This document shows, one piece after another, positions 1-64,000 of a DNA stretch of 64,000 bases. The notes beneath the pieces were generated by a model. The model had not been told where the DNA came from. It did not search any database and saw only the letters and a program-made list of their open reading frames with translations. The stretch's first letter is position 1. Each line of letters starts with the position of its first letter. Both the position numbers and the translations under genes were made by a program. Source of the DNA: a virus; IMG/VR virus record IMGVR_UViG_3300027754_005987, positions 32,001 through 96,000 of that record; one strand, 5' to 3'.

Positions 1-555
1 TTAGAAAAAGCTGGTGAATGGATTAATGAACATATTGTTATGGGTATATTCAAAGCTATAGCCACAACATTATTGGGTGTTATTGCAGGGTTTATTGGTG
101 TTGTTTCAGCTTTTTCTAAAGGAAACACAGATGTTGTTAATAAAATTGTTACTGAAGAAAATATTAAATCTTTAGCCGTAACATTATTTTATGCTGCTAT
201 TGTTATAGTTGGGGCCCAAGGATTAATGGCTGTTGCACATAGTATTGCACAGGCTACACATATGTTACATGGTGTTGTTGAATCCGTTACTACTGGTACT
301 AAAATTTATGAACTTATTTTATTAGTTTTGGCTTTTTATTCTACTTTATACATTGAACCGTATAAACCTTTTAGAAATAGAATACCAGATTTGGCACATG
401 CTTATGGTGAATGTTTAGAAGGTGATAAAAACGTATATAACGTAATCAAATCATTCCCTAAAACAGTTAAAGGTGGTAATACAACTCAAATTGAATGTAT
501 TAACCATCATTTAAATATTCATGGTACTAAACATGGTGGTACACAACATACCTAA
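1..555 (+). CDS. Hypothetical membrane-associated protein, 5'-truncated by the window edge
   Basis: Frame is open from base 1 (TTA GAA AAA GCT...) through the track's ATG at 40 to TAA at 553-555; several hydrophobic segments. Confidence 0.7.
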   Translation, partial: LEKAGEWINEHIVMGIFKAIATTLLGVIAGFIGVVSAFSKGNTDVVNKIVTEENIKSLAVTLFYAAIVIVGAQGLMAVAHSIAQATHMLHGVVESVTTGTKIYELILLVLAFYSTLYIEPYKPFRNRIPDLAHAYGECLEGDKNVYNVIKSFPKTVKGGNTTQIECINHHLNIHGTKHGGTQHT

Positions 556-557
556 AT

Positions 558-585
558 AAAAAAACCTAGTATACTAGGTTTTTTT
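558..585. terminator. Bidirectional intrinsic terminator
   Basis: Perfect palindrome aaaaaaacctagtatactaggttttttt between convergent genes. Confidence 0.85.
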
Positions 586-685
586 ATTTTTCTGTTATAG
601 TTTTTTTACAATAAAGGTGATACCTATAAAAATCATATTTACGATAATAAAAGATTATGTTATAGTTACGAATATATAGGACAAA

Positions 686-1753
686 CTATTTTTTAAATCT
701 ATCAAAATATTCAACAAATATATCATGGTCAACAGCTACTGATATTCTACTAAAATTATTATCAGTAACCAACCCATTTGTTGAGAACTTGCCTAAAGGA
801 ACACTTGATATCTTATATTTCAATAACTCATTTTGAGTTAAATTAACAATAGCAAATGGACCTATTGGTAGTTTGGGATACTTATCGAATAATAACCCAT
901 TAGCGTTAAGATAATCTATATTATTTTTGATATGTGTCTTGGTTGTTTCTCTATAATCTTTTACGATAGTCTTTTCGTTTAATAAATTATCTATTATAAC
1001 TTGTGGTATCGTAGAGATAGAATTATATTTATAAAGAGACCTAATTTTAAGTGTCTTATATAATGATTCATTTTTTGTAGCGATATAACCCACCCTATAT
1101 CCAGATAAACCAATTGATTTAGAGAATGAAGATAATACAATAACATTATCATAAAAATAATCTGATAATTTATCATCCGAATCATTGAATAAATAATAAT
1201 ACGGTAAATCTAATATAACAGTAATCTTATTTGTGTAAGCGTATAATAAGAATTTCTTAATATCTTCTAAACTAGGGCAATAACCTGTTGGGTTTGATGG
1301 GAAACATAACATAACAACACCAATAACTGGTTTAAATTTGATTAGATTAAAATCATCAAATGTTTTAATCCATTTATCATGTATCTTAAGAATTTTATTC
1401 CATGAACCCCAATGATAATTTGGTACCCATATATTTGTATCTGATAAGGAGTTTATTATAAGGTCTAGCGATGCCATACCTCCTGGGGTCATTATTAATT
1501 TATGGTTGATTAAATTAAATTCTTTTTTAATTGTATTAACCAATGGGTCATACCCATCATTACCAGAATATTGTTGAAGGGTTTTATTATTAAATGATAG
1601 ATTAGCAACTTTATCAACATCAATGGTAGTAACATCCATTACACCTCTATGTAGTTTAAGATACTTATCACCTGTTTCAATTTCTAATTTATTTATTTCT
1701 TCACCAATAGCAACTATTGATGAGTAGGTAACATTTGGTTCGTTTATATTCAT
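686..1753 (-). CDS. PLP-dependent aminotransferase, class I/II
   Basis: FPSNPTG, DxxY and SFSKSIGLSGYRVGY (PLP-lysine) motifs; start moved to ATG 1753 because the track's TTG at 1771 lies inside the promoter -7 element. Confidence 0.85.
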   Translation of the reverse strand: MNINEPNVTYSSIVAIGEEINKLEIETGDKYLKLHRGVMDVTTIDVDKVANLSFNNKTLQQYSGNDGYDPLVNTIKKEFNLINHKLIMTPGGMASLDLIINSLSDTNIWVPNYHWGSWNKILKIHDKWIKTFDDFNLIKFKPVIGVVMLCFPSNPTGYCPSLEDIKKFLLYAYTNKITVILDLPYYYLFNDSDDKLSDYFYDNVIVLSSFSKSIGLSGYRVGYIATKNESLYKTLKIRSLYKYNSISTIPQVIIDNLLNEKTIVKDYRETTKTHIKNNIDYLNANGLLFDKYPKLPIGPFAIVNLTQNELLKYKISSVPLGKFSTNGLVTDNNFSRISVAVDHDIFVEYFDRFKK

Positions 1754-1768
1754 TGTTAGTATTTTATA

Positions 1769-1800
1769 CAAATATATGTGTAAAAATAATAAAAAGCAAA
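1769..1800 (-). promoter_or_regulatory. Bacteroidota primary-sigma-type promoter
   Basis: TTTG-N20-TATATTTG on the minus strand. Confidence 0.75.
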
Positions 1801-1810
1801 TTTTAATTAA

Positions 1811-3196
1811 TTATCTAGATTCAAATCTAAATAAAGCTATTGTTACATATGTTCCATCTTGTTTTTGGAATGTATGATGTTTAAGTTGAACTTGTCCTTT
1901 TTTAAATTGATTAAGACCTTTTTTTTTCATATATCTTCCAGCAGCATCAGCAAAAGCTGCGTCCCAAGAAAAACCATGGTTTTGTGATTGACCAATACCG
2001 TATTGAACATCATCTTTTTTAGATTCTTCTTCAAACTCATTTTTTATATCATCAAATGAATAATTTCTACTACCAATATTTTTTAATTCAGTTTTATCTT
2101 TTATATTTGATGCAGTTTGTTTTAAATCATCTTTAAATTGAGCTAGTTTCTCACCTGCCCCAGTTTTAAGTTGAGCTAATGTCTCACCTGCTCCAGTTTT
2201 AAGTTGACTTATTTTATCTTTAAATTTATCTTGAGCAATTGCATCTTTACCGCCAAATAAACTACTAGCAGCTAAACCAACACCAGCAGCGATATTAGCA
2301 AATTTACCTTCACCAATATTTTCTAATTCTTCTCTTAAAAGTTTTTTAACTAATATTCTAGACTCATTTGTTTTATTTTTTTTGCTCCAGTATTTTTCAG
2401 CAGCTTTTTCCATCTTATCTAATCTATCATAATAATCTGGAAATTCAGAAACATGGTCCATAGCAATTTCATTCTGTTTTTCCTCATCACTAGTATGTTC
2501 TGATTCAATTTTTTCACCTTTTTTTATTTGTGATTTTAAATCTTTAACAGGTACATCAAATTTTTTAGCAATATCTTTTATGGTTAACTTATCAGATTTA
2601 CCACCTTTTAATTTGTTCTCGTTAAGTGTTTTAGTTTTCATAAATTCTTCAAATCCTTTTTTATCGTTATCGCTGTTTAGTATATAAAACTTACTTCCGT
2701 TTTTAGCAACTAGTTCATCAGAAGCACCAGTTTTTTTAACGTATAAATAATCATATTTATTAAACACTTGTTCATCATTATATTTGTTTATTTCGTGTTG
2801 TCTTGGCGCTACTCTATCTTCTTTAGGTATATCTGAATGGTTATATTCATTAACCGCTAAATAATAATCATATTTATCATCAAAAACTTTAACATTTGAA
2901 AAGTCTAATAAAACAACATAAACTTTTCCTTTTTTATCTTCTGCATATTTTTTAGAATAATCAAAGTTTTTGGTCAAATAAACACCAGCACCTAATTTGA
3001 AAATACTGTTTGGGTTAAATTGTTCAAATTCTTCTTTACCTATTTCATCACCTCTATAAAAAAAAGATGGATTCTTATAGTTTAACTTTTCTTTTATTAA
3101 AAATCTTATGTAATTAATATAATCATCAATTGTCCCAATATCTTCAAAAGTAAAATTACTGTAGACACCACCAAAATCTATTAAATTGTTTTCCAT
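1811..3196 (-). CDS. Modular protein: ART-like domain, DUF5661-like module, internal signal-peptide-like segment and C-terminal domain
   Basis: FYRG...GAGVYLT...YA (ADP-ribosyltransferase-like); KGGKSDK...EHT...IAMDH.E.PDYY module; hydrophobic GKFANIAAGVGLAASSLFGG..AIAQ; modules separated by LNE/LRE/IGE. Confidence 0.6.
   Translation of the reverse strand: MENNLIDFGGVYSNFTFEDIGTIDDYINYIRFLIKEKLNYKNPSFFYRGDEIGKEEFEQFNPNSIFKLGAGVYLTKNFDYSKKYAEDKKGKVYVVLLDFSNVKVFDDKYDYYLAVNEYNHSDIPKEDRVAPRQHEINKYNDEQVFNKYDYLYVKKTGASDELVAKNGSKFYILNSDNDKKGFEEFMKTKTLNENKLKGGKSDKLTIKDIAKKFDVPVKDLKSQIKKGEKIESEHTSDEEKQNEIAMDHVSEFPDYYDRLDKMEKAAEKYWSKKNKTNESRILVKKLLREELENIGEGKFANIAAGVGLAASSLFGGKDAIAQDKFKDKISQLKTGAGETLAQLKTGAGEKLAQFKDDLKQTASNIKDKTELKNIGSRNYSFDDIKNEFEEESKKDDVQYGIGQSQNHGFSWDAAFADAAGRYMKKKGLNQFKKGQVQLKHHTFQKQDGTYVTIALFRFESR
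2138..2207 (-). repeat. 33-bp tandem duplication in coding sequence (QLKTGAGE[T/K]LA x2)
   Basis: ttgagctagtttctcacctgccccagttttaag followed by ttgagctaatgtctcacctgctccagttttaag. Confidence 0.9.
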
Positions 3197-3202
3197 TATT
3201 TA

Positions 3203-4057
3203 TTATACTTTTTTACGTAATTTAACTGACCATTCAACAGTTTTTATTATTGGTGCTAAAATCTGACTTATTAAATTTATTATATCAATGGCGGTAAACA
3301 CACCGCCAATAGCGATATCAACACCTATGTCTGTAAACCAAGATAATATTGGTTTAATATCTAACGATGATACTAGGTTTTTTAACTCTTTAAAACTATT
3401 TAAAATATCAGAAACGCTACCAATTATATTTGTGTTTTTGGATATAAAGTCAACACCTTTTTCCATCATGTTTCTTATAAATGTTTTTTCTAAATAAACC
3501 AACAATGTGGTAAAGGCTAATATCATAAGAAAACCAGCCCATCCAGTATTTGATGATAAGTTTTTAGAAACATTCTCAACATGTTCAATAAGTTTTGAAA
3601 ATTTATCATTAAAACCATCTGAACTAACTTTTAGTTTATCTAATATTTTATTGGTGGCATCTTTTATGGTTGCCATTGTTTTTGATAAACTTTTTTTAAT
3701 AGATTCTATTGCCACTTTCATTAATTCTGAGTCCACTAATATATCCTTAAAGAATTTTGCAATATCCTTTAAACTTTTAATACTATTAACAACTTCTATC
3801 GCTTTTTCTTTAGTTTTATCGTAAGCAACGCCAATATAATTATTTATAGAACCTAATATAGATTCTATTATTATTTGTTCTTCAATAATTTGTTTCCTTA
3901 TTGATAAAGAATAATTTTCATTTATCGGTAAATCAACACCTAAAGTGTATTTAATATAATGAGGGTTATTTATTAAGATAATAGATTCTTCTGATAACAG
4001 TTTTCTTCTATCATTTAACGCTAACTCTTCTTTTAATAATGCTTTAATAGTATTCAT
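3203..4057 (-). CDS. Hypothetical protein with IKALLKE leader and two hydrophobic helices
   Basis: 284-aa ORF; hydrophobic segments WAGFLMILAFTTLLVYL and IAIGGVFTAIDIINLISQILAPII. Confidence 0.75.
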   Translation of the reverse strand: MNTIKALLKEELALNDRRKLLSEESIILINNPHYIKYTLGVDLPINENYSLSIRKQIIEEQIIIESILGSINNYIGVAYDKTKEKAIEVVNSIKSLKDIAKFFKDILVDSELMKVAIESIKKSLSKTMATIKDATNKILDKLKVSSDGFNDKFSKLIEHVENVSKNLSSNTGWAGFLMILAFTTLLVYLEKTFIRNMMEKGVDFISKNTNIIGSVSDILNSFKELKNLVSSLDIKPILSWFTDIGVDIAIGGVFTAIDIINLISQILAPIIKTVEWSVKLRKKV

Positions 4058-4059
4058 AC

Positions 4060-4497
4060 TTAATCGTATATTGAAGGGTTTAATTTACCATATTTTCTTA
4101 TTATAATACCAGCAATTGCATTGGCTTCATTTTCAAATATACTACCATCTGCACCTGGGTCTAATTCATTTTCAAATCTACCATCAAGATTTTGTTTATG
4201 ATGAACTAGTTCGTGAGCTATTGACCTGCATACATCTACGATGGCTCTATTTTTAACATATACCTTTAAACGTTTTTCATTGTTCATATAATAAGCAGTT
4301 GTTTTAAGGTCTGGCGTTCTTTCAAAAGCTAATTCAACTTTTATATCGTCATCAATATTTAAATATTCTTTTGCAAAATTAACAAAATCAGCAACTTCTC
4401 TAATATCCATATCTCCTTTGGTTAAAAGTCTTTCTCTTAACAATTGTTTAATTTTAGTTTTATTTTCTTTTAACGTATTTTTAATTTTTGGTTTCAT
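4060..4497 (-). CDS. Zn metallopeptidase-like protein (HExxH with downstream E) with IKQLLRE leader
   Basis: RSIAHELVHHKQ and ENEANA motifs. Confidence 0.75.
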   Translation of the reverse strand: MKPKIKNTLKENKTKIKQLLRERLLTKGDMDIREVADFVNFAKEYLNIDDDIKVELAFERTPDLKTTAYYMNNEKRLKVYVKNRAIVDVCRSIAHELVHHKQNLDGRFENELDPGADGSIFENEANAIAGIIIRKYGKLNPSIYD

Positions 4498-4501
4498 ATC
4501 T

Positions 4502-4509
4502 TATAAATA
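4502..4509 (-). promoter_or_regulatory. Putative late promoter TATTTATA
   Basis: Motif 4 nt upstream of ATG 4497; recurs before structural genes. Confidence 0.55.
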
Positions 4510-4510
4510 T

Positions 4511-4539
4511 AAAAAAAGCCACAAAAAAATGTGGCTTTT
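4511..4539 (-). terminator. Intrinsic terminator after clpC
   Basis: aaaagccaca-loop-tgtggctttt stem with U-tract on the minus strand. Confidence 0.8.
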
Positions 4540-4547
4540 AGTTTTAA

Positions 4548-7500
4548 TTATTTACCTTTAGGTGTTTTAATTGATTTTATCATTATCTCTTGTTTATCTT
4601 TATCGAGACCAATACTTATCGTTTCACCTTCTTTTATATTATCATTAAGGATTTCATCAGCCACTGGGTCTTCAACATAATGTTGAATCGCTCTAGCTAA
4701 TGGCCTTGCGCCATATGCTTCATCATATCCTTGTGTTGCTAAAAACTCAATAGCTTCTTTGGATATTTTAAGTTTAAAACCCATTTCATTTACTCTTTTT
4801 TCTAAATGACCAAGTTCAACGTAAATGATTTTATGTATATCCTCTATGGTTAATCCATTGAATACAATCGCTTCGTCAATACGGTTAAGGAATTCTGGTT
4901 TGAATTTTTTCTTAAGCGCTTTTTCAATAATTGCACGAGCTTTGTTTTCTTCATTAACAATACTAGAAGCTGTTTCAAAACCCATATTTTTACCAAACGA
5001 ATTAACTTCTTTAACACCAATGTTAGATGTTAATATAATAAGTGCGTTTTTAAAATTAATTTTACGACCTAACCCATCAGTTAACATACCTTCATCTAAT
5101 AATTGTAATAAGATATTAAACACATCTTCATGTGCTTTTTCAATCTCATCGAACAATATAACACAATGTGGTTTTCTACGAACTTTTTCAGTTAATTGAC
5201 CACCTTGGTCATAACCCACATATCCAGGAGGTGGACCAATTAATCTAGATACTGAATGTTTTTCCATATATTCAGACATATCCATTCTAATAAGCGATTC
5301 AGAATCTCCAAAAACATGCTCAGCTAATAATTTAGCCAAAAGTGTTTTACCAACACCAGTAGGACCTAAAAATATAAATGAACCAACAGGTTTGTTTTTA
5401 TCTTTGATACCAATACGGTTACGTTTTATAGCTTTAACAACTTTAGATACAGCATTATCTTGACCAATAACTTTACCAGTCAATTCTTTATCCAAATTCA
5501 TTAATTTTTTACTTTCTTGTGTTGATATTTTTGTTAGTGGTATACCAGTCATCATGGATACAACTTCAGAAATTAATTCAACACCAACAATAGTAATTTT
5601 TTTATCTAATTTAGATTGCCATTCAGCCATTGCTGTTGTTAACTCATCAATTATTTTTTTCTCTTCATCTCTAAGCTTTGCTGCTTCTTCATATTTTTGT
5701 TTAACAACAACTTCTTTTTTCTTTTCGTTTATCTCTAATTTTTTAGCTTCAAGTTCTTTTATATTTTCTGGTTTTTCAACACTAACATTTGTTGTTGCGC
5801 CAGCTTCATCTAACACATCAATAGCTTTATCTGGCATACTTCTATCCATAATGTATCTAGCAGAAAGCTTAACACATTCTTCAATGGCTTCGTCAGTATA
5901 TTTAACCCTATGATGATTTTCGTATTTTTCTTTGATGTTGAATAGTATAATTTTTGTTTCATCTAAAGTTGGTTCTTCAACAAGGACTTGTTGAAAACGT
6001 CTGGTTAACGCACCATCTTTTTCAATGTTTTCTCTATACTCATCAAGCGTTGTTGCGCCAATAACTTGTAATTCACCACGAGCCAATGCTGGTTTGAATA
6101 TATTAGACGCATCTAATGAACCAGATGCGTTTCCTGCACCAACTATTGTGTGTAACTCATCAATGAATAATACAATATCTGGATTGGCTTTACATTCTTC
6201 TAACACGGCTTTCATTCTTTCTTCAAATTGTCCACGATATTTTGTGCCAGCGACAATTGATGCTAAATCTAGAGTAAATATTCTCTTTCCGATAAGTGTC
6301 CTAGGTGCATTTCCATCTTTTATTAATTGAGCTAATCCTTCAACAATTGATGTGTTATGCGTTACAATATAATTATCAGTAATATATAAATGATTATCAT
6401 CGTCAATCATTATACACTTAGCCTCTTTTTTACCAATTAACTCTATTTTAACAATATTATTTTTAAGTGTTTTAGAATATTGGTAATTACTTGGTGCTTT
6501 TTCTTTTTTTCTATCTAATAAGAATAAGTTTTTTGGTGAGTGATATCTAATAGATAAAATATAGGATACTTGACCTAATTTTTTAACACCTTTATATGTG
6601 TAAGAGGGTTGTTTATCACTTATACTTGCAACACCACCAATTGACCAAATTAATTCTTGCATATCTTTAATTAACTTATAGCTAACGCTAGAATATTGTA
6701 ATGTACCAGTTTTGGTAACAGTTCCATCAGAATCCATTAACCCTTGTATTAGAGATATTTTTTGAGTTAACGAACCGTTTTTATATTTTTCTGGGATAAA
6801 TTTATTATTTGATTTTGTTTCAGTTAAGTGTAATAAATCAGTCTCTTCCAACAATGGGTGGATTCTATCATTTTTGTAATACCTAGTTCTTTTTTTAATT
6901 AATTTATCTTCAGATATATTAATTCTAAACGTGTTTGTTTTTATGCCACCACCATTTACAGTTAACTTATAATCTGACCCAATTATTTCCTCAACATTTT
7001 CAGCTATTTCAATATCATCGGTAGTAAGTGAAAGTTCATATTTACCAAAATGACCATCACCTAATAATAATCCCATTAAATAAGGGTCGATAACATAATC
7101 TAAATTTTCATTTTTAATTATGTTTTCAGACACCAAAGGTAATTTTAGTCTATAAGTAGTATTTTCAATTTTATCTTTAATATCAAGCGTGTTAAGAATA
7201 GACCAACCTTTTTTTCTTGATTTACCTTCTGGTATACCATAAACTTTCCATAAATGTTCACCACAAGCTTCAGTGCTTCTACCATCTTTAAAACTAATTC
7301 TATAAATATCTTTTTCACCTTGTGGGTATACGCCAATTACTTTAGTTGTTTTACCTTCTGGTGTTAATACTTCATCACCAATATTTATTTCACCCATAGT
7401 TGTCCAACCATTAGGTGTTAGTATTTTAGCGTCAAGTGGTTGTGCTTTACCAACGCCAGGCTCACCGATAAGTATTGGATTATTTTTCTTTCTACGAGAA

Positions 7501-8141
7501 AGTATTTGAGAAACTCGTTTTATTTCAGCGCTTCTCCCAACAACTGGGTCAATTTCACCTTTTTCAACAGCTTTAGACACATCTCTACAAAAATTATCAA
7601 GAACTGGTGTTTTGCTCTTCAAATCAGTTTGTTTAGATTTTCTTTTGTATGTTTCTTCATCACTAGGTTCATCGCTGTCATAAGCGCTTTTATTGTTTTC
7701 TTTCATAATATTAATTTGTTTTTTAAAACCGTTATAATTAATCCCCAATTCATTTAATAATTCAGTTGTTATTGATTTTGTTAATAAAACAGCTAACATA
7801 ATATGAAAAGTATCTATCATATTATCATTTAATTTTTCACATTCTTTATCTAAAGCTTTAAAAATTGATTTGGTTTCATCTGAAAATGGTAGGTTTTTCC
7901 TGACACTATTTGTTAACCTAGGTGTCAAATCATTTTTCCTTAAAGCATCTGATAGTTTATCATATAACTCAGTTGTATCTATGTTAAGTAACCTTAACAC
8001 TTTAACACATTCATTATCATCATCTACAAGTATTGATAATATGATATGTTCTGGCCTTACTTTTACGTCATCGAAAGATTTAGCTTCCTTCATCGCGTGG
8101 TTAATAATCAGTTTAACCTTTGGGTAAATCTCTCTATTCAT
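4548..8141 (-). CDS. clpC: ClpC-type AAA+ chaperone/protease ATPase containing an intein
   Basis: Clp-N repeats, Walker A GEPGVGK|T, LFIDELH, UVR-like KYEEAAKLRD, second NBD GPTGVGKT, GPPPGYVGY, YGARPL; 833 aa after intein removal. Confidence 0.95.
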   Translation of the reverse strand: MNREIYPKVKLIINHAMKEAKSFDDVKVRPEHIILSILVDDDNECVKVLRLLNIDTTELYDKLSDALRKNDLTPRLTNSVRKNLPFSDETKSIFKALDKECEKLNDNMIDTFHIMLAVLLTKSITTELLNELGINYNGFKKQINIMKENNKSAYDSDEPSDEETYKRKSKQTDLKSKTPVLDNFCRDVSKAVEKGEIDPVVGRSAEIKRVSQILSRRKKNNPILIGEPGVGKAQPLDAKILTPNGWTTMGEINIGDEVLTPEGKTTKVIGVYPQGEKDIYRISFKDGRSTEACGEHLWKVYGIPEGKSRKKGWSILNTLDIKDKIENTTYRLKLPLVSENIIKNENLDYVIDPYLMGLLLGDGHFGKYELSLTTDDIEIAENVEEIIGSDYKLTVNGGGIKTNTFRINISEDKLIKKRTRYYKNDRIHPLLEETDLLHLTETKSNNKFIPEKYKNGSLTQKISLIQGLMDSDGTVTKTGTLQYSSVSYKLIKDMQELIWSIGGVASISDKQPSYTYKGVKKLGQVSYILSIRYHSPKNLFLLDRKKEKAPSNYQYSKTLKNNIVKIELIGKKEAKCIMIDDDNHLYITDNYIVTHNTSIVEGLAQLIKDGNAPRTLIGKRIFTLDLASIVAGTKYRGQFEERMKAVLEECKANPDIVLFIDELHTIVGAGNASGSLDASNIFKPALARGELQVIGATTLDEYRENIEKDGALTRRFQQVLVEEPTLDETKIILFNIKEKYENHHRVKYTDEAIEECVKLSARYIMDRSMPDKAIDVLDEAGATTNVSVEKPENIKELEAKKLEINEKKKEVVVKQKYEEAAKLRDEEKKIIDELTTAMAEWQSKLDKKITIVGVELISEVVSMMTGIPLTKISTQESKKLMNLDKELTGKVIGQDNAVSKVVKAIKRNRIGIKDKNKPVGSFIFLGPTGVGKTLLAKLLAEHVFGDSESLIRMDMSEYMEKHSVSRLIGPPPGYVGYDQGGQLTEKVRRKPHCVILFDEIEKAHEDVFNILLQLLDEGMLTDGLGRKINFKNALIILTSNIGVKEVNSFGKNMGFETASSIVNEENKARAIIEKALKKKFKPEFLNRIDEAIVFNGLTIEDIHKIIYVELGHLEKRVNEMGFKLKISKEAIEFLATQGYDEAYGARPLARAIQHYVEDPVADEILNDNIKEGETISIGLDKDKQEIMIKSIKTPKGK
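6354..7445 (-). mobile_element. Intein (364 aa, Ala-start, class-3-like) with LAGLIDADG homing endonuclease in ClpC Walker A
   Basis: Begins AQPLDAKILTP, ends YIVTHN with Thr+1; LLLGDG and GLMDSDG motifs; W/C/T residues in HLWKV, AKCIMID, IVTHN. Confidence 0.9.
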
Positions 8142-8163
8142 AGTTTATCTATTTTTATTTGCG

Positions 8164-8227
8164 CAAATATATGTATTATTTTTTATTAAATCAAGCTTGA
8201 TTCGTAAGATAAATATTCGTATGTTTG
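8164..8227. promoter_or_regulatory. Divergent pair of Bacteroidota-type promoters sharing a palindromic -33 region
   Basis: Minus: TTG(8194-8192)-N20-TATATTTG(8171-8164). Plus: TTG(8197-8199)-N20-TATGTTTG(8220-8227). Palindrome aatcaagcttgatt at 8189-8202. Confidence 0.8.
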
Positions 8228-8240
8228 TATAAAATTAAAT

Positions 8241-8480
8241 ATGAATATAAATAAAACATCAACATTTGGCAAGGTAGAAATACTATTAAAAGATGCAACT
8301 AACACTGCCACAATACCTTCCGTAACAAAGATTGAATTTTATGATTGTGGACTTATGATTACTGGAGATTATATAGTTGTAGTTATAGATGAAAAAGATA
8401 ACATTAATAACGCATTAACAAGCACAGGTAGAATATTCAACTTAAAAGATATTTCAGCATACAAAACGCATATCAAATAA
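8241..8480 (+). CDS. Hypothetical protein
   Basis: 79-aa ORF directly after a promoter. Confidence 0.7.
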   Translation: MNINKTSTFGKVEILLKDATNTATIPSVTKIEFYDCGLMITGDYIVVVIDEKDNINNALTSTGRIFNLKDISAYKTHIK

Positions 8481-8505
8481 TTAATAACAATTAATACAAA
8501 AACAA

Positions 8506-8955
8506 ATGATTCTAAAAAGACAAGAAAAAGAAAATGTAGTAAAAGCACTGTATGATTCGTCAAACATAATTGCTTCAGTTTGGGATAAAGAAAAAAATGA
8601 ACTAATGCTCATCTTTAATAAAGGAACAAGATATAAATACCCAAATGTTTCTTCTACTGATTATCTTAGATTTGAAACGGCTGATAGTCAAGGTAAAGTT
8701 TTTAACACACACATTAAAAATTACACATCCGAAAAGATAGATAATGTTGACCCTAATGAATTAATCAAAGAAGTGCATAATTTAAAAGAACAAGAAGAAA
8801 AAGAAACCCTTAAAGCTAAATCTGATTTATTAATTAGTAAAGTAAAAGGACTTATAACATCATATGAAAATTCTAATGGTGTGTTAAATATTAATCAATT
8901 AAATGAATTAAAAGAATCAATAACAACATATATTAACGAAACATCAAATAACTAA
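8506..8955 (+). CDS. KTSC-domain protein
   Basis: SSNI...WD....LMLIFNKG.RYKYPNV.......F..ADSQGKVFNTHIK matches the KTSC pattern. Confidence 0.8.
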   Translation: MILKRQEKENVVKALYDSSNIIASVWDKEKNELMLIFNKGTRYKYPNVSSTDYLRFETADSQGKVFNTHIKNYTSEKIDNVDPNELIKEVHNLKEQEEKETLKAKSDLLISKVKGLITSYENSNGVLNINQLNELKESITTYINETSNN

Positions 8956-8959
8956 AAAA

Positions 8960-9529
8960 ATGGCTAAATACAATATTAGAATTAGTGGTTATGGTTCAGA
9001 AGTTACAATCGGTCATGTAACACCTGAAATTAAAAAACAAATAGAAGAATTATATGATGAAGATGAAACTATAACATCAATATTTGTTAATAATGATTAT
9101 TTTGGTTATTCTTGGTCTGAATTTGACGATTTTTTTCATAATTTTAACGCAAATGAAAAATTTAACCTAACAATTTATCAAGATGATGAAACAATATACG
9201 AATTAACTTCAGATGATTTAAGAACAAAAGATGAATATGAAGGAGTTATAACACATAAAGAATTTGCTGATGAATATGATATAACTAGAATAAACGATGA
9301 TTTAGCAGTATATTGTGTTACTGGTGAAAAAGGAGGACTATTTTATAATGAAATAGAAACTGATGATTTTGATATTAAAAAATTAAACATTGTAATGTTA
9401 TATGATGTTGGTAATGATTTTTATAACCATGGTGAAATGGTTTATCAAATATTTTATGATGATGAATTATTATATAACGAAGGTGGTGATACTGATGGTA
9501 AATCATTTGATATTTATATGAACTTATAG
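8960..9529 (+). CDS. Acidic hypothetical phage protein
   Basis: 189-aa ORF within the operon; GYGSE N-terminus, TDGKS C-terminus. Confidence 0.75.
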   Translation: MAKYNIRISGYGSEVTIGHVTPEIKKQIEELYDEDETITSIFVNNDYFGYSWSEFDDFFHNFNANEKFNLTIYQDDETIYELTSDDLRTKDEYEGVITHKEFADEYDITRINDDLAVYCVTGEKGGLFYNEIETDDFDIKKLNIVMLYDVGNDFYNHGEMVYQIFYDDELLYNEGGDTDGKSFDIYMNL

Positions 9530-9531
9530 TT

Positions 9532-9783
9532 ATGGTAAAAAGAGAATTAACAATTTTAGTATTATCAATATTTTCACTTATATTGGTTTCAGTTTTTGGT
9601 ATTTCAAGAATATTAAATAATAAACCAATACAAAAAGGTTCAATAGAAATAAGTCTTGTAGATAGCTTAAATAATGAAATATTATATTTACAAATAGAAA
9701 ATGGTAGGTATCAAATAATAATGGATAGATTGTATGAATTAGATTCTAACCTAGTTAATAAAGCAACCGAAAATTTAGAATAA
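9532..9783 (+). CDS. Small protein with N-terminal membrane anchor
   Basis: LTILVLSIFSLILVSVFGI followed by a coiled-coil-like segment. Confidence 0.65.
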   Translation: MVKRELTILVLSIFSLILVSVFGISRILNNKPIQKGSIEISLVDSLNNEILYLQIENGRYQIIMDRLYELDSNLVNKATENLE

Positions 9784-9789
9784 TATAAT

Positions 9790-10041
9790 ATGTATACATT
9801 AATTAGAAAAAAAGATAATTTAAAAAAACAAGCTGAAAATATTATTTGGATTGAATTCGATGGTGATGGTAGGTTTAAAGAAAAATACGATGAACCTGCC
9901 ATTAATAGAAGTTTATTAATGAGCCCATTCAATGATTTTTTTACATGGCAAACAACAATTATTATTGAAATAATTGATAAAAAAGAAAACCATATACATT
10001 TTAAAACAAAAAATAGTGAATATATTTTAACGAAAGAATAA
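9790..10041 (+). CDS. Hypothetical phage protein
   Basis: 83-aa ORF tightly packed before thyA; FTWQTT...FKTKNSEY. Confidence 0.7.
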
Positions 10042-10043
10042 TT

Positions 10044-12362
10044 ATGAATAAATTAGATAAAGCGTATACAGACCTAATTCAAGATATACTTGATAACGGA
10101 GTTAAAAAAGAAACAAGAAATGGGGGAACCATAAGCGTATTTGGAAGACAGATTAAACATTCAATGAAAAACGGATTTCCATTGCTCACCACAAAGAAGA
10201 TGGCGTTTAAGACAATGGTTACCGAATTGTTATGGTTTTTAAGGGGCGATACAAATATTAAATTCCTTGTTGATAATAATTGTCATATTTGGGATGGAGA
10301 TGCTTATAAACGATTCTTAAATGAAACTATTAAAATTGAACCTGTGGAAGTAAAGGAACGAGCAATTACTCAATTATTGAATAATAAAGAATCAAAAGAA
10401 GAATTTATCAACAAAATCAAAACAGATGATGAGTTTGCTGAGAAGTGGGGTGATTTAGGTCCTGTATACGGCAAGCAATGGAGAAATTGGGAACATAATA
10501 CTGGACCTTCTTGGGGAAAGGGAGGAACCTATATAGAATCAAAGAAAACTCAAATAGACCAAATTGCAAACCTAATCCGTGACCTTAAAAACAATCCTGA
10601 TTCAAGGAGACTAATGGTTAATGCTTGGAATGTCGCGGATGTTGAAAGCGGTAGTATGGTCTTGCCACCTTGTTTTACTTCAGATATGTTGGTTGCGTGT
10701 ATAGATGGATATAGAAAAATATCTGAAATAACTACTAATGATTTGGTATTAACCGAAGATGGGTCTTATCAAAAAGTTTATGAATTACATGAAACTAATT
10801 ATAATGGTGATTTATTAAAAATTAAAACACATGGTAATAGTAAATCAATTAACGCAACACCTAACCACCCATTTTTGGTTAGAGATAAAGGGTATATTAA
10901 CGCTAGTGAAATTACGAAAAACGATTATTTAGGTATACCAATTAATAAAAATGAAATTATACCATCATTTAAAACGATAATAAAAGATAACCAATATTCT
11001 GAAAAAGAAATTGAAACTGTTTTAGATGATAAAGATTATTGGTATCTTATGGGGTATTTTTTAGGTGATGGGTGGTTAATAGAATCAAAAAGAGAAATTT
11101 ATTTTGCTATTAATGATATCCAAGTTGATGAAATACTACCTAGATTAAATAAAATTATTGGGTTAGCAAAATTGAATAACTCTGGTGTAAACTGTAAAAA
11201 ATATGTTGGTAGAAAACAACAATTATTTGAAATATTATCAATGTTCGGTAAGTATGCAGATGGTAAAATAATACCACAATTTATACATGACGCACCTAAA
11301 CATTTAATTGAAGAATTTATTAAAGGGTATCAAAAAGCTGATGGTTGTATAACTAATGATGGTATAACTTATACCACTGTATCTGATAATATAGCATATG
11401 GGTTACAATTATTATATACCAAATTAAACATAAAAGCGTCAGTATATTATCAAAAAAGACCTAATAAAACATTTATAGAAGGTCGTGAAGTTAATCAAAA
11501 AAATACTTACTCAATCAATGTTTACCAACAAAAAAATAAATCTAAAAATTATATTTTTGATAATGATTATTTGTGGTTATGCGTTAAGAGTATTGAAAAA
11601 TATAATTATGATGGGTATGTGTATAATATTTCAACTGAGAATAACCATACTTACAACGTTTTTAATTTAGTTAACCATAATTGTCATTATGGATTTCAAG
11701 TTTATACAAGAGAGTTGAGTCAAGAAGAAAGAAAACAAATATTTGAAGATAGCGGATACGTTTGTGATGTATGGCCATTTAATGGTGACTGGCATGGTGA
11801 ATATGATGGATTTGGAATACCACGCAGAGCAATCTCTTTAATGTGGAATCAACGTAGCGTAGATACTTTTCTCGGTTTGCCATTCAACATAGCATCTTAT
11901 GGGTTGTTATTGGAAATCATTGCTAAAGCAGTTAATATGGTTCCTGATGAATTGATTGGTAACTTGGGTGATACTCATTTATATTCAAACCATATTGAAC
12001 AAGCTAAAGAACAAATTGGTAGAGAATTAAGAACTGATGAAAGAGTTTGTAAGGCATATGAAAATAATAAATTAGATACATCTTTATTTAAAGAAGGTCT
12101 TAGCGATGCTGAATTAGAAACTATTTGCGATTCATTTGGTATTCCTAAAAGAACGAGAGAACCTTATGAATTACCTAAACTAAACATTAATACAGAGTTT
12201 TGGTCGACAGAAGGTGGTTCATGTGGCGAAGGCCCTTTAGATGCTATTAAAGTATTCGAATCATTTAAAGATGACAACTTTTGTAAATGTTTACTAGAAG
12301 AAGATATTCAATTAAACAATTATCAATCACACCCAACAATTAAAGCACCATTAAGTAATTAA
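10044..12362 (+). CDS. thyA: Thymidylate synthase ThyA containing an intein
   Basis: [36 protein letters not shown]|[27 protein letters not shown]; 435 aa spliced. Confidence 0.97.
10671..11681 (+). mobile_element. Intein (337 aa) with LAGLIDADG endonuclease at the ThyA catalytic Cys
   Basis: Starts CFTSDMLV, block B ATPNHPF, YFLGDG and GYQKADG motifs, ends LVNHN with Cys+1. Confidence 0.93.
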
Positions 12363-12396
12363 TCAATATAACAATAAATAAAAAAAAAAAACAATT

Positions 12397-12480
12397 ATGA
12401 TAGAAATTTTTAAAGAATTTGGGGACATAGGTGCACCAAGTATGTATCAAATAACAATGATGATATATGATAATAAGTAA
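12397..12480 (+). CDS. Possible 27-aa small ORF (MIEIFKEFGDIGAPSMYQITMMIYDNK)
   Basis: Long A-tract then acaattATG, same context as the capsid gene start; fills the gap between thyA and its terminator. Confidence 0.4.
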   Translation: MIEIFKEFGDIGAPSMYQITMMIYDNK

Positions 12481-12490
12481 ATAAACAAAT

Positions 12491-12517
12491 AAAAGAGCTA
12501 TTGATAGCTCTTTTTTT
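12491..12517 (+). terminator. Intrinsic terminator
   Basis: aaaagagcta-ttga-tagctctttttt. Confidence 0.85.
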
Positions 12518-12551
12518 GTTTTTCATATATTTATTAGAAAAGAAAAAGATT

Positions 12552-12794
12552 ATGCCAAGAATAAGTGATATACATAGTATTATAGTTGCAGCCCAAAACG
12601 CTAATTTAACAGCGCACACATATAATGAAATATATGGTGGTGCTGGTGGTTGCACAATAGTTATAAACGGTACAACAATAAGTGTAGGTAGCGCATCAAA
12701 CATTCCTATATGGGTTAGAACAGTAAGTGGTGGTACTGGATGTTATTTACTAGGTGAAAATAAAGATGTTTATGTTGGAAGCACATCGCTTTAA
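12552..12794 (+). CDS. Small putative virion protein
   Basis: Start moved to ATG 12552 (MPRISDIH), 16 nt after TATTTATT; Gly/Thr-rich, beta-strand-like. Confidence 0.7.
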   Translation: MPRISDIHSIIVAAQNANLTAHTYNEIYGGAGGCTIVINGTTISVGSASNIPIWVRTVSGGTGCYLLGENKDVYVGSTSL

Positions 12795-12818
12795 TAAAAA
12801 TTTTAAATAATTTATAGA

Positions 12819-12826
12819 TATTTATA
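12819..12826 (+). promoter_or_regulatory. Putative late promoter TATTTATA
   Basis: 12 nt upstream of ATG 12839. Confidence 0.6.
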
Positions 12827-12838
12827 ATAAAATAAAAT

Positions 12839-14548
12839 ATGGAAAATAGAAATAAAATAACACCAGTAGGTCTTAAAGGTAAAGAAATCAATGCTAGAAT
12901 GATTGAATTAATGGGTATTAAACCTATTAATGAAAATCACACAAAATCAGTTGTTGAGTTAACCAAAATTGGACCAGACGGAAATGCTTATGCAATTGTA
13001 AGAGAGAATCATGAGTATTATATTAAAACAACCAATAAAAAATCAAATATCATAACTGAAGATTTCAATTATATTGGTGGTTTACAAAACAAAAAATCAG
13101 AAGCTTATCCTTCATATGCAAAAGCTATAAAACATTTAAACCTTAAATTTAATTCATTAGCTGAATCATTTGATAAAGGGCATAATATCAATGTATTTGA
13201 AAACGATAATCTTTTAAACGAAAACGCATTTGCTGGTGGGTTTGCTAATCACCCAAAAAGTGGTGGTTTCACAGGTGAAGGTAATCTAGAAGGTAATACT
13301 CCATTATTTGAAGCTGAAGAAGAAAACAATCCATGGGCTATTTGTACTTCAAGTGTTGGTCGTGAAGACAAGGATAAATACGAAGCTTGTGTTATGTCTG
13401 TTAAAAAAGAAAAAGGTATTGAAGAATCTATGACTGAAAATGAATACTGCGGTATGAATGAAGCAGTTGAATTATCTGAAGCAGAAAAAGCTATTCAAGA
13501 AATGATGACTAGAATGGAAGATGATGATGATTATATATACGGTAAAACTGATGATGTATATAATTATGATAGCGAAAAAGACCCATTTGAGGATTATGAT
13601 GATGATGAAATTGATTCGTTAGTTGGTATTAACAAAGAAAAAAACATTGATGAAGCATTTAAAACACAAGATGAATTAAACCAATTTGCTGGTCATGACG
13701 ATTATCAGTGGTACATCGTTAACCCGAAAGGAGAAATAGTTGGTGGTAATGAATATTTACGTGACGCATTTGATAGTTTTGTTGAGTATTCTACTCAAGG
13801 TGAAGAGGCAAACTATTTATATGTTAATGATAGTGAAAATGAAGATGCAGAAAGTCTTCACGATATGGCTGATAACTTTTTATCAAGTTATGGTTATGGT
13901 GAACCTGGAGATGATTTGGATGATTATGACCAAGGTGAATTAGATGAATTTGTTAGTTATTTTTCAACTAAAATACCATTTGCCAGATTTGATTATGGTG
14001 AAGGTGAAGAATTGGGTGACCAATTCATTAATGGTTTTAGAATTGTTAAGAAAGATGATGGCATGTATGAATCTAAAAAAGAAAAATTATCTGATAAAGA
14101 AATAGCTGCTAAAGAAAAGCCATATAATAAAATAACTCAAGCTGATATATTAAATTTAAAAGGTGTTAATTTGGATGAAATGATGGCTAGAATGGAAGGT
14201 GAAGAAGAGCCTGCTAAGGCCAAAGATATGACAGACGAAGAGCGAAAGAAAAAAGATGACGACTATTACCGTTCCACCGGGCATGCAACTGGCGACTGGG
14301 GCCCTCCCGGAGATAGAGATTATGGCATGGTGAAGGTTGATAATGATGATGATGATGAAGAAGAAGAAGAAGAAGAAGAAAAGCCAACGCTAGGACACAA
14401 AATAAAGAGCTTTTTAGGATTCAAGAAATCAAAAATCAACAAAGAAGATAAAGCTTTGAGTGCTATTGAAGAAAGCATTGAAAGATTAGACGCTTTACTA
14501 GAAGGTGAATTAAAAAAAAAAGCACAAACGTTAACAAAAAAGAAGTAA
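12839..14548 (+). CDS. Acidic modular head-region protein; upstream half of a putative frameshift pair
   Basis: 569 aa with many (L/I/M)xE junctions and an NPWAICT module; ends over an A10 run and A_AAA_AAG. Confidence 0.8.
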   Translation: MENRNKITPVGLKGKEINARMIELMGIKPINENHTKSVVELTKIGPDGNAYAIVRENHEYYIKTTNKKSNIITEDFNYIGGLQNKKSEAYPSYAKAIKHLNLKFNSLAESFDKGHNINVFENDNLLNENAFAGGFANHPKSGGFTGEGNLEGNTPLFEAEEENNPWAICTSSVGREDKDKYEACVMSVKKEKGIEESMTENEYCGMNEAVELSEAEKAIQEMMTRMEDDDDYIYGKTDDVYNYDSEKDPFEDYDDDEIDSLVGINKEKNIDEAFKTQDELNQFAGHDDYQWYIVNPKGEIVGGNEYLRDAFDSFVEYSTQGEEANYLYVNDSENEDAESLHDMADNFLSSYGYGEPGDDLDDYDQGELDEFVSYFSTKIPFARFDYGEGEELGDQFINGFRIVKKDDGMYESKKEKLSDKEIAAKEKPYNKITQADILNLKGVNLDEMMARMEGEEEPAKAKDMTDEERKKKDDDYYRSTGHATGDWGPPGDRDYGMVKVDNDDDDEEEEEEEEKPTLGHKIKSFLGFKKSKINKEDKALSAIEESIERLDALLEGELKKKAQTLTKKK

Positions 14549-16239
14549 ATGAAGTAAAATATAAGTTGAAGCTAGCTGCTGCACAACCTGCGGCAGCTCC
14601 AGCTCCAGCTGAACCAGCTGAACCAATGGCTGATGACGAGTTAGATTTTGGTGGTGAAATGGAAACATCATCTGATGAAAAACCAGCAAGCGATAAACCG
14701 TTTGATGATACACCATTTAATGCTGGTGTAGAAGCCGATGAAGATACAGACCCAAAAAAATTCATCGAACAACTAACTGGAAAGTTAGGACAATCCCTAA
14801 GAAAATATACAGAAGAACAAGGACAACCAGATTTCGAATTAGAAAAATTCGCAATTAATTCTTTAATATCAGCAACTCATACATCTGAAATGGATGCGGA
14901 AGATAGAAAAGATATAATAAAAAAAGTTAATACAGCTGGAAGTAAAAATGATAGCGATAAAGAAGATACTACAAATGATAGTAACCCTGATGATGGTGCT
15001 GATAACAATAGTGCTGATGAGTTTGGTGGTGACATGGGTGGTGATAACTCTGCTGGTGAAGAAGATTTGGAAGAAACAGTATTTGAAAATTACTTCTTAG
15101 ATAAGCCTAAGAAAAACAATATGTTTCAAGAAGGTTCTAATGATATTTTAGACGAAGAAGGTTTGTGGGATAATATTCGTAAAAAAAGAGCTAGAGGTGA
15201 AGCGCCAGCAAAACCAGGTGATGAAGATTATCCAGATAAAAAACAATGGAATCGTCTAACTAAAGAAGCAGATGGAGAATCAAACAATTATATGTTCTGG
15301 CAAAATCTTAAAGGAATTTATGATGATGCAACTGAAATCTTGGGTATGAACCAACAAGAGGTTGATGCATTGATTGCTGATGGTCATCAATGGGCTTTAG
15401 AACACGTTATCACATCAAAAGATGATGTCGAAGAAGTTTATCATTTTGTTGAAGCTACTATCGAAGGTGCTGAAATGAATGAAGGTGAGCACGAATCAAA
15501 CAATTATATGTTTTGGTCAAGTTTAAAAACCATTCAACACGCATCTAAAGAATTATTAGAAATGGATTATGATAGTGTTGATGCTTTATTAAGTGATGGT
15601 CATGGATGGGCTTTAGACCATATAGCAACAGCTGCTGATGATATGGAAGAAGTATATCACTTCTTAGCAAATACATTAGACGCTTATGATGGTGATACTG
15701 AAGGTGGTTATGAAGATGAACATGGTTCAGTTGAAAATGTTGGTTTAAATGAAGCTGAATACCATGGTAAAAAAGTTAAATTAGGAAAACCAACAAAAGG
15801 TGATGTTAAAAAATTCAAAGTTTACGTTAAAAATAAAAAAGGTAAAGTTGTAAAAGTTAATTTTGGCGACCCTAATATGGAAATAAAAAGGGATAATCCA
15901 AAAAGAAGAAAATCATTTAGAGCTAGACATAAATGTGCACAGGCTAAAGATAGAACAACGCCTAAATATTGGTCTTGTAAAATGTGGTCAACAAAACCAG
16001 TTTCTAAAATTGTTGGTGAAAATTTGGATGAGATTGAAAAAACTAGTATATTTGATAAAAATTATTTGAAGTATAAACTTCAAGAAACATTTAATCAAGA
16101 AGATATTATGGATAAACCAATGATTCAACCAGAAGTAAAACCAGCACCAGACAAAGTGCAACCTATTGCGCCAAGTAGAAAAAATAAACCATTTTTACCT
16201 ACACCTAGTGTTAAACCAGACCCAAAAGCTAGTAAATAA
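14509..16239 (+). CDS. Modular head-region protein; downstream (-1 frame) half of the frameshift pair
   Basis: Frame open from 14509 (after TGA 14506-14508); the track starts it at TTG 14566; duplicated NYMFW module and a basic C-terminal EAEYHGKKV...FRARHKC...YWSC module. Confidence 0.75.
   Translation: MKKKSTNVNKKEVNEVKYKLKLAAAQPAAAPAPAEPAEPMADDELDFGGEMETSSDEKPASDKPFDDTPFNAGVEADEDTDPKKFIEQLTGKLGQSLRKYTEEQGQPDFELEKFAINSLISATHTSEMDAEDRKDIIKKVNTAGSKNDSDKEDTTNDSNPDDGADNNSADEFGGDMGGDNSAGEEDLEETVFENYFLDKPKKNNMFQEGSNDILDEEGLWDNIRKKRARGEAPAKPGDEDYPDKKQWNRLTKEADGESNNYMFWQNLKGIYDDATEILGMNQQEVDALIADGHQWALEHVITSKDDVEEVYHFVEATIEGAEMNEGEHESNNYMFWSSLKTIQHASKELLEMDYDSVDALLSDGHGWALDHIATAADDMEEVYHFLANTLDAYDGDTEGGYEDEHGSVENVGLNEAEYHGKKVKLGKPTKGDVKKFKVYVKNKKGKVVKVNFGDPNMEIKRDNPKRRKSFRARHKCAQAKDRTTPKYWSCKMWSTKPVSKIVGENLDEIEKTSIFDKNYLKYKLQETFNQEDIMDKPMIQPEVKPAPDKVQPIAPSRKNKPFLPTPSVKPDPKASK
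14510..14548 (+). other. Putative programmed -1 frameshift / slippage site
   Basis: tta aaa aaa aaa gca (A10 at 14512-14521) and in-frame A_AAA_AAG (14536-14542); the -1 frame is open from 14509 to 16239. Confidence 0.65.
15277..15663 (+). repeat. Duplicated protein module with 216-nt period (ESNNYMFW...DGHxWAL.H....DD.EEVYHF)
   Basis: gaatcaaacaattatatgtt(c/t)tgg at 15277 and 15493. Confidence 0.9.
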
Positions 16240-16649
16240 TGAAAGACCTTTTTTTAATATATGTTAATATGGTTGGTAAAGATTACAAAGGTAATCTTAT
16301 ATATGAATTTATATTTTCAGACACAACCAAAAATATAGATGGTAATGAGTGGGATACATTCCCTGCTTCTGGGAGACCAGAAGCTCCTCATGACCATTTT
16401 ATTAAAAAGGTTGGTAGATTAGAATCTGAACTTAATTTGGATGTTGTTCAAAATAGCGATACATTTGCTGTTTGGGATGCTGTTGATGGGGTTATAGCTT
16501 TAGCATGGGAAAATATAAATGCTTATGATTCTTATCCAGAAAAAAGACTTTGTTTTAAATTTGGTGAACCAATAAAAGAAGTTGAAGCCAAATTATATGA
16601 GAATGACATAATATTGAATTACAATACGAAACAAAATGAAAAAATCTAA
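16239..16649 (+). CDS. Hypothetical protein
   Basis: 136-aa ORF, coupled by TAATG overlap; DAVDGVIALAWE. Confidence 0.8.
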   Translation: MKDLFLIYVNMVGKDYKGNLIYEFIFSDTTKNIDGNEWDTFPASGRPEAPHDHFIKKVGRLESELNLDVVQNSDTFAVWDAVDGVIALAWENINAYDSYPEKRLCFKFGEPIKEVEAKLYENDIILNYNTKQNEKI

Positions 16650-17673
16650 TATAAACGAAGAAGATAAATCAAAATTTAGAATACATGTTGATGCTAAAAC
16701 ATTAAAAAACCCAACAATGACTAAAAAAATGGCTGATATTCAGAATGCAAATCCATATATTGAATTTGATATGGAGCCAACTAAAGATGGTAATATACCA
16801 ACAATGGAAGATTTGGCCGAAGATAATTCAGTTTTAGAACCAGAAGCACTTATAACGCCTCAAGATAAAACCACAATAAAATATCTTTCTAATGTAAAAG
16901 ATAGTAAAACTGGTGAGATTTCACAACCATTTACTATTGGTGCTCAAAAATACCAAATGGTTAGAGGAACATGTGATAATCAAATTGTTATGGCTGTTTT
17001 TGCACATGATGAAACTGATGAACTTGGTGAAAACATTATATATTCAATTGATGAATTTGAAAAAAATATTGCATTGCCAATGCTAGAAACTATGGGGTTA
17101 AGAGGTCAAGATATTGGTATGGTTGGAGATGAGCCAATGACAGACGTTAAGGATGACACGTACGAAGGTTATAAGCACTATCTAGTGAACAAAGAAACAA
17201 ATGAAGTACGTAAGTTTAAAACAATAGAAGAAATGCTTTCTAGTGATAAATTAGACACTGAAGAATATATGGGTGTTGGTAAGTTTAAAAAACACATGAA
17301 TGAAAAGTTATTTGGTTCTAAAAAAAGAAATATTGAACCATTAAACGAAGTTACACCTACTGGTGAAGAGAGCGATGAAGAAATGAACATCAAAGCTAAA
17401 AAATTAATGGATATGATTGGTAAAAGAATACCAACTAACATAATAAAAACAATAACAACACCAGTAGCACAAAGAGAAGTAATTGCAGCATTTGCTGAAC
17501 TTATTGGTGTTCCTAGAAATGGTTTAAATAAATTAATTATGGGGTTAAAAGTTTTGGCAAAACAAGAAACAACTCCAGTAGCTGAATCTAAGGTAATGAC
17601 CAAGAATGAATTAATGGAAAGTCTTAAAAAACATAAAATCATTAAAACAATCAAAATAAAAGATATTAAATAA
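16636..17673 (+). CDS. Hypothetical head-region protein
   Basis: 345-aa ORF in the late operon with INE/LAE/LNE/VAE junctions. Confidence 0.8.
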   Translation: MKKSNINEEDKSKFRIHVDAKTLKNPTMTKKMADIQNANPYIEFDMEPTKDGNIPTMEDLAEDNSVLEPEALITPQDKTTIKYLSNVKDSKTGEISQPFTIGAQKYQMVRGTCDNQIVMAVFAHDETDELGENIIYSIDEFEKNIALPMLETMGLRGQDIGMVGDEPMTDVKDDTYEGYKHYLVNKETNEVRKFKTIEEMLSSDKLDTEEYMGVGKFKKHMNEKLFGSKKRNIEPLNEVTPTGEESDEEMNIKAKKLMDMIGKRIPTNIIKTITTPVAQREVIAAFAELIGVPRNGLNKLIMGLKVLAKQETTPVAESKVMTKNELMESLKKHKIIKTIKIKDIK

Positions 17674-18944
17674 TGAAAGACTATAAAAAAATAGCTGAAG
17701 AAGCATTAAAAAAATCTAAAGAAGGTAAAACAATAAAACGTTTAGTTGAAAGTGTTGTTTACCCAGATGGTTTAACTGAAAGAATGAATTCTAAACTAGA
17801 AGAAGATTTAGTTAAACAAAATACGTCTTTAGGTAAGCATCCAATATTTCCAGAAGGTGATGAGTCATCTTTTGAACAAAAAATAATGGGTGAAAGATTT
17901 AGCGAAGTTGCTAAACGTTATAAAAGAGCTTATGATGTTGATTTAATTGATAATTCTGAAGTTATGATGGGTATGTTACCATTACTTTCAGAAACGATGA
18001 AGTTAGAGTCTAATAAGAAAAAAGAATTGGAGAAATTAGCTATTGAAATGATTCGAGAAGAATATGATATGGGTGAAGATGTTGTTGAAATACATGCTGA
18101 ATTAACATCTAACATCAATATGGTTGGAACTAAAAAGAATCCAACGCCAGTTCCAGTTGTTATGGAATTCAAAAATCATGATGAAATGGTTAATGCTAAT
18201 GAAGAAGTATACAAACGTAGATTCTTAAATGCAATGATGCAAGGTGCCGCTAAAAAATGCAATCACATGTTTCATATGGTTGATGATGAATTAACTGACA
18301 TTGACCCTCGTTTATCTAGTAGATATGCTAAGTTGATGGCATCTGCTGATTACATGTATTATATAATACCTGAAATGGAAGATGGTGTTACTGGTGGAAT
18401 TGTTAGAGTAGAGTTTCCTACTAAAGATAACCCTAAAGCAATAATATATGTTCAAGCAATGGTTTTTCCAGTTCTTATTCATGAATTGGTTAAAGGAGTT
18501 ATGGAATTATTATCAGCACATGGTTTACCTAAAAATAAAAAAATAGGTAATTTTGTAATTGATAAAGCAGATTATTTGGCTGCTGAACCATGGGACATGA
18601 GAATTGGGCCTGCTTTATGGAGTAAATTCACAGATGCAATAGAACCAGATGATTTCAAATTAAAACACCACGTATATTCTGAACTAGCGGCTTTACCAGT
18701 TAGAGAATTTAATATTAAGATGAGAGAGATTATGGGTGGGACAAAAGAAGGTAAAAATATAGTTAAAAATATATTAGATGAAGTTAAAATAGGTTTAAAG
18801 GAAGAAGAGTTTAACGAATCAATTAATGAGTACAATGATATACCTGATGATGATGGTTTTAAGTTTGATGAACTTATGAATGGTGATGATTCTGGTAAAA
18901 ATTTGGATGATGAAGACGGATGGGATATTGAAGATTTGTTTTAA
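17673..18944 (+). CDS. Hypothetical protein upstream of terminase (HELVKG motif)
   Basis: 423 aa; KRRFLNAMMQG, FPVLIHELVKG and EPWDMRIGP motifs. Confidence 0.85.
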   Translation: MKDYKKIAEEALKKSKEGKTIKRLVESVVYPDGLTERMNSKLEEDLVKQNTSLGKHPIFPEGDESSFEQKIMGERFSEVAKRYKRAYDVDLIDNSEVMMGMLPLLSETMKLESNKKKELEKLAIEMIREEYDMGEDVVEIHAELTSNINMVGTKKNPTPVPVVMEFKNHDEMVNANEEVYKRRFLNAMMQGAAKKCNHMFHMVDDELTDIDPRLSSRYAKLMASADYMYYIIPEMEDGVTGGIVRVEFPTKDNPKAIIYVQAMVFPVLIHELVKGVMELLSAHGLPKNKKIGNFVIDKADYLAAEPWDMRIGPALWSKFTDAIEPDDFKLKHHVYSELAALPVREFNIKMREIMGGTKEGKNIVKNILDEVKIGLKEEEFNESINEYNDIPDDDGFKFDELMNGDDSGKNLDDEDGWDIEDLF

Positions 18945-18968
18945 AGACACACATAACATAATAGATTT

Positions 18969-18989
18969 AAGGACCCTTTTGGGTCCTTT
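18969..18989 (+). terminator. Hairpin / probable terminator
   Basis: aaggaccc-tttt-gggtccttt. Confidence 0.7.
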
Positions 18990-19024
18990 GTCATTTATAA
19001 TAAACGTTTTCTATGTTTCTAGTA

Positions 19025-19032
19025 TATTTATA
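19025..19032 (+). promoter_or_regulatory. Putative late promoter TATTTATA
   Basis: 13 nt upstream of the terL ATG. Confidence 0.6.
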
Positions 19033-19045
19033 GTTAAAAAATAAT

Positions 19046-21493
19046 ATGTTAACAACCAATGAAATATTCAAAGAGTATGCAAAATGTTTAACAAGTCCAG
19101 TTTATGCAATTGAGGCTTATCTAGAGACATTTGATAAAACTCAAGAAGGGTTTGTTCCATTTAAGCTTTTTCCTAGACAAAAAGAAATTATTTACGCATA
19201 CGAAAAACATAGATTTAATTTAATTACTAAACCTAGACAGGCTGGGGTATCAACAACAACAGCTGCATATATGTCAATAAAAGTTGGTTTTGCTGACGAA
19301 CAAAATCCAGAAGCTATTCTAATTATTGCGAATAAGCAAGAGTTAGCTTTTGAGTTTTTGGCTAAGATTAAAGATTTTTTATCACAATTACCTAGATGGG
19401 TTTGGGGTGATGAGTATTATGGTAATAGTAAGAATGAAAGTAAATCTATATTCTTAACAGACTCTAAAAAAGAAATTAAACTACCTAATGGTAGTCGTGT
19501 AAAAGCGGTAGCTACATCTAAAGATGCCTTGCGTGGATTTACCCCAACTTATCTTGTAATGGATGAGGCTGCCTATATTGATAATGGTGATGAAGTATTT
19601 GGTGCGGCCCTTACAGCTTTAGGTTGTTTAACTAAAGACTCATTGATATTAACCGAAAATGGTTTAGTTGAGTTAGATGAATTGGTTACTGAAAAAGATA
19701 AATTAGGGTTTACTGATTTAGAAACACCACATATGGTTTGTAATAAAGACGGTATTTTAACACCAGCAACCCAAACATTTGTAAGTGAGTATGGTGAAAC
19801 TTTTAAAATAAAAACAAAATTAGGTATAGAGTTAGAGGGTAGTTGGAAACATCCATTATTAATTAATAGAAATGGTGAAGAAGTTTGGGTACGAATGAAT
19901 GAATTAGCTGTTGGTGATAAACCAATAATTAATTATGGTCAAAATTATTTTGGTGAAAATGATTACGTGATTAATGATAATGATTATATTTATACGTCAA
20001 ACGAATTATTAAAAGCAAAAAAAGAAATTTTAATTGATTATATTGGAAAATTATTTTTTGGTCGTGATTATTTTATTAACACAAATAAGAACACCTTAAG
20101 AAGGGTCCAATCTTTATTATTTAATATGGGTATTATATCAATAATAGATGGGGATATGTTAGTTAAAATAACCTTTACTCACGATTTTAATAATATAATT
20201 ATTGATGAGATAATTGAAATAACTAAGGGGGAAGATTATACGTATGATTTACACGTACCAGAAACTAATTCATTCATATCAAATGGTATAGTTAGCCATA
20301 ATACTGGGGGTAAAGCTACGCTAATATCAACTCCAAGGGGTATGGATGCGTTATATTACAAAACTTACGACCAAGCAAAGAGCAAAAAAAATAACTTCAA
20401 TATCATTGAAATGAAATGGTATGAGGATTTGCGTTATAATAAAGGCCTTAAATGGCTTAAAGGTGACCAAGTTTTTGAAGAATACGAATTTACCTTTGAT
20501 TCATATAATAAAATGATTGATGATGGATGGAAACCAACATCATTTTGGTATGAGGAAATGTGTAGAGGTATGAACAATGATGCTAAAATGATAGCACAAG
20601 AGTTAGACGTTTCATTCATAGGTTCTGGTGGTAACGTTATTAGTGAAGAATATATTGATAATCAAAATAAGTTTAATGTAAAAGACCCAATAATGATGTT
20701 AGGGTCAGAACAAGAAACATGGATATGGGAAGAACCAAAAGAAGGTCATCAATACATACTCGGATGCGATGTATCTAGGGGTGATGGTGAGGATGCTTCT
20801 ACTATTGTTATTTTAGATTTCACTACTATGGAACAAGTTTTGGAATATCAAGGTAAAATACAACCAGATTTACTTGCGCAATTAGTTGAACAATATGGTG
20901 AAATGTATAAAGCATATGCAGTAGTCGATATTACTGGTGGTATGGGTGTTTCTACAGTATTAAAACTACTTGAATTTGATTATAAGCGATTGCATTATGA
21001 TTCTTTAGGTGGTAAAGTATTATCAACTAGACAAAGAGAAATGGTTTCTTATGGCAAAGGAGATAAAATACCTGGTTTTCAAGCAACAAATGTTCGTTTA
21101 CCAATGATTTCAAATTTGGAATATAGTATTAGAACAGATACTGTTAAAATACGTTCCAGACGACTTACATCGGAATTAAAGACATTTATATATAAAAATG
21201 GAAGACCAGACCACATGGATGGTTATCATGACGATTTAATTATGTCTTTGGCAATGTGTTTATGGGTTTTGGAACATTCTTTTAAAAACCTAGAAAAGTT
21301 AGAAAAACAAACAAAAGCAATATTAAATAGCTGGGCTGTTGGTTCTAGTAATAGACCAACTATCACAACTACAGATAGCAACACAAAAAAAACAATAACA
21401 ACGGTAAACCAAAAACACCCTGCATATAAAAATGTTCAAGACCCTACTGGTCAGTATGCGTGGTTATTTAGTGGTCAAAATAAAATGAAATAA
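19046..21493 (+). CDS. terL: Terminase large subunit (T4 gp17-like) containing an intein
   Basis: KPRQAGVST, LVMDEAAY, ISTPRG, nuclease GCDVSRG and HDDLIM; 589 aa spliced. Confidence 0.95.
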   Translation: MLTTNEIFKEYAKCLTSPVYAIEAYLETFDKTQEGFVPFKLFPRQKEIIYAYEKHRFNLITKPRQAGVSTTTAAYMSIKVGFADEQNPEAILIIANKQELAFEFLAKIKDFLSQLPRWVWGDEYYGNSKNESKSIFLTDSKKEIKLPNGSRVKAVATSKDALRGFTPTYLVMDEAAYIDNGDEVFGAALTALGCLTKDSLILTENGLVELDELVTEKDKLGFTDLETPHMVCNKDGILTPATQTFVSEYGETFKIKTKLGIELEGSWKHPLLINRNGEEVWVRMNELAVGDKPIINYGQNYFGENDYVINDNDYIYTSNELLKAKKEILIDYIGKLFFGRDYFINTNKNTLRRVQSLLFNMGIISIIDGDMLVKITFTHDFNNIIIDEIIEITKGEDYTYDLHVPETNSFISNGIVSHNTGGKATLISTPRGMDALYYKTYDQAKSKKNNFNIIEMKWYEDLRYNKGLKWLKGDQVFEEYEFTFDSYNKMIDDGWKPTSFWYEEMCRGMNNDAKMIAQELDVSFIGSGGNVISEEYIDNQNKFNVKDPIMMLGSEQETWIWEEPKEGHQYILGCDVSRGDGEDASTIVILDFTTMEQVLEYQGKIQPDLLAQLVEQYGEMYKAYAVVDITGGMGVSTVLKLLEFDYKRLHYDSLGGKVLSTRQREMVSYGKGDKIPGFQATNVRLPMISNLEYSIRTDTVKIRSRRLTSELKTFIYKNGRPDHMDGYHDDLIMSLAMCLWVLEHSFKNLEKLEKQTKAILNSWAVGSSNRPTITTTDSNTKKTITTVNQKHPAYKNVQDPTGQYAWLFSGQNKMK
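19625..20302 (+). mobile_element. Short intein (226 aa) with eroded endonuclease region
   Basis: Starts CLTKDSLI, ends YDLHV...NGIVSHN with Thr+1; no intact LAGLIDADG pair. Confidence 0.9.
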
Positions 21494-21494
21494 A

Positions 21495-21740
21495 ATGGGA
21501 ATAAGTAAAAAAATTTTAATTCAAGCTAAACCTATTAACGATGTTGTATTTTTTTGGTCACCACCAAAAAACAATTTTGGACCAAATAAAAATATAAAAA
21601 AATATGTAAAACCATATTTTTGTAACGCAACAAAATATTCTCAGGGTCAAGATTGGATAACAACATATGTATATGATAGAGTAATTGTTGATGGTGAGCA
21701 ACAACATTCGGCTTATGTTGAATGCGATTATGTTCAATAA
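21495..21740 (+). CDS. Hypothetical protein
   Basis: 81-aa ORF between terL and portal. Confidence 0.6.
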   Translation: MGISKKILIQAKPINDVVFFWSPPKNNFGPNKNIKKYVKPYFCNATKYSQGQDWITTYVYDRVIVDGEQQHSAYVECDYVQ

Positions 21741-21785
21741 CTATTTAATTTCTAAAAAAATAGAACTATATTTAAATAAAAAATT

Positions 21786-23831
21786 ATGGCAGATAATAAA
21801 AATCTAACAATATTTCAGAAACTAGGGCAAGTATTAAATCCTAGTAACGTTAAACAATCACAAACAACATCAACTCAACGTTATAATATAGGTAATGGTG
21901 AATTACTTAAAACAGATAACAAAGCTGATTTTGAGAGAGCTAAACTACAGGCTCAACAAAATAAATATTTGGGTCAAGTATGGAAAAAGGTAGAGAGTGG
22001 ATTGTTTCAACAATCAATTAATTATGAAACAACTCGTATTGGTTCTTATTCCGATTTTGAAGCTATGGAGTTTTATCCAACAATAGCAGCAGCATTAGAT
22101 ATTATGATGGAAGAGTCTACAACGCTTAATCAGCATGGTAGAATGCTTAATGTTTATTCTGATAGTAATAGAGTTAAAACTATATTAGAAGATTTATTTT
22201 TTAACAGGTTAGATTTACACACTTCATTACCAATGTTTACTAGAAACACTTGCAAATATGGTGATAATTTTGTTTATCTAAATATTGATGATAAAAATGG
22301 AATAATTAGTGCTAAGCAATTACCTAATTACGAAATGGAAAGAAGAGAAACTGGATTATTTGATATGGTATCTGGAAGAGAAACACCAAATACATTGGAG
22401 AAAAGTTCATCAACAGATAAAGTTAAGTTTTTTTGGAGAGGTCGTGATGTTGAATTTAATTCATGGCAAATTGCTCACTTCCGTTTATTAGGTGATGATA
22501 GACGTTTACCTTACGGTACATCTGTTTTAGAGAAGTCTAGACGTGTTTGGAAACAATTAATACTATCTGAGGATTCAATGCTTGTTTATCGTGTGACTAG
22601 AGCACCAGAAAGACGTGTATATAAAATCTATGTCGGTAACATTGATGATGCTGATGTTGAACAATACGTAAATACAATTGCTGACAGATTTAAAAGGATG
22701 CCAATAACTGACCCACAAACTGGTCAAATGGACCTTAGATATAATCAATTATCTAATGACCAAGATTATTTCATACCAGTTCGTTCTGAAAATGCGCCAA
22801 CACCAATTGATACATTGCCTGGAGCAACTAACTTGGACCAAATTGCTGATATAGAATACTTACAAAAGAATTTATTCACATCACTTAGAGTACCAAAACC
22901 ATTTTTAGGTTTTGAAGAGGCTGCTGGTGATGGTAAAAATTTAGCTTTACAAGATATTCGTTTTTCTAGAACGATTAATAGAATACAACAATCTATGTTA
23001 CAAGAACTTAATAAGATTGCTATTATTCATTTATATATCTTAGGGTTTGAAGAGGATTTAGATAATTTTACACTTACATTAAATAACCCATCAACTCAAG
23101 CTGAAATGCTTAAGGTTGAACATACTCAACTTAAAGTTACTTTATATAAAGATGCTGTATCTGATGCTGGAAATGGTTTTGGTACTATGTCTATGACAAG
23201 AGCACATAGAGAGATTCTAGGATGGTCTGATGATGAAATTAAGAAAGATTTACTAGAACAAAGAATGGAGAAAGCAGCAGCTGCTGAATTAGCTAATTCT
23301 AGTGCAGTAATAAAACATACTGGTATGTTTGATGTTGTAGATAAAATATATGGCGATTATCAGAAAGCGCTTGAAGGTGGTGGAGCTGGTGAAGAAGGTG
23401 CTGGTGGAGAATCCTCTAGTTCTGGAGGTGGCGGTGGCGGCCTAGGTGGCTCATTCGGTGGCGGTGGAGTAAGTGGTGAAGATTTAGATTTTGGTGGTGA
23501 GACAGGTGCTGAAGAAGAAGGTGGTGCAACAGCTGAAGCAGGTGCAGAAGCAGGTGCAGCTGAAGTAGGTGCTGAAGCAGGTAGTACTGAAGGGTTAGCA
23601 GAATCTATAATGAAAACTGAAAAATTATTGATAGAAAGAAAAGACGCAATATCTAAAAAATTGGATGCTAGAACAAAAAAATACCAAGGAAGATTTGTTA
23701 CTCTTGTTGAGTCAATAAAACCAGATGAAAAAATAAAAGAAGAAAAAGTTAAAATTTACGATAAAAACATAAAAGTAAATCAAAATATCAATACAATGAT
23801 TGATGATATTAATAAAATGTTAGATGAATAG
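21786..23831 (+). CDS. gp20: Portal protein (T4 gp20-like)
   Basis: LSEDSMLVYRVTRAPERRVYKIYVGN, DYFIPVR, IDTLPG, DIEYLQKNL, QDIRFSRTI; Gly/Glu/Ala-rich tail. Confidence 0.93.
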   Translation: MADNKNLTIFQKLGQVLNPSNVKQSQTTSTQRYNIGNGELLKTDNKADFERAKLQAQQNKYLGQVWKKVESGLFQQSINYETTRIGSYSDFEAMEFYPTIAAALDIMMEESTTLNQHGRMLNVYSDSNRVKTILEDLFFNRLDLHTSLPMFTRNTCKYGDNFVYLNIDDKNGIISAKQLPNYEMERRETGLFDMVSGRETPNTLEKSSSTDKVKFFWRGRDVEFNSWQIAHFRLLGDDRRLPYGTSVLEKSRRVWKQLILSEDSMLVYRVTRAPERRVYKIYVGNIDDADVEQYVNTIADRFKRMPITDPQTGQMDLRYNQLSNDQDYFIPVRSENAPTPIDTLPGATNLDQIADIEYLQKNLFTSLRVPKPFLGFEEAAGDGKNLALQDIRFSRTINRIQQSMLQELNKIAIIHLYILGFEEDLDNFTLTLNNPSTQAEMLKVEHTQLKVTLYKDAVSDAGNGFGTMSMTRAHREILGWSDDEIKKDLLEQRMEKAAAAELANSSAVIKHTGMFDVVDKIYGDYQKALEGGGAGEEGAGGESSSSGGGGGGLGGSFGGGGVSGEDLDFGGETGAEEEGGATAEAGAEAGAAEVGAEAGSTEGLAESIMKTEKLLIERKDAISKKLDARTKKYQGRFVTLVESIKPDEKIKEEKVKIYDKNIKVNQNINTMIDDINKMLDE

Positions 23832-23854
23832 TCACTTTTTTAAATAAGTAATGA

Positions 23855-23862
23855 TATTTATA
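23855..23862 (+). promoter_or_regulatory. Putative late promoter TATTTATA
   Basis: 14 nt upstream of ATG 23877. Confidence 0.6.
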
Positions 23863-23876
23863 AATTAAAATAAAGT

Positions 23877-24668
23877 ATGAAGAATTTTGGTAAACTAAAA
23901 AACGTATTTAATGATTTAATTTCTGAGGGTATAGCAACTAAAGACGCTAAATCTATTGAGTTATTTAAAAAATACGTTAAGACAGTAAAAGAAAGTGAAA
24001 TATTAAAAACTCAATTTTTAGTAGTATCAAATATAGAAAATAAAATTGAGTCTAATAGAGAGAAAGCAACTCAATTTGTTAAAGAAAATATTGATTTATT
24101 TTCAAAATTTGATAAGAAAAAAATGATTGAGTTAAATGAAAATTTATCTAGTTTTATCACATCATCTAATAAAGGTGATTTATTAAAAGAAGATATTGAT
24201 TATAACCATAAAAATTTACATCAAAATATCTCTACACTTATATTCACAAAAAAAACACCAAACAATATAGATACGATTGTAGATGCAACTACTGAAGTTG
24301 TTGATTATATTTTAAACAACAAAACTAAAGAGATTGTAGAAGCATATGAGTTACCATCTAGTTTATTGGCTAATATAATGGTTGATAAATATAATGAAAG
24401 ATATGCTGATTTGGATGAATCTGAAAAAAGAATACTTAAAGTTCTTATTGAATCAACAGATGAAGAAAAAAAAGAATTATATTCATTAACAATAAGAGAG
24501 TGTATTGATTTGATAAATGAAAAACTATCTGATTCAGATTTAGAAGTAAAAGATAAACTTTTGCGAGTTAAAGATAAATTATTAAATGACAAGCAAAGTG
24601 TTATTGAAGATTTTAATAAAAATATATCTAAATTAATTGAACTGAAAGATAATTTAAAAAATAGTTAA
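23877..24668 (+). CDS. Helical hypothetical protein in the head module
   Basis: 263-aa ORF after portal. Confidence 0.8.
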   Translation: MKNFGKLKNVFNDLISEGIATKDAKSIELFKKYVKTVKESEILKTQFLVVSNIENKIESNREKATQFVKENIDLFSKFDKKKMIELNENLSSFITSSNKGDLLKEDIDYNHKNLHQNISTLIFTKKTPNNIDTIVDATTEVVDYILNNKTKEIVEAYELPSSLLANIMVDKYNERYADLDESEKRILKVLIESTDEEKKELYSLTIRECIDLINEKLSDSDLEVKDKLLRVKDKLLNDKQSVIEDFNKNISKLIELKDNLKNS

Positions 24669-24677
24669 TTTTTAAAA

Positions 24678-24920
24678 ATGTTTGTTATGAAACCTGTTGC
24701 TAGCGAAAATTTAATTAAATTAAGAAAGTTAAACGAGAAACTTTGTTTTGATTATGTTGAATCGGAAGATTATAAAGAAATAGTTAAAGAAATAAAAGAA
24801 GCTATTGATTATGGTAAATCTGATATCGAAAATCTAGAAACATCTCAATCAAAAATTAAGTGTTATGAGGGCATGTGCTCAAAAATTACAACAATATTAA
24901 ATAAACTTAAACACATTTAA
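24678..24920 (+). CDS. Hypothetical protein
   Basis: 80-aa ORF within the operon. Confidence 0.65.
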   Translation: MFVMKPVASENLIKLRKLNEKLCFDYVESEDYKEIVKEIKEAIDYGKSDIENLETSQSKIKCYEGMCSKITTILNKLKHI

Positions 24921-24922
24921 TC

Positions 24923-25258
24923 ATGGCTGATGACAGAAACACTTGGGGTGAATATAGTAATTTAGTTCTTAAAGAATTAGAACGTCTTAATGATAACTAC
25001 GATAAAATGAGGACGGATATGGACATTAGGTTTAATGAATTAAACCAAAAACTAACAGAAGTTAAAAGTGTAGAAAGTAGGGTTTTTTCACATACTACAT
25101 GGATTGAAAGAGTTAATGATGTATGGTCTCCAAATCAAATGAAAGAAGCCAAGGATGAGTTATATAAACAAAAAAATCGTTGGGTTGCTGCGATAGCTAT
25201 TGTAACGTTTGTTCAAATACTTGTTGGTGTAATTATTTCTATGTGGGGTAAGCTATAA
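24923..25258 (+). CDS. Coiled-coil protein with a C-terminal transmembrane helix (possibly holin-like)
   Basis: C-terminal WVAAIAIVTFVQILVGVIISMW. Confidence 0.65.
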   Translation: MADDRNTWGEYSNLVLKELERLNDNYDKMRTDMDIRFNELNQKLTEVKSVESRVFSHTTWIERVNDVWSPNQMKEAKDELYKQKNRWVAAIAIVTFVQILVGVIISMWGKL

Positions 25259-25265
25259 TAGCTAC

Positions 25266-25296
25266 TTGACATATTAAAATATTTTCATTATACTTA
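25266..25296 (+). promoter_or_regulatory. Primary-sigma-type promoter
   Basis: TTGACA-N17-TATACT, also readable as TTG-N20-TATACTTA. Confidence 0.65.
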
Positions 25297-25310
25297 AATA
25301 AAAACCAGGT

Positions 25311-25757
25311 ATGATGAAAACAGGAAAAGAAATAAAAGTATCAACATTTAAAAATTTTAATGTTATTTACGGAAGTGTAAATAATAAACATTCAAAAGCA
25401 ATTTACATAAACATGTCAGCTTGGGTTGACCCTAATAGTGAAGAGCCATTAAATTACAATCGAGTAATTAGAGAATTAAATAAAAACGTTAAACAAAAAC
25501 TATATAATTTATTTAACGAAAATAATAATTCTGAATTTATAAAAGATAGAACAATTGTAGATTTAGACATTAGAGAATCTGGAATTAAATACGGTAAACG
25601 TAGTTTTATGAATTGTGAAATGACACTTTTCCTAAATTCAGAAAAACGAGTTAATTCAGAAATAATGATAAATAATTTAAATCAAATCGTTAATATGCTA
25701 ATTAGCGATATTTTTGATAATAATAAAATATTTAAATTTCATAGAAAGAAAATTTAA
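25311..25757 (+). CDS. Hypothetical protein
   Basis: 148 aa; IVDLDIRESGI..GKRSFMNCE. Confidence 0.8.
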   Translation: MMKTGKEIKVSTFKNFNVIYGSVNNKHSKAIYINMSAWVDPNSEEPLNYNRVIRELNKNVKQKLYNLFNENNNSEFIKDRTIVDLDIRESGIKYGKRSFMNCEMTLFLNSEKRVNSEIMINNLNQIVNMLISDIFDNNKIFKFHRKKI

Positions 25758-25775
25758 AACTAGATTAAAAATAAG

Positions 25776-25807
25776 AAACCATAAACACTAGTGTTTATGG
25801 TTTTTTT
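25776..25807 (+). terminator. Intrinsic terminator
   Basis: aaaccataaacac-ta-gtgtttatggttttttt. Confidence 0.85.
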
Positions 25808-25844
25808 ATTTTATACACATATTTATTATATAAACGCAAACTAT

Positions 25845-26567
25845 ATGCATAATTATAACGAATTAAAAGTATTGAAACGTCATGAAACAGGGACTGGTGT
25901 TTTAATCGAACATGATGCTGGATTTATTAGTCCTGATGAACCTAGGAATCAACCTTTTATCAATGAGATAAAAAAATTAGATACAGGTAGCAAAATGACT
26001 ATTGTTGAACCGCTTATTGTATACGTTGTATTACAGAAGTATGGTATCCTTAACCGTAATGGTAGGGTTTATCCAGAAAGCATATTAAAACAACAAGATA
26101 GGTTATATCAACAAGCAATCAAAGAAAGAAGAGCCGTAGGTGAATTAGACCATCCAGAATCTAGTGTTATTGCTGGTGATAGAATATCACACAATATAGT
26201 TGAGACATGGTGGGAAGGTCATACACTTATGGGCAAAATGGAGATACTAATGACACCTGGATATATTAATTATGGTATTGTATCAACAAAAGGAGATGAA
26301 GTCGCTAATCTATTAAGAAACAGAATTAAAATAGGTGTATCATCTAGAGGTGTTGGTTCGCTTAAAGAAGGTAAAAATGGTGAACAAATAGTACAAGACG
26401 ATTTTGAGATAATATGTTGGGATGTTGTAACAGCACCTTCAACACCAGATGCATGGATTGGTAGGAGTTCTGAAGAAATTAGACCGTATGTAGAAAACGT
26501 ACAAAAGAAAAAACCATTAATTGAAGGTGGGTTAAATGATAAATTAGATAAATTTTTATTAGATTAA
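25845..26567 (+). CDS. gp21: Prohead core protein protease (T4 gp21-like)
   Basis: NRNGRVYP, GELDHP, ISH, GVSSRGVGS, WDVVTAPSTPDA; start moved to ATG 25845, downstream of the terminator and of TATTTATT (25820-25827). Confidence 0.93.
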   Translation: MHNYNELKVLKRHETGTGVLIEHDAGFISPDEPRNQPFINEIKKLDTGSKMTIVEPLIVYVVLQKYGILNRNGRVYPESILKQQDRLYQQAIKERRAVGELDHPESSVIAGDRISHNIVETWWEGHTLMGKMEILMTPGYINYGIVSTKGDEVANLLRNRIKIGVSSRGVGSLKEGKNGEQIVQDDFEIICWDVVTAPSTPDAWIGRSSEEIRPYVENVQKKKPLIEGGLNDKLDKFLLD

Positions 26568-26699
26568 TAAGAATTATAGATATTTTTTTACTTTAATTTG
26601 GTTTTTTGTTAAAATCACACATATTTATTAACAAATGAGGGGTTTACCCTATTGTTATTTATATATAATATATAAAATTTAAAAAAAATAAAAAAAGAA

Positions 26700-27929
26700 A
26701 TGGCTGAAAAAAAATCAATACTTGAAGAAGCGTTATTGGATATTAAAAACATTCAATCTGCTTTAAATGCCAACACAAAAGAAATACTTCGTAGCGTTGC
26801 TAAAGAAGAAATTGATAGTGTGGTGAAAGAATCGCTTATGAAAAATGAAGCTGATTATGAAGAAGAGGATTTGGAATCAACTGATGATGCTGTAGAATTA
26901 GGCGGTGACGCTGATATCAATACAATGGAATTAGGTGACGAAGAATCTGACGATGCAGAATTAGATGATATCGAAGGCTCCGAAGAAGTGGCTCCAGAAA
27001 TGGATTCAAAAATTGGAATGGACTCAGATGAGTTAGGTGGAGTGTATGATATGACTAAAGGAGCATCAGATGATGAAGTTTTCGCAATTTACAAAAAATT
27101 AAGCGGTGAAGACGAAATCGAAATTGTTGGTGATGAAATTCACTTAAACATTACCGAACCAGGAGAGTACATTGTTAAAAAAGGTGCTTTGGGTGATTCA
27201 ATGGAAGCTGAAGAAGAACTTGATTTAGAAGATTCTGAAGAAGAATCTGAAGAAGAGGGAGAAGCTGAAGAAGAAATGAATTACGAAATTGAAATGGGTA
27301 ATGAAGAAGAAGCTGAAGAAGAAGAAGCTGAAGAGGAAGAAGCTGAAGAAGAAGAATCTGAAGAAGAGGAAGAAGAGGAGTTAGAAGAGAATTTAGGCGC
27401 TACTAGAGGTCATGCTGGTAGACAAGGTGCTAAAAGGTCTGGTTCTGCTCATATTCCAAAACCTAAAAAAGCTTTGGAAGAATCACAAAAAGCTAGACAA
27501 ATTGTTTCTGAAACAACCAAAAAATATAATACATTATTAACTGAAGCTAAAAAATTACAGACTGAGAATGAAGAATTCAGAAAAGCTCTTAAAACTTTTA
27601 GAAATCAGTTAGTAGAAACAGTAGTATTCAATAGTAATCTTACTTATGTAACTAGATTATTCATGGAACATTCAACAACTAAAGCTGAAAAACAAAACAT
27701 TATTAAACGTTTTGATGTTGAAGTATCAAATTTAGTTGAATCAAAAAAACTTTACAAAACTATTGCTAACGAATTGGAATCTAGAAAACCAATTGCTGAG
27801 TCTGTAAATAACAAAATAATTAAAGAAGCGGCTACTAGTACTTCAAAACAATTAAACGAAAGTACTGCGTATGTTGACCCATCTACTAAAAGAATCTTAG
27901 ATTTAATTAACAGAGTAGAGAAAAAATAA
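26700..27929 (+). CDS. Prohead scaffolding/core protein
   Basis: Lies between protease and capsid gene; very acidic centre, coiled-coil C-terminus, many LxE sites. Confidence 0.8.
   Translation: MAEKKSILEEALLDIKNIQSALNANTKEILRSVAKEEIDSVVKESLMKNEADYEEEDLESTDDAVELGGDADINTMELGDEESDDAELDDIEGSEEVAPEMDSKIGMDSDELGGVYDMTKGASDDEVFAIYKKLSGEDEIEIVGDEIHLNITEPGEYIVKKGALGDSMEAEEELDLEDSEEESEEEGEAEEEMNYEIEMGNEEEAEEEEAEEEEAEEEESEEEEEEELEENLGATRGHAGRQGAKRSGSAHIPKPKKALEESQKARQIVSETTKKYNTLLTEAKKLQTENEEFRKALKTFRNQLVETVVFNSNLTYVTRLFMEHSTTKAEKQNIIKRFDVEVSNLVESKKLYKTIANELESRKPIAESVNNKIIKEAATSTSKQLNESTAYVDPSTKRILDLINRVEKK
27205..27390 (+). repeat. Glu-rich low-complexity coding repeats (GAAGAAGAAGCT-like)
   Basis: Encodes EEEAEEEEAEEEEAEEEESEEEEEEE. 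Confidence 0.85.
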
Positions 27930-27987
27930 CAATAACAATAACAAAAAAAAAAAAAAAAATAAAAAAAACAAAAAAAAAAAACAAATT

Positions 27988-29826
27988 ATGTCACATTTAT
28001 TAACATCTGGACAAGTTGGAAATATTGGTTTAAACCATATGAAAGCTATCCGTAAAGAAACACAATCTAAATGGGATTCTTTAGGCTTCTTAGAAGGTCT
28101 TAGAGGTCACGTAAAAGAAAACATCGCTCAATTATATGAAAACCAAGCGTCTACATTATTAAGCGAGTCTACAACAGCTACTAACTCTGGTTCTTTTGAA
28201 ACAGTTGTTTTCCCTATCGTAAGACGTGTTTTCTCTAAATTATTAGCTAACGACATCGTGTCTGTACAAGCTATGAACATGCCAATTGGTAAATTATTCT
28301 TTTTCGTACCACAAACTTCTAGCCGTGTTGACGGTGCTGGTGTTGCTGGTAGTGATTATACCTCTACAGCATCTTCTGATGTTTATGGTACTACTTACTC
28401 TGCACACACTTCATTTGCATCTAACGGAATTCCTTCATGTGTATTGCCAGCTGCTGGAACATGTGTTGTAACACCTTTCGAAGCTAAAAACTTGTACGAT
28501 ATTTTCTACAATGATGGTTTATTTGATAACTCTAAAGGTACTTTAACTATCCGTACTCACGCTAGCTTACCTAAATTAACTTTTAATTCTAATGGTGATT
28601 TTAGTAACCCTGTAGTTGGTACTGGTACTTTGCCTACTGCTACTGATGGTTCATTAAGAGAAATCATCGTTAACGTTTCTGGTTTTTCACCAAACAACAC
28701 AAACAAACAAGTAATGACAGGTGCTGATGGTAACCAAATGGATACTGAATCTTTCTTAGCTTCTTTACAAATTGTTACTACTGCTAACATTTTAGACAGA
28801 GACGCTAACGTAGTTGTTGCTTCAAACAAATCTGTACCTTTTAGAGTTGTTACTCAAAAATATGGTAGAGGAATTGTTGATTATAATTCTATAACTGATG
28901 CTACAGGTACTATTTATTTAGCTTTAGACTTGACTCACCCAGTTGGAACAACTGCTACTGGTACTGCTGCTGCTGGTACTGCTACTTATGATGGTTATGT
29001 TGGTGCTTCTGCTACAACTGCATCTGCATTTACTTTTAACGCTGCATGGGCTGAATATGCTACATTAGAGCTTGAAACCGAAATGGGAGAAGTATCTTTC
29101 AAATTAGACGAAGTTGTTGTTGCTGTTGAAGAAAGAAAATTAAGAGCTACTTGGTCTCCAGAGCTTGCTCAAGACGTTAGTGCTTTCCACAACATCGATG
29201 CTGAAGCTGAATTAACAGCTATGTTATCTGAACAAGTTGCTGCTGAGATTGACCGTGAAATCCTTAGAGATTTGCGTAAAGCTGCTGCATGGCAATTGAG
29301 ATGGGATTACAATGGTTGGAGAAAAGCTTCTACCGCTGCAAGTCCATATACTCAAAAAGAATGGAATCAAACTTTGATTACTCGTGTTAATCAAGTATCT
29401 GCTCAAATACATAAATCTACTCTTAGAGGTGGTGCTAACTTTATCGTTGTATCTTCTGAAATCTCTGCTATTTTTGATGATTTAGAATATTTCCACGTAA
29501 GTGATGCTAACCCAGAGCAAGACCAATACAACATGGGTATTGAAAGAATTGGAACTTTAAGTGGTCGTTACCAAGTGTATCGTGACCCTTATGCACCAGC
29601 TTACTCAGTAGTTATTGGACATAAAGGAAAATCATTATTGGATACTGGTTATATCTACGCACCATACGTGCCGTTACAATTAACCCCAACAATGTACAAT
29701 CCATTTAACTTTGCTCCAGTTAAAGGTATCATGACACGTTACGCTAAAAAAGTTGTGAACAATAGGTTCTATGGCCATGTAAGAGTGGACGGTGTACCTA
29801 CATTCAATGTTAACGAATTACGTTAA
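27988..29826 (+). CDS. gp23: Major capsid protein (T4 gp23-like)
   Basis: PIVRRVF, VSVQAM, RKLRATWSPELAQD, AEAEL..MLSEQVAAEIDREI, YAPYVPL, GIMTRY. Confidence 0.96.
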   Translation: MSHLLTSGQVGNIGLNHMKAIRKETQSKWDSLGFLEGLRGHVKENIAQLYENQASTLLSESTTATNSGSFETVVFPIVRRVFSKLLANDIVSVQAMNMPIGKLFFFVPQTSSRVDGAGVAGSDYTSTASSDVYGTTYSAHTSFASNGIPSCVLPAAGTCVVTPFEAKNLYDIFYNDGLFDNSKGTLTIRTHASLPKLTFNSNGDFSNPVVGTGTLPTATDGSLREIIVNVSGFSPNNTNKQVMTGADGNQMDTESFLASLQIVTTANILDRDANVVVASNKSVPFRVVTQKYGRGIVDYNSITDATGTIYLALDLTHPVGTTATGTAAAGTATYDGYVGASATTASAFTFNAAWAEYATLELETEMGEVSFKLDEVVVAVEERKLRATWSPELAQDVSAFHNIDAEAELTAMLSEQVAAEIDREILRDLRKAAAWQLRWDYNGWRKASTAASPYTQKEWNQTLITRVNQVSAQIHKSTLRGGANFIVVSSEISAIFDDLEYFHVSDANPEQDQYNMGIERIGTLSGRYQVYRDPYAPAYSVVIGHKGKSLLDTGYIYAPYVPLQLTPTMYNPFNFAPVKGIMTRYAKKVVNNRFYGHVRVDGVPTFNVNELR

Positions 29827-29847
29827 TCGTAACTAAAATAAAACTTA

Positions 29848-29876
29848 AAAGGTGGATAATATTATCCACCTTTTTT
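29848..29876 (+). terminator. Intrinsic terminator after the capsid gene
   Basis: aaaggtggataa-ta-ttatccacctttttt. Confidence 0.9.
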
Positions 29877-29887
29877 GTTTTAAATAC

Positions 29888-29918
29888 TTGACTTTATTAA
29901 CGATTATTAGTATATTTG
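29888..29918 (+). promoter_or_regulatory. Bacteroidota-type promoter
   Basis: TTG-N20-TATATTTG ending 4 nt before ATG 29923. Confidence 0.75.
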
Positions 29919-29922
29919 TATT

Positions 29923-30612
29923 ATGAGTAGGAAAATAGAATTAACCCAAGAACAATTAGCTGAGTGTCTTAAAATGTATAATGAAGAATTACTTGGTTCA
30001 ACTACCATTAGTGAAAAGATGGGAATACATAAAACAATAATTATTAGAACACTTAAAGAAAATGGTGTTGAATTGGGACCGTCTGGACGAAGAAATATTG
30101 GTGGTAAATCAGTTGCACAAAAAAAATATGAATTAAAACCAGAAGTAAAAGCTAAACGAAGTGAATACCATAAAGATTGGTCAGCTGATAATCGTGAAAC
30201 CTTACGAAAGTATCATGGAACTTGGAGAGAAGATAATAAAGAACATGTAAATAAATATAAGCGTGATTATGAACGTAAAAGACGTGCTGAGGACCCAAAG
30301 TATAGATTAGGTGTTAGAACTCGCACAGCGGTATGGCAATTACTTAAAGAGCGTAACATCAACAAGACCAATAAAACATTTGAATTACTTGGATATACAT
30401 TGGAAGAGCTAATGGTTCATTTAGAGAAACAATTCACCGAAGGTATGACATGGGATAATTATGGTGAATGGCATGTTGACCATAAGATACCGATGGCCAG
30501 TTTTAATTTCGAAACAACAGATGATAGAGAATTTAAACTATGTTGGTGTTTGGCTAATCTTCAGCCTCTGTGGGGACCAGATAATTTAATCAAGGGAACA
30601 AAACTTTTATGA
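29923..30612 (+). CDS. Free-standing HNH homing endonuclease with N-terminal HTH-like region
   Basis: MTWDNYGEWHVDHKIP...NLQPLW..DNLIKG. Confidence 0.85.
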   Translation: MSRKIELTQEQLAECLKMYNEELLGSTTISEKMGIHKTIIIRTLKENGVELGPSGRRNIGGKSVAQKKYELKPEVKAKRSEYHKDWSADNRETLRKYHGTWREDNKEHVNKYKRDYERKRRAEDPKYRLGVRTRTAVWQLLKERNINKTNKTFELLGYTLEELMVHLEKQFTEGMTWDNYGEWHVDHKIPMASFNFETTDDREFKLCWCLANLQPLWGPDNLIKGTKLL

Positions 30613-30632
30613 GTTCTGGGATATTTATTAGT

Positions 30633-31181
30633 ATGAAAGAGTTTATTAAAAAGTTATTAAGGGAAGGTTTAATTGATGATTTTGATTTTGAAGTTGAGAA
30701 TCATGGTAAAGTTATTCATAGTGAAATTAAAGTTAAAGATATTGAATTATCGTTATATAGGGGACTTAGAAATCAATTTGATAATACTAAAGCACATCCA
30801 GAGTTAGTTCCATATGGTAATGATTATATGTTAGTTGCTTCAAAATTTCCCGATAAATTGATATGGTTTACTAACGATATTGAATTTGCAAAAAAATATG
30901 ATGGTTATGCGTTAATAATATATAAGTTACCAGTTAAAAAACATGAAAAAATAGTGACTTATGAAGATGGTTATACAACAACAGATTATATAGATAATAA
31001 TGATATTATGATTTCTGGGTATGGTAATACACAGATAAAACAAGACCCTTATAATAATAATAGTTTTTATGCTGGTATTGAATTACCAGAGCATTGGTAT
31101 TGGTCTTATAAAGTAGAAAAGCATATTGTTTGTGATAAGGATTTAATCATACCATGGAAAAACATTAAGTATAATGATTAA
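30633..31181 (+). CDS. ART-like protein with MKEFIKKLLRE leader
   Basis: LYRGL...IWFTNDIEFAKKY pattern; start moved to ATG 30633, just after TATTTATT (30622-30629). Confidence 0.6.
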   Translation: MKEFIKKLLREGLIDDFDFEVENHGKVIHSEIKVKDIELSLYRGLRNQFDNTKAHPELVPYGNDYMLVASKFPDKLIWFTNDIEFAKKYDGYALIIYKLPVKKHEKIVTYEDGYTTTDYIDNNDIMISGYGNTQIKQDPYNNNSFYAGIELPEHWYWSYKVEKHIVCDKDLIIPWKNIKYND

Positions 31182-31669
31182 AGCATTTTATTCCACCAAG
31201 GTAGTTCATTAAATTCTTTTAATGTTTCATCAAGATAAGAAATATCTAACACCCATTTATAATGTGAACGCTTAAAATAAAGACTAAAAACATCAGTTAG
31301 ATAATCTTGAACTTCTTTTTCATTCATCCCATTAACTTTAATTAATTGTTTAATTACAATATCAATTTCACCTTTTATTTTTGCAAGGCCTGGATGTTTT
31401 ACTTTATGACAATATGGACATAATGAAATTAAACCAGTTAATTTTTGTCTATAATTTTTATCATCATATTCCCATATTTCATGGCATTCAACATCGTGGT
31501 TAAACCCTTGATTTTTACCAGTATCACCACATATTTCACATTTATTGCCAGCAGATTCATAAGATTTATTTCTTAAATAATCCCATTCTTTTTCTGACAC
31601 ATTGCTTCTAACGTTATTATACCAGCTAGTACTAGGAACTATCTCTGATGTTAATTTATATTGTGACAT
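31178..31669 (-). CDS. HNH endonuclease family protein
   Basis: CEICG...CHEIWEY...LCPYCHKVKH. Confidence 0.8.
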   Translation of the reverse strand: MSQYKLTSEIVPSTSWYNNVRSNVSEKEWDYLRNKSYESAGNKCEICGDTGKNQGFNHDVECHEIWEYDDKNYRQKLTGLISLCPYCHKVKHPGLAKIKGEIDIVIKQLIKVNGMNEKEVQDYLTDVFSLYFKRSHYKWVLDISYLDETLKEFNELPWWNKML

Positions 31670-31671
31670 AA

Positions 31672-31848
31672 TTAATATCCGTTATTATGCGAATCGTCAA
31701 AATTTAAGTTTTCTTTAAAATTTTCCATTATCTTAGGTAACCCATTAAAATAAGCTCTAATTTTTTTACCTAATTCGTTATCATTTGGGGTTTCCAATAC
31801 TATTTTTTTAATATCTAATAGAGTGGCTTCTAATAATTCTTGATACAT
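31672..31848 (-). CDS. 58-aa small protein not in the ORF track
   Basis: Reads MYQELLEATLLDIKKIVLETPNDNELGKKIRAYF...NGY*; follows a promoter and ends 2 nt before the next ATG. Confidence 0.7.
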   Translation of the reverse strand: MYQELLEATLLDIKKIVLETPNDNELGKKIRAYFNGLPKIMENFKENLNFDDSHNNGY

Positions 31849-31865
31849 AACAATAAGTTTTTTTA

Positions 31866-31895
31866 CAAATATACATAAAAAAACCTAAGATTCAA
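31866..31895 (-). promoter_or_regulatory. Bacteroidota-type promoter overlapping a terminator hairpin
   Basis: TTG(31895-31893)-N19-TATATTTG(31873-31866). Confidence 0.7.
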
Positions 31896-31905
31896 GTCTT
31901 AGGTT
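31877..31905 (-). terminator. Intrinsic terminator of the minus-strand structural operon
   Basis: aacctaaga-ttcaag-tcttaggtt with U-tract on the minus strand. Confidence 0.75.
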
Positions 31906-31913
31906 ATATTTTT

Positions 31914-32252
31914 TTATTGAAATTCTGGTCCTTGTTCACAAATTGTTGATTGTATTTGCGTCCAATAAGTATCGGCTTCATCTGGCATACTATCACCAGA
32001 CATATAACCTGTTTTTACTTGACCGTCAATTTTAATTTGTTCTTGTTTAAGATTTTCCAAAGGCGCATGTATTTTTTGCATAATTCTAGTTCTAGTTGCT
32101 TCATCAATACCTTTCATAGCTTCCTCAACATAATGCAATGCTTCCGAATAAGAATTAATAGTCATTTTGTTACAAATAGTTTGAGTAGCTTTATTCATAT
32201 TCTGACCATCAATCATTTGTTCTCTAAGTTTTTCCCTAATAAAGTTTTTCAT
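31914..32252 (-). CDS. Hypothetical protein with MKNFIREKLRE leader
   Basis: 112-aa ORF. Confidence 0.75.
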   Translation of the reverse strand: MKNFIREKLREQMIDGQNMNKATQTICNKMTINSYSEALHYVEEAMKGIDEATRTRIMQKIHAPLENLKQEQIKIDGQVKTGYMSGDSMPDEADTYWTQIQSTICEQGPEFQ

Positions 32253-32253
32253 A

Positions 32254-33660
32254 CTATTGTCCCTTTCTTAATTCGACTTGATTTACTATTTCAAACGATA
32301 TTATATTTTTTAATGTTGTAACTTCTAAATTAGAAGTTGCTAATATGTCTAAGTAATATTTATTAGGTATAAGACTTTCAGTATCTATTAGGAAATAATA
32401 ATAATTATTAGCCATTTCAACTGGTTGAAAATCAATAACAGTTAATTCAGCTGAACCTTCAGACACATAAAGTCTATATTTAAGGTCATCAATTGCTTGA
32501 GTTTGTTCAACAGTATATGGAATTCTAGCAGACACAATTACTTTTTTAATGTCACCACGTTTAATTTTTTCATTATTTTGTATTCCAGATACCGTTACAG
32601 CAACTTTTTTAGGTAAAGAATCATTATTACCAATGTTATAATAATCCATAGAATTTTTCATTACAATATCAAGCTCTATATTTGGCCTAGAAACACCGTT
32701 TATACTTATTCCACTCCATACATCAGTATACATCGTACAATCGTTTAGAGCTGTCGTAGGGACTATTATATCGATAGAATAAACACCTTTGGTTACATGG
32801 TTAACATCTGATTGAGTATATGCTGAAAATAAGTTACCACTTTGGTCATATACTTTAACACTAGGTTTTGAATCTAAGTTGGTTGGGTTACCACCTAAAT
32901 TAACATAAAGATATAATTTGTTATTTTTATCTAAATAAAAATTATTTCTATCGTCTTTTATATGGTTGTCATATATTGTTTCAACAAATGGTTCATAGAA
33001 TGTTTGTGTGTTGTTGGTAAAAAAACCAACATATTGTAAACAATTTGTATTCATTAATTCATATGCCCTATCATATGCAATTCCTAATCCATAATTAGTG
33101 TTACCAGTTAACAAACCATTAACATAATCAGTAATATCCATTTCTATATTTTCATTACCTTTATCAAAATGTTGTACAGATACAGTTATACCACTAGGGC
33201 TACCTGAATAAACACCAGTACCGTTTAACCAATTAAAACCAGTTTTAGGGTATGTCCAAGTTGATGGTGCATTTGAGAATGCACACTCACCGTTTATTAA
33301 CCCACATATTTCAAAATCATAACCAACACCATTATCCCAATCTTGATTTATTTTAAATGCTATTAGGTCAAATGAAGATGTTCTTTTTTTAGTGTTCATC
33401 ATTCCATTTAATAACCCTTTATCAAATAAACCTGTATTTGTTAATCTAAGAGTGTGTTTTAGTTTTGTTAAATCGGTTATCGTACCACCAGTATATAATG
33501 ATTTAAGTCTTGTTTCATCAAAATGAAATAAGAATCTACTATATTGTTGTTGATTCACTGGGCCACCGTAAAACAATTCAGTTACTGGGTTTAAACCAGT
33601 ATTAACATCTAAATTACTTACTATTGTGTTGTTTTTATCGAAGTAGGTCCTAAATACCAT
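32254..33660 (-). CDS. Putative virion structural protein
   Basis: 468 aa, beta-rich; TATTTATA motif upstream (33697-33704); next to baseplate genes. Confidence 0.7.
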   Translation of the reverse strand: MVFRTYFDKNNTIVSNLDVNTGLNPVTELFYGGPVNQQQYSRFLFHFDETRLKSLYTGGTITDLTKLKHTLRLTNTGLFDKGLLNGMMNTKKRTSSFDLIAFKINQDWDNGVGYDFEICGLINGECAFSNAPSTWTYPKTGFNWLNGTGVYSGSPSGITVSVQHFDKGNENIEMDITDYVNGLLTGNTNYGLGIAYDRAYELMNTNCLQYVGFFTNNTQTFYEPFVETIYDNHIKDDRNNFYLDKNNKLYLYVNLGGNPTNLDSKPSVKVYDQSGNLFSAYTQSDVNHVTKGVYSIDIIVPTTALNDCTMYTDVWSGISINGVSRPNIELDIVMKNSMDYYNIGNNDSLPKKVAVTVSGIQNNEKIKRGDIKKVIVSARIPYTVEQTQAIDDLKYRLYVSEGSAELTVIDFQPVEMANNYYYFLIDTESLIPNKYYLDILATSNLEVTTLKNIISFEIVNQVELRKGQ

Positions 33661-33762
33661 ATTTATTAATTATTTTAAACTTATTATTCATATACATATA
33701 AATATCTTTAATTTTATAATTAAATACTTTATTGTATTTATAAAAAGATAAAATAACCGATA

Positions 33763-34785
33763 TTAGTTTATCCTTATATTTTTACTTAACATTGATTTTT
33801 CTAAATCATCAGCTCTTTTTTTAAATGCTGCAATTGCTTGAATATTTCCAGATGCTGTTAAGTCTGTTGCTGGGTTTCCATTACCATTATGCACATGTGA
33901 TAATAGTGCATTTTTCATAAGCCTAAGATACTCTAGTAAAACATCTCCAAATGGTAATTGATGGGCAGTGTTTAATATTGTTTCTAATTCAGAATCACTA
34001 ATTAAAGTGTTTTTTTCTGTAATGTTAAATGTTGGACTACCATCTTTGTGCGTTAATAAATTAATTTTATTTGCAACAATATTTGTAACACTACCAAATT
34101 CATTGGCTGCGCCTAACTTAACATCGTTTTTTATTTGTATATATGCTTGCGTTTTAGTATTATATCTAAATGGATATGGGTTTTGTTGTGATGGTGTTGA
34201 CTCTACAAATTTACCAGCCCTTATAACTATTTCATTATGTTTTTGTGTTATATCGGTGTTGTATCGTCCTTGTATGCTAACATCTTGTAAGTCAGGAAAT
34301 ATACCAATAGTTTCCTTTATTGTTCTTACATCTTTACTTGGGTTTTTATTTGAAATACTTAAACCACCTAATGGTGAAAATTTGTATGGTTCTAATGATA
34401 GGTTTTGTTCTTGTGATATTATTGGTCCAAAATATAATCTATCAATGAATGGTTTATCTATATCAAATGAGAAAACAAATACAGCTTCACCAACTTTAGG
34501 TTGTGCTGAAATTAATTTTGACATCATAGGTATAGCCCATGGAAGAACGCTACTATCTATCTTTCCATTAGCATCTATAAGTCCAGTGGTATCGTCATCA
34601 CCACCACGCGATGCTGGACCATATATTCTTACTTTTATCCTACCCATTGGGTCTGGCAAACCTGTTTTGGTATCAATAACTGAAACGACTTCACCAACAG
34701 AAAAAATCTGGTTATATTTTATATCATTATAAAAACCAGTTCTATTAGTTGTTAATTTATTAGTACCTTCATTAATAAAATACAT
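33763..34785 (-). CDS. Baseplate hub/spike protein (gp5/VgrG-like OB fold)
   Basis: VVSVID...GRIKVRI...LPWAIP...PKVGEAVFV; C-terminal HVH like spike-tip metal sites. Confidence 0.75.
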   Translation of the reverse strand: MYFINEGTNKLTTNRTGFYNDIKYNQIFSVGEVVSVIDTKTGLPDPMGRIKVRIYGPASRGGDDDTTGLIDANGKIDSSVLPWAIPMMSKLISAQPKVGEAVFVFSFDIDKPFIDRLYFGPIISQEQNLSLEPYKFSPLGGLSISNKNPSKDVRTIKETIGIFPDLQDVSIQGRYNTDITQKHNEIVIRAGKFVESTPSQQNPYPFRYNTKTQAYIQIKNDVKLGAANEFGSVTNIVANKINLLTHKDGSPTFNITEKNTLISDSELETILNTAHQLPFGDVLLEYLRLMKNALLSHVHNGNGNPATDLTASGNIQAIAAFKKRADDLEKSMLSKNIRIN

Positions 34786-34786
34786 C

Positions 34787-35005
34787 TTACTCCCCTTTTA
34801 ACCTTTTAAGTATTATTTTATTTGCTTTATCAAATTTTTTCTCCAATTCAACCATTTTATCATAATCTTTAATCATTCTTAATTTTATGGCTTCATGGTC
34901 AGCTTCATATTGTTTAATTTGAAACAGTATTTCATTGGTTGTCAAATCTTCTAGTTTTTCTACTAAAGGTTCTGTTGTATTAATTTTGTTTTCTAAATTT
35001 TCCAT
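34787..35005 (-). CDS. Small coiled-coil protein
   Basis: 72-aa ORF within the operon. Confidence 0.7.
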   Translation of the reverse strand: MENLENKINTTEPLVEKLEDLTTNEILFQIKQYEADHEAIKLRMIKDYDKMVELEKKFDKANKIILKRLKGE

Positions 35006-35009
35006 ATGT

Positions 35010-35429
35010 TTATCTAATTATTCCATTACCTACACCCATAATTGTTGTAGAACCAAATGATATTACTGGACCTGAAGGACTAGCACCAACAGTTGTAACA
35101 GAAACCCCAGGAGGTATAACTACATTAACAACTGATTCAGTAAGTAATGCGTTTATTATTTCTTCTACTCTAATTAATTCCATTTCTTCTTCCACATTTG
35201 GACCGTCAGCGAATACATCACCTACTTGTCTTCCAGATTCAGATTGTCTTGATATTATCCTAGCAGCTATTGTTCTTGCTGATAGGCCTGGCCTTAAATA
35301 AGAACCCACCATTACTAATGGTGGTGGTAAAGGTAATACAGGTGTTTCTGGAACACTAAAAGCCGCTAGTATTGTATTAAGGACACCACTTATGGTTCCT
35401 AAATCAAATGTTTTGTTATTATCTGCCAT
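35010..35429 (-). CDS. Putative baseplate-associated protein
   Basis: 139 aa; RPGLSA, IPPG..V.TVG...GPV. Confidence 0.7.
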   Translation of the reverse strand: MADNNKTFDLGTISGVLNTILAAFSVPETPVLPLPPPLVMVGSYLRPGLSARTIAARIISRQSESGRQVGDVFADGPNVEEEMELIRVEEIINALLTESVVNVVIPPGVSVTTVGASPSGPVISFGSTTIMGVGNGIIR

Positions 35430-36940
35430 TATGTTAATCCTTTAAGTGCTCTAAGCCCGTCTTGAGGAACTCCTGCTAGACTTGCTATTTGAGATTTTCT
35501 ATTATTAGCTTTTTCTATTAATTTTTTAGCAGCTATTTTAGCGGTTAATTGACCAACATATACTAAAACTACTTTCATTAATTCTTTAACTACTCTTTCA
35601 GTTATTTTTTTAATTATTAATTTTATTAAATTTCTACATAGTTTTATATAGTCAACTGAATCAGCATAATCAGATGCTTGACCGTAAACTATTTTTTGGT
35701 TTATTGATGTTATAGTTACAATTTTAGGTGATATAACTGCTGACGCTGAAGACTTAATCAACGAGTTTATCATTTGTTGAATGAAATCTAATTTTAAAGA
35801 TATATTATCAGATGGGTTTTCAGAATTAACCGTATTTTGTTCAGCCATTTTATTTATGTTATTTATAATGACTTCTTTCTTGTTTAGAATACCTGCATCA
35901 TTCATTTCATTATTAAAATCAGTTAAAAAAGAAATTGGCATTGAGACAGCTACTTTTTGACAACAATCTAATTTAGTAATACCTTTTTTTCTTAATAGTG
36001 CTTGTTCTTGTTGTCTATACACATCATCATTTGTAAAAGTAAAATAACTATCATCTATCGATTCTTTATTATTTGAATCTATTAGCCTATCAATAATATC
36101 ATTTAGTTTAGCCTCCATTTGTAATTGTTTAAGGCTTTTTTTAGCAGTTGACGATATTGTACCATATATTGTATCTATTGCGTTATTAACTACTTTATTA
36201 GTGTCAATAATTGGTCCCTTATTAATAAATGAATTGTTTAGTTCTATTAATTTTTTTGAAGAAAAACTAGGGTTAGCTTTTATTGTAATTGTGTTATTTG
36301 GTCTAGTGGCGTTACCTAAAGAGTTAAAAGTTATGTCTAACATATTATCCCATGTATATTGAACACCATCATCCTGAATAACACCATATAAAAATGTATT
36401 AAAATCGCTACTATTTGTTAACGGATTTGTTATATCATTATAGATAAGTTTTCCAGCTTCATCATTTGGACTTATTTTAAATATATCTAAAAAATCTATT
36501 TTAGATACTTCTAAAACAACCCCAGGATTATTTAAAAAGCTTGGTATTGTAGGGTTCACACCACAACTAACAATGCTTTTAAGCTCTTCTTTTAAAGAAT
36601 TTTTAATTAATTCTTCAATTTCATCCATGTTCTTATACAAAAAACTAACAACGACTTCTATTAAAGCACTATAACCAATCAATGATTTTATCATATCACT
36701 TAAAAAACTAAGTGAATTACCGTCATTGTTTATTGATGACATGGATGACGTATTTTTTTGTTTAGTCAACCCATCAACAAATGCTTTAGCAGCTGCTATT
36801 TTCCCAAAAATCTTCTTCTTTTTAGCAACAGTACCAGATTTGAATTTATTGAACTTACCACTTATTTTAGCAGTTTTATCATTTATTTTGCTATTTTGCT
36901 TATCAGCATTAGCATTTATGTTTTCTGCATTTATAGGCAT
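35429..36940 (-). CDS. Hypothetical, probably structural, protein
   Basis: 503-aa ORF in the baseplate-region operon. Confidence 0.75.
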   Translation of the reverse strand: MPINAENINANADKQNSKINDKTAKISGKFNKFKSGTVAKKKKIFGKIAAAKAFVDGLTKQKNTSSMSSINNDGNSLSFLSDMIKSLIGYSALIEVVVSFLYKNMDEIEELIKNSLKEELKSIVSCGVNPTIPSFLNNPGVVLEVSKIDFLDIFKISPNDEAGKLIYNDITNPLTNSSDFNTFLYGVIQDDGVQYTWDNMLDITFNSLGNATRPNNTITIKANPSFSSKKLIELNNSFINKGPIIDTNKVVNNAIDTIYGTISSTAKKSLKQLQMEAKLNDIIDRLIDSNNKESIDDSYFTFTNDDVYRQQEQALLRKKGITKLDCCQKVAVSMPISFLTDFNNEMNDAGILNKKEVIINNINKMAEQNTVNSENPSDNISLKLDFIQQMINSLIKSSASAVISPKIVTITSINQKIVYGQASDYADSVDYIKLCRNLIKLIIKKITERVVKELMKVVLVYVGQLTAKIAAKKLIEKANNRKSQIASLAGVPQDGLRALKGLT

Positions 36941-36942
36941 GT

Positions 36943-37329
36943 TTATTCAGATTCGTTTTCCTCGTTATTTTTTTCTTTTTTAAGCATCTCTCTAATTGAT
37001 TTAAAATCACTTAAGGATGCAGAACCACTACTTCTTTCTGATACTGCCGAATCAACATCTCCACGATTCTTAATTATGTCGCTTTGAAGTTTAGCAATTT
37101 CTAGTTTTATTCTAATACTAGAATCTTTTATTTTCAAAAGATTGCCTTTTTCTTTAGCTATTTTAGTAAGGTCATCAACGTCTGTTGGTGTTGCACTTGC
37201 TGCTAATTCATTTATTGTTTTTTGGGCATCATTTATTTGTAAACAAGCATCGTTATAGGTTTCTTGCATTAAGTTTTCTAAACTACTATTGTCGTTTACT
37301 TTTACATCTGTTTTCTTTTTACGTGGCAT
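36943..37329 (-). CDS. Hypothetical helical protein
   Basis: 128 aa; TATTTATA upstream at 37366-37373. Confidence 0.75.
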   Translation of the reverse strand: MPRKKKTDVKVNDNSSLENLMQETYNDACLQINDAQKTINELAASATPTDVDDLTKIAKEKGNLLKIKDSSIRIKLEIAKLQSDIIKNRGDVDSAVSERSSGSASLSDFKSIREMLKKEKNNEENESE

Positions 37330-37402
37330 TTTCGTTTGGTTTTAATAATTATAATAGTTATTTACTATAAATACCTAGTTTTAGCGTTTTATTCGATTAT
37401 AT

Positions 37403-38131
37403 CTACAAACCGTGATGTTTTAATACCTCATATAACTCTTTGTATCTCTTCATAGCTATTCTAATATCCTTTGTAGATAGATTAGTATAATTACGCATTG
37501 TTTCTAATACTGAATTTTTATTATATTTAGAACCACCATTCATAGTATCAAATATCACTTCCCAATTTTCTAATATTTCAATTAAAGCATACCCAACTTT
37601 TTTTTCATTATCGTTTAACCTTTTCTTTGGTGGTAATGTTTCATCATTTAATTCGACAATAATTGTATTGTGTAAATTTTTAATGAACTCATCAACAGAA
37701 GAAGTGTCATCATCAATAACATAAGATAATTCAAGATTATCTTCAATTTCGCTGGAAACATCTTGATATGAAGATGTTTGTTTTATGTATTTTTCGTCTT
37801 TAATTAGTAGCCCTAATATATAATTTTTGGCTATAGTGCCAAAATAAGAATAAGCTTTTTTACCTCTACCAGTTTCGAATTTATGTACTTTTGTCATTAG
37901 GAAGGAAATGGTGTCCCCATGAAGTTCATCAAAGGTTTCACCTTTCCTATATAATTTATATCTCCTAATGATAGATTCAATCATTTTATCCAATGGTGCT
38001 TTTAACCATTCATTGAATACTAAGTTTCTTTCTATCTCATCTGTTGATTCTAAAAATTTGATAACGGCTTCTTCTTCTTCTGGACCAAAGTACATGTCGT
38101 TTGTCCTTTTTCGCCCTCTTTTCGTAACCAT
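37403..38131 (-). CDS. Sigma-factor-like protein (candidate gp55-like late sigma)
   Basis: Region-2-like KMIESIIRRY...DELHGDTISFL...KFETGRGKKAYSYFGTIAKNY. Confidence 0.65.
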   Translation of the reverse strand: MVTKRGRKRTNDMYFGPEEEEAVIKFLESTDEIERNLVFNEWLKAPLDKMIESIIRRYKLYRKGETFDELHGDTISFLMTKVHKFETGRGKKAYSYFGTIAKNYILGLLIKDEKYIKQTSSYQDVSSEIEDNLELSYVIDDDTSSVDEFIKNLHNTIIVELNDETLPPKKRLNDNEKKVGYALIEILENWEVIFDTMNGGSKYNKNSVLETMRNYTNLSTKDIRIAMKRYKELYEVLKHHGL

Positions 38132-38938
38132 TTATGCATTTTGTGAATCATACGTTATGTTTCTGTCTTTAGAAAAATAGTATTCTTTTTTAGCTTGAGC
38201 TAACCACCATTTTGCTTCAGCTGGGTCTAATGATTCTTTATATTCTGAGAACAAAGAACCATTTCTTTGGTTAAGATGTTTATAACCAAATCTAGGGATA
38301 ACAAAAACCTTAGCATCTTTGAATGTCATTCTTAATAAGAATTCATAAATGAATGTCAATTTGATACTAGATTTGAAACCACCAAATTCATTATACGTTG
38401 ATTTACGTATAACCATACCATCAGTATTAAAGTTTTGATAAGTTAATAAAGCATTATTATCTAACACACCTAATTCATCTGAAAAACTATTAGCCCAAAC
38501 AGCTTCGTTAGTAAATCCAATAAAATTATTAGTTGAATCCACATCAATAATGATTGGCATGAAGATATCAACATTTGTATGCGCAGCTTTATATTCAACT
38601 ACATTTTTAAACCAAATTTTAGCATATTCATCATCAAATTCTAAAATAGAAAACCATTCTGATTTTGAAACATCAACACCATAATTAACTTGTGATGCGA
38701 AATCAGTATTGCCTTCATTTTCAGCAATAACAACTGAATCTTTATAATCACCATAATCATAACTTTTTACATATGTTGCCACATCACTATTTTTAGGCAC
38801 AACGATAACTAATTCATCTGGTCTAACAATTTGTTCAGTAACGCTCAATATTGCGTTTTCTAATAATTTTTTTGTTGTTTCGTCCAATGAATGCACTGGA
38901 AGTATAACACTAATATTGTTTTTTTCTACTTTGCTCAT
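38132..38938 (-). CDS. Glycosyltransferase family 2-like
   Basis: ISVILPV, QVNYG, ILEFDDEY. Confidence 0.8.
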   Translation of the reverse strand: MSKVEKNNISVILPVHSLDETTKKLLENAILSVTEQIVRPDELVIVVPKNSDVATYVKSYDYGDYKDSVVIAENEGNTDFASQVNYGVDVSKSEWFSILEFDDEYAKIWFKNVVEYKAAHTNVDIFMPIIIDVDSTNNFIGFTNEAVWANSFSDELGVLDNNALLTYQNFNTDGMVIRKSTYNEFGGFKSSIKLTFIYEFLLRMTFKDAKVFVIPRFGYKHLNQRNGSLFSEYKESLDPAEAKWWLAQAKKEYYFSKDRNITYDSQNA

Positions 38939-38969
38939 AATTTTTATGTGTTTTTTATTTTTTATTTAA

Positions 38970-40115
38970 TTAAGCGTTAGTTGATTCTACAACATTAGCT
39001 GATAAATTAGTTATTATGTTGTTTATTTCATTTTTTCTATTCTCAAAAAGACCATGATATACATTTTTAAGCGTTTCTTTTTGTTTTTCTGGAGTATAAC
39101 CACCTTTACTTTCGGTCATTGAATTTTTTAAATCAGCAGGTACTGAATCTTCCAACCAAACTTTCATGTATGTTGCGATAAGTTCTGGAATATTGATAGT
39201 TGTGTTTGTCCAAACACCATTATTTTTAATAACTGTATTTCCTTTTTCATCTTTAGTTTCCATCCATTCTGGTACCATGTTAGGTATTTTACCAATAACA
39301 GGTGTGTTACTTTCAATTGCTTCTAATGGGAATGTTCCAAAACCAGATTGGTCATCAACCCAGATAGCCAAACATGCTTTTCCTAATTCATTTGCAAAAT
39401 TTTCTCTAGATAAACCTCTTAATTCTTTAAAGGTAACCCATTTGTAAATTGGATACTGTAAATAAAATGATTTAGCTATTTTAGCAGCCTCACCTTGATT
39501 TCTTGTGTGTATTGCAACCAATGGAATTTTTGGTTTTTCTGAATCTTTAAAATAAGTTGGGATAGATACTGGTACAACATGTGTATTAATTGATGGGAAC
39601 AATGTTGATAGGTATTGGGCCTGTTTAACGCTAGTAGTGATTACATCATTAAATCCGTAATCAGTGTTCCATCTTTTACCAATAGGTAATAACTCTAATA
39701 AATAATCATAACTTTGTGATAAAACAATTTTTTTACATGGGAAAGCTTTCACTTGGTCCATAATGTTAGAGAATATTTCAGGGATTATGATAAAATCAGC
39801 TGGTGAAATATTTAAATTTTGTGATTCAATAGATGCATGTGGCAATTTAGCATATTCATCACCTAACCAATCACCAACACCGTTTCCGTTTTCATCGCCT
39901 ATTAACTTATAATCATTTTTTTCATGCAAAATGGTAGCTTTATAACCTAACTCATTAAGTAATTTAACATGTTCATAAATATTAGCAATCCCAGCAGTTG
40001 GGTTTCCTTTTGTATCAAGCGTAAAAAAATATAGATTAAAATCTTTATTCGCTAATTTATCAAAAACAATTTTAGCTTGTGTCAATTGTTCTTCAATTTG
40101 TTTTGTTTGTTCCAT
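38970..40115 (-). CDS. GT-B (GT4-like) glycosyltransferase
   Basis: AGIANIYEH, IIIPE, SGFGTFPLEA...PVIG. Confidence 0.7.
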   Translation of the reverse strand: MEQTKQIEEQLTQAKIVFDKLANKDFNLYFFTLDTKGNPTAGIANIYEHVKLLNELGYKATILHEKNDYKLIGDENGNGVGDWLGDEYAKLPHASIESQNLNISPADFIIIPEIFSNIMDQVKAFPCKKIVLSQSYDYLLELLPIGKRWNTDYGFNDVITTSVKQAQYLSTLFPSINTHVVPVSIPTYFKDSEKPKIPLVAIHTRNQGEAAKIAKSFYLQYPIYKWVTFKELRGLSRENFANELGKACLAIWVDDQSGFGTFPLEAIESNTPVIGKIPNMVPEWMETKDEKGNTVIKNNGVWTNTTINIPELIATYMKVWLEDSVPADLKNSMTESKGGYTPEKQKETLKNVYHGLFENRKNEINNIITNLSANVVESTNA

Positions 40116-40139
40116 TTGTTTTGTTTTTTTTAGGTATTA

Positions 40140-40502
40140 TTATTTTTCATCCATTTCTTTTAATATCCCATAATTTAATAAGGTATTAAAAGCTAATTTA
40201 TACGCCAATGGCGTTCTTTCTAAGGCCCTATCAGCGCCTAAAGTATCATCACTTTCTTCATTGTAATCAATCAACACTTCAAAACACATTCTTAGTAAAT
40301 CGTATTTTGTTGCATCAACTTCTCTACCTCTTTCAACATTAGTTTCAGTAACTTCTATATTTAGTATTTTACCTTCACTATCTAAATGTTTTGTAGTTGT
40401 AGTTTCAACAATTCTGTCACTGCTAACAGGTTCTTTTATTTTTATAGCATTTTCTAATGCGTCAATATCAAAAAAGTATATTGCTCCTCCGAATTCTATC
40501 AT
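40140..40502 (-). CDS. Hypothetical protein
   Basis: 120 aa; KYDLLR...YKLAFNTLLNYGIL. Confidence 0.75.
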   Translation of the reverse strand: MIEFGGAIYFFDIDALENAIKIKEPVSSDRIVETTTTKHLDSEGKILNIEVTETNVERGREVDATKYDLLRMCFEVLIDYNEESDDTLGADRALERTPLAYKLAFNTLLNYGILKEMDEK

Positions 40503-40506
40503 ATAA

Positions 40507-41133
40507 TTAAATTTCTTCGTAAGTTGTTATTTTAGTATTAAGTATTTTATCTCTAAGTTCTTCATTTTTAATAAAATCTAATAATGAATCAATTTCGTAA
40601 TCAGCAGGTGTGTTTGTATTGTATGATGACTTAACCTTTACACTAATTTTACCAGAAGGTTTTGCCTCTAGCGCCATTGGATTTGCTGTAATTAGAATAT
40701 CTAATCCATCCCATTTATCGGAATAGTTTTTAACAAATCTAACATTAGGTATTTTACACCCAATTTTAGATAAAAAGAAATATGTTGATGGTATTGCTTT
40801 ATCGACTTCTCTCGATACAAGCTCTAGTTGATGTTCACCAAAGTCTTCGGTGTCCATGATGAAATTATTTAAATGGTTACTTAAACCATCTGACATTTGG
40901 TCTGCATGACCAAAAATTTCAAGGGGTGCTTCTACGTAAAGAAACGTATTAAGTTTGTTTACATTATCAAACTTAAAAAAATCGAGTAAATTAAAGTTAG
41001 TAACATCACCTTCTTTTATATCAGTATCTCCGATATACTTTTCATATGTGTATGTAAACTGACCAACAAAATCTCGTAATACTTCGTTAATACTTATTCC
41101 AATTTTAGCCATTTTTAATTTATTATAAACCAA
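40507..41133 (-). CDS. HAD / 5'(3')-deoxyribonucleotidase-like protein with degenerate motif I
   Basis: KIGISINEVLRD where DxD is expected; true start probably MAKIG. Confidence 0.55.
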   Translation of the reverse strand: MVYNKLKMAKIGISINEVLRDFVGQFTYTYEKYIGDTDIKEGDVTNFNLLDFFKFDNVNKLNTFLYVEAPLEIFGHADQMSDGLSNHLNNFIMDTEDFGEHQLELVSREVDKAIPSTYFFLSKIGCKIPNVRFVKNYSDKWDGLDILITANPMALEAKPSGKISVKVKSSYNTNTPADYEIDSLLDFIKNEELRDKILNTKITTYEEI

Positions 41134-41164
41134 TTTAATGATTTATAACAAATAAGTAAAGCAA

Positions 41165-42028
41165 TTATTTAAATAATTGTAGAATTTTTTCAAATATTGT
41201 ACGTTTTTTTGTTTCTTCTATTGTAAATTGTCTATAATTTTCTTTGTTTTTATTAATCTTCTCTTGTTCTAGTTTTTTATTTTCACTAATTTTATCAAAC
41301 ACATCTTCAATTACTTTTATTAGTGGATGTCTTATGATATCATCTTTAGTAAATTCAACAATACCAATCTTATCAATATTTTTAAAGTTTGTTAATAAAA
41401 AGCTTAATGCGCTATCGTATTTGTTTTTAGCGTCTATTTGTTTGGTATCACCTAAAAAAACCATTTTAGAATTTTCACCTAATCTAGTCAATATTGTTCT
41501 TATATTTTCGATTGATATATTTTGAACTTCATCAATAATAACGATAGCGTTATCAATGTTTACACCTCTAAGATAAGCTATTGGTAGGATTTCTATTTGG
41601 TTAGCGGTTTTTAATTTAGCAAATAATTCTTTACCTATTATTTTTTCAAAATTACCAGTAAAAGAATACATGAATGGCTCCATCTTTTCTTCCATGGTTC
41701 CCTTTAAAAAACCAATTTCTTCTGATTTAAGTGTTGTTACTGATTTAACTAGTACAATTTTTTTAATCAGGTCATTGTATTTTAATTCATGAAGTGCCTG
41801 TATACAAGACAAAAATGTTTTTCCGCTACCAGCAGGTCCAGTACAAATTGTTACGTCACTGTTTTTTATTAATTGCGTTAGTTTTTTTTGGTTTTCATTC
41901 TTGTGTTTTATTTCAATCCTCATTTGGACCGTTAAATCAGTATTTATCTTTTGTTGGTCTGAAACACTTTCATCGCTTTTTTTAACTTTGGCTTTTGATG
42001 GTCTAGTTGTGGTTGTTTTTTTTATCAT
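41165..42028 (-). CDS. phoH: PhoH-like ATPase
   Basis: GPAGSGKT, IGFLKG...EKM.P, AYLRG, IIDEVQN, LTRLG, GD..QID, DIIRHP. Confidence 0.93.
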   Translation of the reverse strand: MIKKTTTTRPSKAKVKKSDESVSDQQKINTDLTVQMRIEIKHKNENQKKLTQLIKNSDVTICTGPAGSGKTFLSCIQALHELKYNDLIKKIVLVKSVTTLKSEEIGFLKGTMEEKMEPFMYSFTGNFEKIIGKELFAKLKTANQIEILPIAYLRGVNIDNAIVIIDEVQNISIENIRTILTRLGENSKMVFLGDTKQIDAKNKYDSALSFLLTNFKNIDKIGIVEFTKDDIIRHPLIKVIEDVFDKISENKKLEQEKINKNKENYRQFTIEETKKRTIFEKILQLFK

Positions 42029-42068
42029 AAATACTTTTATTATAAATATCGCATTTAATGCTTAAGGT

Positions 42069-43022
42069 TTATTTTTTAACTTTATCATCATATTTTTTAT
42101 CCAATACTTTAACTCTATACTCTTCTAATATTGACACCCCATTTGTTTCAATATCAGCACTAAATTTAATCACATAATGGCCATTAAACTCAACAATTTT
42201 TTCAAATTTTAAATTGTTATATTCGTATTCTAAAAAATCATTAACACCAATAGCTTTATATGTTATAAAACCAACTTTTTTAATATCTAGCATCGATGAA
42301 CTATTTGGATTAACTATGGCCTTTTTAACCTCGCTAATGAATAGTCTGGTTGTCCTAATAAACTCATCTGGATACATACTAACATAAAACTCTAAAAGTC
42401 TCTTAGAATCGCTTATTTTACGTATGTGTAATTTCTTTGTGTATTTTTCAAGTTCAAATTTAGGTAATGTTTCTCTTTCAATAATAATTGGCAATTCTGT
42501 TTTATGAGATGCAAAATATTCGTTACCGCTAATTTCACCATGGCTTGCGCTTATGGCTTCACCAGCATCATTATAATTTATTTCAGCTTCATCTAATAAT
42601 TTTATATAATCATTGGCCATAGCATCACTACTACCAATAATTATTTCTGAATTATCAACAACCATTTCTAATATATAGTTATCTGATGGTTCTACATTTA
42701 CCTTTTTTAACCCAGATTTATTGTCGGTTTTTTTTGTTTTTACAATAGGCATCCCATCATTGTCATAACCAATTATTTCTGAAGATGTATTTTGTGTTTC
42801 TTGTAAAATTTTATACATTCTCCACCGTAAATTTTCAACTTCTTGAGTAACAACAGCATTCTTTAAAGAATGCAATAATGTTGCAGCATCTTTTTCGTTA
42901 ACTTTATTTATGTCAGATTCTAATTGTTCCCCTTTTTGGGAAAACGAATTTTTTTCAACATTTGCTAAGGCTAATGATAAGATAGCTATTTTTTGTTTAA
43001 ACCATTTTTTTAAATCAATCAT
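42069..43022 (-). CDS. Hypothetical protein
   Basis: 317-aa ORF; VTQEVENLRWRMYK. Confidence 0.75.
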   Translation of the reverse strand: MIDLKKWFKQKIAILSLALANVEKNSFSQKGEQLESDINKVNEKDAATLLHSLKNAVVTQEVENLRWRMYKILQETQNTSSEIIGYDNDGMPIVKTKKTDNKSGLKKVNVEPSDNYILEMVVDNSEIIIGSSDAMANDYIKLLDEAEINYNDAGEAISASHGEISGNEYFASHKTELPIIIERETLPKFELEKYTKKLHIRKISDSKRLLEFYVSMYPDEFIRTTRLFISEVKKAIVNPNSSSMLDIKKVGFITYKAIGVNDFLEYEYNNLKFEKIVEFNGHYVIKFSADIETNGVSILEEYRVKVLDKKYDDKVKK

Positions 43023-43873
43023 TTAATCATATGTTTATATTTTTCTAAATTATCCAATATGTATTTTGGATAAGTTTCGTCTATTTGAACTGGTGTTAAT
43101 TGACCTCTAAAAAATGGGTCGATATTATTATTAACATTATTATCTAAACTATTTAAAACATAACTATTAACTAAATCTCTAGCTGAATAAGATAATAATT
43201 TTGTTTTTATCATTTCGTTACCACCTTGAAAACTAAAATGCCACCCACCATTATCAATTTTATTACTTAAAGATTCATCACCTCTAACTTCATTAAATGA
43301 TAAGTCTTTTATGTTTTTATATTTTGAAATTTTTGAACCGTACCAATCAGTTTGTTTTAATAGATTTATATAATAATAATAAGTTAATTGATTTAAAGAA
43401 TATATTGTATTATCAATTGATAACTCATTTATTTTTTCTAGCAACTTTGGATTTGGTATTTCGTCTGCATCAGATATGATAATTATATCATCATCAGAAC
43501 ATGATATTAATGGTCTTCTAACACACTCTTTTTGAAAGAAATCTCTACCGTAATCTGGTTGTGTTGCTCTATTAAATCTATTAGTTTGTTTCACAACAAA
43601 ATTAAATATGTCATTAAGTGTTTTGTCTTCACCATAATTTAAATTAATAAAATCACTAGGTGTGTCGTACACTTTATAATGTATTATTTTATCTAAAAAT
43701 TTAGAATATCTTTCTTTATTTTCTTCAAAATAAAAAGGTTTTTCCTCACCAGAATGAGTAATACTAGATTCAACTATAACAAAATAATCAACATGTTCAT
43801 ATAAAACATTTAACCTAATTTCAAGTATCTCTAATTCATTAAAAAAATTAAAACAATCGTATATTTTTCCCAT
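43019..43873 (-). CDS. Glycosyltransferase family 17-like (GlcNAc transferase-like)
   Basis: IYDCF.FFNELEILEIRL..L...VDYFVIVES..THSG..KP, SDADEIP, GGWHFSF. Confidence 0.85.
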   Translation of the reverse strand: MGKIYDCFNFFNELEILEIRLNVLYEHVDYFVIVESSITHSGEEKPFYFEENKERYSKFLDKIIHYKVYDTPSDFINLNYGEDKTLNDIFNFVVKQTNRFNRATQPDYGRDFFQKECVRRPLISCSDDDIIIISDADEIPNPKLLEKINELSIDNTIYSLNQLTYYYYINLLKQTDWYGSKISKYKNIKDLSFNEVRGDESLSNKIDNGGWHFSFQGGNEMIKTKLLSYSARDLVNSYVLNSLDNNVNNNIDPFFRGQLTPVQIDETYPKYILDNLEKYKHMIK

Positions 43874-44613
43874 TATAAAATTTTAAATATCAAATGACTT
43901 ACATCATTATTTAGTTTTTTGTTAATACCGAATATATTCCCACCAGTACCAGTTGGTGATATTGTGTTATCGATAAAATCAATTATGTTATTATCAAGTT
44001 TAACTAAAGATTTATTAAAATCAATATTATGTATGTTATTATTTAAAATAACCCCAAGTAAACTAGGTTCAATCATTAAATAAAAATCAAAATTATCTAA
44101 TAAATCAACGTATTGTTTAATTCCACCACTATATTCAACTTGAATATATGACACCTTATTTTCAAATTTGATTGTATTAATACCACCATTTATTACATTA
44201 TAATCAAGTCCTTCTACGTCTATTTTAATAAAATCAATATTATTGATTTTATTATCTTTGACATATGTATCTAAAGTTCTTAATGAGTATCTTTCACCAT
44301 AATCTATGGGTGGAACATACCAATGTGGTATAAATGATTGAGTATTACTATAATATACGCAATCATCAGAATTTTTATCCGATAACCCAAATTCATTTAA
44401 AATTAATTTGTTTTTTGGTAATAAGTTAATTTTATCTTTTATTGATGTTAGCGCATCGATAAATGGTTCAAATAAATGATATTCCACATTTTGTTTTATT
44501 TCATAAAAATATAAATCATCACGACATCCAACATCAAACACTATTTTAAAATCTTTACTCATTCGTTTATAAATTTCCAATTCATTATTTGGAATTTCGC
44601 TATATTCACCCAT
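43873..44613 (-). CDS. FkbM-family methyltransferase
   Basis: VFDVG, FEP, TLD.Y, IDFIKIDVEG, IQVEY. Confidence 0.85.
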   Translation of the reverse strand: MGEYSEIPNNELEIYKRMSKDFKIVFDVGCRDDLYFYEIKQNVEYHLFEPFIDALTSIKDKINLLPKNKLILNEFGLSDKNSDDCVYYSNTQSFIPHWYVPPIDYGERYSLRTLDTYVKDNKINNIDFIKIDVEGLDYNVINGGINTIKFENKVSYIQVEYSGGIKQYVDLLDNFDFYLMIEPSLLGVILNNNIHNIDFNKSLVKLDNNIIDFIDNTISPTGTGGNIFGINKKLNNDVSHLIFKIL

Positions 44614-44614
44614 A

Positions 44615-45526
44615 TTAAATTATATTTTTAATTCTATAATATTCATTAGCCTCATTTTTACATGTTTGATAATCAAATAAGTTACCTTCTCTATCCATAT
44701 ATGTAAAACACCTTGTATAAGCGTCACCTGTTGCCCAATACCCATCACTAACATTATGTCTGGCCCAATATTTTGGTGCGATAATTTTATTTACATTTAT
44801 ATTTAACCATGCTGCCCACCAACCAAATGTTGAATTTGATATAATTAACCATTTAGCTTGATTAACAACATAATAATCAAAACCAACATCAACATGTACC
44901 GCTTGAATAGGGAATGGCATAAAACTATTGGCGCATTGTACATCATCGGTAATTAATAAAAATCGCATATTAGGGTTTAAAGATAACATATGGTTAACAG
45001 CATCTCTCCAATATTCTCTTCGTAACAAAACATTTGGGATGTTACGATACTCTCCACCTCTAAAGTTAATAACACATAAATTATCATCTAAAGTAACACC
45101 CATTTCAGATAATAAATTATCATAAACTATTTTAGATTCTTCTTTTATCTCAAACCATTTTTTTATATCTTCTTTTCTATCGATAATATAGTCTTCTGAC
45201 TGATATATACCACCTTTAGCTCCATTATGACCTAACATAATAGTATTATCACCAATACTATATAAAGACTCATTTAACATTGTTATATTAACTTCATCAA
45301 CATGGCGAATTGTTTTCCACAGTTCATGAAATTCAGTTGTTATGTTTTTAACCTCTTTACCAAAATCAACATTCATAAACGTCATTTGGCTTTGTCCGTT
45401 AAAATAATCGTGACTAGGATTTGGGTTAATACCCCATTCGTAACCTATTTTTTCTGCAATAGTTCTGCATACGGCATATTGCCACATATGGTTACCTAGA
45501 TTTCCCGTTAAGTTAGTACTAATCAA
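44615..45526 (-). CDS. Alpha-1,2-fucosyltransferase-like (GT11)
   Basis: GNLGNHMWQY, YQSE, NFRGGEY, SNSTFGWWAAWL; TTG start overlapping the upstream TGA. Confidence 0.85.
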   Translation of the reverse strand: MISTNLTGNLGNHMWQYAVCRTIAEKIGYEWGINPNPSHDYFNGQSQMTFMNVDFGKEVKNITTEFHELWKTIRHVDEVNITMLNESLYSIGDNTIMLGHNGAKGGIYQSEDYIIDRKEDIKKWFEIKEESKIVYDNLLSEMGVTLDDNLCVINFRGGEYRNIPNVLLRREYWRDAVNHMLSLNPNMRFLLITDDVQCANSFMPFPIQAVHVDVGFDYYVVNQAKWLIISNSTFGWWAAWLNINVNKIIAPKYWARHNVSDGYWATGDAYTRCFTYMDREGNLFDYQTCKNEANEYYRIKNII

Positions 45527-45960
45527 TTGTTTAAGTATTTAATTGCTTCTGATAGCAAATCTTTATTGTCTTTAAATCTTCCTAAACCATTGTTACAACT
45601 AAGGCATAATAAACCTCTTACTTTGCCAGTTTCATGATTATGGTCTACAGCTAAAGCTCTATCAAATTCAGTTTGATGCCTGTGGCAAATAGCACAAGAT
45701 TCATTTTGTTTTTCTAATAGTTTGTTATAATCTTCAAAAGTTATATCAAAATCACGTACTAAGTTTAAATGTTTAACTCTATCTTTATTAGCCTCATGCC
45801 AAGCTTTGCTTTTTGCGTTAATATGATTTTTATTATTTTTATAATAATTTTTTCTTTGTTCTGGATTAGCAGTTTTCCAAGCAACAATTCTAGCGTCTAT
45901 TTTATCTTTATTTGCTTTACGATATTCCTTATCATAAATAGATTTTTCTTCTTTTGTCAT
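45523..45960 (-). CDS. Endonuclease VII-like homing endonuclease
   Basis: Q...CAIC...LAVDHNHETGKVRGLLC..CN.GLG. Confidence 0.88.
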   Translation of the reverse strand: MTKEEKSIYDKEYRKANKDKIDARIVAWKTANPEQRKNYYKNNKNHINAKSKAWHEANKDRVKHLNLVRDFDITFEDYNKLLEKQNESCAICHRHQTEFDRALAVDHNHETGKVRGLLCLSCNNGLGRFKDNKDLLSEAIKYLNN

Positions 45961-46038
45961 TTTAATATTTTAAACTTCAATTTTGTTTTTTGTTATCATT
46001 TTAATTGTATTTTATTATTGTTATTGCATATTAACTAT

Positions 46039-46845
46039 TTATAACGCTATATTTCGATAATTTTCTAATGTGTTAGTCGTATCTAAGAATTGTCTTTGAG
46101 GAGCAAAAGCATAATGACTAAATAAAGATTTACCAAAAATAATATTAGTTGTGTTTAATTCTTTAGGTTTATCAACAGATAACCAATTTTCTTCAGAAAT
46201 ACCTACTTCACCGTTAAACGTTTTAAATGTTTTACCTAACCATGAAATACTATTAATAGAACACCTTTCAAAATATTTCAATTCCCAATTGTCAATAAAA
46301 AAATCACTTATTTTATTTTCAGTCATTTTTTCAAAAAAGTAATTATGTAATGAGAAACAAAAATCTGGGTTTCTCCATCCATTTTCATCTAAACAATCAT
46401 AATTAACTGATGGTAAGTTTTTTATAATACCTTTTCTTTGGTATATGTTAGTAACAATTGCATTATTTAATATATTACCATAAACTAAAAAATATTGTTC
46501 ATTTGCTAACCTAAAGTCGAATAAATCCTTTATTGAGTTTTTATTAATATATACTATATCGTCATCTAATCTCAAATATACTGAATTTTCGTCAATACAT
46601 TTTTTAAAAAAATTACAGATAGTTGCTGTGTGGCTTCCATTTGGGTCAATAGGTATTTCAGAATACTGTAGTTCTATATAGTCATAATCTTTAACTAGAT
46701 TTTCAATATAATTAATGTCTTCATCATTAGTGGTGTTAACCCAAATTACCCATTTATCAAATTCATCTTTACATTTATATAAATTCTTATGTAATATTTC
46801 AAGGTATCTTTTCCTACCTGCTGGTGTTACTATTATTTTTTTCAT
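46039..46845 (-). CDS. GT-A-like glycosyltransferase
   Basis: VTPAGRKRYL, YLRLDDDIVYI. Confidence 0.65.
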   Translation of the reverse strand: MKKIIVTPAGRKRYLEILHKNLYKCKDEFDKWVIWVNTTNDEDINYIENLVKDYDYIELQYSEIPIDPNGSHTATICNFFKKCIDENSVYLRLDDDIVYINKNSIKDLFDFRLANEQYFLVYGNILNNAIVTNIYQRKGIIKNLPSVNYDCLDENGWRNPDFCFSLHNYFFEKMTENKISDFFIDNWELKYFERCSINSISWLGKTFKTFNGEVGISEENWLSVDKPKELNTTNIIFGKSLFSHYAFAPQRQFLDTTNTLENYRNIAL

Positions 46846-47929
46846 TATGAATTGTTTTAGTTTTTTTTATTGCTGACGCTATTATTTGGTGCATGTCATA
46901 GTATTTATATTCTGCTAATCTACCACCAAAGTAAATATTTTTTAATTGTTTAGTTTCTTCGTTGTAATTGGAATATCTTTGATTATTTATTTCATCATTA
47001 ACTGGGTAATATGGTTCAGTAACATTTGCTTTATATTCTGTAGGATATTCAAAAGTTACCCAAGTAACGTCAGATTCTATTTTTTCAAAATGTTTATGTT
47101 CTACAACTCTTGTAAATGGTGTTTCAATATCAGTATAATTCATCATTGCTGTACCTTGATAGTCATCACACATTATTTTTTTATGTTCAAAATTAGTTGT
47201 TTTATATTCTAATTCACCATATTTGTAATTAAAAAATTTATCAATAGGTCCAGTGTAAATTAAATTATCATATTCTGGTAACTCATCTTTGAAATAGTTA
47301 GTATTAAGTCTAACTTCAATATCAATTAATAACTTTTCAAATATTTGTGTGTAACCCCCAATAGGTATTCCTTGGTATTTATCATTAAAATAGTTATTAT
47401 CATATGTAAAACGAACAGGTAATCTTTTTATTATTTCTTTTGGTAAATATTTAGGTTCTTTTTTCCATTGTTTTGATGTGTAACCCTTAATTAATTTCTC
47501 GTATATGTCAGTACCAACTAATTTTATGGCTTGTTCCTCTAAATTTTTTGGTTCTTTAATGTGGTCACTTTGAACTTTAATTATTTTTTTTGCTTCCTCT
47601 GGGTGTGTAACATTCCATAATTTTGAAAATGTCCACATATTAAATGGTAATGAATAAATCTCATCTTTATAATTAGCAACAGGCCTTAACGTAAAATCAT
47701 TAAAAGAGACAAATTGATTAGTCCATTTCCAAACCTCTTCATCAGAAGTATGAAAAATATGTGGACCATATTCGTGTATGTTAATACCATCTTTATTTGA
47801 TGTGTAGCAATTACCACCAATATGTTTTCTACTTTCAATCACACATATTTTATAACCAAGTTTATTCAATTCATAAGCGCATATTGAACCAAATAACCCA
47901 GAACCAACTATTAAAAAATCATATTTCAT
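46814..47929 (-). CDS. glf: UDP-galactopyranose mutase
   Basis: IVGSGLFG, HIGGNCY, HEYGPHIFHT, GYTSKQW, EPYYP, GGRLAEYKYYDM. Confidence 0.96.
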   Translation of the reverse strand: MKYDFLIVGSGLFGSICAYELNKLGYKICVIESRKHIGGNCYTSNKDGINIHEYGPHIFHTSDEEVWKWTNQFVSFNDFTLRPVANYKDEIYSLPFNMWTFSKLWNVTHPEEAKKIIKVQSDHIKEPKNLEEQAIKLVGTDIYEKLIKGYTSKQWKKEPKYLPKEIIKRLPVRFTYDNNYFNDKYQGIPIGGYTQIFEKLLIDIEVRLNTNYFKDELPEYDNLIYTGPIDKFFNYKYGELEYKTTNFEHKKIMCDDYQGTAMMNYTDIETPFTRVVEHKHFEKIESDVTWVTFEYPTEYKANVTEPYYPVNDEINNQRYSNYNEETKQLKNIYFGGRLAEYKYYDMHQIIASAIKKTKTIHNEKNNSNTSR

Positions 47930-48869
47930 CTCTAAATATTATTTTTTTTATTTGTTCTAATTTTTTAAATTTATCTTTATACATACTTCCAGATTTAAAA
48001 TGAAATATAGGAGATTTTTCAATCGGTTCACCTAAAACTTGTATAAAATCACTATCTACTGGATTGTCAAAATCAAAAGGGTCTATATACAATTCTTTTA
48101 TTTTGATTATTTTTTCTAATACATAATTTTCATAATTAGTGTTATTTTCTTCATATGGAAAACTTTTAACACCCATTTGAATACCTTCATTTATTTTTCT
48201 ATTTTCATGGTTTAAGTTTGTAGTAAATCCAATACCCCCATTTAACCCTGAATATAAAACATCACCAATTAATTTATGGTGTGTCCACATTTCAAAATAA
48301 CCAACATCATTAATGTCAATATTTTGTATAAATTTATATGTTTGACCACCAACATCTGATATACCACGAATAAAATCCCAATCAAAATATTGTCTTAAAT
48401 TTTTTTCATTTATATATTCATTATCGAATAATAAAATACCATCCCACATATAGAAATAACGAAAAGTACCATCATGTACTACATGAAATGGTGTATCTCT
48501 ATATTGTGGGTTAAAATATATTTTTTTATCAGACATTAATTTTTTATAATTTAATTTATTAATAAAAAACATGTCTGAATGTATTAACATTAAATAATCA
48601 GTACTTTTACTTTGAATAGTTTCTCTATACCAAGCATATTGTTCAACAACATATTGAGGAAATGCAGTTCTTACACCATCATATTGTATAATTTCTATGT
48701 TATTATTAACACAAATTGTTTTAATTTCATCAGCATGTGCATTTGAAGCGTTTATTACTATAAAATCAGTATTCCCATCATCCATGTGTTTTTTAAATGA
48801 ATCTATTTGTAATTGCAGATATTCTGGATTTTTATCTGGAAATGTATAAATTTTTAATCTTTTTTCCAT
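47919..48869 (-). CDS. Putative GT-A-like glycosyltransferase
   Basis: LQLQ..SF, LIHSDMFF, DVGG, IFHF; island context. Confidence 0.55.
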   Translation of the reverse strand: MEKRLKIYTFPDKNPEYLQLQIDSFKKHMDDGNTDFIVINASNAHADEIKTICVNNNIEIIQYDGVRTAFPQYVVEQYAWYRETIQSKSTDYLMLIHSDMFFINKLNYKKLMSDKKIYFNPQYRDTPFHVVHDGTFRYFYMWDGILLFDNEYINEKNLRQYFDWDFIRGISDVGGQTYKFIQNIDINDVGYFEMWTHHKLIGDVLYSGLNGGIGFTTNLNHENRKINEGIQMGVKSFPYEENNTNYENYVLEKIIKIKELYIDPFDFDNPVDSDFIQVLGEPIEKSPIFHFKSGSMYKDKFKKLEQIKKIIFRDEI

Positions 48870-48877
48870 ATTTTTTT

Positions 48878-49564
48878 TTATTTTTTAGTTTTATAATTTG
48901 GGTTGAAGATGTAGCACTCTAATCGTTCAATTAACCATGGTGCTATTTCGTTTTCTTCTAATAAATTAACAATTTCACGATAAAAATCTACTGACCTTAG
49001 ATGAATATGTTCTTTGCTGGCACCAAAATGACCACCAGGCATAAATTCATAAATATTTGGTCTAGGACCATCAAATAATATATCCCAGTATGCATCAACA
49101 TTTATCTTTGGGTTATGGTCGTGTGGCATACCATTGCTATAACAAGCGATTATTTTACCGTTACCATGATGTTGTGATGGATACATTGTATGCATCATAC
49201 CACCTTTTTCTGACGGTATTGTTATTGTGTTAAAATGATAACCGTAATAACCACCAATATTTAATGCTGCACGATTTTTAAAAGTTTCAACATCACTATT
49301 TACCACGTAAATTAAATCTTCCCAATGGTCAAATGGATAATCTTGAACAAAAAATGTAAAATCAGATAGATTATTATAGTTTTTATAAATGTGATTAAAA
49401 AATGTATGAACACACCTACCAAAATTAGGTTCAATTAATATTTCATCTTCACCCAACGGTAAAATATTACCTTTACGATATATCGTTTTTTTTATATCTT
49501 TATTTAAATCAGATAACCAATTAATTGGTTTATCATAGGCTGCAATAACGATTTCTTTACACAT
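48878..49564 (-). CDS. DUF3431-like protein
   Basis: IVIAAY...WL, NFGR..HT...HI..NY..L...TFFVQD.PFDH, ERL. Confidence 0.7.
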   Translation of the reverse strand: MCKEIVIAAYDKPINWLSDLNKDIKKTIYRKGNILPLGEDEILIEPNFGRCVHTFFNHIYKNYNNLSDFTFFVQDYPFDHWEDLIYVVNSDVETFKNRAALNIGGYYGYHFNTITIPSEKGGMMHTMYPSQHHGNGKIIACYSNGMPHDHNPKINVDAYWDILFDGPRPNIYEFMPGGHFGASKEHIHLRSVDFYREIVNLLEENEIAPWLIERLECYIFNPNYKTKK

Positions 49565-49622
49565 ATTAATTTTATATTTATTATAACTTATAATTTAATA
49601 AAATAAGTTAAAAAGTAAACTA

Positions 49623-50384
49623 TTAACCATGTTTATAATAAAGATTTTTATCTTTATATATTAATCTAAATAAATTATTTTTAGCTAAATATTCAGATAA
49701 TCTAGCCTCAAACGCATTTGTACCACCATATGGTGGCCCATTGTAAAAACCCATTTTAGGGCAATTGTAATCAATATTTTTTAATTTATCAACATGTCCA
49801 ATAAAAATTTGGTCACTAAAAACAGGACTACACCAAAAATCAGTTAAAGCATAATTATTTGAGTAATTTGATGCGTTAATTTGTTCCCATTCGCCAACAC
49901 ATGTAACATTATTTGGTATCCCGTTTGGGACACCAAAAGTTTCCCAGTGTTTATCCCATGATATAGTTGTTACTGGGTAAAAATTATCATCATTTAAAAT
50001 ATTAATAGATTTTTCAAAATAATCATCATTAATATTTATTTCATGACAACAATCACTACTAACATTAAAAATAAATGGTGTTTTAATATTTAAAATAGCA
50101 ACAAAATATGGTATTGAATACCAATAACCAGTTGAATTTTTGTCCATATTTAATTTAAAAAAATCTAATGATTTCTTATCATGGTCATCAACAAAAATAA
50201 TATCAAAATCATTGTTGATTTTTAACTGGTTAGTTAATTCATTAAATAAATCAAAAGATGTTAAATTATTTATGATTAACATCTTTTTTGTTACATATTT
50301 GTTTTTAAATTTAAAAAACCATGAATCTTGATTTAAAATTTCAGTGAAGTTACCTTCATATAAAATAGTGGTAAGTGTAATCAT
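49623..50384 (-). CDS. Hypothetical, possibly glycosyltransferase-like
   Basis: 253 aa; FSDQIF and FEAR motifs; island context. Confidence 0.55.
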   Translation of the reverse strand: MITLTTILYEGNFTEILNQDSWFFKFKNKYVTKKMLIINNLTSFDLFNELTNQLKINNDFDIIFVDDHDKKSLDFFKLNMDKNSTGYWYSIPYFVAILNIKTPFIFNVSSDCCHEININDDYFEKSINILNDDNFYPVTTISWDKHWETFGVPNGIPNNVTCVGEWEQINASNYSNNYALTDFWCSPVFSDQIFIGHVDKLKNIDYNCPKMGFYNGPPYGGTNAFEARLSEYLAKNNLFRLIYKDKNLYYKHG

Positions 50385-50389
50385 ATTAT

Positions 50390-51043
50390 TTATATTAATG
50401 AATTATATTTATTATGTTTACCATGAAAACCAAACGGTATGATATTATAATTTTCAGGTATTGTATTTTCAATAGAAAATTCAGCCGCAATGTTTATTGG
50501 TGCGTAAACACAACTATGTTCTTCAAATATATGTTTATTGTGAACAGCAAAAAACCCATCTTCATTATAATACCCAAAATACGGTTTCCATTCTAAGTTT
50601 AATTTTGTTGGTAATTCCAATAATTTTTTACTTCTTAAACTAAACCCACCATTACCAACTCTACATAAATTACCAAATGGGTCTCTATATGATATATTAT
50701 CAGTTATTGTTGGGGTTGGGAATGGTGCTCCAATATAATCATATTTTAAAAATATATCATTCCATTTATCTGGATTCACAATAAAGCCATCATCTTGTAT
50801 GATTAAAACAAAGTCAGTATTTATATATTTGTGTAATTCATAAACTATAAATCTACTATAATTTATATAATCTAATGATTCTATTTTAACAACATCAATA
50901 TCATCACAAATAACATCCACATCAGTAAATAATTTAATTTCATTAAATGAAATACCACGCATTGAGTATCTCAATGCTTTTATTGTTCTTTCAACATTTA
51001 CAGATGTTACTGATACTAATGTAACATTATCAAGCTTTACCAT
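50390..51043 (-). CDS. DUF5672-like GT-A protein
   Basis: LIIQDDG, YDYIGAP, VGNGGFSLRS, NEDGF, FGFHG. Confidence 0.8.
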   Translation of the reverse strand: MVKLDNVTLVSVTSVNVERTIKALRYSMRGISFNEIKLFTDVDVICDDIDVVKIESLDYINYSRFIVYELHKYINTDFVLIIQDDGFIVNPDKWNDIFLKYDYIGAPFPTPTITDNISYRDPFGNLCRVGNGGFSLRSKKLLELPTKLNLEWKPYFGYYNEDGFFAVHNKHIFEEHSCVYAPINIAAEFSIENTIPENYNIIPFGFHGKHNKYNSLI

Positions 51044-51734
51044 ATTTACTCATTAAAATATTTGATTCATTATCTTTAACACTTTGAGGTGTTTTATCAG
51101 TCAAACCATTACCATGTGTTCTATTTACAACTGTTATTTCATTAATTATTGTTGGTTTACCATGCTTTAAAAATAACCTGTAATAATATTCACAATCAAC
51201 AAACCAATTTAAAGTTTCATCAAAATAAATCAAATCTTCGTTTTTAATTGTTAAATTACTAGGATTACCTAAAGTATTATTTCCACTCCATATATTTTCA
51301 CTTAATTTTGGATGATACAATCTGTAAAAAGTAAAACCATCATTACTATGATAAAAAGTAGTTATTAACCATTTAATATTTGGGTTATCGTTAAGTATCT
51401 CATATTGTGACAATAAAGAGTTTTCATCATATAAGAAATCATCTTGAAATAAAACTTTAATCCATTTACCTTTACAGTTTTTAATAGCATTGTTTAAATT
51501 TGGTGAAATAAAACCCCTACCTTTATCATTACTATAATATTTAATATTTAATTTATCAACCCATTCATTATATACATTTTTAATTGTATTATCTAAACTA
51601 TGGTCCGATAAAATAACTTCAAAATCTTTAAAATTTTGTTGTTGTAATATATTAAAATTATGTTGTAAGAATTCAACACCCTTTCCTTCATAACCATAAG
51701 CTGGTATCGCAATCGAAAAAAACGGATTTGTCAT
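51030..51734 (-). CDS. Glycosyltransferase family 2
   Basis: FSIAIP, EVILSDHS, NLNNAI, LFQDD. Confidence 0.85.
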   Translation of the reverse strand: MTNPFFSIAIPAYGYEGKGVEFLQHNFNILQQQNFKDFEVILSDHSLDNTIKNVYNEWVDKLNIKYYSNDKGRGFISPNLNNAIKNCKGKWIKVLFQDDFLYDENSLLSQYEILNDNPNIKWLITTFYHSNDGFTFYRLYHPKLSENIWSGNNTLGNPSNLTIKNEDLIYFDETLNWFVDCEYYYRLFLKHGKPTIINEITVVNRTHGNGLTDKTPQSVKDNESNILMSKYGKA

Positions 51735-51735
51735 A

Positions 51736-52419
51736 TTATATAACAGTTTTCATTTTGGATATGTTCATTGATTGGTTTTTTGGAACATGTTCAGGTGTAA
51801 ATGTTTTATTAACTGATTTAGTTCTAGAAGCCATCTCATACATCGTTTTAGTTTCAGTACCAACATTATATAAACCATTTGCATTAGCATTAATTAATTT
51901 AATTATTAAATCTGAAATGATATTTACATAATCAAAATTACCTATCTGGTCAATCCATGCGCCATCGTATGGGAATGGTGTTGGTTTATGTGTGCATCTA
52001 ACGATTAGATAATCATTAGCTTGTAACTGAACCAACCCATCCCCTAACAATTTTGTATAACCATACCAATTATTACAATGCACTGGCACATCTTCTTCTG
52101 AAGCATTATTTACTGAACTAGTGTATAAATAATCAGTAGATATATGTACTAACTTAATCGATTTTTCATTACAATAATCGATTAATTTAGACACAAAAGC
52201 ATAATTTATATCCCAATGACTTTGTTTATCTTTAGAATAGGTATCAGTATTTGCAATACAATTAACAATAATATCAGGGGTGTGTTTAAATAAAAAGGTT
52301 TCTATTTTATTTGTGTCTAACCCATCTTTTTTTCTGGACATATAATTCCAACCAGTCTGTTTTATTATTTCACCACCTAACAATCCATCACCTAATACCA
52401 GAACATTTAATTTGTCCAT
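51736..52419 (-). CDS. dTDP-4-dehydrorhamnose reductase-like SDR (RmlD-like)
   Basis: GDGLLG, NCIA.T, HISTDY, YGYTK. Confidence 0.8.
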   Translation of the reverse strand: MDKLNVLVLGDGLLGGEIIKQTGWNYMSRKKDGLDTNKIETFLFKHTPDIIVNCIANTDTYSKDKQSHWDINYAFVSKLIDYCNEKSIKLVHISTDYLYTSSVNNASEEDVPVHCNNWYGYTKLLGDGLVQLQANDYLIVRCTHKPTPFPYDGAWIDQIGNFDYVNIISDLIIKLINANANGLYNVGTETKTMYEMASRTKSVNKTFTPEHVPKNQSMNISKMKTVI

Positions 52420-53708
52420 TTTTCAGCAAAAATATTTTCAACGTAATTAAACACTTGTTCGTCATAATGTGGTGCAGCACCTAAGAAAAATACCTTATCT
52501 AACACGGTGTTTGCTTTTGGATATTTATTAAAATCATCTAACTGTTTATATCCTGGATGTAGTAAAATAGAACCAGCGAAGTAGTTCCTAGTTTGTATAT
52601 TATTTTCTTCTAAAAAAGAAACTAACTTATTTTTCAAAATTTTATCCTCACAAATAAACGGAGTACCAAACCAACAAGTATCAGATTTTCCATGGGTATG
52701 AACACCACTTAACCCTTTAACGTGTTTTAATAAGATAGATTCAATAGTTGATTTGCTATGTTTTCTTTTTCTGTCAATTTCTTCAAATTTTTTCAACTGA
52801 ACTAATCCAATTGAACCCTGCAAATCCATAGGTTTAAGGTTATAACCCATATTCGTGAAAACATATTTATGGTCAATAATACCATCATATGAATCTAACC
52901 ATTTATCAAAACGATTTCCACAAGTACCACAAGATAACAAGTTAGCCGAACCAACACAAAAACAATCTCTACCCCACCAAGAAAAACTAGTAAATAATTT
53001 TTTAAGGTCAGCAATATTTGTACAACAAATACCACCCTCACCAGTTGATATGTGATGAGCAGGATAAAATGATGAAGACCAAGCAACGTAATAATCACTT
53101 AAAGGTTTCCCATCCCATTTAGAACCAAGACTGTCACAACTATCACCAACTAGTTTAATATCGTGTTTTTCACATAACGCTGTTAAAAAATCCATATCAG
53201 GCGCATTACCTAATACAGGAGAAACAAATATAGCTTTTGTTTTAGATGTGATTTTTTCTTCTATTTTATGAATATCAAAATTAAGTGTGTCATATTCAAT
53301 ATCAACAAATACTGGTACTAGATTATTCTGTACTAGGGTTGATATTGTAGTAGGGAAACCAACTGGTGATACAATAACTTCATCACCATCTTCCCAACCA
53401 AAATATTTTTTTAACGCAGCAATCAAAACTAAATTAGCAGAGCTACCAGAATTAACCATTTGTGCGTATTTAACGCCAAACATTTTAGCAAAAGCATTTT
53501 CAAATTTATAAACATTTTCACCAGCAACAACCCATTTACCAGTAATAAATGTTGTTATTGCAGCCATAATTTCTTCTTCATCCCAATAAGGACCAGAATA
53601 TAATACTTGTGATTTTCCTGGCACAAATGCTTGGTTATACAAATATTTAGGTTTATTTTCTTTAAGGTATTCAGTAAGATTACTTAATATTCCATCAATT
53701 TCTTTCAT
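52407..53708 (-). CDS. rfbH: CDP-4-keto-6-deoxyglucose 3-dehydrase-like (RfbH/DdhC, E1)
   Basis: VNSGSSANL, GFPTT, SFYPAHHISTGEGG (His at the usual PLP-Lys site), WGRDCFC...C..C cysteine cluster, DHKY, GYNLK. Confidence 0.88.
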   Translation of the reverse strand: MKEIDGILSNLTEYLKENKPKYLYNQAFVPGKSQVLYSGPYWDEEEIMAAITTFITGKWVVAGENVYKFENAFAKMFGVKYAQMVNSGSSANLVLIAALKKYFGWEDGDEVIVSPVGFPTTISTLVQNNLVPVFVDIEYDTLNFDIHKIEEKITSKTKAIFVSPVLGNAPDMDFLTALCEKHDIKLVGDSCDSLGSKWDGKPLSDYYVAWSSSFYPAHHISTGEGGICCTNIADLKKLFTSFSWWGRDCFCVGSANLLSCGTCGNRFDKWLDSYDGIIDHKYVFTNMGYNLKPMDLQGSIGLVQLKKFEEIDRKRKHSKSTIESILLKHVKGLSGVHTHGKSDTCWFGTPFICEDKILKNKLVSFLEENNIQTRNYFAGSILLHPGYKQLDDFNKYPKANTVLDKVFFLGAAPHYDEQVFNYVENIFAEKWTN

Positions 53709-53725
53709 GTGTAAATAATTTTAAA

Positions 53726-53756
53726 CAAATATACTATTTTTTAATTTAAAAAACAA
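53726..53756 (-). promoter_or_regulatory. Bacteroidota-type promoter
   Basis: TTG-N20-TATATTTG upstream of rfbH. Confidence 0.7.
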
Positions 53757-53763
53757 TAGTTAA

Positions 53764-54528
53764 TTATATTTTTAACCAATTTTCAGGTATAACGTCTTGA
53801 GTGTCTTTATACCCAGCAGGTCCAAACCATTCTTCAGGTCCAATAACTTTTTTATTATCAGAAAAATTTAAATAAGCACCCCACCAACTAAAACTACTAT
53901 TAGCTATTATATTATTATCACTTTTAACCATTAATATTAAATCATCAATTTCAGATTTAAAAGGTGAATACACAATATTATCCCCCTTAAAATTATCTTT
54001 AACCCAATTTATATCATCTGATATAAAGATAAAAATAGAATCACCAATAATATCCATAGCTTTTTTATAATATTCAATAGAACAAGGTTTATGGAAATTA
54101 GCGTTATTAATATAATCACCTCGCCTTACGTGAACTGAAGTAATTGGTAATGAATATTGTTTTAAATATTCATCAATAAATTCATTATTTAATTCATCAA
54201 TAAATAAATTTATCACTTCATTTTTATAGTCAATAAAATATTTTTCACTTTGAAACGACCCATTCAATAACATATCATTAACATAAGGTAGTTCATTATA
54301 AGAAAAACTAGGTTCATTATAAACACCAACATAATTATATTGGCTAACAATATTAATTTTTTTAAATATATTATCCCTATATTTGTTTGAAGTGTGTCCT
54401 TGTTGTGGTGTAAAGCACTGATTAAAATCAAACCCACTGATATCATTATTTCTTAACGCCAACGCATGTGCTGCCGCTATTTGAAACATTTGATTACCTA
54501 GACCACCTTGTAATCTACAACTAACCAT
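53764..54528 (-). CDS. Alpha-1,2-fucosyltransferase-like (GT11)
   Basis: GGLGNQMFQ, FQSEKYF, HVRRGDY, ANSSFSWWGAYL. Confidence 0.92.
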   Translation of the reverse strand: MVSCRLQGGLGNQMFQIAAAHALALRNNDISGFDFNQCFTPQQGHTSNKYRDNIFKKINIVSQYNYVGVYNEPSFSYNELPYVNDMLLNGSFQSEKYFIDYKNEVINLFIDELNNEFIDEYLKQYSLPITSVHVRRGDYINNANFHKPCSIEYYKKAMDIIGDSIFIFISDDINWVKDNFKGDNIVYSPFKSEIDDLILMVKSDNNIIANSSFSWWGAYLNFSDNKKVIGPEEWFGPAGYKDTQDVIPENWLKI

Positions 54529-55250
54529 TATCTAATTAATTTTTTATAAGGTGTTTTATTTCGTATTCTTACTGCATGGTTAGTAACCATAGACATATCT
54601 ACTTTATGCTCATTTATTGGATTTTCAGCATTATAAACATAATTAACTTCAGTCATAAACCTATAATGTTCATCACCAGACATTTCTAACATAGGATACA
54701 TAAAACATAAATCACCACTCCATTGCCAGTAATCGCCATTCTCATCTTTTAAATCTTCTTCTTTTATATTTCGCCATAGGAAAGCCCTCCACGTTCTAAT
54801 ATGTGAAGCAGTAAAATTAACAGCTCTTAAATTATCAAAATTTGTTTGTTTTGACGAAAAACCTATTGCACCACCATGGTATCTGAAACTACCATTGGCA
54901 ATCCAAACATTATCATCACTATATAAATCATTTATTCTTTTGAATACGTTTGAATCAGGTAAATAATCGTCACCATCAACTTCTATTAAAATTTCATTGT
55001 CTAGTATGTTTGAGTTATATCTTATAACTTTATCAAAATTACCAGCTTGGTATAGTTTTTTTTCGTTGTCATCTATCAAAATAAATCTATCGTCACCTTT
55101 AATCATTTCTTTAACTAAAGAAACAGAATTATCTGTTGATAAATCATGTGTTATATAACAAGTAAAATCTTTAAATGTTTGACCCATTATTGAACCTAGG
55201 CATCTTTCAATATAATTTTCAGCATTATAAAATCCAGTTAAAATTACCAT
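54528..55250 (-). CDS. Glycosyltransferase family 2
   Basis: YNAENYIERCL.S, DLSTD, VDGDD. Confidence 0.88.
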   Translation of the reverse strand: MVILTGFYNAENYIERCLGSIMGQTFKDFTCYITHDLSTDNSVSLVKEMIKGDDRFILIDDNEKKLYQAGNFDKVIRYNSNILDNEILIEVDGDDYLPDSNVFKRINDLYSDDNVWIANGSFRYHGGAIGFSSKQTNFDNLRAVNFTASHIRTWRAFLWRNIKEEDLKDENGDYWQWSGDLCFMYPMLEMSGDEHYRFMTEVNYVYNAENPINEHKVDMSMVTNHAVRIRNKTPYKKLIR

Positions 55251-55251
55251 A

Positions 55252-55935
55252 TTAATTATTTATATATTTTTTTATTATTTTATTTGTATACCCATTAGTT
55301 TTAATATCTAAATTAGATATACTTTCATCAACTATTTCACTATTTTTAACGAGCCAATTATTATCGTTTTCATTAACAACAATCTTTATCGTTGATTCTT
55401 TATTTAAATGATTCGATATAATAGTAACCAAATCAAAAACACTTATTTTTTCAACATCAGATATGTTAATAACACTAGAATTAACTTTATCTTTGCAATA
55501 ATTTACTATATTGATTAAATCATCTATATCTAATAATGCTCGTTTAACGTTTTCAAATATAGTTATTTCATCATCTTTTAATATTGCGTTTTTTAAAAAA
55601 TTAACCAAATTGTTTTTATTACCATTTCTACCAATAATTTGTGGTACTCTAAAAATAATATAATTATTTGATTTATCTTTAATTATATTCTCAATTTCAA
55701 GTTTATGGTTGTAATAATCATTATTTGATATGTCAGCTAATATACTGCTAAAATATATGAATTTTAATTCTTTGTTTTCAACTAATGTTTTTAAAACTAA
55801 TTCTTTTTCTCTATTAAACTCATTTTGATTAGTTTGTTTTGAGTCTGAAACACCAGAAGCAAAGATAATAAAATCATCATAATTAATATCAGAATCTATA
55901 AATACAGACGCTAATAAACCATTACCTATAATCAT
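55252..55935 (-). CDS. NAD-dependent epimerase/dehydratase-like protein
   Basis: MIIGNGLLA, IFASGVS, YFSS, YYNHK. Confidence 0.75.
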   Translation of the reverse strand: MIIGNGLLASVFIDSDINYDDFIIFASGVSDSKQTNQNEFNREKELVLKTLVENKELKFIYFSSILADISNNDYYNHKLEIENIIKDKSNNYIIFRVPQIIGRNGNKNNLVNFLKNAILKDDEITIFENVKRALLDIDDLINIVNYCKDKVNSSVINISDVEKISVFDLVTIISNHLNKESTIKIVVNENDNNWLVKNSEIVDESISNLDIKTNGYTNKIIKKYINN

Positions 55936-56682
55936 TTATTTTAATACTTTTAATCTTTTACTAACATATAATTTATAATCAGTAATTATTTCATCAACAC
56001 TAAATAAATAATATAACCCAAAACCATTTTGTTTATTAAAACCACTTAATCTTTCAGCTCTAATTTTGTTTTTATAAATGTAATCATCTAACCCTAAAAA
56101 TTTATAATGTAACATTTTTAGAGAAGTATCAGTTGACAATCTAACATCACCAGTTGGGTTTGCATTATGACATCCAAAACCATAATTTATTTCATCAATT
56201 TTATTACAATCAAACATCATCATTTTATCCAAAACTGGTGTTCTAACGCCTTCTTTAACTTTTTCAAGTATATTATCATCAGCTAATAAATTTAAATCCT
56301 CATCACCAATCATATGATGACCTTCTGGCTTAAATATTGTTACACCATTATTAAACGATTCCTTTAAAAAAGTAATCATATCCTCATGATATAAAAACTC
56401 ATCAGTATCGCCAAGTATAACATAATCAGCCTCACCAATACTAGTTTTCCATATGCTGTTTTTTATATTGATATGCACACCATCATGAAATTCACTATTA
56501 GAACCAAATGTAATAACTTCAGTATTATCAAATGAATTAACTATTTCAACACTATTATCGGTTGATTTATTATCCAATATTGTTATCTTTTCACAAAAGG
56601 TTGAATAGTACTTTATTAAATGAGGCAATATGTTTTCCTCATTATAGCATAAAAAATATGCATGTATTATAGGTTTTTTCAT
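55936..56682 (-). CDS. Glycosyltransferase family 2-like
   Basis: YNEENILP, DNKSTD, DTDEF, LHYKF. Confidence 0.8.
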   Translation of the reverse strand: MKKPIIHAYFLCYNEENILPHLIKYYSTFCEKITILDNKSTDNSVEIVNSFDNTEVITFGSNSEFHDGVHINIKNSIWKTSIGEADYVILGDTDEFLYHEDMITFLKESFNNGVTIFKPEGHHMIGDEDLNLLADDNILEKVKEGVRTPVLDKMMMFDCNKIDEINYGFGCHNANPTGDVRLSTDTSLKMLHYKFLGLDDYIYKNKIRAERLSGFNKQNGFGLYYLFSVDEIITDYKLYVSKRLKVLK

Positions 56683-57470
56683 TATAAATTTAATAGTTTA
56701 ATCCACTCTTTAATTATTTCATCATTAGATAATTCTTTTACATCATGGTCAGTAGCTGAATTTCCGTAAAATTTTGTACCAGTAGTTTCACACTCATCTT
56801 TAACCAAAGAAGCAACTTCACTTTTAGATGATAAGAACACAGCACCTACCATATCATAAACTTTTTGTTTATCACTTTCAAAACCATACTCAATAACATT
56901 ATCACTTATTAAAGGTTTAACAAATTTATTATAGTAATTTGGGTCACTAACATTACCAAATAATATAACTTTTTCATACCCTTCACTAAAAGCTCTTTGT
57001 ATTGATACGTGAGTCTGTTTATTTTCATCAAAAGAACCGATTACACCAGCTATTTTTTCATTCTCAGGTGTTTTATCCTTTTTAATTAAAACCTCTCTTA
57101 AATTAGGTATAATGGAGTATTTTCCATTATAACTAGAATGATAATCTCTTTGTTTTTCATTTAAGAAAACAACTTCATCCCAAAATTGTTTTATTTTACC
57201 AACTTCAAAAACATCTTTTTCATGGCATGATAAAATAACCTGTTTAGCGTTAGGTTTATTTGGTAATTGAATAAAATGACAAATTAAAGTATCATCATTA
57301 TTTATAGTTAATGTTTCATCTAACATTCCAGATTTACATTTATCTAAATGCCAAGTATGTGGCCCATAAAATGTTGTTTCAATACCAGCTTTATTTAAGG
57401 CATTGGTCAAATTTATAAAAGCAAATGTTGACCCCCCTTTATTACTCCAACCAGAAATTATCTTAATCAT
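56682..57470 (-). CDS. GT-B (GT4-like) glycosyltransferase
   Basis: GGST, IG...NKQ, S.SE..SLV..E. Confidence 0.7.
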   Translation of the reverse strand: MIKIISGWSNKGGSTFAFINLTNALNKAGIETTFYGPHTWHLDKCKSGMLDETLTINNDDTLICHFIQLPNKPNAKQVILSCHEKDVFEVGKIKQFWDEVVFLNEKQRDYHSSYNGKYSIIPNLREVLIKKDKTPENEKIAGVIGSFDENKQTHVSIQRAFSEGYEKVILFGNVSDPNYYNKFVKPLISDNVIEYGFESDKQKVYDMVGAVFLSSKSEVASLVKDECETTGTKFYGNSATDHDVKELSNDEIIKEWIKLLNL

Positions 57471-58654
57471 TATAGTGTTTCAATATATTGGTTAACAATG
57501 TTATTAATATCTAATTTTTTTATCGCATCAATATCACCACTTAATTCAATAACTGACGATAATGGGTTTTCTTGAACACTAGTAAACAATCCATTTGTGA
57601 ATTTGGTATTAACAATAGAAATACCATTGTATAGTTTATTCATATGTTCAATAATACCATCATCATATACATGGATGATATCAAAGTTATAATCTTTCAC
57701 TTTATAAAGCATGTTTGGTTGTGATGGAACATCACCATCTTTAGTTTTAAGAACCCATTTACCATCACCTAATGCAAATCCTGGAGGTTGCTGTATTGGC
57801 GCTAAATTAATACCGTTATTTTTAGCAATTGAACCTATCTTTCCATTTATGTTAGAACAAATAGTAACATCATGGTTTTCTTTTTTTAATTTTGATGCAA
57901 TTTCTAACATTATATTACTTTTAGGTAAGGTATCATCAAAAGATAAACTAGTCATTAGTATTTTTAATTTTTCACCCTTTCTTAAGGTTTTTTTAATTTT
58001 TACTGGTAGGTTTTCTTTAAATGTTTCAGCGAAAATAATTCTATTTTTATCCCATGATTCATTTGTCATACCTATTGATTTATGGTTAACCCTAACAATT
58101 GTCGACACACCTATTTTAACACCTTTTAAATAATTCTCAAAACAAAAAGTAACATCATAAAAATGAAAACCTTCTACTGATTCGTTAAAATTAGTTTTAA
58201 GTCTAGTTTTATCAACAGCAAAGAAAACACCATCAACAATCACAACTTCTTCTAATCCAAGACCTAAATCATCAGAATAAGCTGATAACCATGACTTACC
58301 TTCATGTGTATGTTTTACTCTACCATACATTTTTCTTTTATCTTCCCACCATTGTCCGCTGCTAGCCATATATTTTGTACCAGCAACACCAATAACACCA
58401 TATTCTGGATTTTTTTCAAACTGTTTTATCAATTTATTACCCCATTGTTTTGTTTCAATATTTAAATCATCATGACAAAACACAACGATGTTGTTTTTAG
58501 CCTGTTTTAACCCCTTATTATATGATTTTGTTAAGCTTTCACCATTATTGATAATCTCAATAACTTCAATATGTTTGTGAAGACCAGAAGACTTTATTAA
58601 GTGCTCTTTATGTTCTGGATTTGTTTTTCTAGTACAATATACAACTGTTATCAT
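57470..58654 (-). CDS. GT-A glycosyltransferase fused to a partial GT-B-like domain
   Basis: SL...YN.GL, VFCHDD, GVIGVAG, DGVF, FHFYD, VNHKS.G; C-terminal KLKILMT...HDVTI...FDIIH. Confidence 0.8.
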   Translation of the reverse strand: MITVVYCTRKTNPEHKEHLIKSSGLHKHIEVIEIINNGESLTKSYNKGLKQAKNNIVVFCHDDLNIETKQWGNKLIKQFEKNPEYGVIGVAGTKYMASSGQWWEDKRKMYGRVKHTHEGKSWLSAYSDDLGLGLEEVVIVDGVFFAVDKTRLKTNFNESVEGFHFYDVTFCFENYLKGVKIGVSTIVRVNHKSIGMTNESWDKNRIIFAETFKENLPVKIKKTLRKGEKLKILMTSLSFDDTLPKSNIMLEIASKLKKENHDVTICSNINGKIGSIAKNNGINLAPIQQPPGFALGDGKWVLKTKDGDVPSQPNMLYKVKDYNFDIIHVYDDGIIEHMNKLYNGISIVNTKFTNGLFTSVQENPLSSVIELSGDIDAIKKLDINNIVNQYIETL

Positions 58655-58708
58655 GTTTTTTTATTTTAAAGATACTTAAAAGTTTTTACATAGTAAAGCA
58701 ATTAAAAC

Positions 58709-58738
58709 AAAAAAAACCTATAATTACTTATAGGTTTT
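58709..58738 (-). terminator. Intrinsic terminator after dut
   Basis: aaaacctataa-ttac-ttataggtttt with U-tract on the minus strand. Confidence 0.8.
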
Positions 58739-58760
58739 AATTTATTTTAAAAAATAATAC

Positions 58761-59336
58761 TTATTGTATTCCAGTGCTACCAAAACCACCAGAACCACGT
58801 TCTGTATCGGTGTTTATGTTATTAACTCTATTTAAATTTATTAGATTTTTGCCAGTCACTGAAGAAATAACCGCTTGTGCTATTCTATCACCATTGTTTA
58901 TGGTAAAATCTTCTTTACCATGGTTAATCAATAAAACACCAATTTCCCCAGTATAGTCACTGTCTATGGTTCCAATTCCATTAAGCACACAAACACCGTG
59001 TTTATACGCTAAACCGCTTCTACTTCTAACTTGTATCTCAAAATTATCTGGAATATTAAAATACAGTCCAGTTTTTATTAACATATATTCACCAGATTTT
59101 ATCACCAAAGTTTCAGTTAAATTAGCTCTCAAATCAAAACCAGAAGAACCAGCTGTGGCATATTCTGGGTCTGGATTATTAGATTCATTAACAAAGTCAA
59201 AGTTAAATTTATATTGATTATCATCCAATGAATAATCTTTATTAAATTCTTCAATAAAATCTTCTTGTGAATAACCGCTATCTGGGTCAAGTATTAATAG
59301 AGCTTTAGCTCTCATTTCATCTAAATTTATTTTCAT
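58761..59336 (-). CDS. dut: Trimeric dUTPase
   Basis: GSSGFDL, RSRSGLA, GTIDSDYTGE, GDRIAQ, RGSGGFGSTG. Confidence 0.96.
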   Translation of the reverse strand: MKINLDEMRAKALLILDPDSGYSQEDFIEEFNKDYSLDDNQYKFNFDFVNESNNPDPEYATAGSSGFDLRANLTETLVIKSGEYMLIKTGLYFNIPDNFEIQVRSRSGLAYKHGVCVLNGIGTIDSDYTGEIGVLLINHGKEDFTINNGDRIAQAVISSVTGKNLINLNRVNNINTDTERGSGGFGSTGIQ

Positions 59337-59902
59337 TATTTATTTTTTCCTTCTTGACTTTTTATTGCTAAAACACTACCCATTTTTAATAATTGACCAA
59401 TCATTGAATTATGGAATTCAGACATCTTATCATCCGTCTTATCAAAATTCAAAATAGCAACATATTCTTCTTCAGTTAAACTAATCCCATGAGTTGTAAG
59501 ATAATAAACACTTCTTTCACTAACACGCATAGATATTAAATCATTATTGAATTCATACATCTTACCTTGATTTTTACGATGCCATTCTGATTCACATGGT
59601 TTGTATAGTTTAGCTTTACCTATTTGATGTAACAAACATACTTTAACCAATGAATTTTGGTCAACTTTTTCATCTTCAGGTAATGATTTATTAATCAATA
59701 CTGCATATTTAGCAACATTAAGCAAATGCTCAATAAGCCCACCTTCAAAAGCATTATGAAAATCAGCCATATTAGTAGCTGGTGCTTTGATGAAATCTTC
59801 ACCTAAAAAGGTTGTTAGTTCATCATTCATGAAACCTAGTTTTGTTGCAGTATCAAAATACTTTTTAGTATTCGATACAATTCTTTCTTTGTCTAAACTC
59901 AT
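59336..59902 (-). CDS. HD-domain-like protein (HD replaced by HQ)
   Basis: APA.....H.AFEGGLIEH...LLHQIGK. Confidence 0.7.
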   Translation of the reverse strand: MSLDKERIVSNTKKYFDTATKLGFMNDELTTFLGEDFIKAPATNMADFHNAFEGGLIEHLLNVAKYAVLINKSLPEDEKVDQNSLVKVCLLHQIGKAKLYKPCESEWHRKNQGKMYEFNNDLISMRVSERSVYYLTTHGISLTEEEYVAILNFDKTDDKMSEFHNSMIGQLLKMGSVLAIKSQEGKNK

Positions 59903-59930
59903 TGTAATTTATTTATAAGCGTTATTTTTA

Positions 59931-59961
59931 CAAATATACTACTTATTTTTCGAAGATTCAA
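59931..59961 (-). promoter_or_regulatory. Bacteroidota-type promoter
   Basis: TTG-N20-TATATTTG. Confidence 0.7.
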
Positions 59962-60601
59962 TGTTTTTCATAAAAGAATTAAATTTTTCTGCACCAACCA
60001 TAGCATCTAAGTTTAGAATACCTTTGATAGATACCTCTTTCACATAGGTTTCCAAGTCATCTTGTGTTGTCTCATAAAAAACAGAACTAGTCATTGGTCT
60101 TTCTTGTTTGTTTTTAGGTATGATGATACCTTGTTTAGCATCAAGCATTTTCTTTTGGTAGTTAAGTGCTTCAGTTGCGTTATCACGGTCTTTGTTTATA
60201 ACATATGTTAACGTTGGGTTGTTTGGATTAAGATTTTCATTATGAATTTCAATAATCTCTGGCTCATATAACATTGGTGTTTTGTTATTGAAAAGCATTT
60301 CACGTCTGTTAGCCAACAAGTCTTTTGTTAAGTTTTCATGGTTTGTTTGTTCCAATGATGTTGTATACATAAGCTTTGTAACTTTTGCGTGATTGGCGAA
60401 TCCTTGACTAAAAGCATCTTTTTCCCTTTTGATTTCATCCAATCTAGCTTTTTCTTCTTTACGAACTAAATTAGGTTTAGTAACCTTTCTATACCAAAGA
60501 CTTGCTATAGGGTTTTTTACATACTTAAACCATACTGTACTAGCAAGTGATTTAATCTTGCTAGCAACTGATAGTTTATTTTTCTTTACTGTTTTTTTCA
60601 T
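59939..60601 (-). CDS. Hypothetical protein
   Basis: 220-aa ORF, coupled by ATGA overlap. Confidence 0.7.
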   Translation of the reverse strand: MKKTVKKNKLSVASKIKSLASTVWFKYVKNPIASLWYRKVTKPNLVRKEEKARLDEIKREKDAFSQGFANHAKVTKLMYTTSLEQTNHENLTKDLLANRREMLFNNKTPMLYEPEIIEIHNENLNPNNPTLTYVINKDRDNATEALNYQKKMLDAKQGIIIPKNKQERPMTSSVFYETTQDDLETYVKEVSIKGILNLDAMVGAEKFNSFMKNIESSKNK

Positions 60602-63012
60602 GTGTTTGTTGTTTCTATTAAAACTTCATTATTATTAACTTGGTTATCTTCAACTAATTTAATGTATAATGCTCTTCTGTTTTCTGTTACTTTATCCATT
60701 GAATACGTATCTTTAACAGTTGCAAAAAGATTATCTTGAAGGGTCTTAACCAAATCAGGGTTTGTAATTAATTTCTTGATAGCGCTATACCAATCTTTAT
60801 GGTTTTTACTGCTTTCAACTAAAATACCATTAGCCTCTAAATCAAAACCACCACCAAATTTAATTGCGTTTTTAATGTCTATTTTATATGGACCAAAATC
60901 TTGAGCAATAATCGCTTTATGATGAAAACCAGCTTCAATAACTTTTAATTGACTTTTTACCTTGTTGAATATGTTTTCTTCGATAGGTGCCAATGAAATA
61001 TCAAATAGATTATAGTTAGAAGCATACGTTGAAATTGGTTTTGTCCAAACACGTCTATAAGATTCATTAGAAACATTAGGATATTCTTCTTGTCTAAATT
61101 TAAGTAAAAAATCTTTATATTCTGGACTAACAGATTTATAATCATCAGTAAATATCCTTTCATATTGATACCAAACGCTTTCCATTGGTTTGATAGCTCT
61201 TTGTGTTTGATTACCAGTTTTTTCATCAATCATAGTCATAGTACCTCTTAAGTCAAAACCACATAAAACAAATTGTACTTTATCAATTAAGTTATCACTT
61301 TTTAAACGACTAACAATACCATTTAGAATCTCTAAATCTTTTAAATGTGAATTACCAATCCACATAGCTTTACCGTTTCTTCTAACATAAATAATGTGAT
61401 TTTTAACTTCAACACAATAAACATTACCCTTATAATGTCTATTATATTGGTCTTCTGTTTTTATTAGCGGTGTATTTTTATTATGTTTACTAATATTAGG
61501 GTGTTTAGTAAAATTAACAACTAAAGAATCATATTGATTATTAATGGCTCTACCTTTAATTTCAGAAGTTCGTTTACCTCTGTTTGTTATAGTAGCAGAA
61601 ACACCTATTTTTAACGCAATTTCTTGTAAATCATTTGCTAATGAAGGTGAGCAAGTAAATGCTCTAGTCCTAGTATATTTATTATTTTCAACATGTCCAT
61701 CACCTTTAATAAACCAATCTAAAAATATAGTTAATTGTCTTGGTGATAAACCTAATACGTCTTTAGGTACAAATTTTTCATAAGCATCACCAAAGTTAGA
61801 TAAATACTCCCATAACTGTTTATCAAAAACCCTAATTTGGTGTTTATCTTTTGTATATTTTGGATTGAAACCCATTTTAATTAATAAATCATACATATAT
61901 GATAAATAACCATTATCTTTTACTTGGGCAATACCTACTTGATGTAACTCCTTTGTTTTACTAACCCAACCTTCAGCCATCCAGAAACCAAAAAATTCTA
62001 ACCAATTATCCATATCAATAAATTTATCCGAACCATATTTTTCAGATAACCCATTATATCGTTTTTTTGAAATTAATTTGTCAACATAGCTTTCATTTTC
62101 TTCATGTTCAGCATATTCATTTAACATAGGTAAAACAAAATATTTTTCTTCTTTACCAACCCAAATAGCATCTTTTTTAATATGGAAATTTTTACCATGT
62201 ACTTTTTCAGATTGAATTAATTCTAAATTTAATTTTTTATGTGTTAATGATTTAGCAACTGAAGCATACATATTATGGTTTGGTGTAACTTCATATTCAA
62301 CTAAACCATTTTTAGCACAGTTTAATTCACCCTCAAATGGTTCACATATATAACCAGTTGGTTCATGATATTCTATCGCATTTGTTAATGGATTTAATGT
62401 CGCAACAGTTTCAGTTTGATTTAACTTATCAAATCGTTTCCAACCTTCATTAGTCAAAATCTCAGTATCTGGTGTCATACAAGAACCACCTAGCCATCCA
62501 ATTCTAACACGACCATTTGATGGTTCTAAGTTTGGTGTGAATTGTTTTTCTGTTGGGTCAATAGCGTTAGGTAAAACATATACGTTTTTATTATACTTTG
62601 AAATTTCACTTGCAAATATATCAGTTGTTGTTGTAATATTTTCAGCAACTTTTAAATTTGCCAATATTTTCTCATCTAATTTAGCATTTTTAATCAAATG
62701 ATATGCTGGATGATGTGGTCCAGGTGCCCAATGGTCATCTAAATCCATTATGGAAATAATACCTAAATTTTTAAAATAATTAACAAGTGATTCCATTTGT
62801 TCATATTGACCAAGTGTTCTGTGATAATGTATAATATCATATTGTTTTAAAAATTCTACATTATTTAAATCTGGTTCGTAATCAACATCAACATGAAACT
62901 CATCTGGGTAATTATTTTCTAACGCTAAATGTGGGTTAGTTGAGCGATAATAACCAACACCTGTACGGTCTGATGGTACAACTAAAACTTTTATTTTTTT
63001 TCTTTTTTCCAT
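60598..63012 (-). CDS. GT-B glycosyltransferase-like protein containing an intein
   Basis: GVGYYR...P, MDLDDHW, VLPNAID, IGWLGGS|SH..DL, DISLAP...FNKVKS.LK.IE.G; 427 aa spliced. Confidence 0.85.
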   Translation of the reverse strand: MEKRKKIKVLVVPSDRTGVGYYRSTNPHLALENNYPDEFHVDVDYEPDLNNVEFLKQYDIIHYHRTLGQYEQMESLVNYFKNLGIISIMDLDDHWAPGPHHPAYHLIKNAKLDEKILANLKVAENITTTTDIFASEISKYNKNVYVLPNAIDPTEKQFTPNLEPSNGRVRIGWLGGSCMTPDTEILTNEGWKRFDKLNQTETVATLNPLTNAIEYHEPTGYICEPFEGELNCAKNGLVEYEVTPNHNMYASVAKSLTHKKLNLELIQSEKVHGKNFHIKKDAIWVGKEEKYFVLPMLNEYAEHEENESYVDKLISKKRYNGLSEKYGSDKFIDMDNWLEFFGFWMAEGWVSKTKELHQVGIAQVKDNGYLSYMYDLLIKMGFNPKYTKDKHQIRVFDKQLWEYLSNFGDAYEKFVPKDVLGLSPRQLTIFLDWFIKGDGHVENNKYTRTRAFTCSPSLANDLQEIALKIGVSATITNRGKRTSEIKGRAINNQYDSLVVNFTKHPNISKHNKNTPLIKTEDQYNRHYKGNVYCVEVKNHIIYVRRNGKAMWIGNSHLKDLEILNGIVSRLKSDNLIDKVQFVLCGFDLRGTMTMIDEKTGNQTQRAIKPMESVWYQYERIFTDDYKSVSPEYKDFLLKFRQEEYPNVSNESYRRVWTKPISTYASNYNLFDISLAPIEENIFNKVKSQLKVIEAGFHHKAIIAQDFGPYKIDIKNAIKFGGGFDLEANGILVESSKNHKDWYSAIKKLITNPDLVKTLQDNLFATVKDTYSMDKVTENRRALYIKLVEDNQVNNNEVLIETTNT
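61351..62481 (-). mobile_element. Intein (377 aa) with LAGLIDADG-type endonuclease, ending Gly-Asn
   Basis: Starts CMTPDTEILT, block B VTPNHNM, GFWMAEG and FIKGDG motifs, ends VYCVEV...WIGN with Ser+1. Confidence 0.9.
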
Positions 63013-63094
63013 AATTTAATTTTTTATTATATTTTTTTATTAATTAATAATCATTAATTAAGTTAAATATATATATTATAAAACATTTGTAAAT

Positions 63095-63123
63095 AAAAAA
63101 AGGGCTATAATAGCCCTCTTTTT
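63095..63123 (-). terminator. Intrinsic terminator
   Basis: agggcta-taa-tagccct with U-tract on the minus strand. Confidence 0.75.
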
Positions 63124-63142
63124 AAATTTATTTTAAATTATT

Positions 63143-63751
63143 TTATTTTTTAACGCTTAATTTACCTTCTTTAATTAAAACATTAATTGTTTTCTTAATA
63201 GCTGATTCAGTAATTCTTTTTTCATAATCTTCTCTTAAAAATTTAGAAATACCTTCTTGTATCATAGATTGTAATTGTTCATGGCTAATAGTAATCATAT
63301 TAGGATTAGCACTTTCACGTAAAAGCATTGCTTTTGGTTTTGGTTGTTCTTGTGCTTTAGGTTTAATACCTGTTAATTTAGTTATAGCTTCAGTTGTAAC
63401 TTTTGAAGGTGGTCCTTGTAATCTAGGTATTCTAGTTTTTAGCATAGCTTCTTTTATTGCTTGCGGTAAGTTAGACGACATAACTTGTTCATCAGTATAA
63501 TCACTTATCTGTGTTGGGTCACTGGTTGGTGCTTTATAATCACCATAGCTCATATCTTTTTCATCAGCTTCATCATAACCGTAATACTCTTCTTTTTTAT
63601 ATGAAGGTTCTGGAGAGTAAGATTCAACTAAACCGTTATCATTTCCAGATTGTTTTATTGGTTTGTTGGTCTCAACTTTTTCCATTACTTGTTTTGACCT
63701 AGCCAACAAACTTGCTAAAGCCCCTACAGGGACTGGTTTTGGTATTTCCAT
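63143..63751 (-). CDS. Hypothetical protein
   Basis: 202 aa; LPQAIKEAML..., LLRE and ITE junctions. Confidence 0.75.
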   Translation of the reverse strand: MEIPKPVPVGALASLLARSKQVMEKVETNKPIKQSGNDNGLVESYSPEPSYKKEEYYGYDEADEKDMSYGDYKAPTSDPTQISDYTDEQVMSSNLPQAIKEAMLKTRIPRLQGPPSKVTTEAITKLTGIKPKAQEQPKPKAMLLRESANPNMITISHEQLQSMIQEGISKFLREDYEKRITESAIKKTINVLIKEGKLSVKK

Positions 63752-63755
63752 AACT

Positions 63756-64000
63756 TTATTTTTTTATTTCTTTATTAGGTTTATATTGTGCTATTATACG
63801 TTTGAAGGTGTTAACAACCGTTTTTGGTAAAAAGTTACCTTTTTTATCACCATTTGGGTTATAATTATCAACTGGTTCATAAATAGTCATTTTTGTTGGA
63901 TACCAACCTTCAATTCTATCTATTCTGAATATTTTAGTTGCTGCGTTAGTATTCCCTTTTTTAGATGCACCACTAATTTGTTGTGCCCTAATTGCATAAT
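63756..64000 (-). CDS. C-terminal part of a WYL-like domain protein (5'-truncated; not in the ORF track)
   Basis: Manual translation YAIRAQQISGASKK...KIFRIDRIEGW...YNPNGDK...K*; FRxDRI is typical of WYL domains. Confidence 0.6.
   Translation of the reverse strand, partial: YAIRAQQISGASKKGNTNAATKIFRIDRIEGWYPTKMTIYEPVDNYNPNGDKKGNFLPKTVVNTFKRIIAQYKPNKEIKK

Follow-up and report, generated by a model that had tools for sequence, protein, structure and literature searches.

An eleven-residue N-terminal leader on unrelated proteins of an uncultured giant T4-like phage, probably a clade-specific capsid-targeting sequence

The stretch of DNA analysed here (the window, 64,000 nucleotides, IMGVR_UViG_3300027754_005987:32001-96000) belongs to a 109-kb contig that covers about 32% of the ~340-kb genome of an uncultured giant T4-like phage, and leaders were analysed over this whole contig. 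The features of the window on which the argument rests are the following, with coordinates counted from its first nucleotide:

1811-3196, minus strand: multi-part protein with an ART-PolyVal-like N-terminus, DUF5661, an internal KKLLRE and a hydrophobic segment in the C-terminal part
2330-2356, minus strand: internal leader-like ILVKKLLRE, aa 281-289 of 1811-3196 (HMM 6.3 bits, second half of the leader only)
3203-4057, minus strand: candidate tagged cargo, 284 aa, with two hydrophobic segments (leader HMM 6.6 bits)
4028-4057, minus strand: leader MNTIKALLKE of 3203-4057 (leader HMM)
4060-4497, minus strand: candidate tagged cargo, 145 aa, with a predicted minimal zincin (HELVHH) metallohydrolase fold (AF2 pLDDT 82.3)
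4432-4497, minus strand: two tandem leaders, aa 1-11 and aa 12-22 of the zincin gene (HMM 7.4 and 13.1 bits)
4503-4509, minus strand: TATTTAT, 6-12 nt 5' of the three-gene tagged operon (sequence reading)
25845-26567, plus strand: prohead protease of the T4 gp21 type (S77; PF03420, E 1.7e-24)
26700-27929, plus strand: probable scaffold (gp22 position), very acidic, with a conserved N-terminus containing an ILE-E site (assigned by position)
27988-29826, plus strand: major capsid protein, Gp23 family (PF07068, E 4.1e-73)
30622-30628, plus strand: TATTTAT, 5-11 nt 5' of the ATG at 30633 (sequence reading)
30633-30665, plus strand: leader MKEFIKKLLRE, the top leader-HMM match in the genome (25.4 bits)
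30633-31181, plus strand: candidate tagged cargo, 182 aa, with a weakly ART-like predicted fold (AF2 pLDDT 84.6)
31914-32252, minus strand: candidate tagged cargo, 112 aa, of unknown fold (leader HMM 8.5 bits)
32220-32252, minus strand: leader MKNFIREKLRE of 31914-32252 (leader HMM)

An earlier sequence-only reading of this DNA had taken such leaders for a capsid-targeting tag, and the five leader sites that it named are all present. Its statement that all of them lie downstream of TATTTAT holds directly for 4060-4497 and 30633-31181 only. For the others the link is indirect: 3203-4057 and 1811-3196 follow 4060-4497 in the same operon without an adjacent TATTTAT of their own, and 31914-32252 comes after the 32254-33660 gene, whose motif stands 44 nt upstream. 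A ATATTTATA-type motif is common to the tagged operons and to terminase, scaffold and tail genes, and the tagged genes lie inside or adjoining the head module with this structural-gene motif upstream.

The operon opens with 4060-4497, whose tandem leaders read MKPKIKNTLKE (aa 1-11) and NKTKIKQLLRE (aa 12-22). In a 97%-identical relative (P0018) a CxxC...CxxC zinc ribbon separates the two leaders, which identifies 4060-4497 as the ribbon-deleted form. Minigluzincins and IrrE were the top Foldseek matches of its model (E 1.5e-3), and a VIA-wide structure comparison over aa 27-141 returned YbeY-like proteins, the ERAP1 catalytic domain, SPRTN, selecase and Wss1 with Z 9.4-8.0. HELVHH and ENEAN are invariant among 29 homologues. 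Judged from sequence and model, the protein is a zincin, with an HExxH helix and a downstream ligand on an alpha/beta fold, and it is predicted to be catalytic. It has 590+ homologues; among the best 120, the leader stands at residue 1 in 68, and 15 are GNAT fusions with an internal leader. For 3203-4057, the two hydrophobic segments were located by sequence reading around aa 171-188 and 243-270, Pfam gave only a sub-threshold phiKZ_IP match (E 0.004) and Atlas returned viral hypothetical proteins only. The N-terminus of 1811-3196 matches ART-PolyVal (PF18760) at 24.9 bits, under the cut-off of 31.2 (E 3.7e-5), and the protein contains DUF5661 (E 4.3e-12), a module that is a separate ORF in a relative (L029). 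Its ILVKKLLRE is a candidate inter-domain protease site. That this protein bears no more than an internal half-leader speaks against capsid targeting.

The head genes include a gp21-like protease, as had been claimed from the sequence. The product of 25845-26567, with its start codon placed by alignment with relatives, shares 30% identity with T4 gp21 (E 3e-22), and in the alignment its His103 and Ser166 fall on the two sites at which the 5JBL chain carries Ala and wild-type gp21 does not; with catalytic His and Ser conserved, the enzyme is apparently active. The gene 26700-27929 sits between the protease and capsid genes, like T4 gene 22, and is conserved in relatives; its product has no Pfam match. 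At aa 58-61 the capsid protein has a conserved L-[ST]-E followed by S, G or A, placed like the propeptide cut of T4 gp23.

Downstream of the capsid gene, the leader of 30633-31181 starts at the ATG at 30633 of an ORF that opens at 30609 and is conserved in 12 of 13 orthologues; in the AF2 model, aa 2-10 form a short helix and aa 11-26 a disordered linker. The top 50 chains of the VIA-wide structure comparison nearly all have the ADP-ribosyltransferase fold, yet with Z <=5.1, and the protein has neither a Foldseek nor a Pfam match. Its orthologues conserve LYRG, WFT and GIELP motifs as well as Arg43 and Glu150, and a paralogue lies at contig 9353-9892. By its model, the protein thus weakly resembles ADP-ribosyltransferases. 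The cargo labels of the sequence-only reading are partly right: a zincin fold is supported for the HExxH protein (Z 9.4) and 3203-4057 has its two hydrophobic segments, whereas the ART-like label of 30633-31181 stands weakly. The remaining tagged gene, 31914-32252, begins 2 nt past a conserved 468-aa structural-region gene (32254-33660). Orthologues in L018, L048 and L050 have leaders closer to the canonical form, and Pfam, PHROG and Atlas searches gave no lead on its body.

Over the contig, the 11-residue consensus M-K-x-F/L-I-K-x-L-L-R-E is found on at least 11 unrelated protein starts. In the N-terminal 25 residues of the 125 called ORFs, the pattern [ILVFM][KR]xxL[KR]E turned up 12 times, compared with 0.12 expected from whole-protein shuffles and 0.23 from shuffles of the N-terminal 25 residues (maxima 2 and 5), and only 4 times over 31,321 positions inside proteins, so that the leader is indeed commoner at N-termini than in shuffled sequence. 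A leader HMM trained solely on leaders from other contigs gave 12 matches of at least 6.3 bits in the phage genome, the next best reaching <=3.1 bits; ten of the 12 begin at residue 1-2, and the leaders are 10-11 aa long. Seven of the leader-bearing ORFs lie beyond the window (contig 7875, 8459, 9353, 12848, 16255, 16456 and, weaker, 26148). The scan of genome and relatives that had been proposed thus recovers the tag outside the window, mostly at residue 1.

What follows the leader differs from gene to gene. The bodies share no BLASTP similarity except for one pair (30633-31181 and contig 9353-9892, 25% identity) and include ART-like and zincin (HExxH) folds, DUF4116 repeats and a membrane protein with two helices, besides unknowns. 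Every leader ends in L-[RK]-E with an invariant Glu, and the P1' residue is G, N, S or A in 30 of 38 distinct leaders. L/I-x-E is itself short and frequent in K/E/L-rich proteins, which speaks against capsid targeting. The conserved residues are encoded by varying synonymous codons (Ile5 ATT/ATA/ATC; Arg10 AGA/AGG/CGT/CGA; Glu11 GAA/GAG), indicating selection on the peptide. Two predicted models (30633-31181 and 4060-4497) show the leader as a helix with a low-confidence linker, and two orthologue sets keep the leader in 12/13 and at least 108/116 members while the linker behind it is variable. For most of the cargo in its mature form an acidic pI is predicted (4.7-6.6); T4 internal proteins are basic, a difference that also speaks against capsid targeting.

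In an independent set of loci, retrieved via the protease alone and not via the leader, 12 of 15 same-clade loci have a tagged gene in the 3 kb that follow the capsid gene (as the immediate next gene in 6), three loci have none after the capsid gene, and in distant T4-like clades the count is 0 of 12. The 17 tagged genes in this slot fall into 14 body clusters, and 47 tagged proteins into 32, with differing folds and Pfam families, in line with the earlier claim of unrelated bodies behind a common leader. The leader was found at 29 IMG/VR loci, and 596 Gb of prokaryote genomes yielded only two matches, both out-of-frame and due to chance; by sequence distribution, it is virus-specific and confined to a clade with a common head module. 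Tagged proteins of relatives include ART-PolyVal (PF18760; five at E <= 0.001, best E 1.7e-12), GNAT, CCA-type nucleotidyltransferase, P-loop kinase/CPD and Nudix, and the CCA-type transferase is tagged in L009 and L027 and untagged in G001 and G002. We know of no precedent for CCA-type nucleotidyltransferase or kinase/CPD as packaged proteins, and the head module could not be demonstrated on the relatives' contigs with tagged versions of these, an observation against capsid targeting. The interpretation given by the sequence-only reading is partly supported, and the predictions that could be tested on sequence all held: a strongly non-random N-terminal tag, the L/I-x-E end, different folds, linkage to head genes and a late-type motif, conservation in orthologues and confinement to a clade.

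In T4, gp21 cleaves after L/I-x-E and a 10-residue capsid-targeting sequence (CTS) suffices for packaging (PMC9026906). T-even phages have diverse internal proteins with only the CTS in common (PMC3012670, PMC9026906), and the concept is thus already known. IPII and IPIII start MKTYQEFIAE|A, and IPI has a 19-residue propeptide ending ITE|A (NC_000866). The leader resembles the CTS of IPI, IPII, IPIII and Alt as a 10-19-residue N-terminal peptide starting with MK, with spaced hydrophobics and L/I-x-E before a small residue; each of the two genomes encodes a gp21-family protease along with a capsid protein of the Gp23 family, the genes are late in T4 and putatively late here, and the cargo extends to an ART (packaged Alt in T4; here a candidate cargo that is weakly ART-like). 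It differs in its consensus (MKxFIKxLLRE versus MKTYQEFIAE), in how many genes are tagged (11 or more within a third of the genome versus 4-5 in T4), in tandem and internal copies, and in its predicted cargo, which consists mostly of acidic enzymes of 6-78 kDa, whereas that of T4 is small and basic. As in the T-even internal-protein genes, a conserved leader and interchangeable bodies share a fixed slot, here after the capsid gene, although the slot location and the clade (uncultured, about 340 kb) are other ones and enzyme folds are recognisable among the bodies.

ART-PolyVal, GNAT and zincin domains are also predicted injected types in polyvalent proteins (Iyer et al. 2017, PMC5512222), which have nucleotidyltransferases as well and for which delivery with DNA is likewise predicted. 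GNAT-zincin fusions of some relatives and 1811-3196, whose ART-like, DUF5661 and C-terminal parts fit the polyvalent definition of at least two disparate domains, add to this likeness. Most tagged genes are single-domain, however: the domains of the phage mostly form separate genes, each with its own tag, and the joints bear a head-protease motif instead of an in-built peptidase. The ejection proteins of phiKZ, 201phi2-1 and SPN3US are similar in that these jumbo phages package many proteins with an N-terminal propeptide removed C-terminal to Glu, but those propeptides often exceed 100 residues, share no common short tag and are cut at S/A-x-E (by a gp21-related protease) and not at L/I-x-E, and the phages are of a different capsid lineage.

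Taken from sequence and analysis together, the leader is probably a clade-specific capsid-targeting sequence, a variant of the T4 CTS and internal-protein system with larger, mostly enzymatic cargo. It might instead be a removable pro-peptide, a zymogen lock on self-toxic enzymes such as ARTs and peptidases with no capsid-addressing role. The protease motif at its end with Glu invariant at P1, the potential toxicity of several cargoes and the resemblance of inter-domain copies to polyprotein joints would suit such a lock, which we nevertheless regard as unlikely: eleven conserved amphipathic residues far exceed the need of a gp21-type enzyme, for which L/I-x-E suffices, the 15-25 flexible residues that separate the leader from the folded domain in two models make active-site blocking improbable, and the sole such protease encoded is the prohead protease, which acts within proheads. 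Quite unlikely, too, is an address to another phage machine or place, be it a ClpC-type unfoldase (as a degron or handover tag) or a membrane or assembly site outside the capsid interior. The tag is amphipathic and basic, tagged genes come immediately after a ClpC-like AAA+ gene in the phage (4548-8141) and in L029, and three tagged genes stand beside it in the phage; this adjacency is limited to two genomes, though, no ClpP was found in the genome fragment, linkage to the capsid gene is the strongest and most recurrent, the tag is limited to the clade with the common head module and its terminal L-R-E fits the head protease.

Two further explanations place the similarity outside protein function. 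A functionless peptide encoded by a recombination handle or translation-start cassette copied with promoters would account for the likeness, as DNA, of the first ~35 coding nucleotides of several genes and for the post-capsid slot being a recombination hot spot with homing-endonuclease-like genes. It is very unlikely in view of the varied synonymous codons at Ile5, Arg10 and Glu11 and the retention of the peptide where fusion makes the leader internal; the same segment could serve as a handle and encode a targeting peptide at once. Chance similarity, to which a genome of 27-30% G+C with K-, L-, I- and E-rich proteins lends itself, is hardly conceivable and was rejected by the shuffles (12 observed against 0.12-0.23 expected, with the maxima given above), and the reversed DNA pattern had 0 matches in ten contigs.

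The most likely reading, by our analysis, therefore remains a capsid-targeting leader as an enlarged version of the T4 load-then-clip signal, for which we infer scaffold-core binding, cleavage, packaging and injection. As an amphipathic N-terminal helix, the leader would bind the scaffolding core while the prohead assembles and bring any downstream protein inside. At head maturation the gp21-type serine protease would cut after L-R-E (P3 Leu, P1 Glu, small P1'), and the freed cargo, in this phage ART-like, zincin, DUF4116-repeat and membrane-helix proteins and mostly enzymes, would remain in the head and exit with the DNA at infection.

Tentatively, this uncultured clade of jumbo T4-like phages may pre-load a changeable enzyme arsenal into the capsid by a lineage-specific peptide code, for co-injection. 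The arsenal would comprise ARTs, zincins and acetyltransferases, to which relatives would add Nudix, CCA-adding enzymes and enzymes of tRNA/RNA-end repair, and gain or loss of the tag on orthologous enzymes, such as the CCA-type transferase, could switch them between being delivered with DNA and being made after infection. Phage proteins injected with DNA act ahead of any phage gene expression and are therefore prime candidates for host take-over or anti-defence. Injected proteins of uncultured phages are normally unrecognisable; if the reading is true, the tag is a sequence-only marker of injected effectors in unculturable phages, and once validated it would name them from sequence, at least 11 proteins in a third of this genome and, among relatives, numerous further body families. 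A validated tag would also show the T4 CTS principle scaling to large enzymatic cargo and, with its protease, would give the packaging of foreign proteins into phage capsids a second, orthogonal tag and protease pair.

Otherwise unrelated ORFs of this genome begin with an 11-residue peptide, M-K-x-F/L-I-K-x-L-L-R-E (the leader or tag). All five sites picked out by the sequence-only reading were found, with corrections to three details: 4060-4497 carries two tandem leaders, the leader of 30633-31181 starts at an ATG within an ORF whose frame is open from 30609, and the internal copy in 1811-3196 occupies aa 281-289. The leader also starts seven ORFs upstream of the window, at 7875, 8459, 9353, 12848, 16255, 16456 and, more weakly, 26148 in contig numbering. 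The pattern [ILVFM][KR]xxL[KR]E, ending within residues 1-25, occurred 12 times in 125 ORFs, while shuffling predicted 0.12 (whole protein) or 0.23 (N-terminal 25 residues only) occurrences; the motif is thus far commoner than in shuffled sequence, which rules out chance composition as its source. A scan of the genome with a profile trained on 30 leaders, all from other contigs (the leader HMM), gave 12 matches at 6.3-25.4 bits, 10 of them at residue 1, the next best reaching 3.1 bits. In addition, a 378-aa ORF of this contig (L002 14476-15612; contig 30476-31612) stands behind a ATATTTATA motif and has MRKFIKETLRANLLSE as its first residues, a degenerate leader (3.0 bits) with Ala in place of Glu11 and an L-S-E site five residues on. 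The leader is charged and amphipathic and lacks a hydrophobic core, ruling out a Sec or lipoprotein signal peptide.

What follows the leader had been said to differ each time, and this held: the folds differ, ruling out a single paralogous family, and BLASTP between tagged proteins aligned only the first 13-16 residues, except for 30633-31181 and contig 9353-9892 (25% identity, full length). The HExxH metallopeptidase proposed for 4060-4497 agrees with its predicted structure (pLDDT 82.3): zincin metallohydrolases match aa 27-141 at Z 9.4-8.0, and HELVHH and ENEAN do not vary among 29 homologues. For 30633-31181, the model (pLDDT 84.6) shows a helix (aa 2-10) joined by a disordered linker (aa 11-26) to a beta-rich domain. 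Nearly all matches of this protein in an exhaustive structural comparison were ADP-ribosyltransferase-fold chains, yet with Z of at most 5.1, and Foldseek against the PDB gave no match, so that the earlier label 'ART-like' seems fair, that is, reasonable but weak. 1811-3196 has an N-terminal ART-PolyVal match below threshold (E 3.7e-5) as well as a DUF5661 module, and also contains the internal half-leader; 3203-4057 has two hydrophobic segments and matched exclusively viral hypothetical proteins in the Atlas, where 31914-32252 had no match. Upstream of the window, contig 8459-9340 has a weak DUF3990 match, and the tagged 703-aa protein of contig 12848-14959 (L001) consists in its C-terminal half of about 14 tandem DUF4116 repeats and, at 78 kDa, would exceed all other predicted cargo in size. 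Another tagged protein, contig 16456-17442 (L001), has an HExxH motif (HHELVHW), is unrelated in sequence to 4060-4497 and matches no family. For most cargo, neither Pfam nor PHROGs returned a significant family.

Relatives were searched in IMG/VR with a degenerate DNA pattern for the leader. It matched 29 loci (G+C 26-35%), at an ORF start in 28, and the 47 tagged proteins of these loci and this genome fall into 32 body clusters. Among the Pfam families matched, ART-PolyVal is represented by five members (best E 1.7e-12), next to PolyA_pol/CCA-type nucleotidyltransferase, AAA_33 kinase with a CPD domain, GNAT, NUDIX, GP88 and DUF3990. In 596 Gb of prokaryote genomes the same pattern matched just twice, each time within a cellular gene and out of its reading frame, and the reversed pattern had no match in ten related contigs. 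Among orthologues of 30633-31181 collected by whole-protein similarity, 12 of 13 keep MKxxIK[KQ][LI]LRE, followed by about 15 variable residues with indels. The best 120 zincin homologues carry the leader at residue 1 in 68 cases and behind short extensions, apparent start-codon miscalls, in 19; 15 are GNAT-zincin fusions, in which the leader lies inside the protein and follows a second L-N-E site, and in 11 a zinc ribbon has been inserted behind a first leader. 4060-4497 is a ribbon-deleted form of this leader-ribbon-leader architecture, which accounts for its double leader. This ribbon module (CxxC...CxxC, about 45 aa) travels with the leader in the related proteins P0018 (a zincin relative, 97% identical), P0109 and P0072 and in the relatives' loci L007 1158-1724, L021 1919-3031 and L029 5634-6089, being placed between two leaders ahead of the zincin, ahead of DUF5661 or on other bodies. 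The tag is facultative: the CCA-type transferase is tagged in two relatives' loci (L009, L027) and untagged in two others (G001, G002).

The source is a single contig of 109,204 bp, of which the window covers bases 32001-96000; its G+C is 25-33% and its CheckV completeness of 32% implies a genome of about 340 kb. Cultured phages are all distant, the nearest being Flavobacterium phage immuto (capsid identity 38%). The window holds a head module in the gene order of T4 (terminase, portal, four small ORFs, protease, scaffold-like, capsid), including:

21786-23831, portal gene
25845-26567, S77 (gp21-type) prohead protease
26700-27929, + strand, scaffold-like gene, acidic
27988-29826, capsid gene, Gp23-family

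Low complexity and long D/E runs mark both the scaffold-like product and that of 12839-16239 (+), two head-region proteins of extreme acidity. The thymidylate synthase (10044-12362, +) and large terminase (19046-21493, +) genes contain apparent inteins, recognized as long insertions bordered by Cys and His-Asn-Cys; in the relative G003 (L034/L035) the prohead protease match is split inside an open frame of 628 aa, suggestive of a further intein. The exact protein of contig 7875-8462 is also recorded on a 242.5-kb contig, and relatives reach 248-368 kb, indicating that public assemblies contain the genome of this phage, or of a near relative, in much more complete form; a word-based homologue search with that protein returned only itself.

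An independent set of 80 loci was fetched via the protease alone. Fifteen belonged to the same clade (capsid 71-81% identical) and extended at least 2 kb past the capsid gene, and 12 of these have a same-strand ORF starting within 3 kb with a leader HMM score of 13.7-31.7 bits; in six of the 12 it is the very next gene, 75-101 nt past the capsid stop codon. In 12 loci of distant T4-like clades (capsid 39-45% identical) the best leader HMM score was 2.7 bits. The 17 genes found at this position form 14 body clusters, so that the stretch from the capsid gene to a conserved 468-aa gene (32254-33660) is a cargo slot of hypervariable content. In the window it also contains two endonuclease-like genes:

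29923-30612, + strand, endonuclease-like gene, no Pfam match
31178-31669, - strand, endonuclease-like gene, weak HNH match (E 0.004)

Since five relatives have the tagged gene directly 3' of the capsid gene, 29923-30612 looks like an insertion. Upstream of the tagged operons stands a ATATTTATA-type motif that also occurs ahead of the terminase, scaffold and tail genes. Eight of 10 large related fragments gave no S77 protease, an uninformative absence as these are 10-70% complete; being fragments, contigs with RNA-repair-type cargo are not tied to a head module.

In T4, IPII and IPIII start MKTYQEFIAE/A and the IPI propeptide has 19 residues ending ITE/A (read from NC_000866; the slash marks the propeptide end). 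Gp21 cleaves after L/I-x-E, with sites ITE-6 and LTE-619 in Alt; residues 1-10 of IPIII suffice for packaging, 4 and 7 mattering to targeting and 8 and 10 to processing, and the diverse T-even internal proteins have only the capsid targeting sequence (CTS) in common (PMC9026906, PMC3012670, PMC5694885). The leader resembles this CTS in its MK start, hydrophobic positions 4, 5, 8 and 9, Leu at P3, Glu at P1 and small P1' residue; unlike T4 internal proteins, the predicted mature cargo is mostly acidic. A gp21-like protease is indeed encoded: the product of 25845-26567 is 30% identical to gp21, and in the alignment its His103 and Ser166 fall on the two positions at which the 5JBL chain sequence has Ala instead of the wild-type gp21 residue. 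The capsid protein has a conserved L-[ST]-E/(S, G or A) site at aa 58-61. Complex prediction of the protease with residues 1-40 of a tagged protein scored 0.00, evidence neither way.

The leader is best read as a CTS specific to this clade. On this reading it would attach, as an amphipathic peptide, to the scaffolding core; the cargo would become enclosed in the prohead, be released by a protease cut after LRE and exit together with the DNA. Copies inside a protein, as in 1811-3196 and the GNAT-zincin fusions, would act as polyprotein joints. The domain repertoire of the tagged cargo overlaps that of the 'polyvalent proteins', for which injection is predicted (PMC5512222). It is improbable that the leader is a zymogen lock with no role in targeting. 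A purely DNA-level cassette is also improbable and was rejected, as synonymous codons vary at conserved leader residues, arguing for selection on the peptide and not on DNA. A ClpC-type double-AAA+ unfoldase (Clp_N, AAA, AAA_lid_9, AAA_2, ClpB_D2-small) is encoded at 4548-8141 (-) and in the relative's locus L029 (260-3344); the gene is broken by a LAGLIDADG intein, and an MGF loop occupies ClpC's ClpP-binding place. It directly precedes same-strand tagged genes in both the window and L029, and it may be functionally linked to the tagged proteins; ClpP was looked for in the contig and not found, and we consider it unlikely that the leader is a tag for this unfoldase.

The CTS principle itself is already textbook for T-even phages, and our literature search returned no account of this leader, nor of an enlarged CTS repertoire in T4-like phages that are marine or jumbo. 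With the leader read as a CTS, the novelty lies in its consensus, in its use by a clade of uncultured phages with genomes of about 340 kb, in how many proteins carry it and in their enzymatic character, in a slot fixed behind the capsid gene, and in tags that stand in tandem or inside a protein.

Follow-up and report, generated by a model that had tools for sequence, protein, structure and literature searches.

The locus under study lies in a window of 64,000 nucleotides (IMG/VR record IMGVR_UViG_3300027754_005987, positions 32,001 to 96,000) from an uncultured, freshwater, T4-like phage. It consists of two partially overlapping reading frames, here ORF1 and ORF2, that form a gene pair upstream of terL (19046-21493) and of the portal gene (21786-23831), with gp23 nearby. 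The features to which the text refers, with positions counted from the first nucleotide of the window, are the following:

12839-12934, + strand: first 32 residues of ORF1, ending in P-I-N-E, a candidate N-terminal targeting segment or pro-peptide with an IxE motif (E32 nearly invariant)
12839-14548, + strand: ORF1, zero frame, predicted short isoform of 569 aa (from frame analysis and conservation of the N-domain)
14509-14548, + strand: overlap of the two reading frames, 37 nt from the opening of the -1 frame at 14509 to the zero-frame stop at 14546-14548
14512-14521, + strand: A10 run, conserved candidate shift site (A9-A11 in 67/67 junctions)
14521-16239, + strand: -1-frame part of the predicted long isoform, 572 codons and a stop (TTG 14566 is the annotated start of ORF2)
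14536-14542, + strand: in-phase A_AAA_AAG, possible secondary -1 site, lineage-specific (6/67 junctions)
14545-14571, + strand: codes in the -1 frame for V-N-E, then V-K-Y-K-L-K; comprises the conserved (L/I/V/M)xE motif and the beginning of the first ORF2 module
14566-14608, + strand: RNA hairpin directly after the KYKLK codons (MFE -21.9, z -4.6), not at the position of a frameshift stimulator
25791-26567, + strand: gp21-type prohead protease (Peptidase_S77, E 1.7e-24; phrog_207)

ORF1 comprises 569 codons and ends at a TAA codon, whereas the -1 frame stays open from 14509 to a stop at 16237-16239 and contains both TTG 14566 and ATG 14626. In the frame of ORF1 the A10 run is read TTA AAA AAA AAA GCA, with in-phase A_AAA_AAA heptamers starting at 14512 and 14515, and a change of frame at the run would join 561 residues to 572 more, giving a predicted fusion of 1133 aa. 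The layout described by the initial annotation, namely the A10 run, the A_AAA_AAG heptamer, the limits of the -1 frame and a product of ca. 1133 aa, was re-found in the sequence in all its parts.

ORF1 belongs to a family of 989 clusters at 50% identity, and both halves of the gene pair were found in 79 related loci; 67 non-redundant homologous junctions were compared. All 79 loci have their ORF2 homologue in the -1 frame, and the indels (2-24 nt) that occur between run and ORF1 stop leave this offset unchanged. A run of 9 to 11 A's is located 2-24 nt upstream of that stop in each of the 67 junctions (A9 in 9, A10 in 56 and A11 in 2), and the opening of the -1 frame precedes the stop by 10-61 nt in all of them, a recurrence well beyond what chance would give. 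The end of the run coincides with a zero-frame codon boundary in 61 junctions, while in the other six the phase differs with the same outcome. A scan of genome contigs for DNA of an in-frame relative (P0006) rendered only a contig binned in a Methanobacterium MAG (L084), with an A9 run and the -1 offset. A scan of viral contigs with another in-frame relative, P0205, as query rendered mostly contigs that had already been found.

Conservation of the peptide encoded in the -1 frame sets in at the very first codon past the run, column entropies being 0.36, 0.28 and 1.04 for codon positions 1, 2 and 3, the third position being the one that varies, and purifying selection is seen on both halves of the gene across 67 diverged assemblies (40-81% protein identity). 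The architecture is conserved, and selection acts on a peptide that runs across the two frames. The sequence preceding TTG 14566 had been proposed to be coding sequence of the same family, which is borne out by this conservation, and the TTG itself is the Leu codon of the KYKLK motif, which varies synonymously among homologues (TTG, CTG, TTA, CTA). The VNE junction also noted there is indeed conserved, but as one instance of a universal (L/I/V/M)xE motif found 1-2 residues before KYKLK in 63/63 cases. Conservation of the -1 offset and of the A-rich site, proposed as a check, is therefore clear, and the homologues are neither consistently in frame nor provided with a conserved start of their own, two outcomes that had been named as speaking against a frameshift. 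The features expected of recoding, i.e. an open downstream frame, a fixed offset, the lack of a conserved downstream start and purifying selection beginning at the shift site, are all found, and as judged from the sequence, programmed recoding of some form at the run is very likely.

As to the machinery involved, the selected feature appears from these alignments to be the length of the run and not the heptamer. AAA accounts for 82% of Lys codon usage, and only 2 of the 48 KKK tripeptides found elsewhere in these genes are coded all-AAA, versus ca. 55% expected, unlike the KKK at the junction, which is coded in this way. The codon preceding the junction KKK has A as its third base, across seven different codons. 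Over the 67 loci no run of at least 10 A's other than the junction run was found in these genes; runs of A7-A9 do occur elsewhere in them (seven are A9), and 72 A_AAA_AAA and 17 A_AAA_AAG heptamers are tolerated in phase. Only three homopolymer runs of at least 9 nt are present inside the long ORFs of the 109-kb genome. Passages of PMC5009743 describe efficient slippage of bacterial RNA polymerase on runs of 9 A or T, the RNA-DNA hybrid being of 9-10 bp, and the threshold of ca. 9 nt used here for transcriptional slippage is taken from them, so that it applies to the bacterial enzyme, which may not be the polymerase that transcribes this gene. The A10 run and its A9-A11 counterparts in all 67 junctions reach that length, and the avoidance of such runs elsewhere also agrees with slippage during transcription. 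Since run length is conserved, KKK elsewhere avoids all-AAA coding and heptamers are tolerated, slippage of RNA polymerase is favoured over slippage of the ribosome.

We consider therefore, with a probability of about one half (0.52), that ORF1 and ORF2 constitute one gene from which two isoforms are made by RNA polymerase slippage on the A10 run. Standard decoding would yield the 569-aa ORF1 protein, whereas a fraction of the transcripts would gain one A when the polymerase slips on the A10 template, and ordinary translation of these would proceed from ORF1 into the -1 frame to give the 1133-aa fusion, so that the conserved N-terminal domain would be common to both isoforms. RNA run X5, assessed from contigs, which drop minor variants, contained ORF1 and ORF2 contigs at 100% identity, none of them crossing the run.

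It can also be the case, though we regard it as doubtful, that the ribosome makes the fusion from a uniform mRNA, by tandem -1 slippage or by sliding of tRNA-Lys on the A_AAA_AAA of the run, to which the A_AAA_AAG at 14536 could add in this sublineage. The comparative evidence for a fusion serves this route equally well, because every run of A9 or longer holds an in-phase A_AAA_AAA heptamer, of which the window has two. The position of the run end on a zero-frame codon boundary in most junctions fits it too, as does the presence of A_AAA_AAG, the classical heptamer of dnaX and IS elements, in phase within the overlap. Moreover, E. coli ribosomes are reported, in parts of PMC4363877, to slide on iterated AAA codons or long A tracts. 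On the other hand, 7 A's would suffice for the ribosome, yet 9 to 11 are kept in every junction, with the last base of the codon before KKK among them, and these genes tolerate 89 other in-phase slippery heptamers rich in A; the six junctions with a different phase, where the outcome is unchanged, likewise speak against it. No stimulatory element of the dnaX type accompanies the heptamer: RNAalifold gave no consensus pairs for a conserved structure 5-9 nt past the run, and the hairpin that is conserved (mean z -2.6 across 62 loci, with differing stem sequences) lies 24-137 nt away and moves together with KYKLK. Leaders of this genome make no use of Shine-Dalgarno sequences, which, together with its absence from many homologues, led us to reject the upstream SD-like GAAGGTGA as a stimulator. 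The A_AAA_AAG at 14536 was likewise discarded as the main shift site, being present only in the window and in L006-8 and L035/42, i.e. in 6/67 junctions from one sublineage. Of the two slippery sites proposed by the initial annotation, it is the A10 run that stands as conserved, and of the -1 shift invoked there the fusion is supported by comparison, while the conservation of run length fits transcriptional slippage at least as well as ribosomal frameshifting.

A different possibility, which we consider improbable, is DNA phase variation, in which replication slippage would leave part of the phage population with an in-frame A11 gene that makes the fusion. Seven family members (P0006, P0205, P0207, P0209, P0216, P0219 and one more) are in frame through KKK into SLxE-KYKLK and are interspersed among frameshifted relatives in the tree, as would be expected in that case, and a unitig break at the run in DNA run X1 hints at read heterogeneity there. 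However, the out-of-frame state is the consensus, found in 213 of the 220 members that have KKK and in every one of the 67 junctions seen at the DNA level, the seven exceptions are known as proteins and may be homopolymer errors, and a heritable switch would have no obvious benefit over a fixed ratio for a lytic phage population.

Even less probable is the existence of two separate genes, with ORF2 starting at TTG 14566 or ATG 14626 or reinitiating after the ORF1 stop, and the run kept only because it encodes KKK. These codons are 20 and 80 nt past the stop, respectively, the leader before the TTG is A-rich as are other leaders in this genome, and phage genes often overlap or lie close together. 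Nevertheless, no ATG, GTG or TTG is present up to 90 nt past the stop in 20/67 loci, the TTG is a variable Leu codon, and selection in the -1 frame starts at the run, upstream of any possible start. Neither the invariable offset across indels nor the avoidance of all-AAA coding by KKK elsewhere is as expected of two genes. Furthermore, single-ORF relatives exist: 22 relatives without KKK carry the N-domain and ORF2 modules in one ORF, and the distant relatives L165-L168, analysed at the DNA level, each have a single ORF (660-756 aa) that lacks any run of at least 8 A's.

Finally, a miscalled A11, which the initial annotation had named as an alternative, or a gene decaying after a recent inactivating frameshift is effectively refuted, since, although homopolymers are error-prone and the closely related P0006 (76% identity) is in frame, A10 is gapless in Logan contigs of X1, the probable source run, and of run X3 from an independent study, and the same state is found in 67 independent, diverged assemblies in which both halves are under purifying selection.

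The ORF1 protein is built of a conserved N-domain (ca. residues 1-130, with 34 invariant columns in 60 sequences), a variable acidic middle, and a conserved C-terminal helix followed by KKK. The PINE motif that ends its first 32 residues is also present in L165-L168. The modules encoded in the ORF2 frame are KKFIEQL, GLW, two NYMFW, KVYV (which matches phrog_7595) and a PxPKA tail. Besides preceding KYKLK, the (L/I/V/M)xE motif is found before GLW in 10/10 cases and before NYMFW in 26/32, against a background of 31%, the motif being frequent anyway in these Glu-rich proteins. Searches with either half in Pfam (at E up to 1), PHROGs, PDB sequences and the ESM Atlas rendered no match that names a function, but just uncharacterised viral proteins and leads to DUF5824, DUF6321 and DUF5661 with scores <0.9. 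An AlphaFold model of the N-domain (pLDDT 65) compared with PDB and BFVD by Foldseek gave no function-naming match either, and no homology to T4 internal proteins was found by sequence or fold. As for cultured phages, ORF1 had no tblastn match in 50,697 phage records, and neither this gene family nor the site turned up in a full-text literature search; the gene in a Campylobacter phage case (PMC2853527) is an unrelated methyltransferase. Identity with the tail assembly chaperone G/GT was rejected, as the pair is located upstream of terL and portal and not between the tail tube and tape-measure genes.

The presence nearby of Peptidase_S77, portal and gp23, together with the (L/I/V/M)xE motifs that precede the modules, leads us to infer that the product is probably a polyprotein of modular build, located inside the head and cleaved by the gp21-type protease; as far as motifs go, the encoded protease and the (L/I)xE at module boundaries are those expected of gp21-type processing. 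The N-terminal part would take the protein into the prohead, where the protease may cut at (L/I/V/M)xE sites, and a cut at the site right after the junction would release the ORF2 modules. The change of frame would determine in what ratio short and long cargo are made. Extending this to the clade as a whole, which consists of uncultured T4-like freshwater phages, some of them jumbo (300-360 kb), we propose tentatively that programmed stuttering of the polymerase on a strictly kept A10 tract determines how much long cargo polyprotein is made in proportion to the short form, that both enter the prohead via the shared N-domain, and that the arrangement derived from a single-ORF ancestor by insertion of the variable region and the slippage site.

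Several known systems resemble this locus in part. In E. coli dnaX and in IS elements, -1 ribosomal frameshifting takes place on A_AAA_AAG, and they have in common with the present case a slippery sequence of Lys codons, the -1 direction and two products in fixed proportion, which here would result from the change of frame; in contrast, it is A9-A11 and not the heptamer that is conserved here, with no SD-like element upstream and no properly spaced downstream hairpin. Phage frameshifts that fuse two structural products are those of the lambda G/GT tail chaperone and the T7 capsid proteins 10A/10B, to which a late phage gene with conserved short and long forms that would share the N-terminus and be made at a set ratio is similar, but the location upstream of terL, the use of a homopolymer instead of a mixed heptamer and the very long modular extension are different. 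The T4 head-internal proteins IPI-III and Alt are processed by gp21 at (L/I)xE and use no frameshift. As with them, a gp21-type protease is encoded nearby and (L/I/V/M)xE both flanks the modules and follows a short conserved N-terminal segment, and the small modules also occur as stand-alone genes in other phages; unlike them, the gene described here has a frame change and shows no sequence or fold similarity, the likeness being one of motifs and gene context.

With regard to transcription, the parts of PMC5009743 that deal with Thermus thermophilus dnaX describe programmed slippage on a 9-nt A/T run. That gene, as presented there, and the one described here have in common an in-gene homopolymer as long as the RNA-DNA hybrid, isoforms with a common N-terminus and no need for an RNA stimulator, whereas the slippage proposed here would add 572 residues, not shorten or restore a product, and concerns an uncharacterised phage gene. 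The same source, in the sections consulted, includes Shigella spa13 and mxiE, plasmid genes of a secretion system in which slippage has been shown experimentally. Slippage on an A/T run giving a C-terminally extended product for the assembly of a macromolecular machine would be a shared trait, the phage gene being known from comparison alone.

The fact that 213 of 260 family members end no more than 14 residues past KKK implies that the long product is absent from every annotation. Gene calling breaks this gene in two in hundreds of phage contigs from metagenomes, and recognition of the shift site restores a protein of 1133 aa. The family thus offers a widely replicated natural system in which homopolymer length, not the heptamer, appears to be under selection, and with it one can test directly, in a phage, whether the polymerase or the ribosome slips. 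If slippage of the polymerase is correct, the site would be an example of programmed transcriptional slippage that has been conserved in dsDNA phage morphogenesis, and if the head-cargo reading is true, these phages would dose and diversify their internal proteins by means of modules flanked by protease sites.

The junction lies as the initial annotation had described it, ORF1 (the zero-frame gene) ending across two slippery sequences beneath a -1 frame that stays open to 16239, with a product of about 1133 aa:

12839-14548, + strand: ORF1, 569 codons, stop TAA at 14546-14548
14512-14521, + strand: A10 run, read in the ORF1 frame as TTA AAA AAA AAA GCA
14536-14542, + strand: A_AAA_AAG heptamer, in phase with ORF1
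14509-16239, + strand: open -1 frame, containing TTG 14566 (annotated start of ORF2) and ATG 14626

The predicted fusion of 1133 aa consists of 561 ORF1 codons up to the run end and 572 codons of the -1 frame. A miscalled A11, that is, a homopolymer error, is ruled out because Logan contigs from both X1, the probable source DNA run, and X3, a DNA run of an independent study with a slightly different strain, span 14512-14521 without gaps, and 67 independent assemblies agree.

A scan of IMG/VR with ORF1 rendered 80 loci with 40-81% identity to the N-terminal domain. In all 79 loci holding both halves, the ORF2 homologue is offset by -1 from the ORF1 homologue, in a frame that opens 10-61 nt ahead of the ORF1 stop. 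The 67 non-redundant junctions carry A10 (56), A9 (nine) or A11 (two); the run ends 2-24 nt upstream of this stop, at a zero-frame codon boundary in 61 junctions. Of the two slippery sites originally proposed, it is therefore the A run that is conserved, the heptamer at 14536 being limited to the window and five of its close relatives. A 103-kb permafrost contig from a palsa (L084, PLXT01000052.1), binned in a Methanobacterium MAG, also carries the gene pair with A9 and the -1 offset; it probably stems from a phage and was misbinned.

Three lines of evidence from these comparisons indicate that ORF2 is not independently started. In 20 of the 67 junctions the -1 frame contains no ATG, GTG or TTG as far as 90 nt beyond the stop. 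TTG 14566, already doubted as a start in the initial annotation, serves as the Leu codon in a conserved (L/I/V)xE-x-K-Y-K-L-K motif, with synonymous variation among homologues (TTG, CTG, TTA, CTA), and the sequence preceding it is conserved as a -1-frame peptide. Finally, in a sublineage whose ORF1 stop lies one codon past the run, the -1-frame peptide K-K-K-S-L-x-E-T-K-A-D-G-M-S-T-G-L-F is kept from the run onward, with column entropies of 0.36 and 0.28 at the first two positions of the -1-frame codons and 1.04 at the third; this stretch is translatable only by ribosomes arriving from ORF1.

AAA makes up 82% of the Lys codons in these genes, and the Lys triplet (KKK) encoded by the run is all-AAA in 67 of 67 junctions, versus 2 of 48 other KKK tripeptides. 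An A also precedes the triplet, as the last base of seven different codons (TTA, GTA, ATA, GGA, CCA, TCA and CAA). Outside the junction, the 67 gene pairs contain only seven A9 runs and nothing of 10 or more A's, whereas heptamers in phase are tolerated (72 A_AAA_AAA, 17 A_AAA_AAG), so that it is a run of 9-10 on which selection acts. Such a run matches the RNA-DNA hybrid in length, and section 43 of PMC5009743 reports this as the threshold for efficient slippage of the bacterial polymerase. The comparative data thus lean towards RNA polymerase as the slipping machine, without deciding, and we give transcriptional slippage at the A10 run a probability of about 0.5. Slippage of the ribosome at the run is a less likely candidate: an in-phase heptamer is present in any A run of at least 9, and PMC4363877 reports that ribosomes slide on long A tracts, whereas the 89 heptamers tolerated elsewhere contrast with the selected run, and no conserved RNA structure was found at stimulator distance among homologous junctions. 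Stimulation by a Shine-Dalgarno sequence is likewise implausible in the window's genome because the leaders of its genes are A-rich and lack such sequences, suggesting a Bacteroidota-like host that makes no use of them. Variation of run length in the DNA itself is very improbable. The only RNA library with the window's phage gave 0 contigs across the A10 run.

The viral record (109 kb, 28.5% G+C) is estimated to be about one-third complete, and a T4-type head module is present in the window:

19046-21493: terL, large terminase, with an intein (Intein_splicing)
21786-23831: gp20-type portal
25791-26567: Peptidase_S77 (gp21-type) prohead protease
27988-29826: gp23-type capsid protein

A ATATTTATA-like motif, a candidate late promoter, is located ca. 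15-20 nt upstream of ORF1 (12800-12838), terL (19010-19045) and the 263-aa gene that follows the portal (23840-23876), and is lacking upstream of ORF2 and the three genes that follow it. The major capsid gene has an extremely A-rich leader, with A17 and A12 runs (27943-27981) directly upstream of its start at 27988. A thymidylate synthase gene (10044-12362) is also interrupted by an intein (Intein_splicing and LAGLIDADG_3). Only three homopolymer runs of at least 9 lie within long ORFs of the 109-kb genome, one being an A9 on the coding strand (1919-1927, minus strand) of ORF 1811-3196(-), with no open alternative frame. Outside the window, 2044 nt ahead of its start (genome 29956-29964; 957-965 of contig L170), an ABC-ATPase-like ORF contains a T9 run and a GNAT-like ORF lies in the -1 frame; as the latter has an ATG of its own (L170 1020) that overlaps the end of the ATPase ORF, no frameshift is needed there.

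A profile search of 1.84 billion representatives assigned 989 clusters to the family. Among 260 members inspected, 213 end at most 14 residues past KKK, seven read through KKK without a change of frame and continue into the same junction peptide, 22 have the N-domain and ORF2 modules in one ORF without KKK, and 18 end otherwise, some being possibly incomplete. At the DNA level, four single-ORF relatives (L165-L168) each have one ORF of 660-756 aa without an A run of at least 8, in which L-N-E and a K-K-F-V-I-K motif come immediately after the N-domain. A quick midpoint-rooted tree places the fused forms without KKK together at one end, with the in-frame KKK forms dispersed through the frameshift group, suggesting that the ancestor had a single ORF and that the slippage site arose once, long ago.

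Programmed frame changes and homopolymer slippage are well known; the gene family, the scale of conservation and the evidence for run-length selection are new as far as a full-text literature search shows.

Neither half matched a family of known function in Pfam, PHROGs or PDB sequences, or in a fold search with the N-domain. ORF2 is modular, and its KVYV module (15721-16005, ORF2 residues ca. 394-474) exists on its own as a small gene (phrog_7595) in phages of Pelagibacter, Roseobacter, Methylophilales and Flavobacterium and in a Nitrosopumilaceae virus; it is a widely travelling module. An RNA hairpin lies directly after the K-Y-K-L-K codons (14566-14608), in the same place in most frameshift-clade loci (L001-L079), with a mean z of -2.6 (62 loci) and stem sequences whose differences between loci look like covariation; at 24 to 137 nt from the A run, it travels with the peptide motif and not with the run. 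The single-ORF relatives show a weak hairpin or none.

T4 gp21 cleaves at (L/I)xE, and the motifs preceding the ORF2 modules fit this specificity. Counted as (L/I/V/M)xE, Val and Met being our addition, within 16 residues upstream, they precede 63/63 KYKLK modules (motif Glu 1-2 residues away), 10/10 GLW modules (1-3 residues) and 26/32 NYMFW modules (mostly 2-8 residues), against 31% of random 16-residue windows. P-I-N-E at residues 29-32 is kept family-wide and could be the end of a targeting peptide. These motifs, together with the gp21-type protease in the head module, are consistent with a head-internal polyprotein, the long form of which would deliver extra modules.
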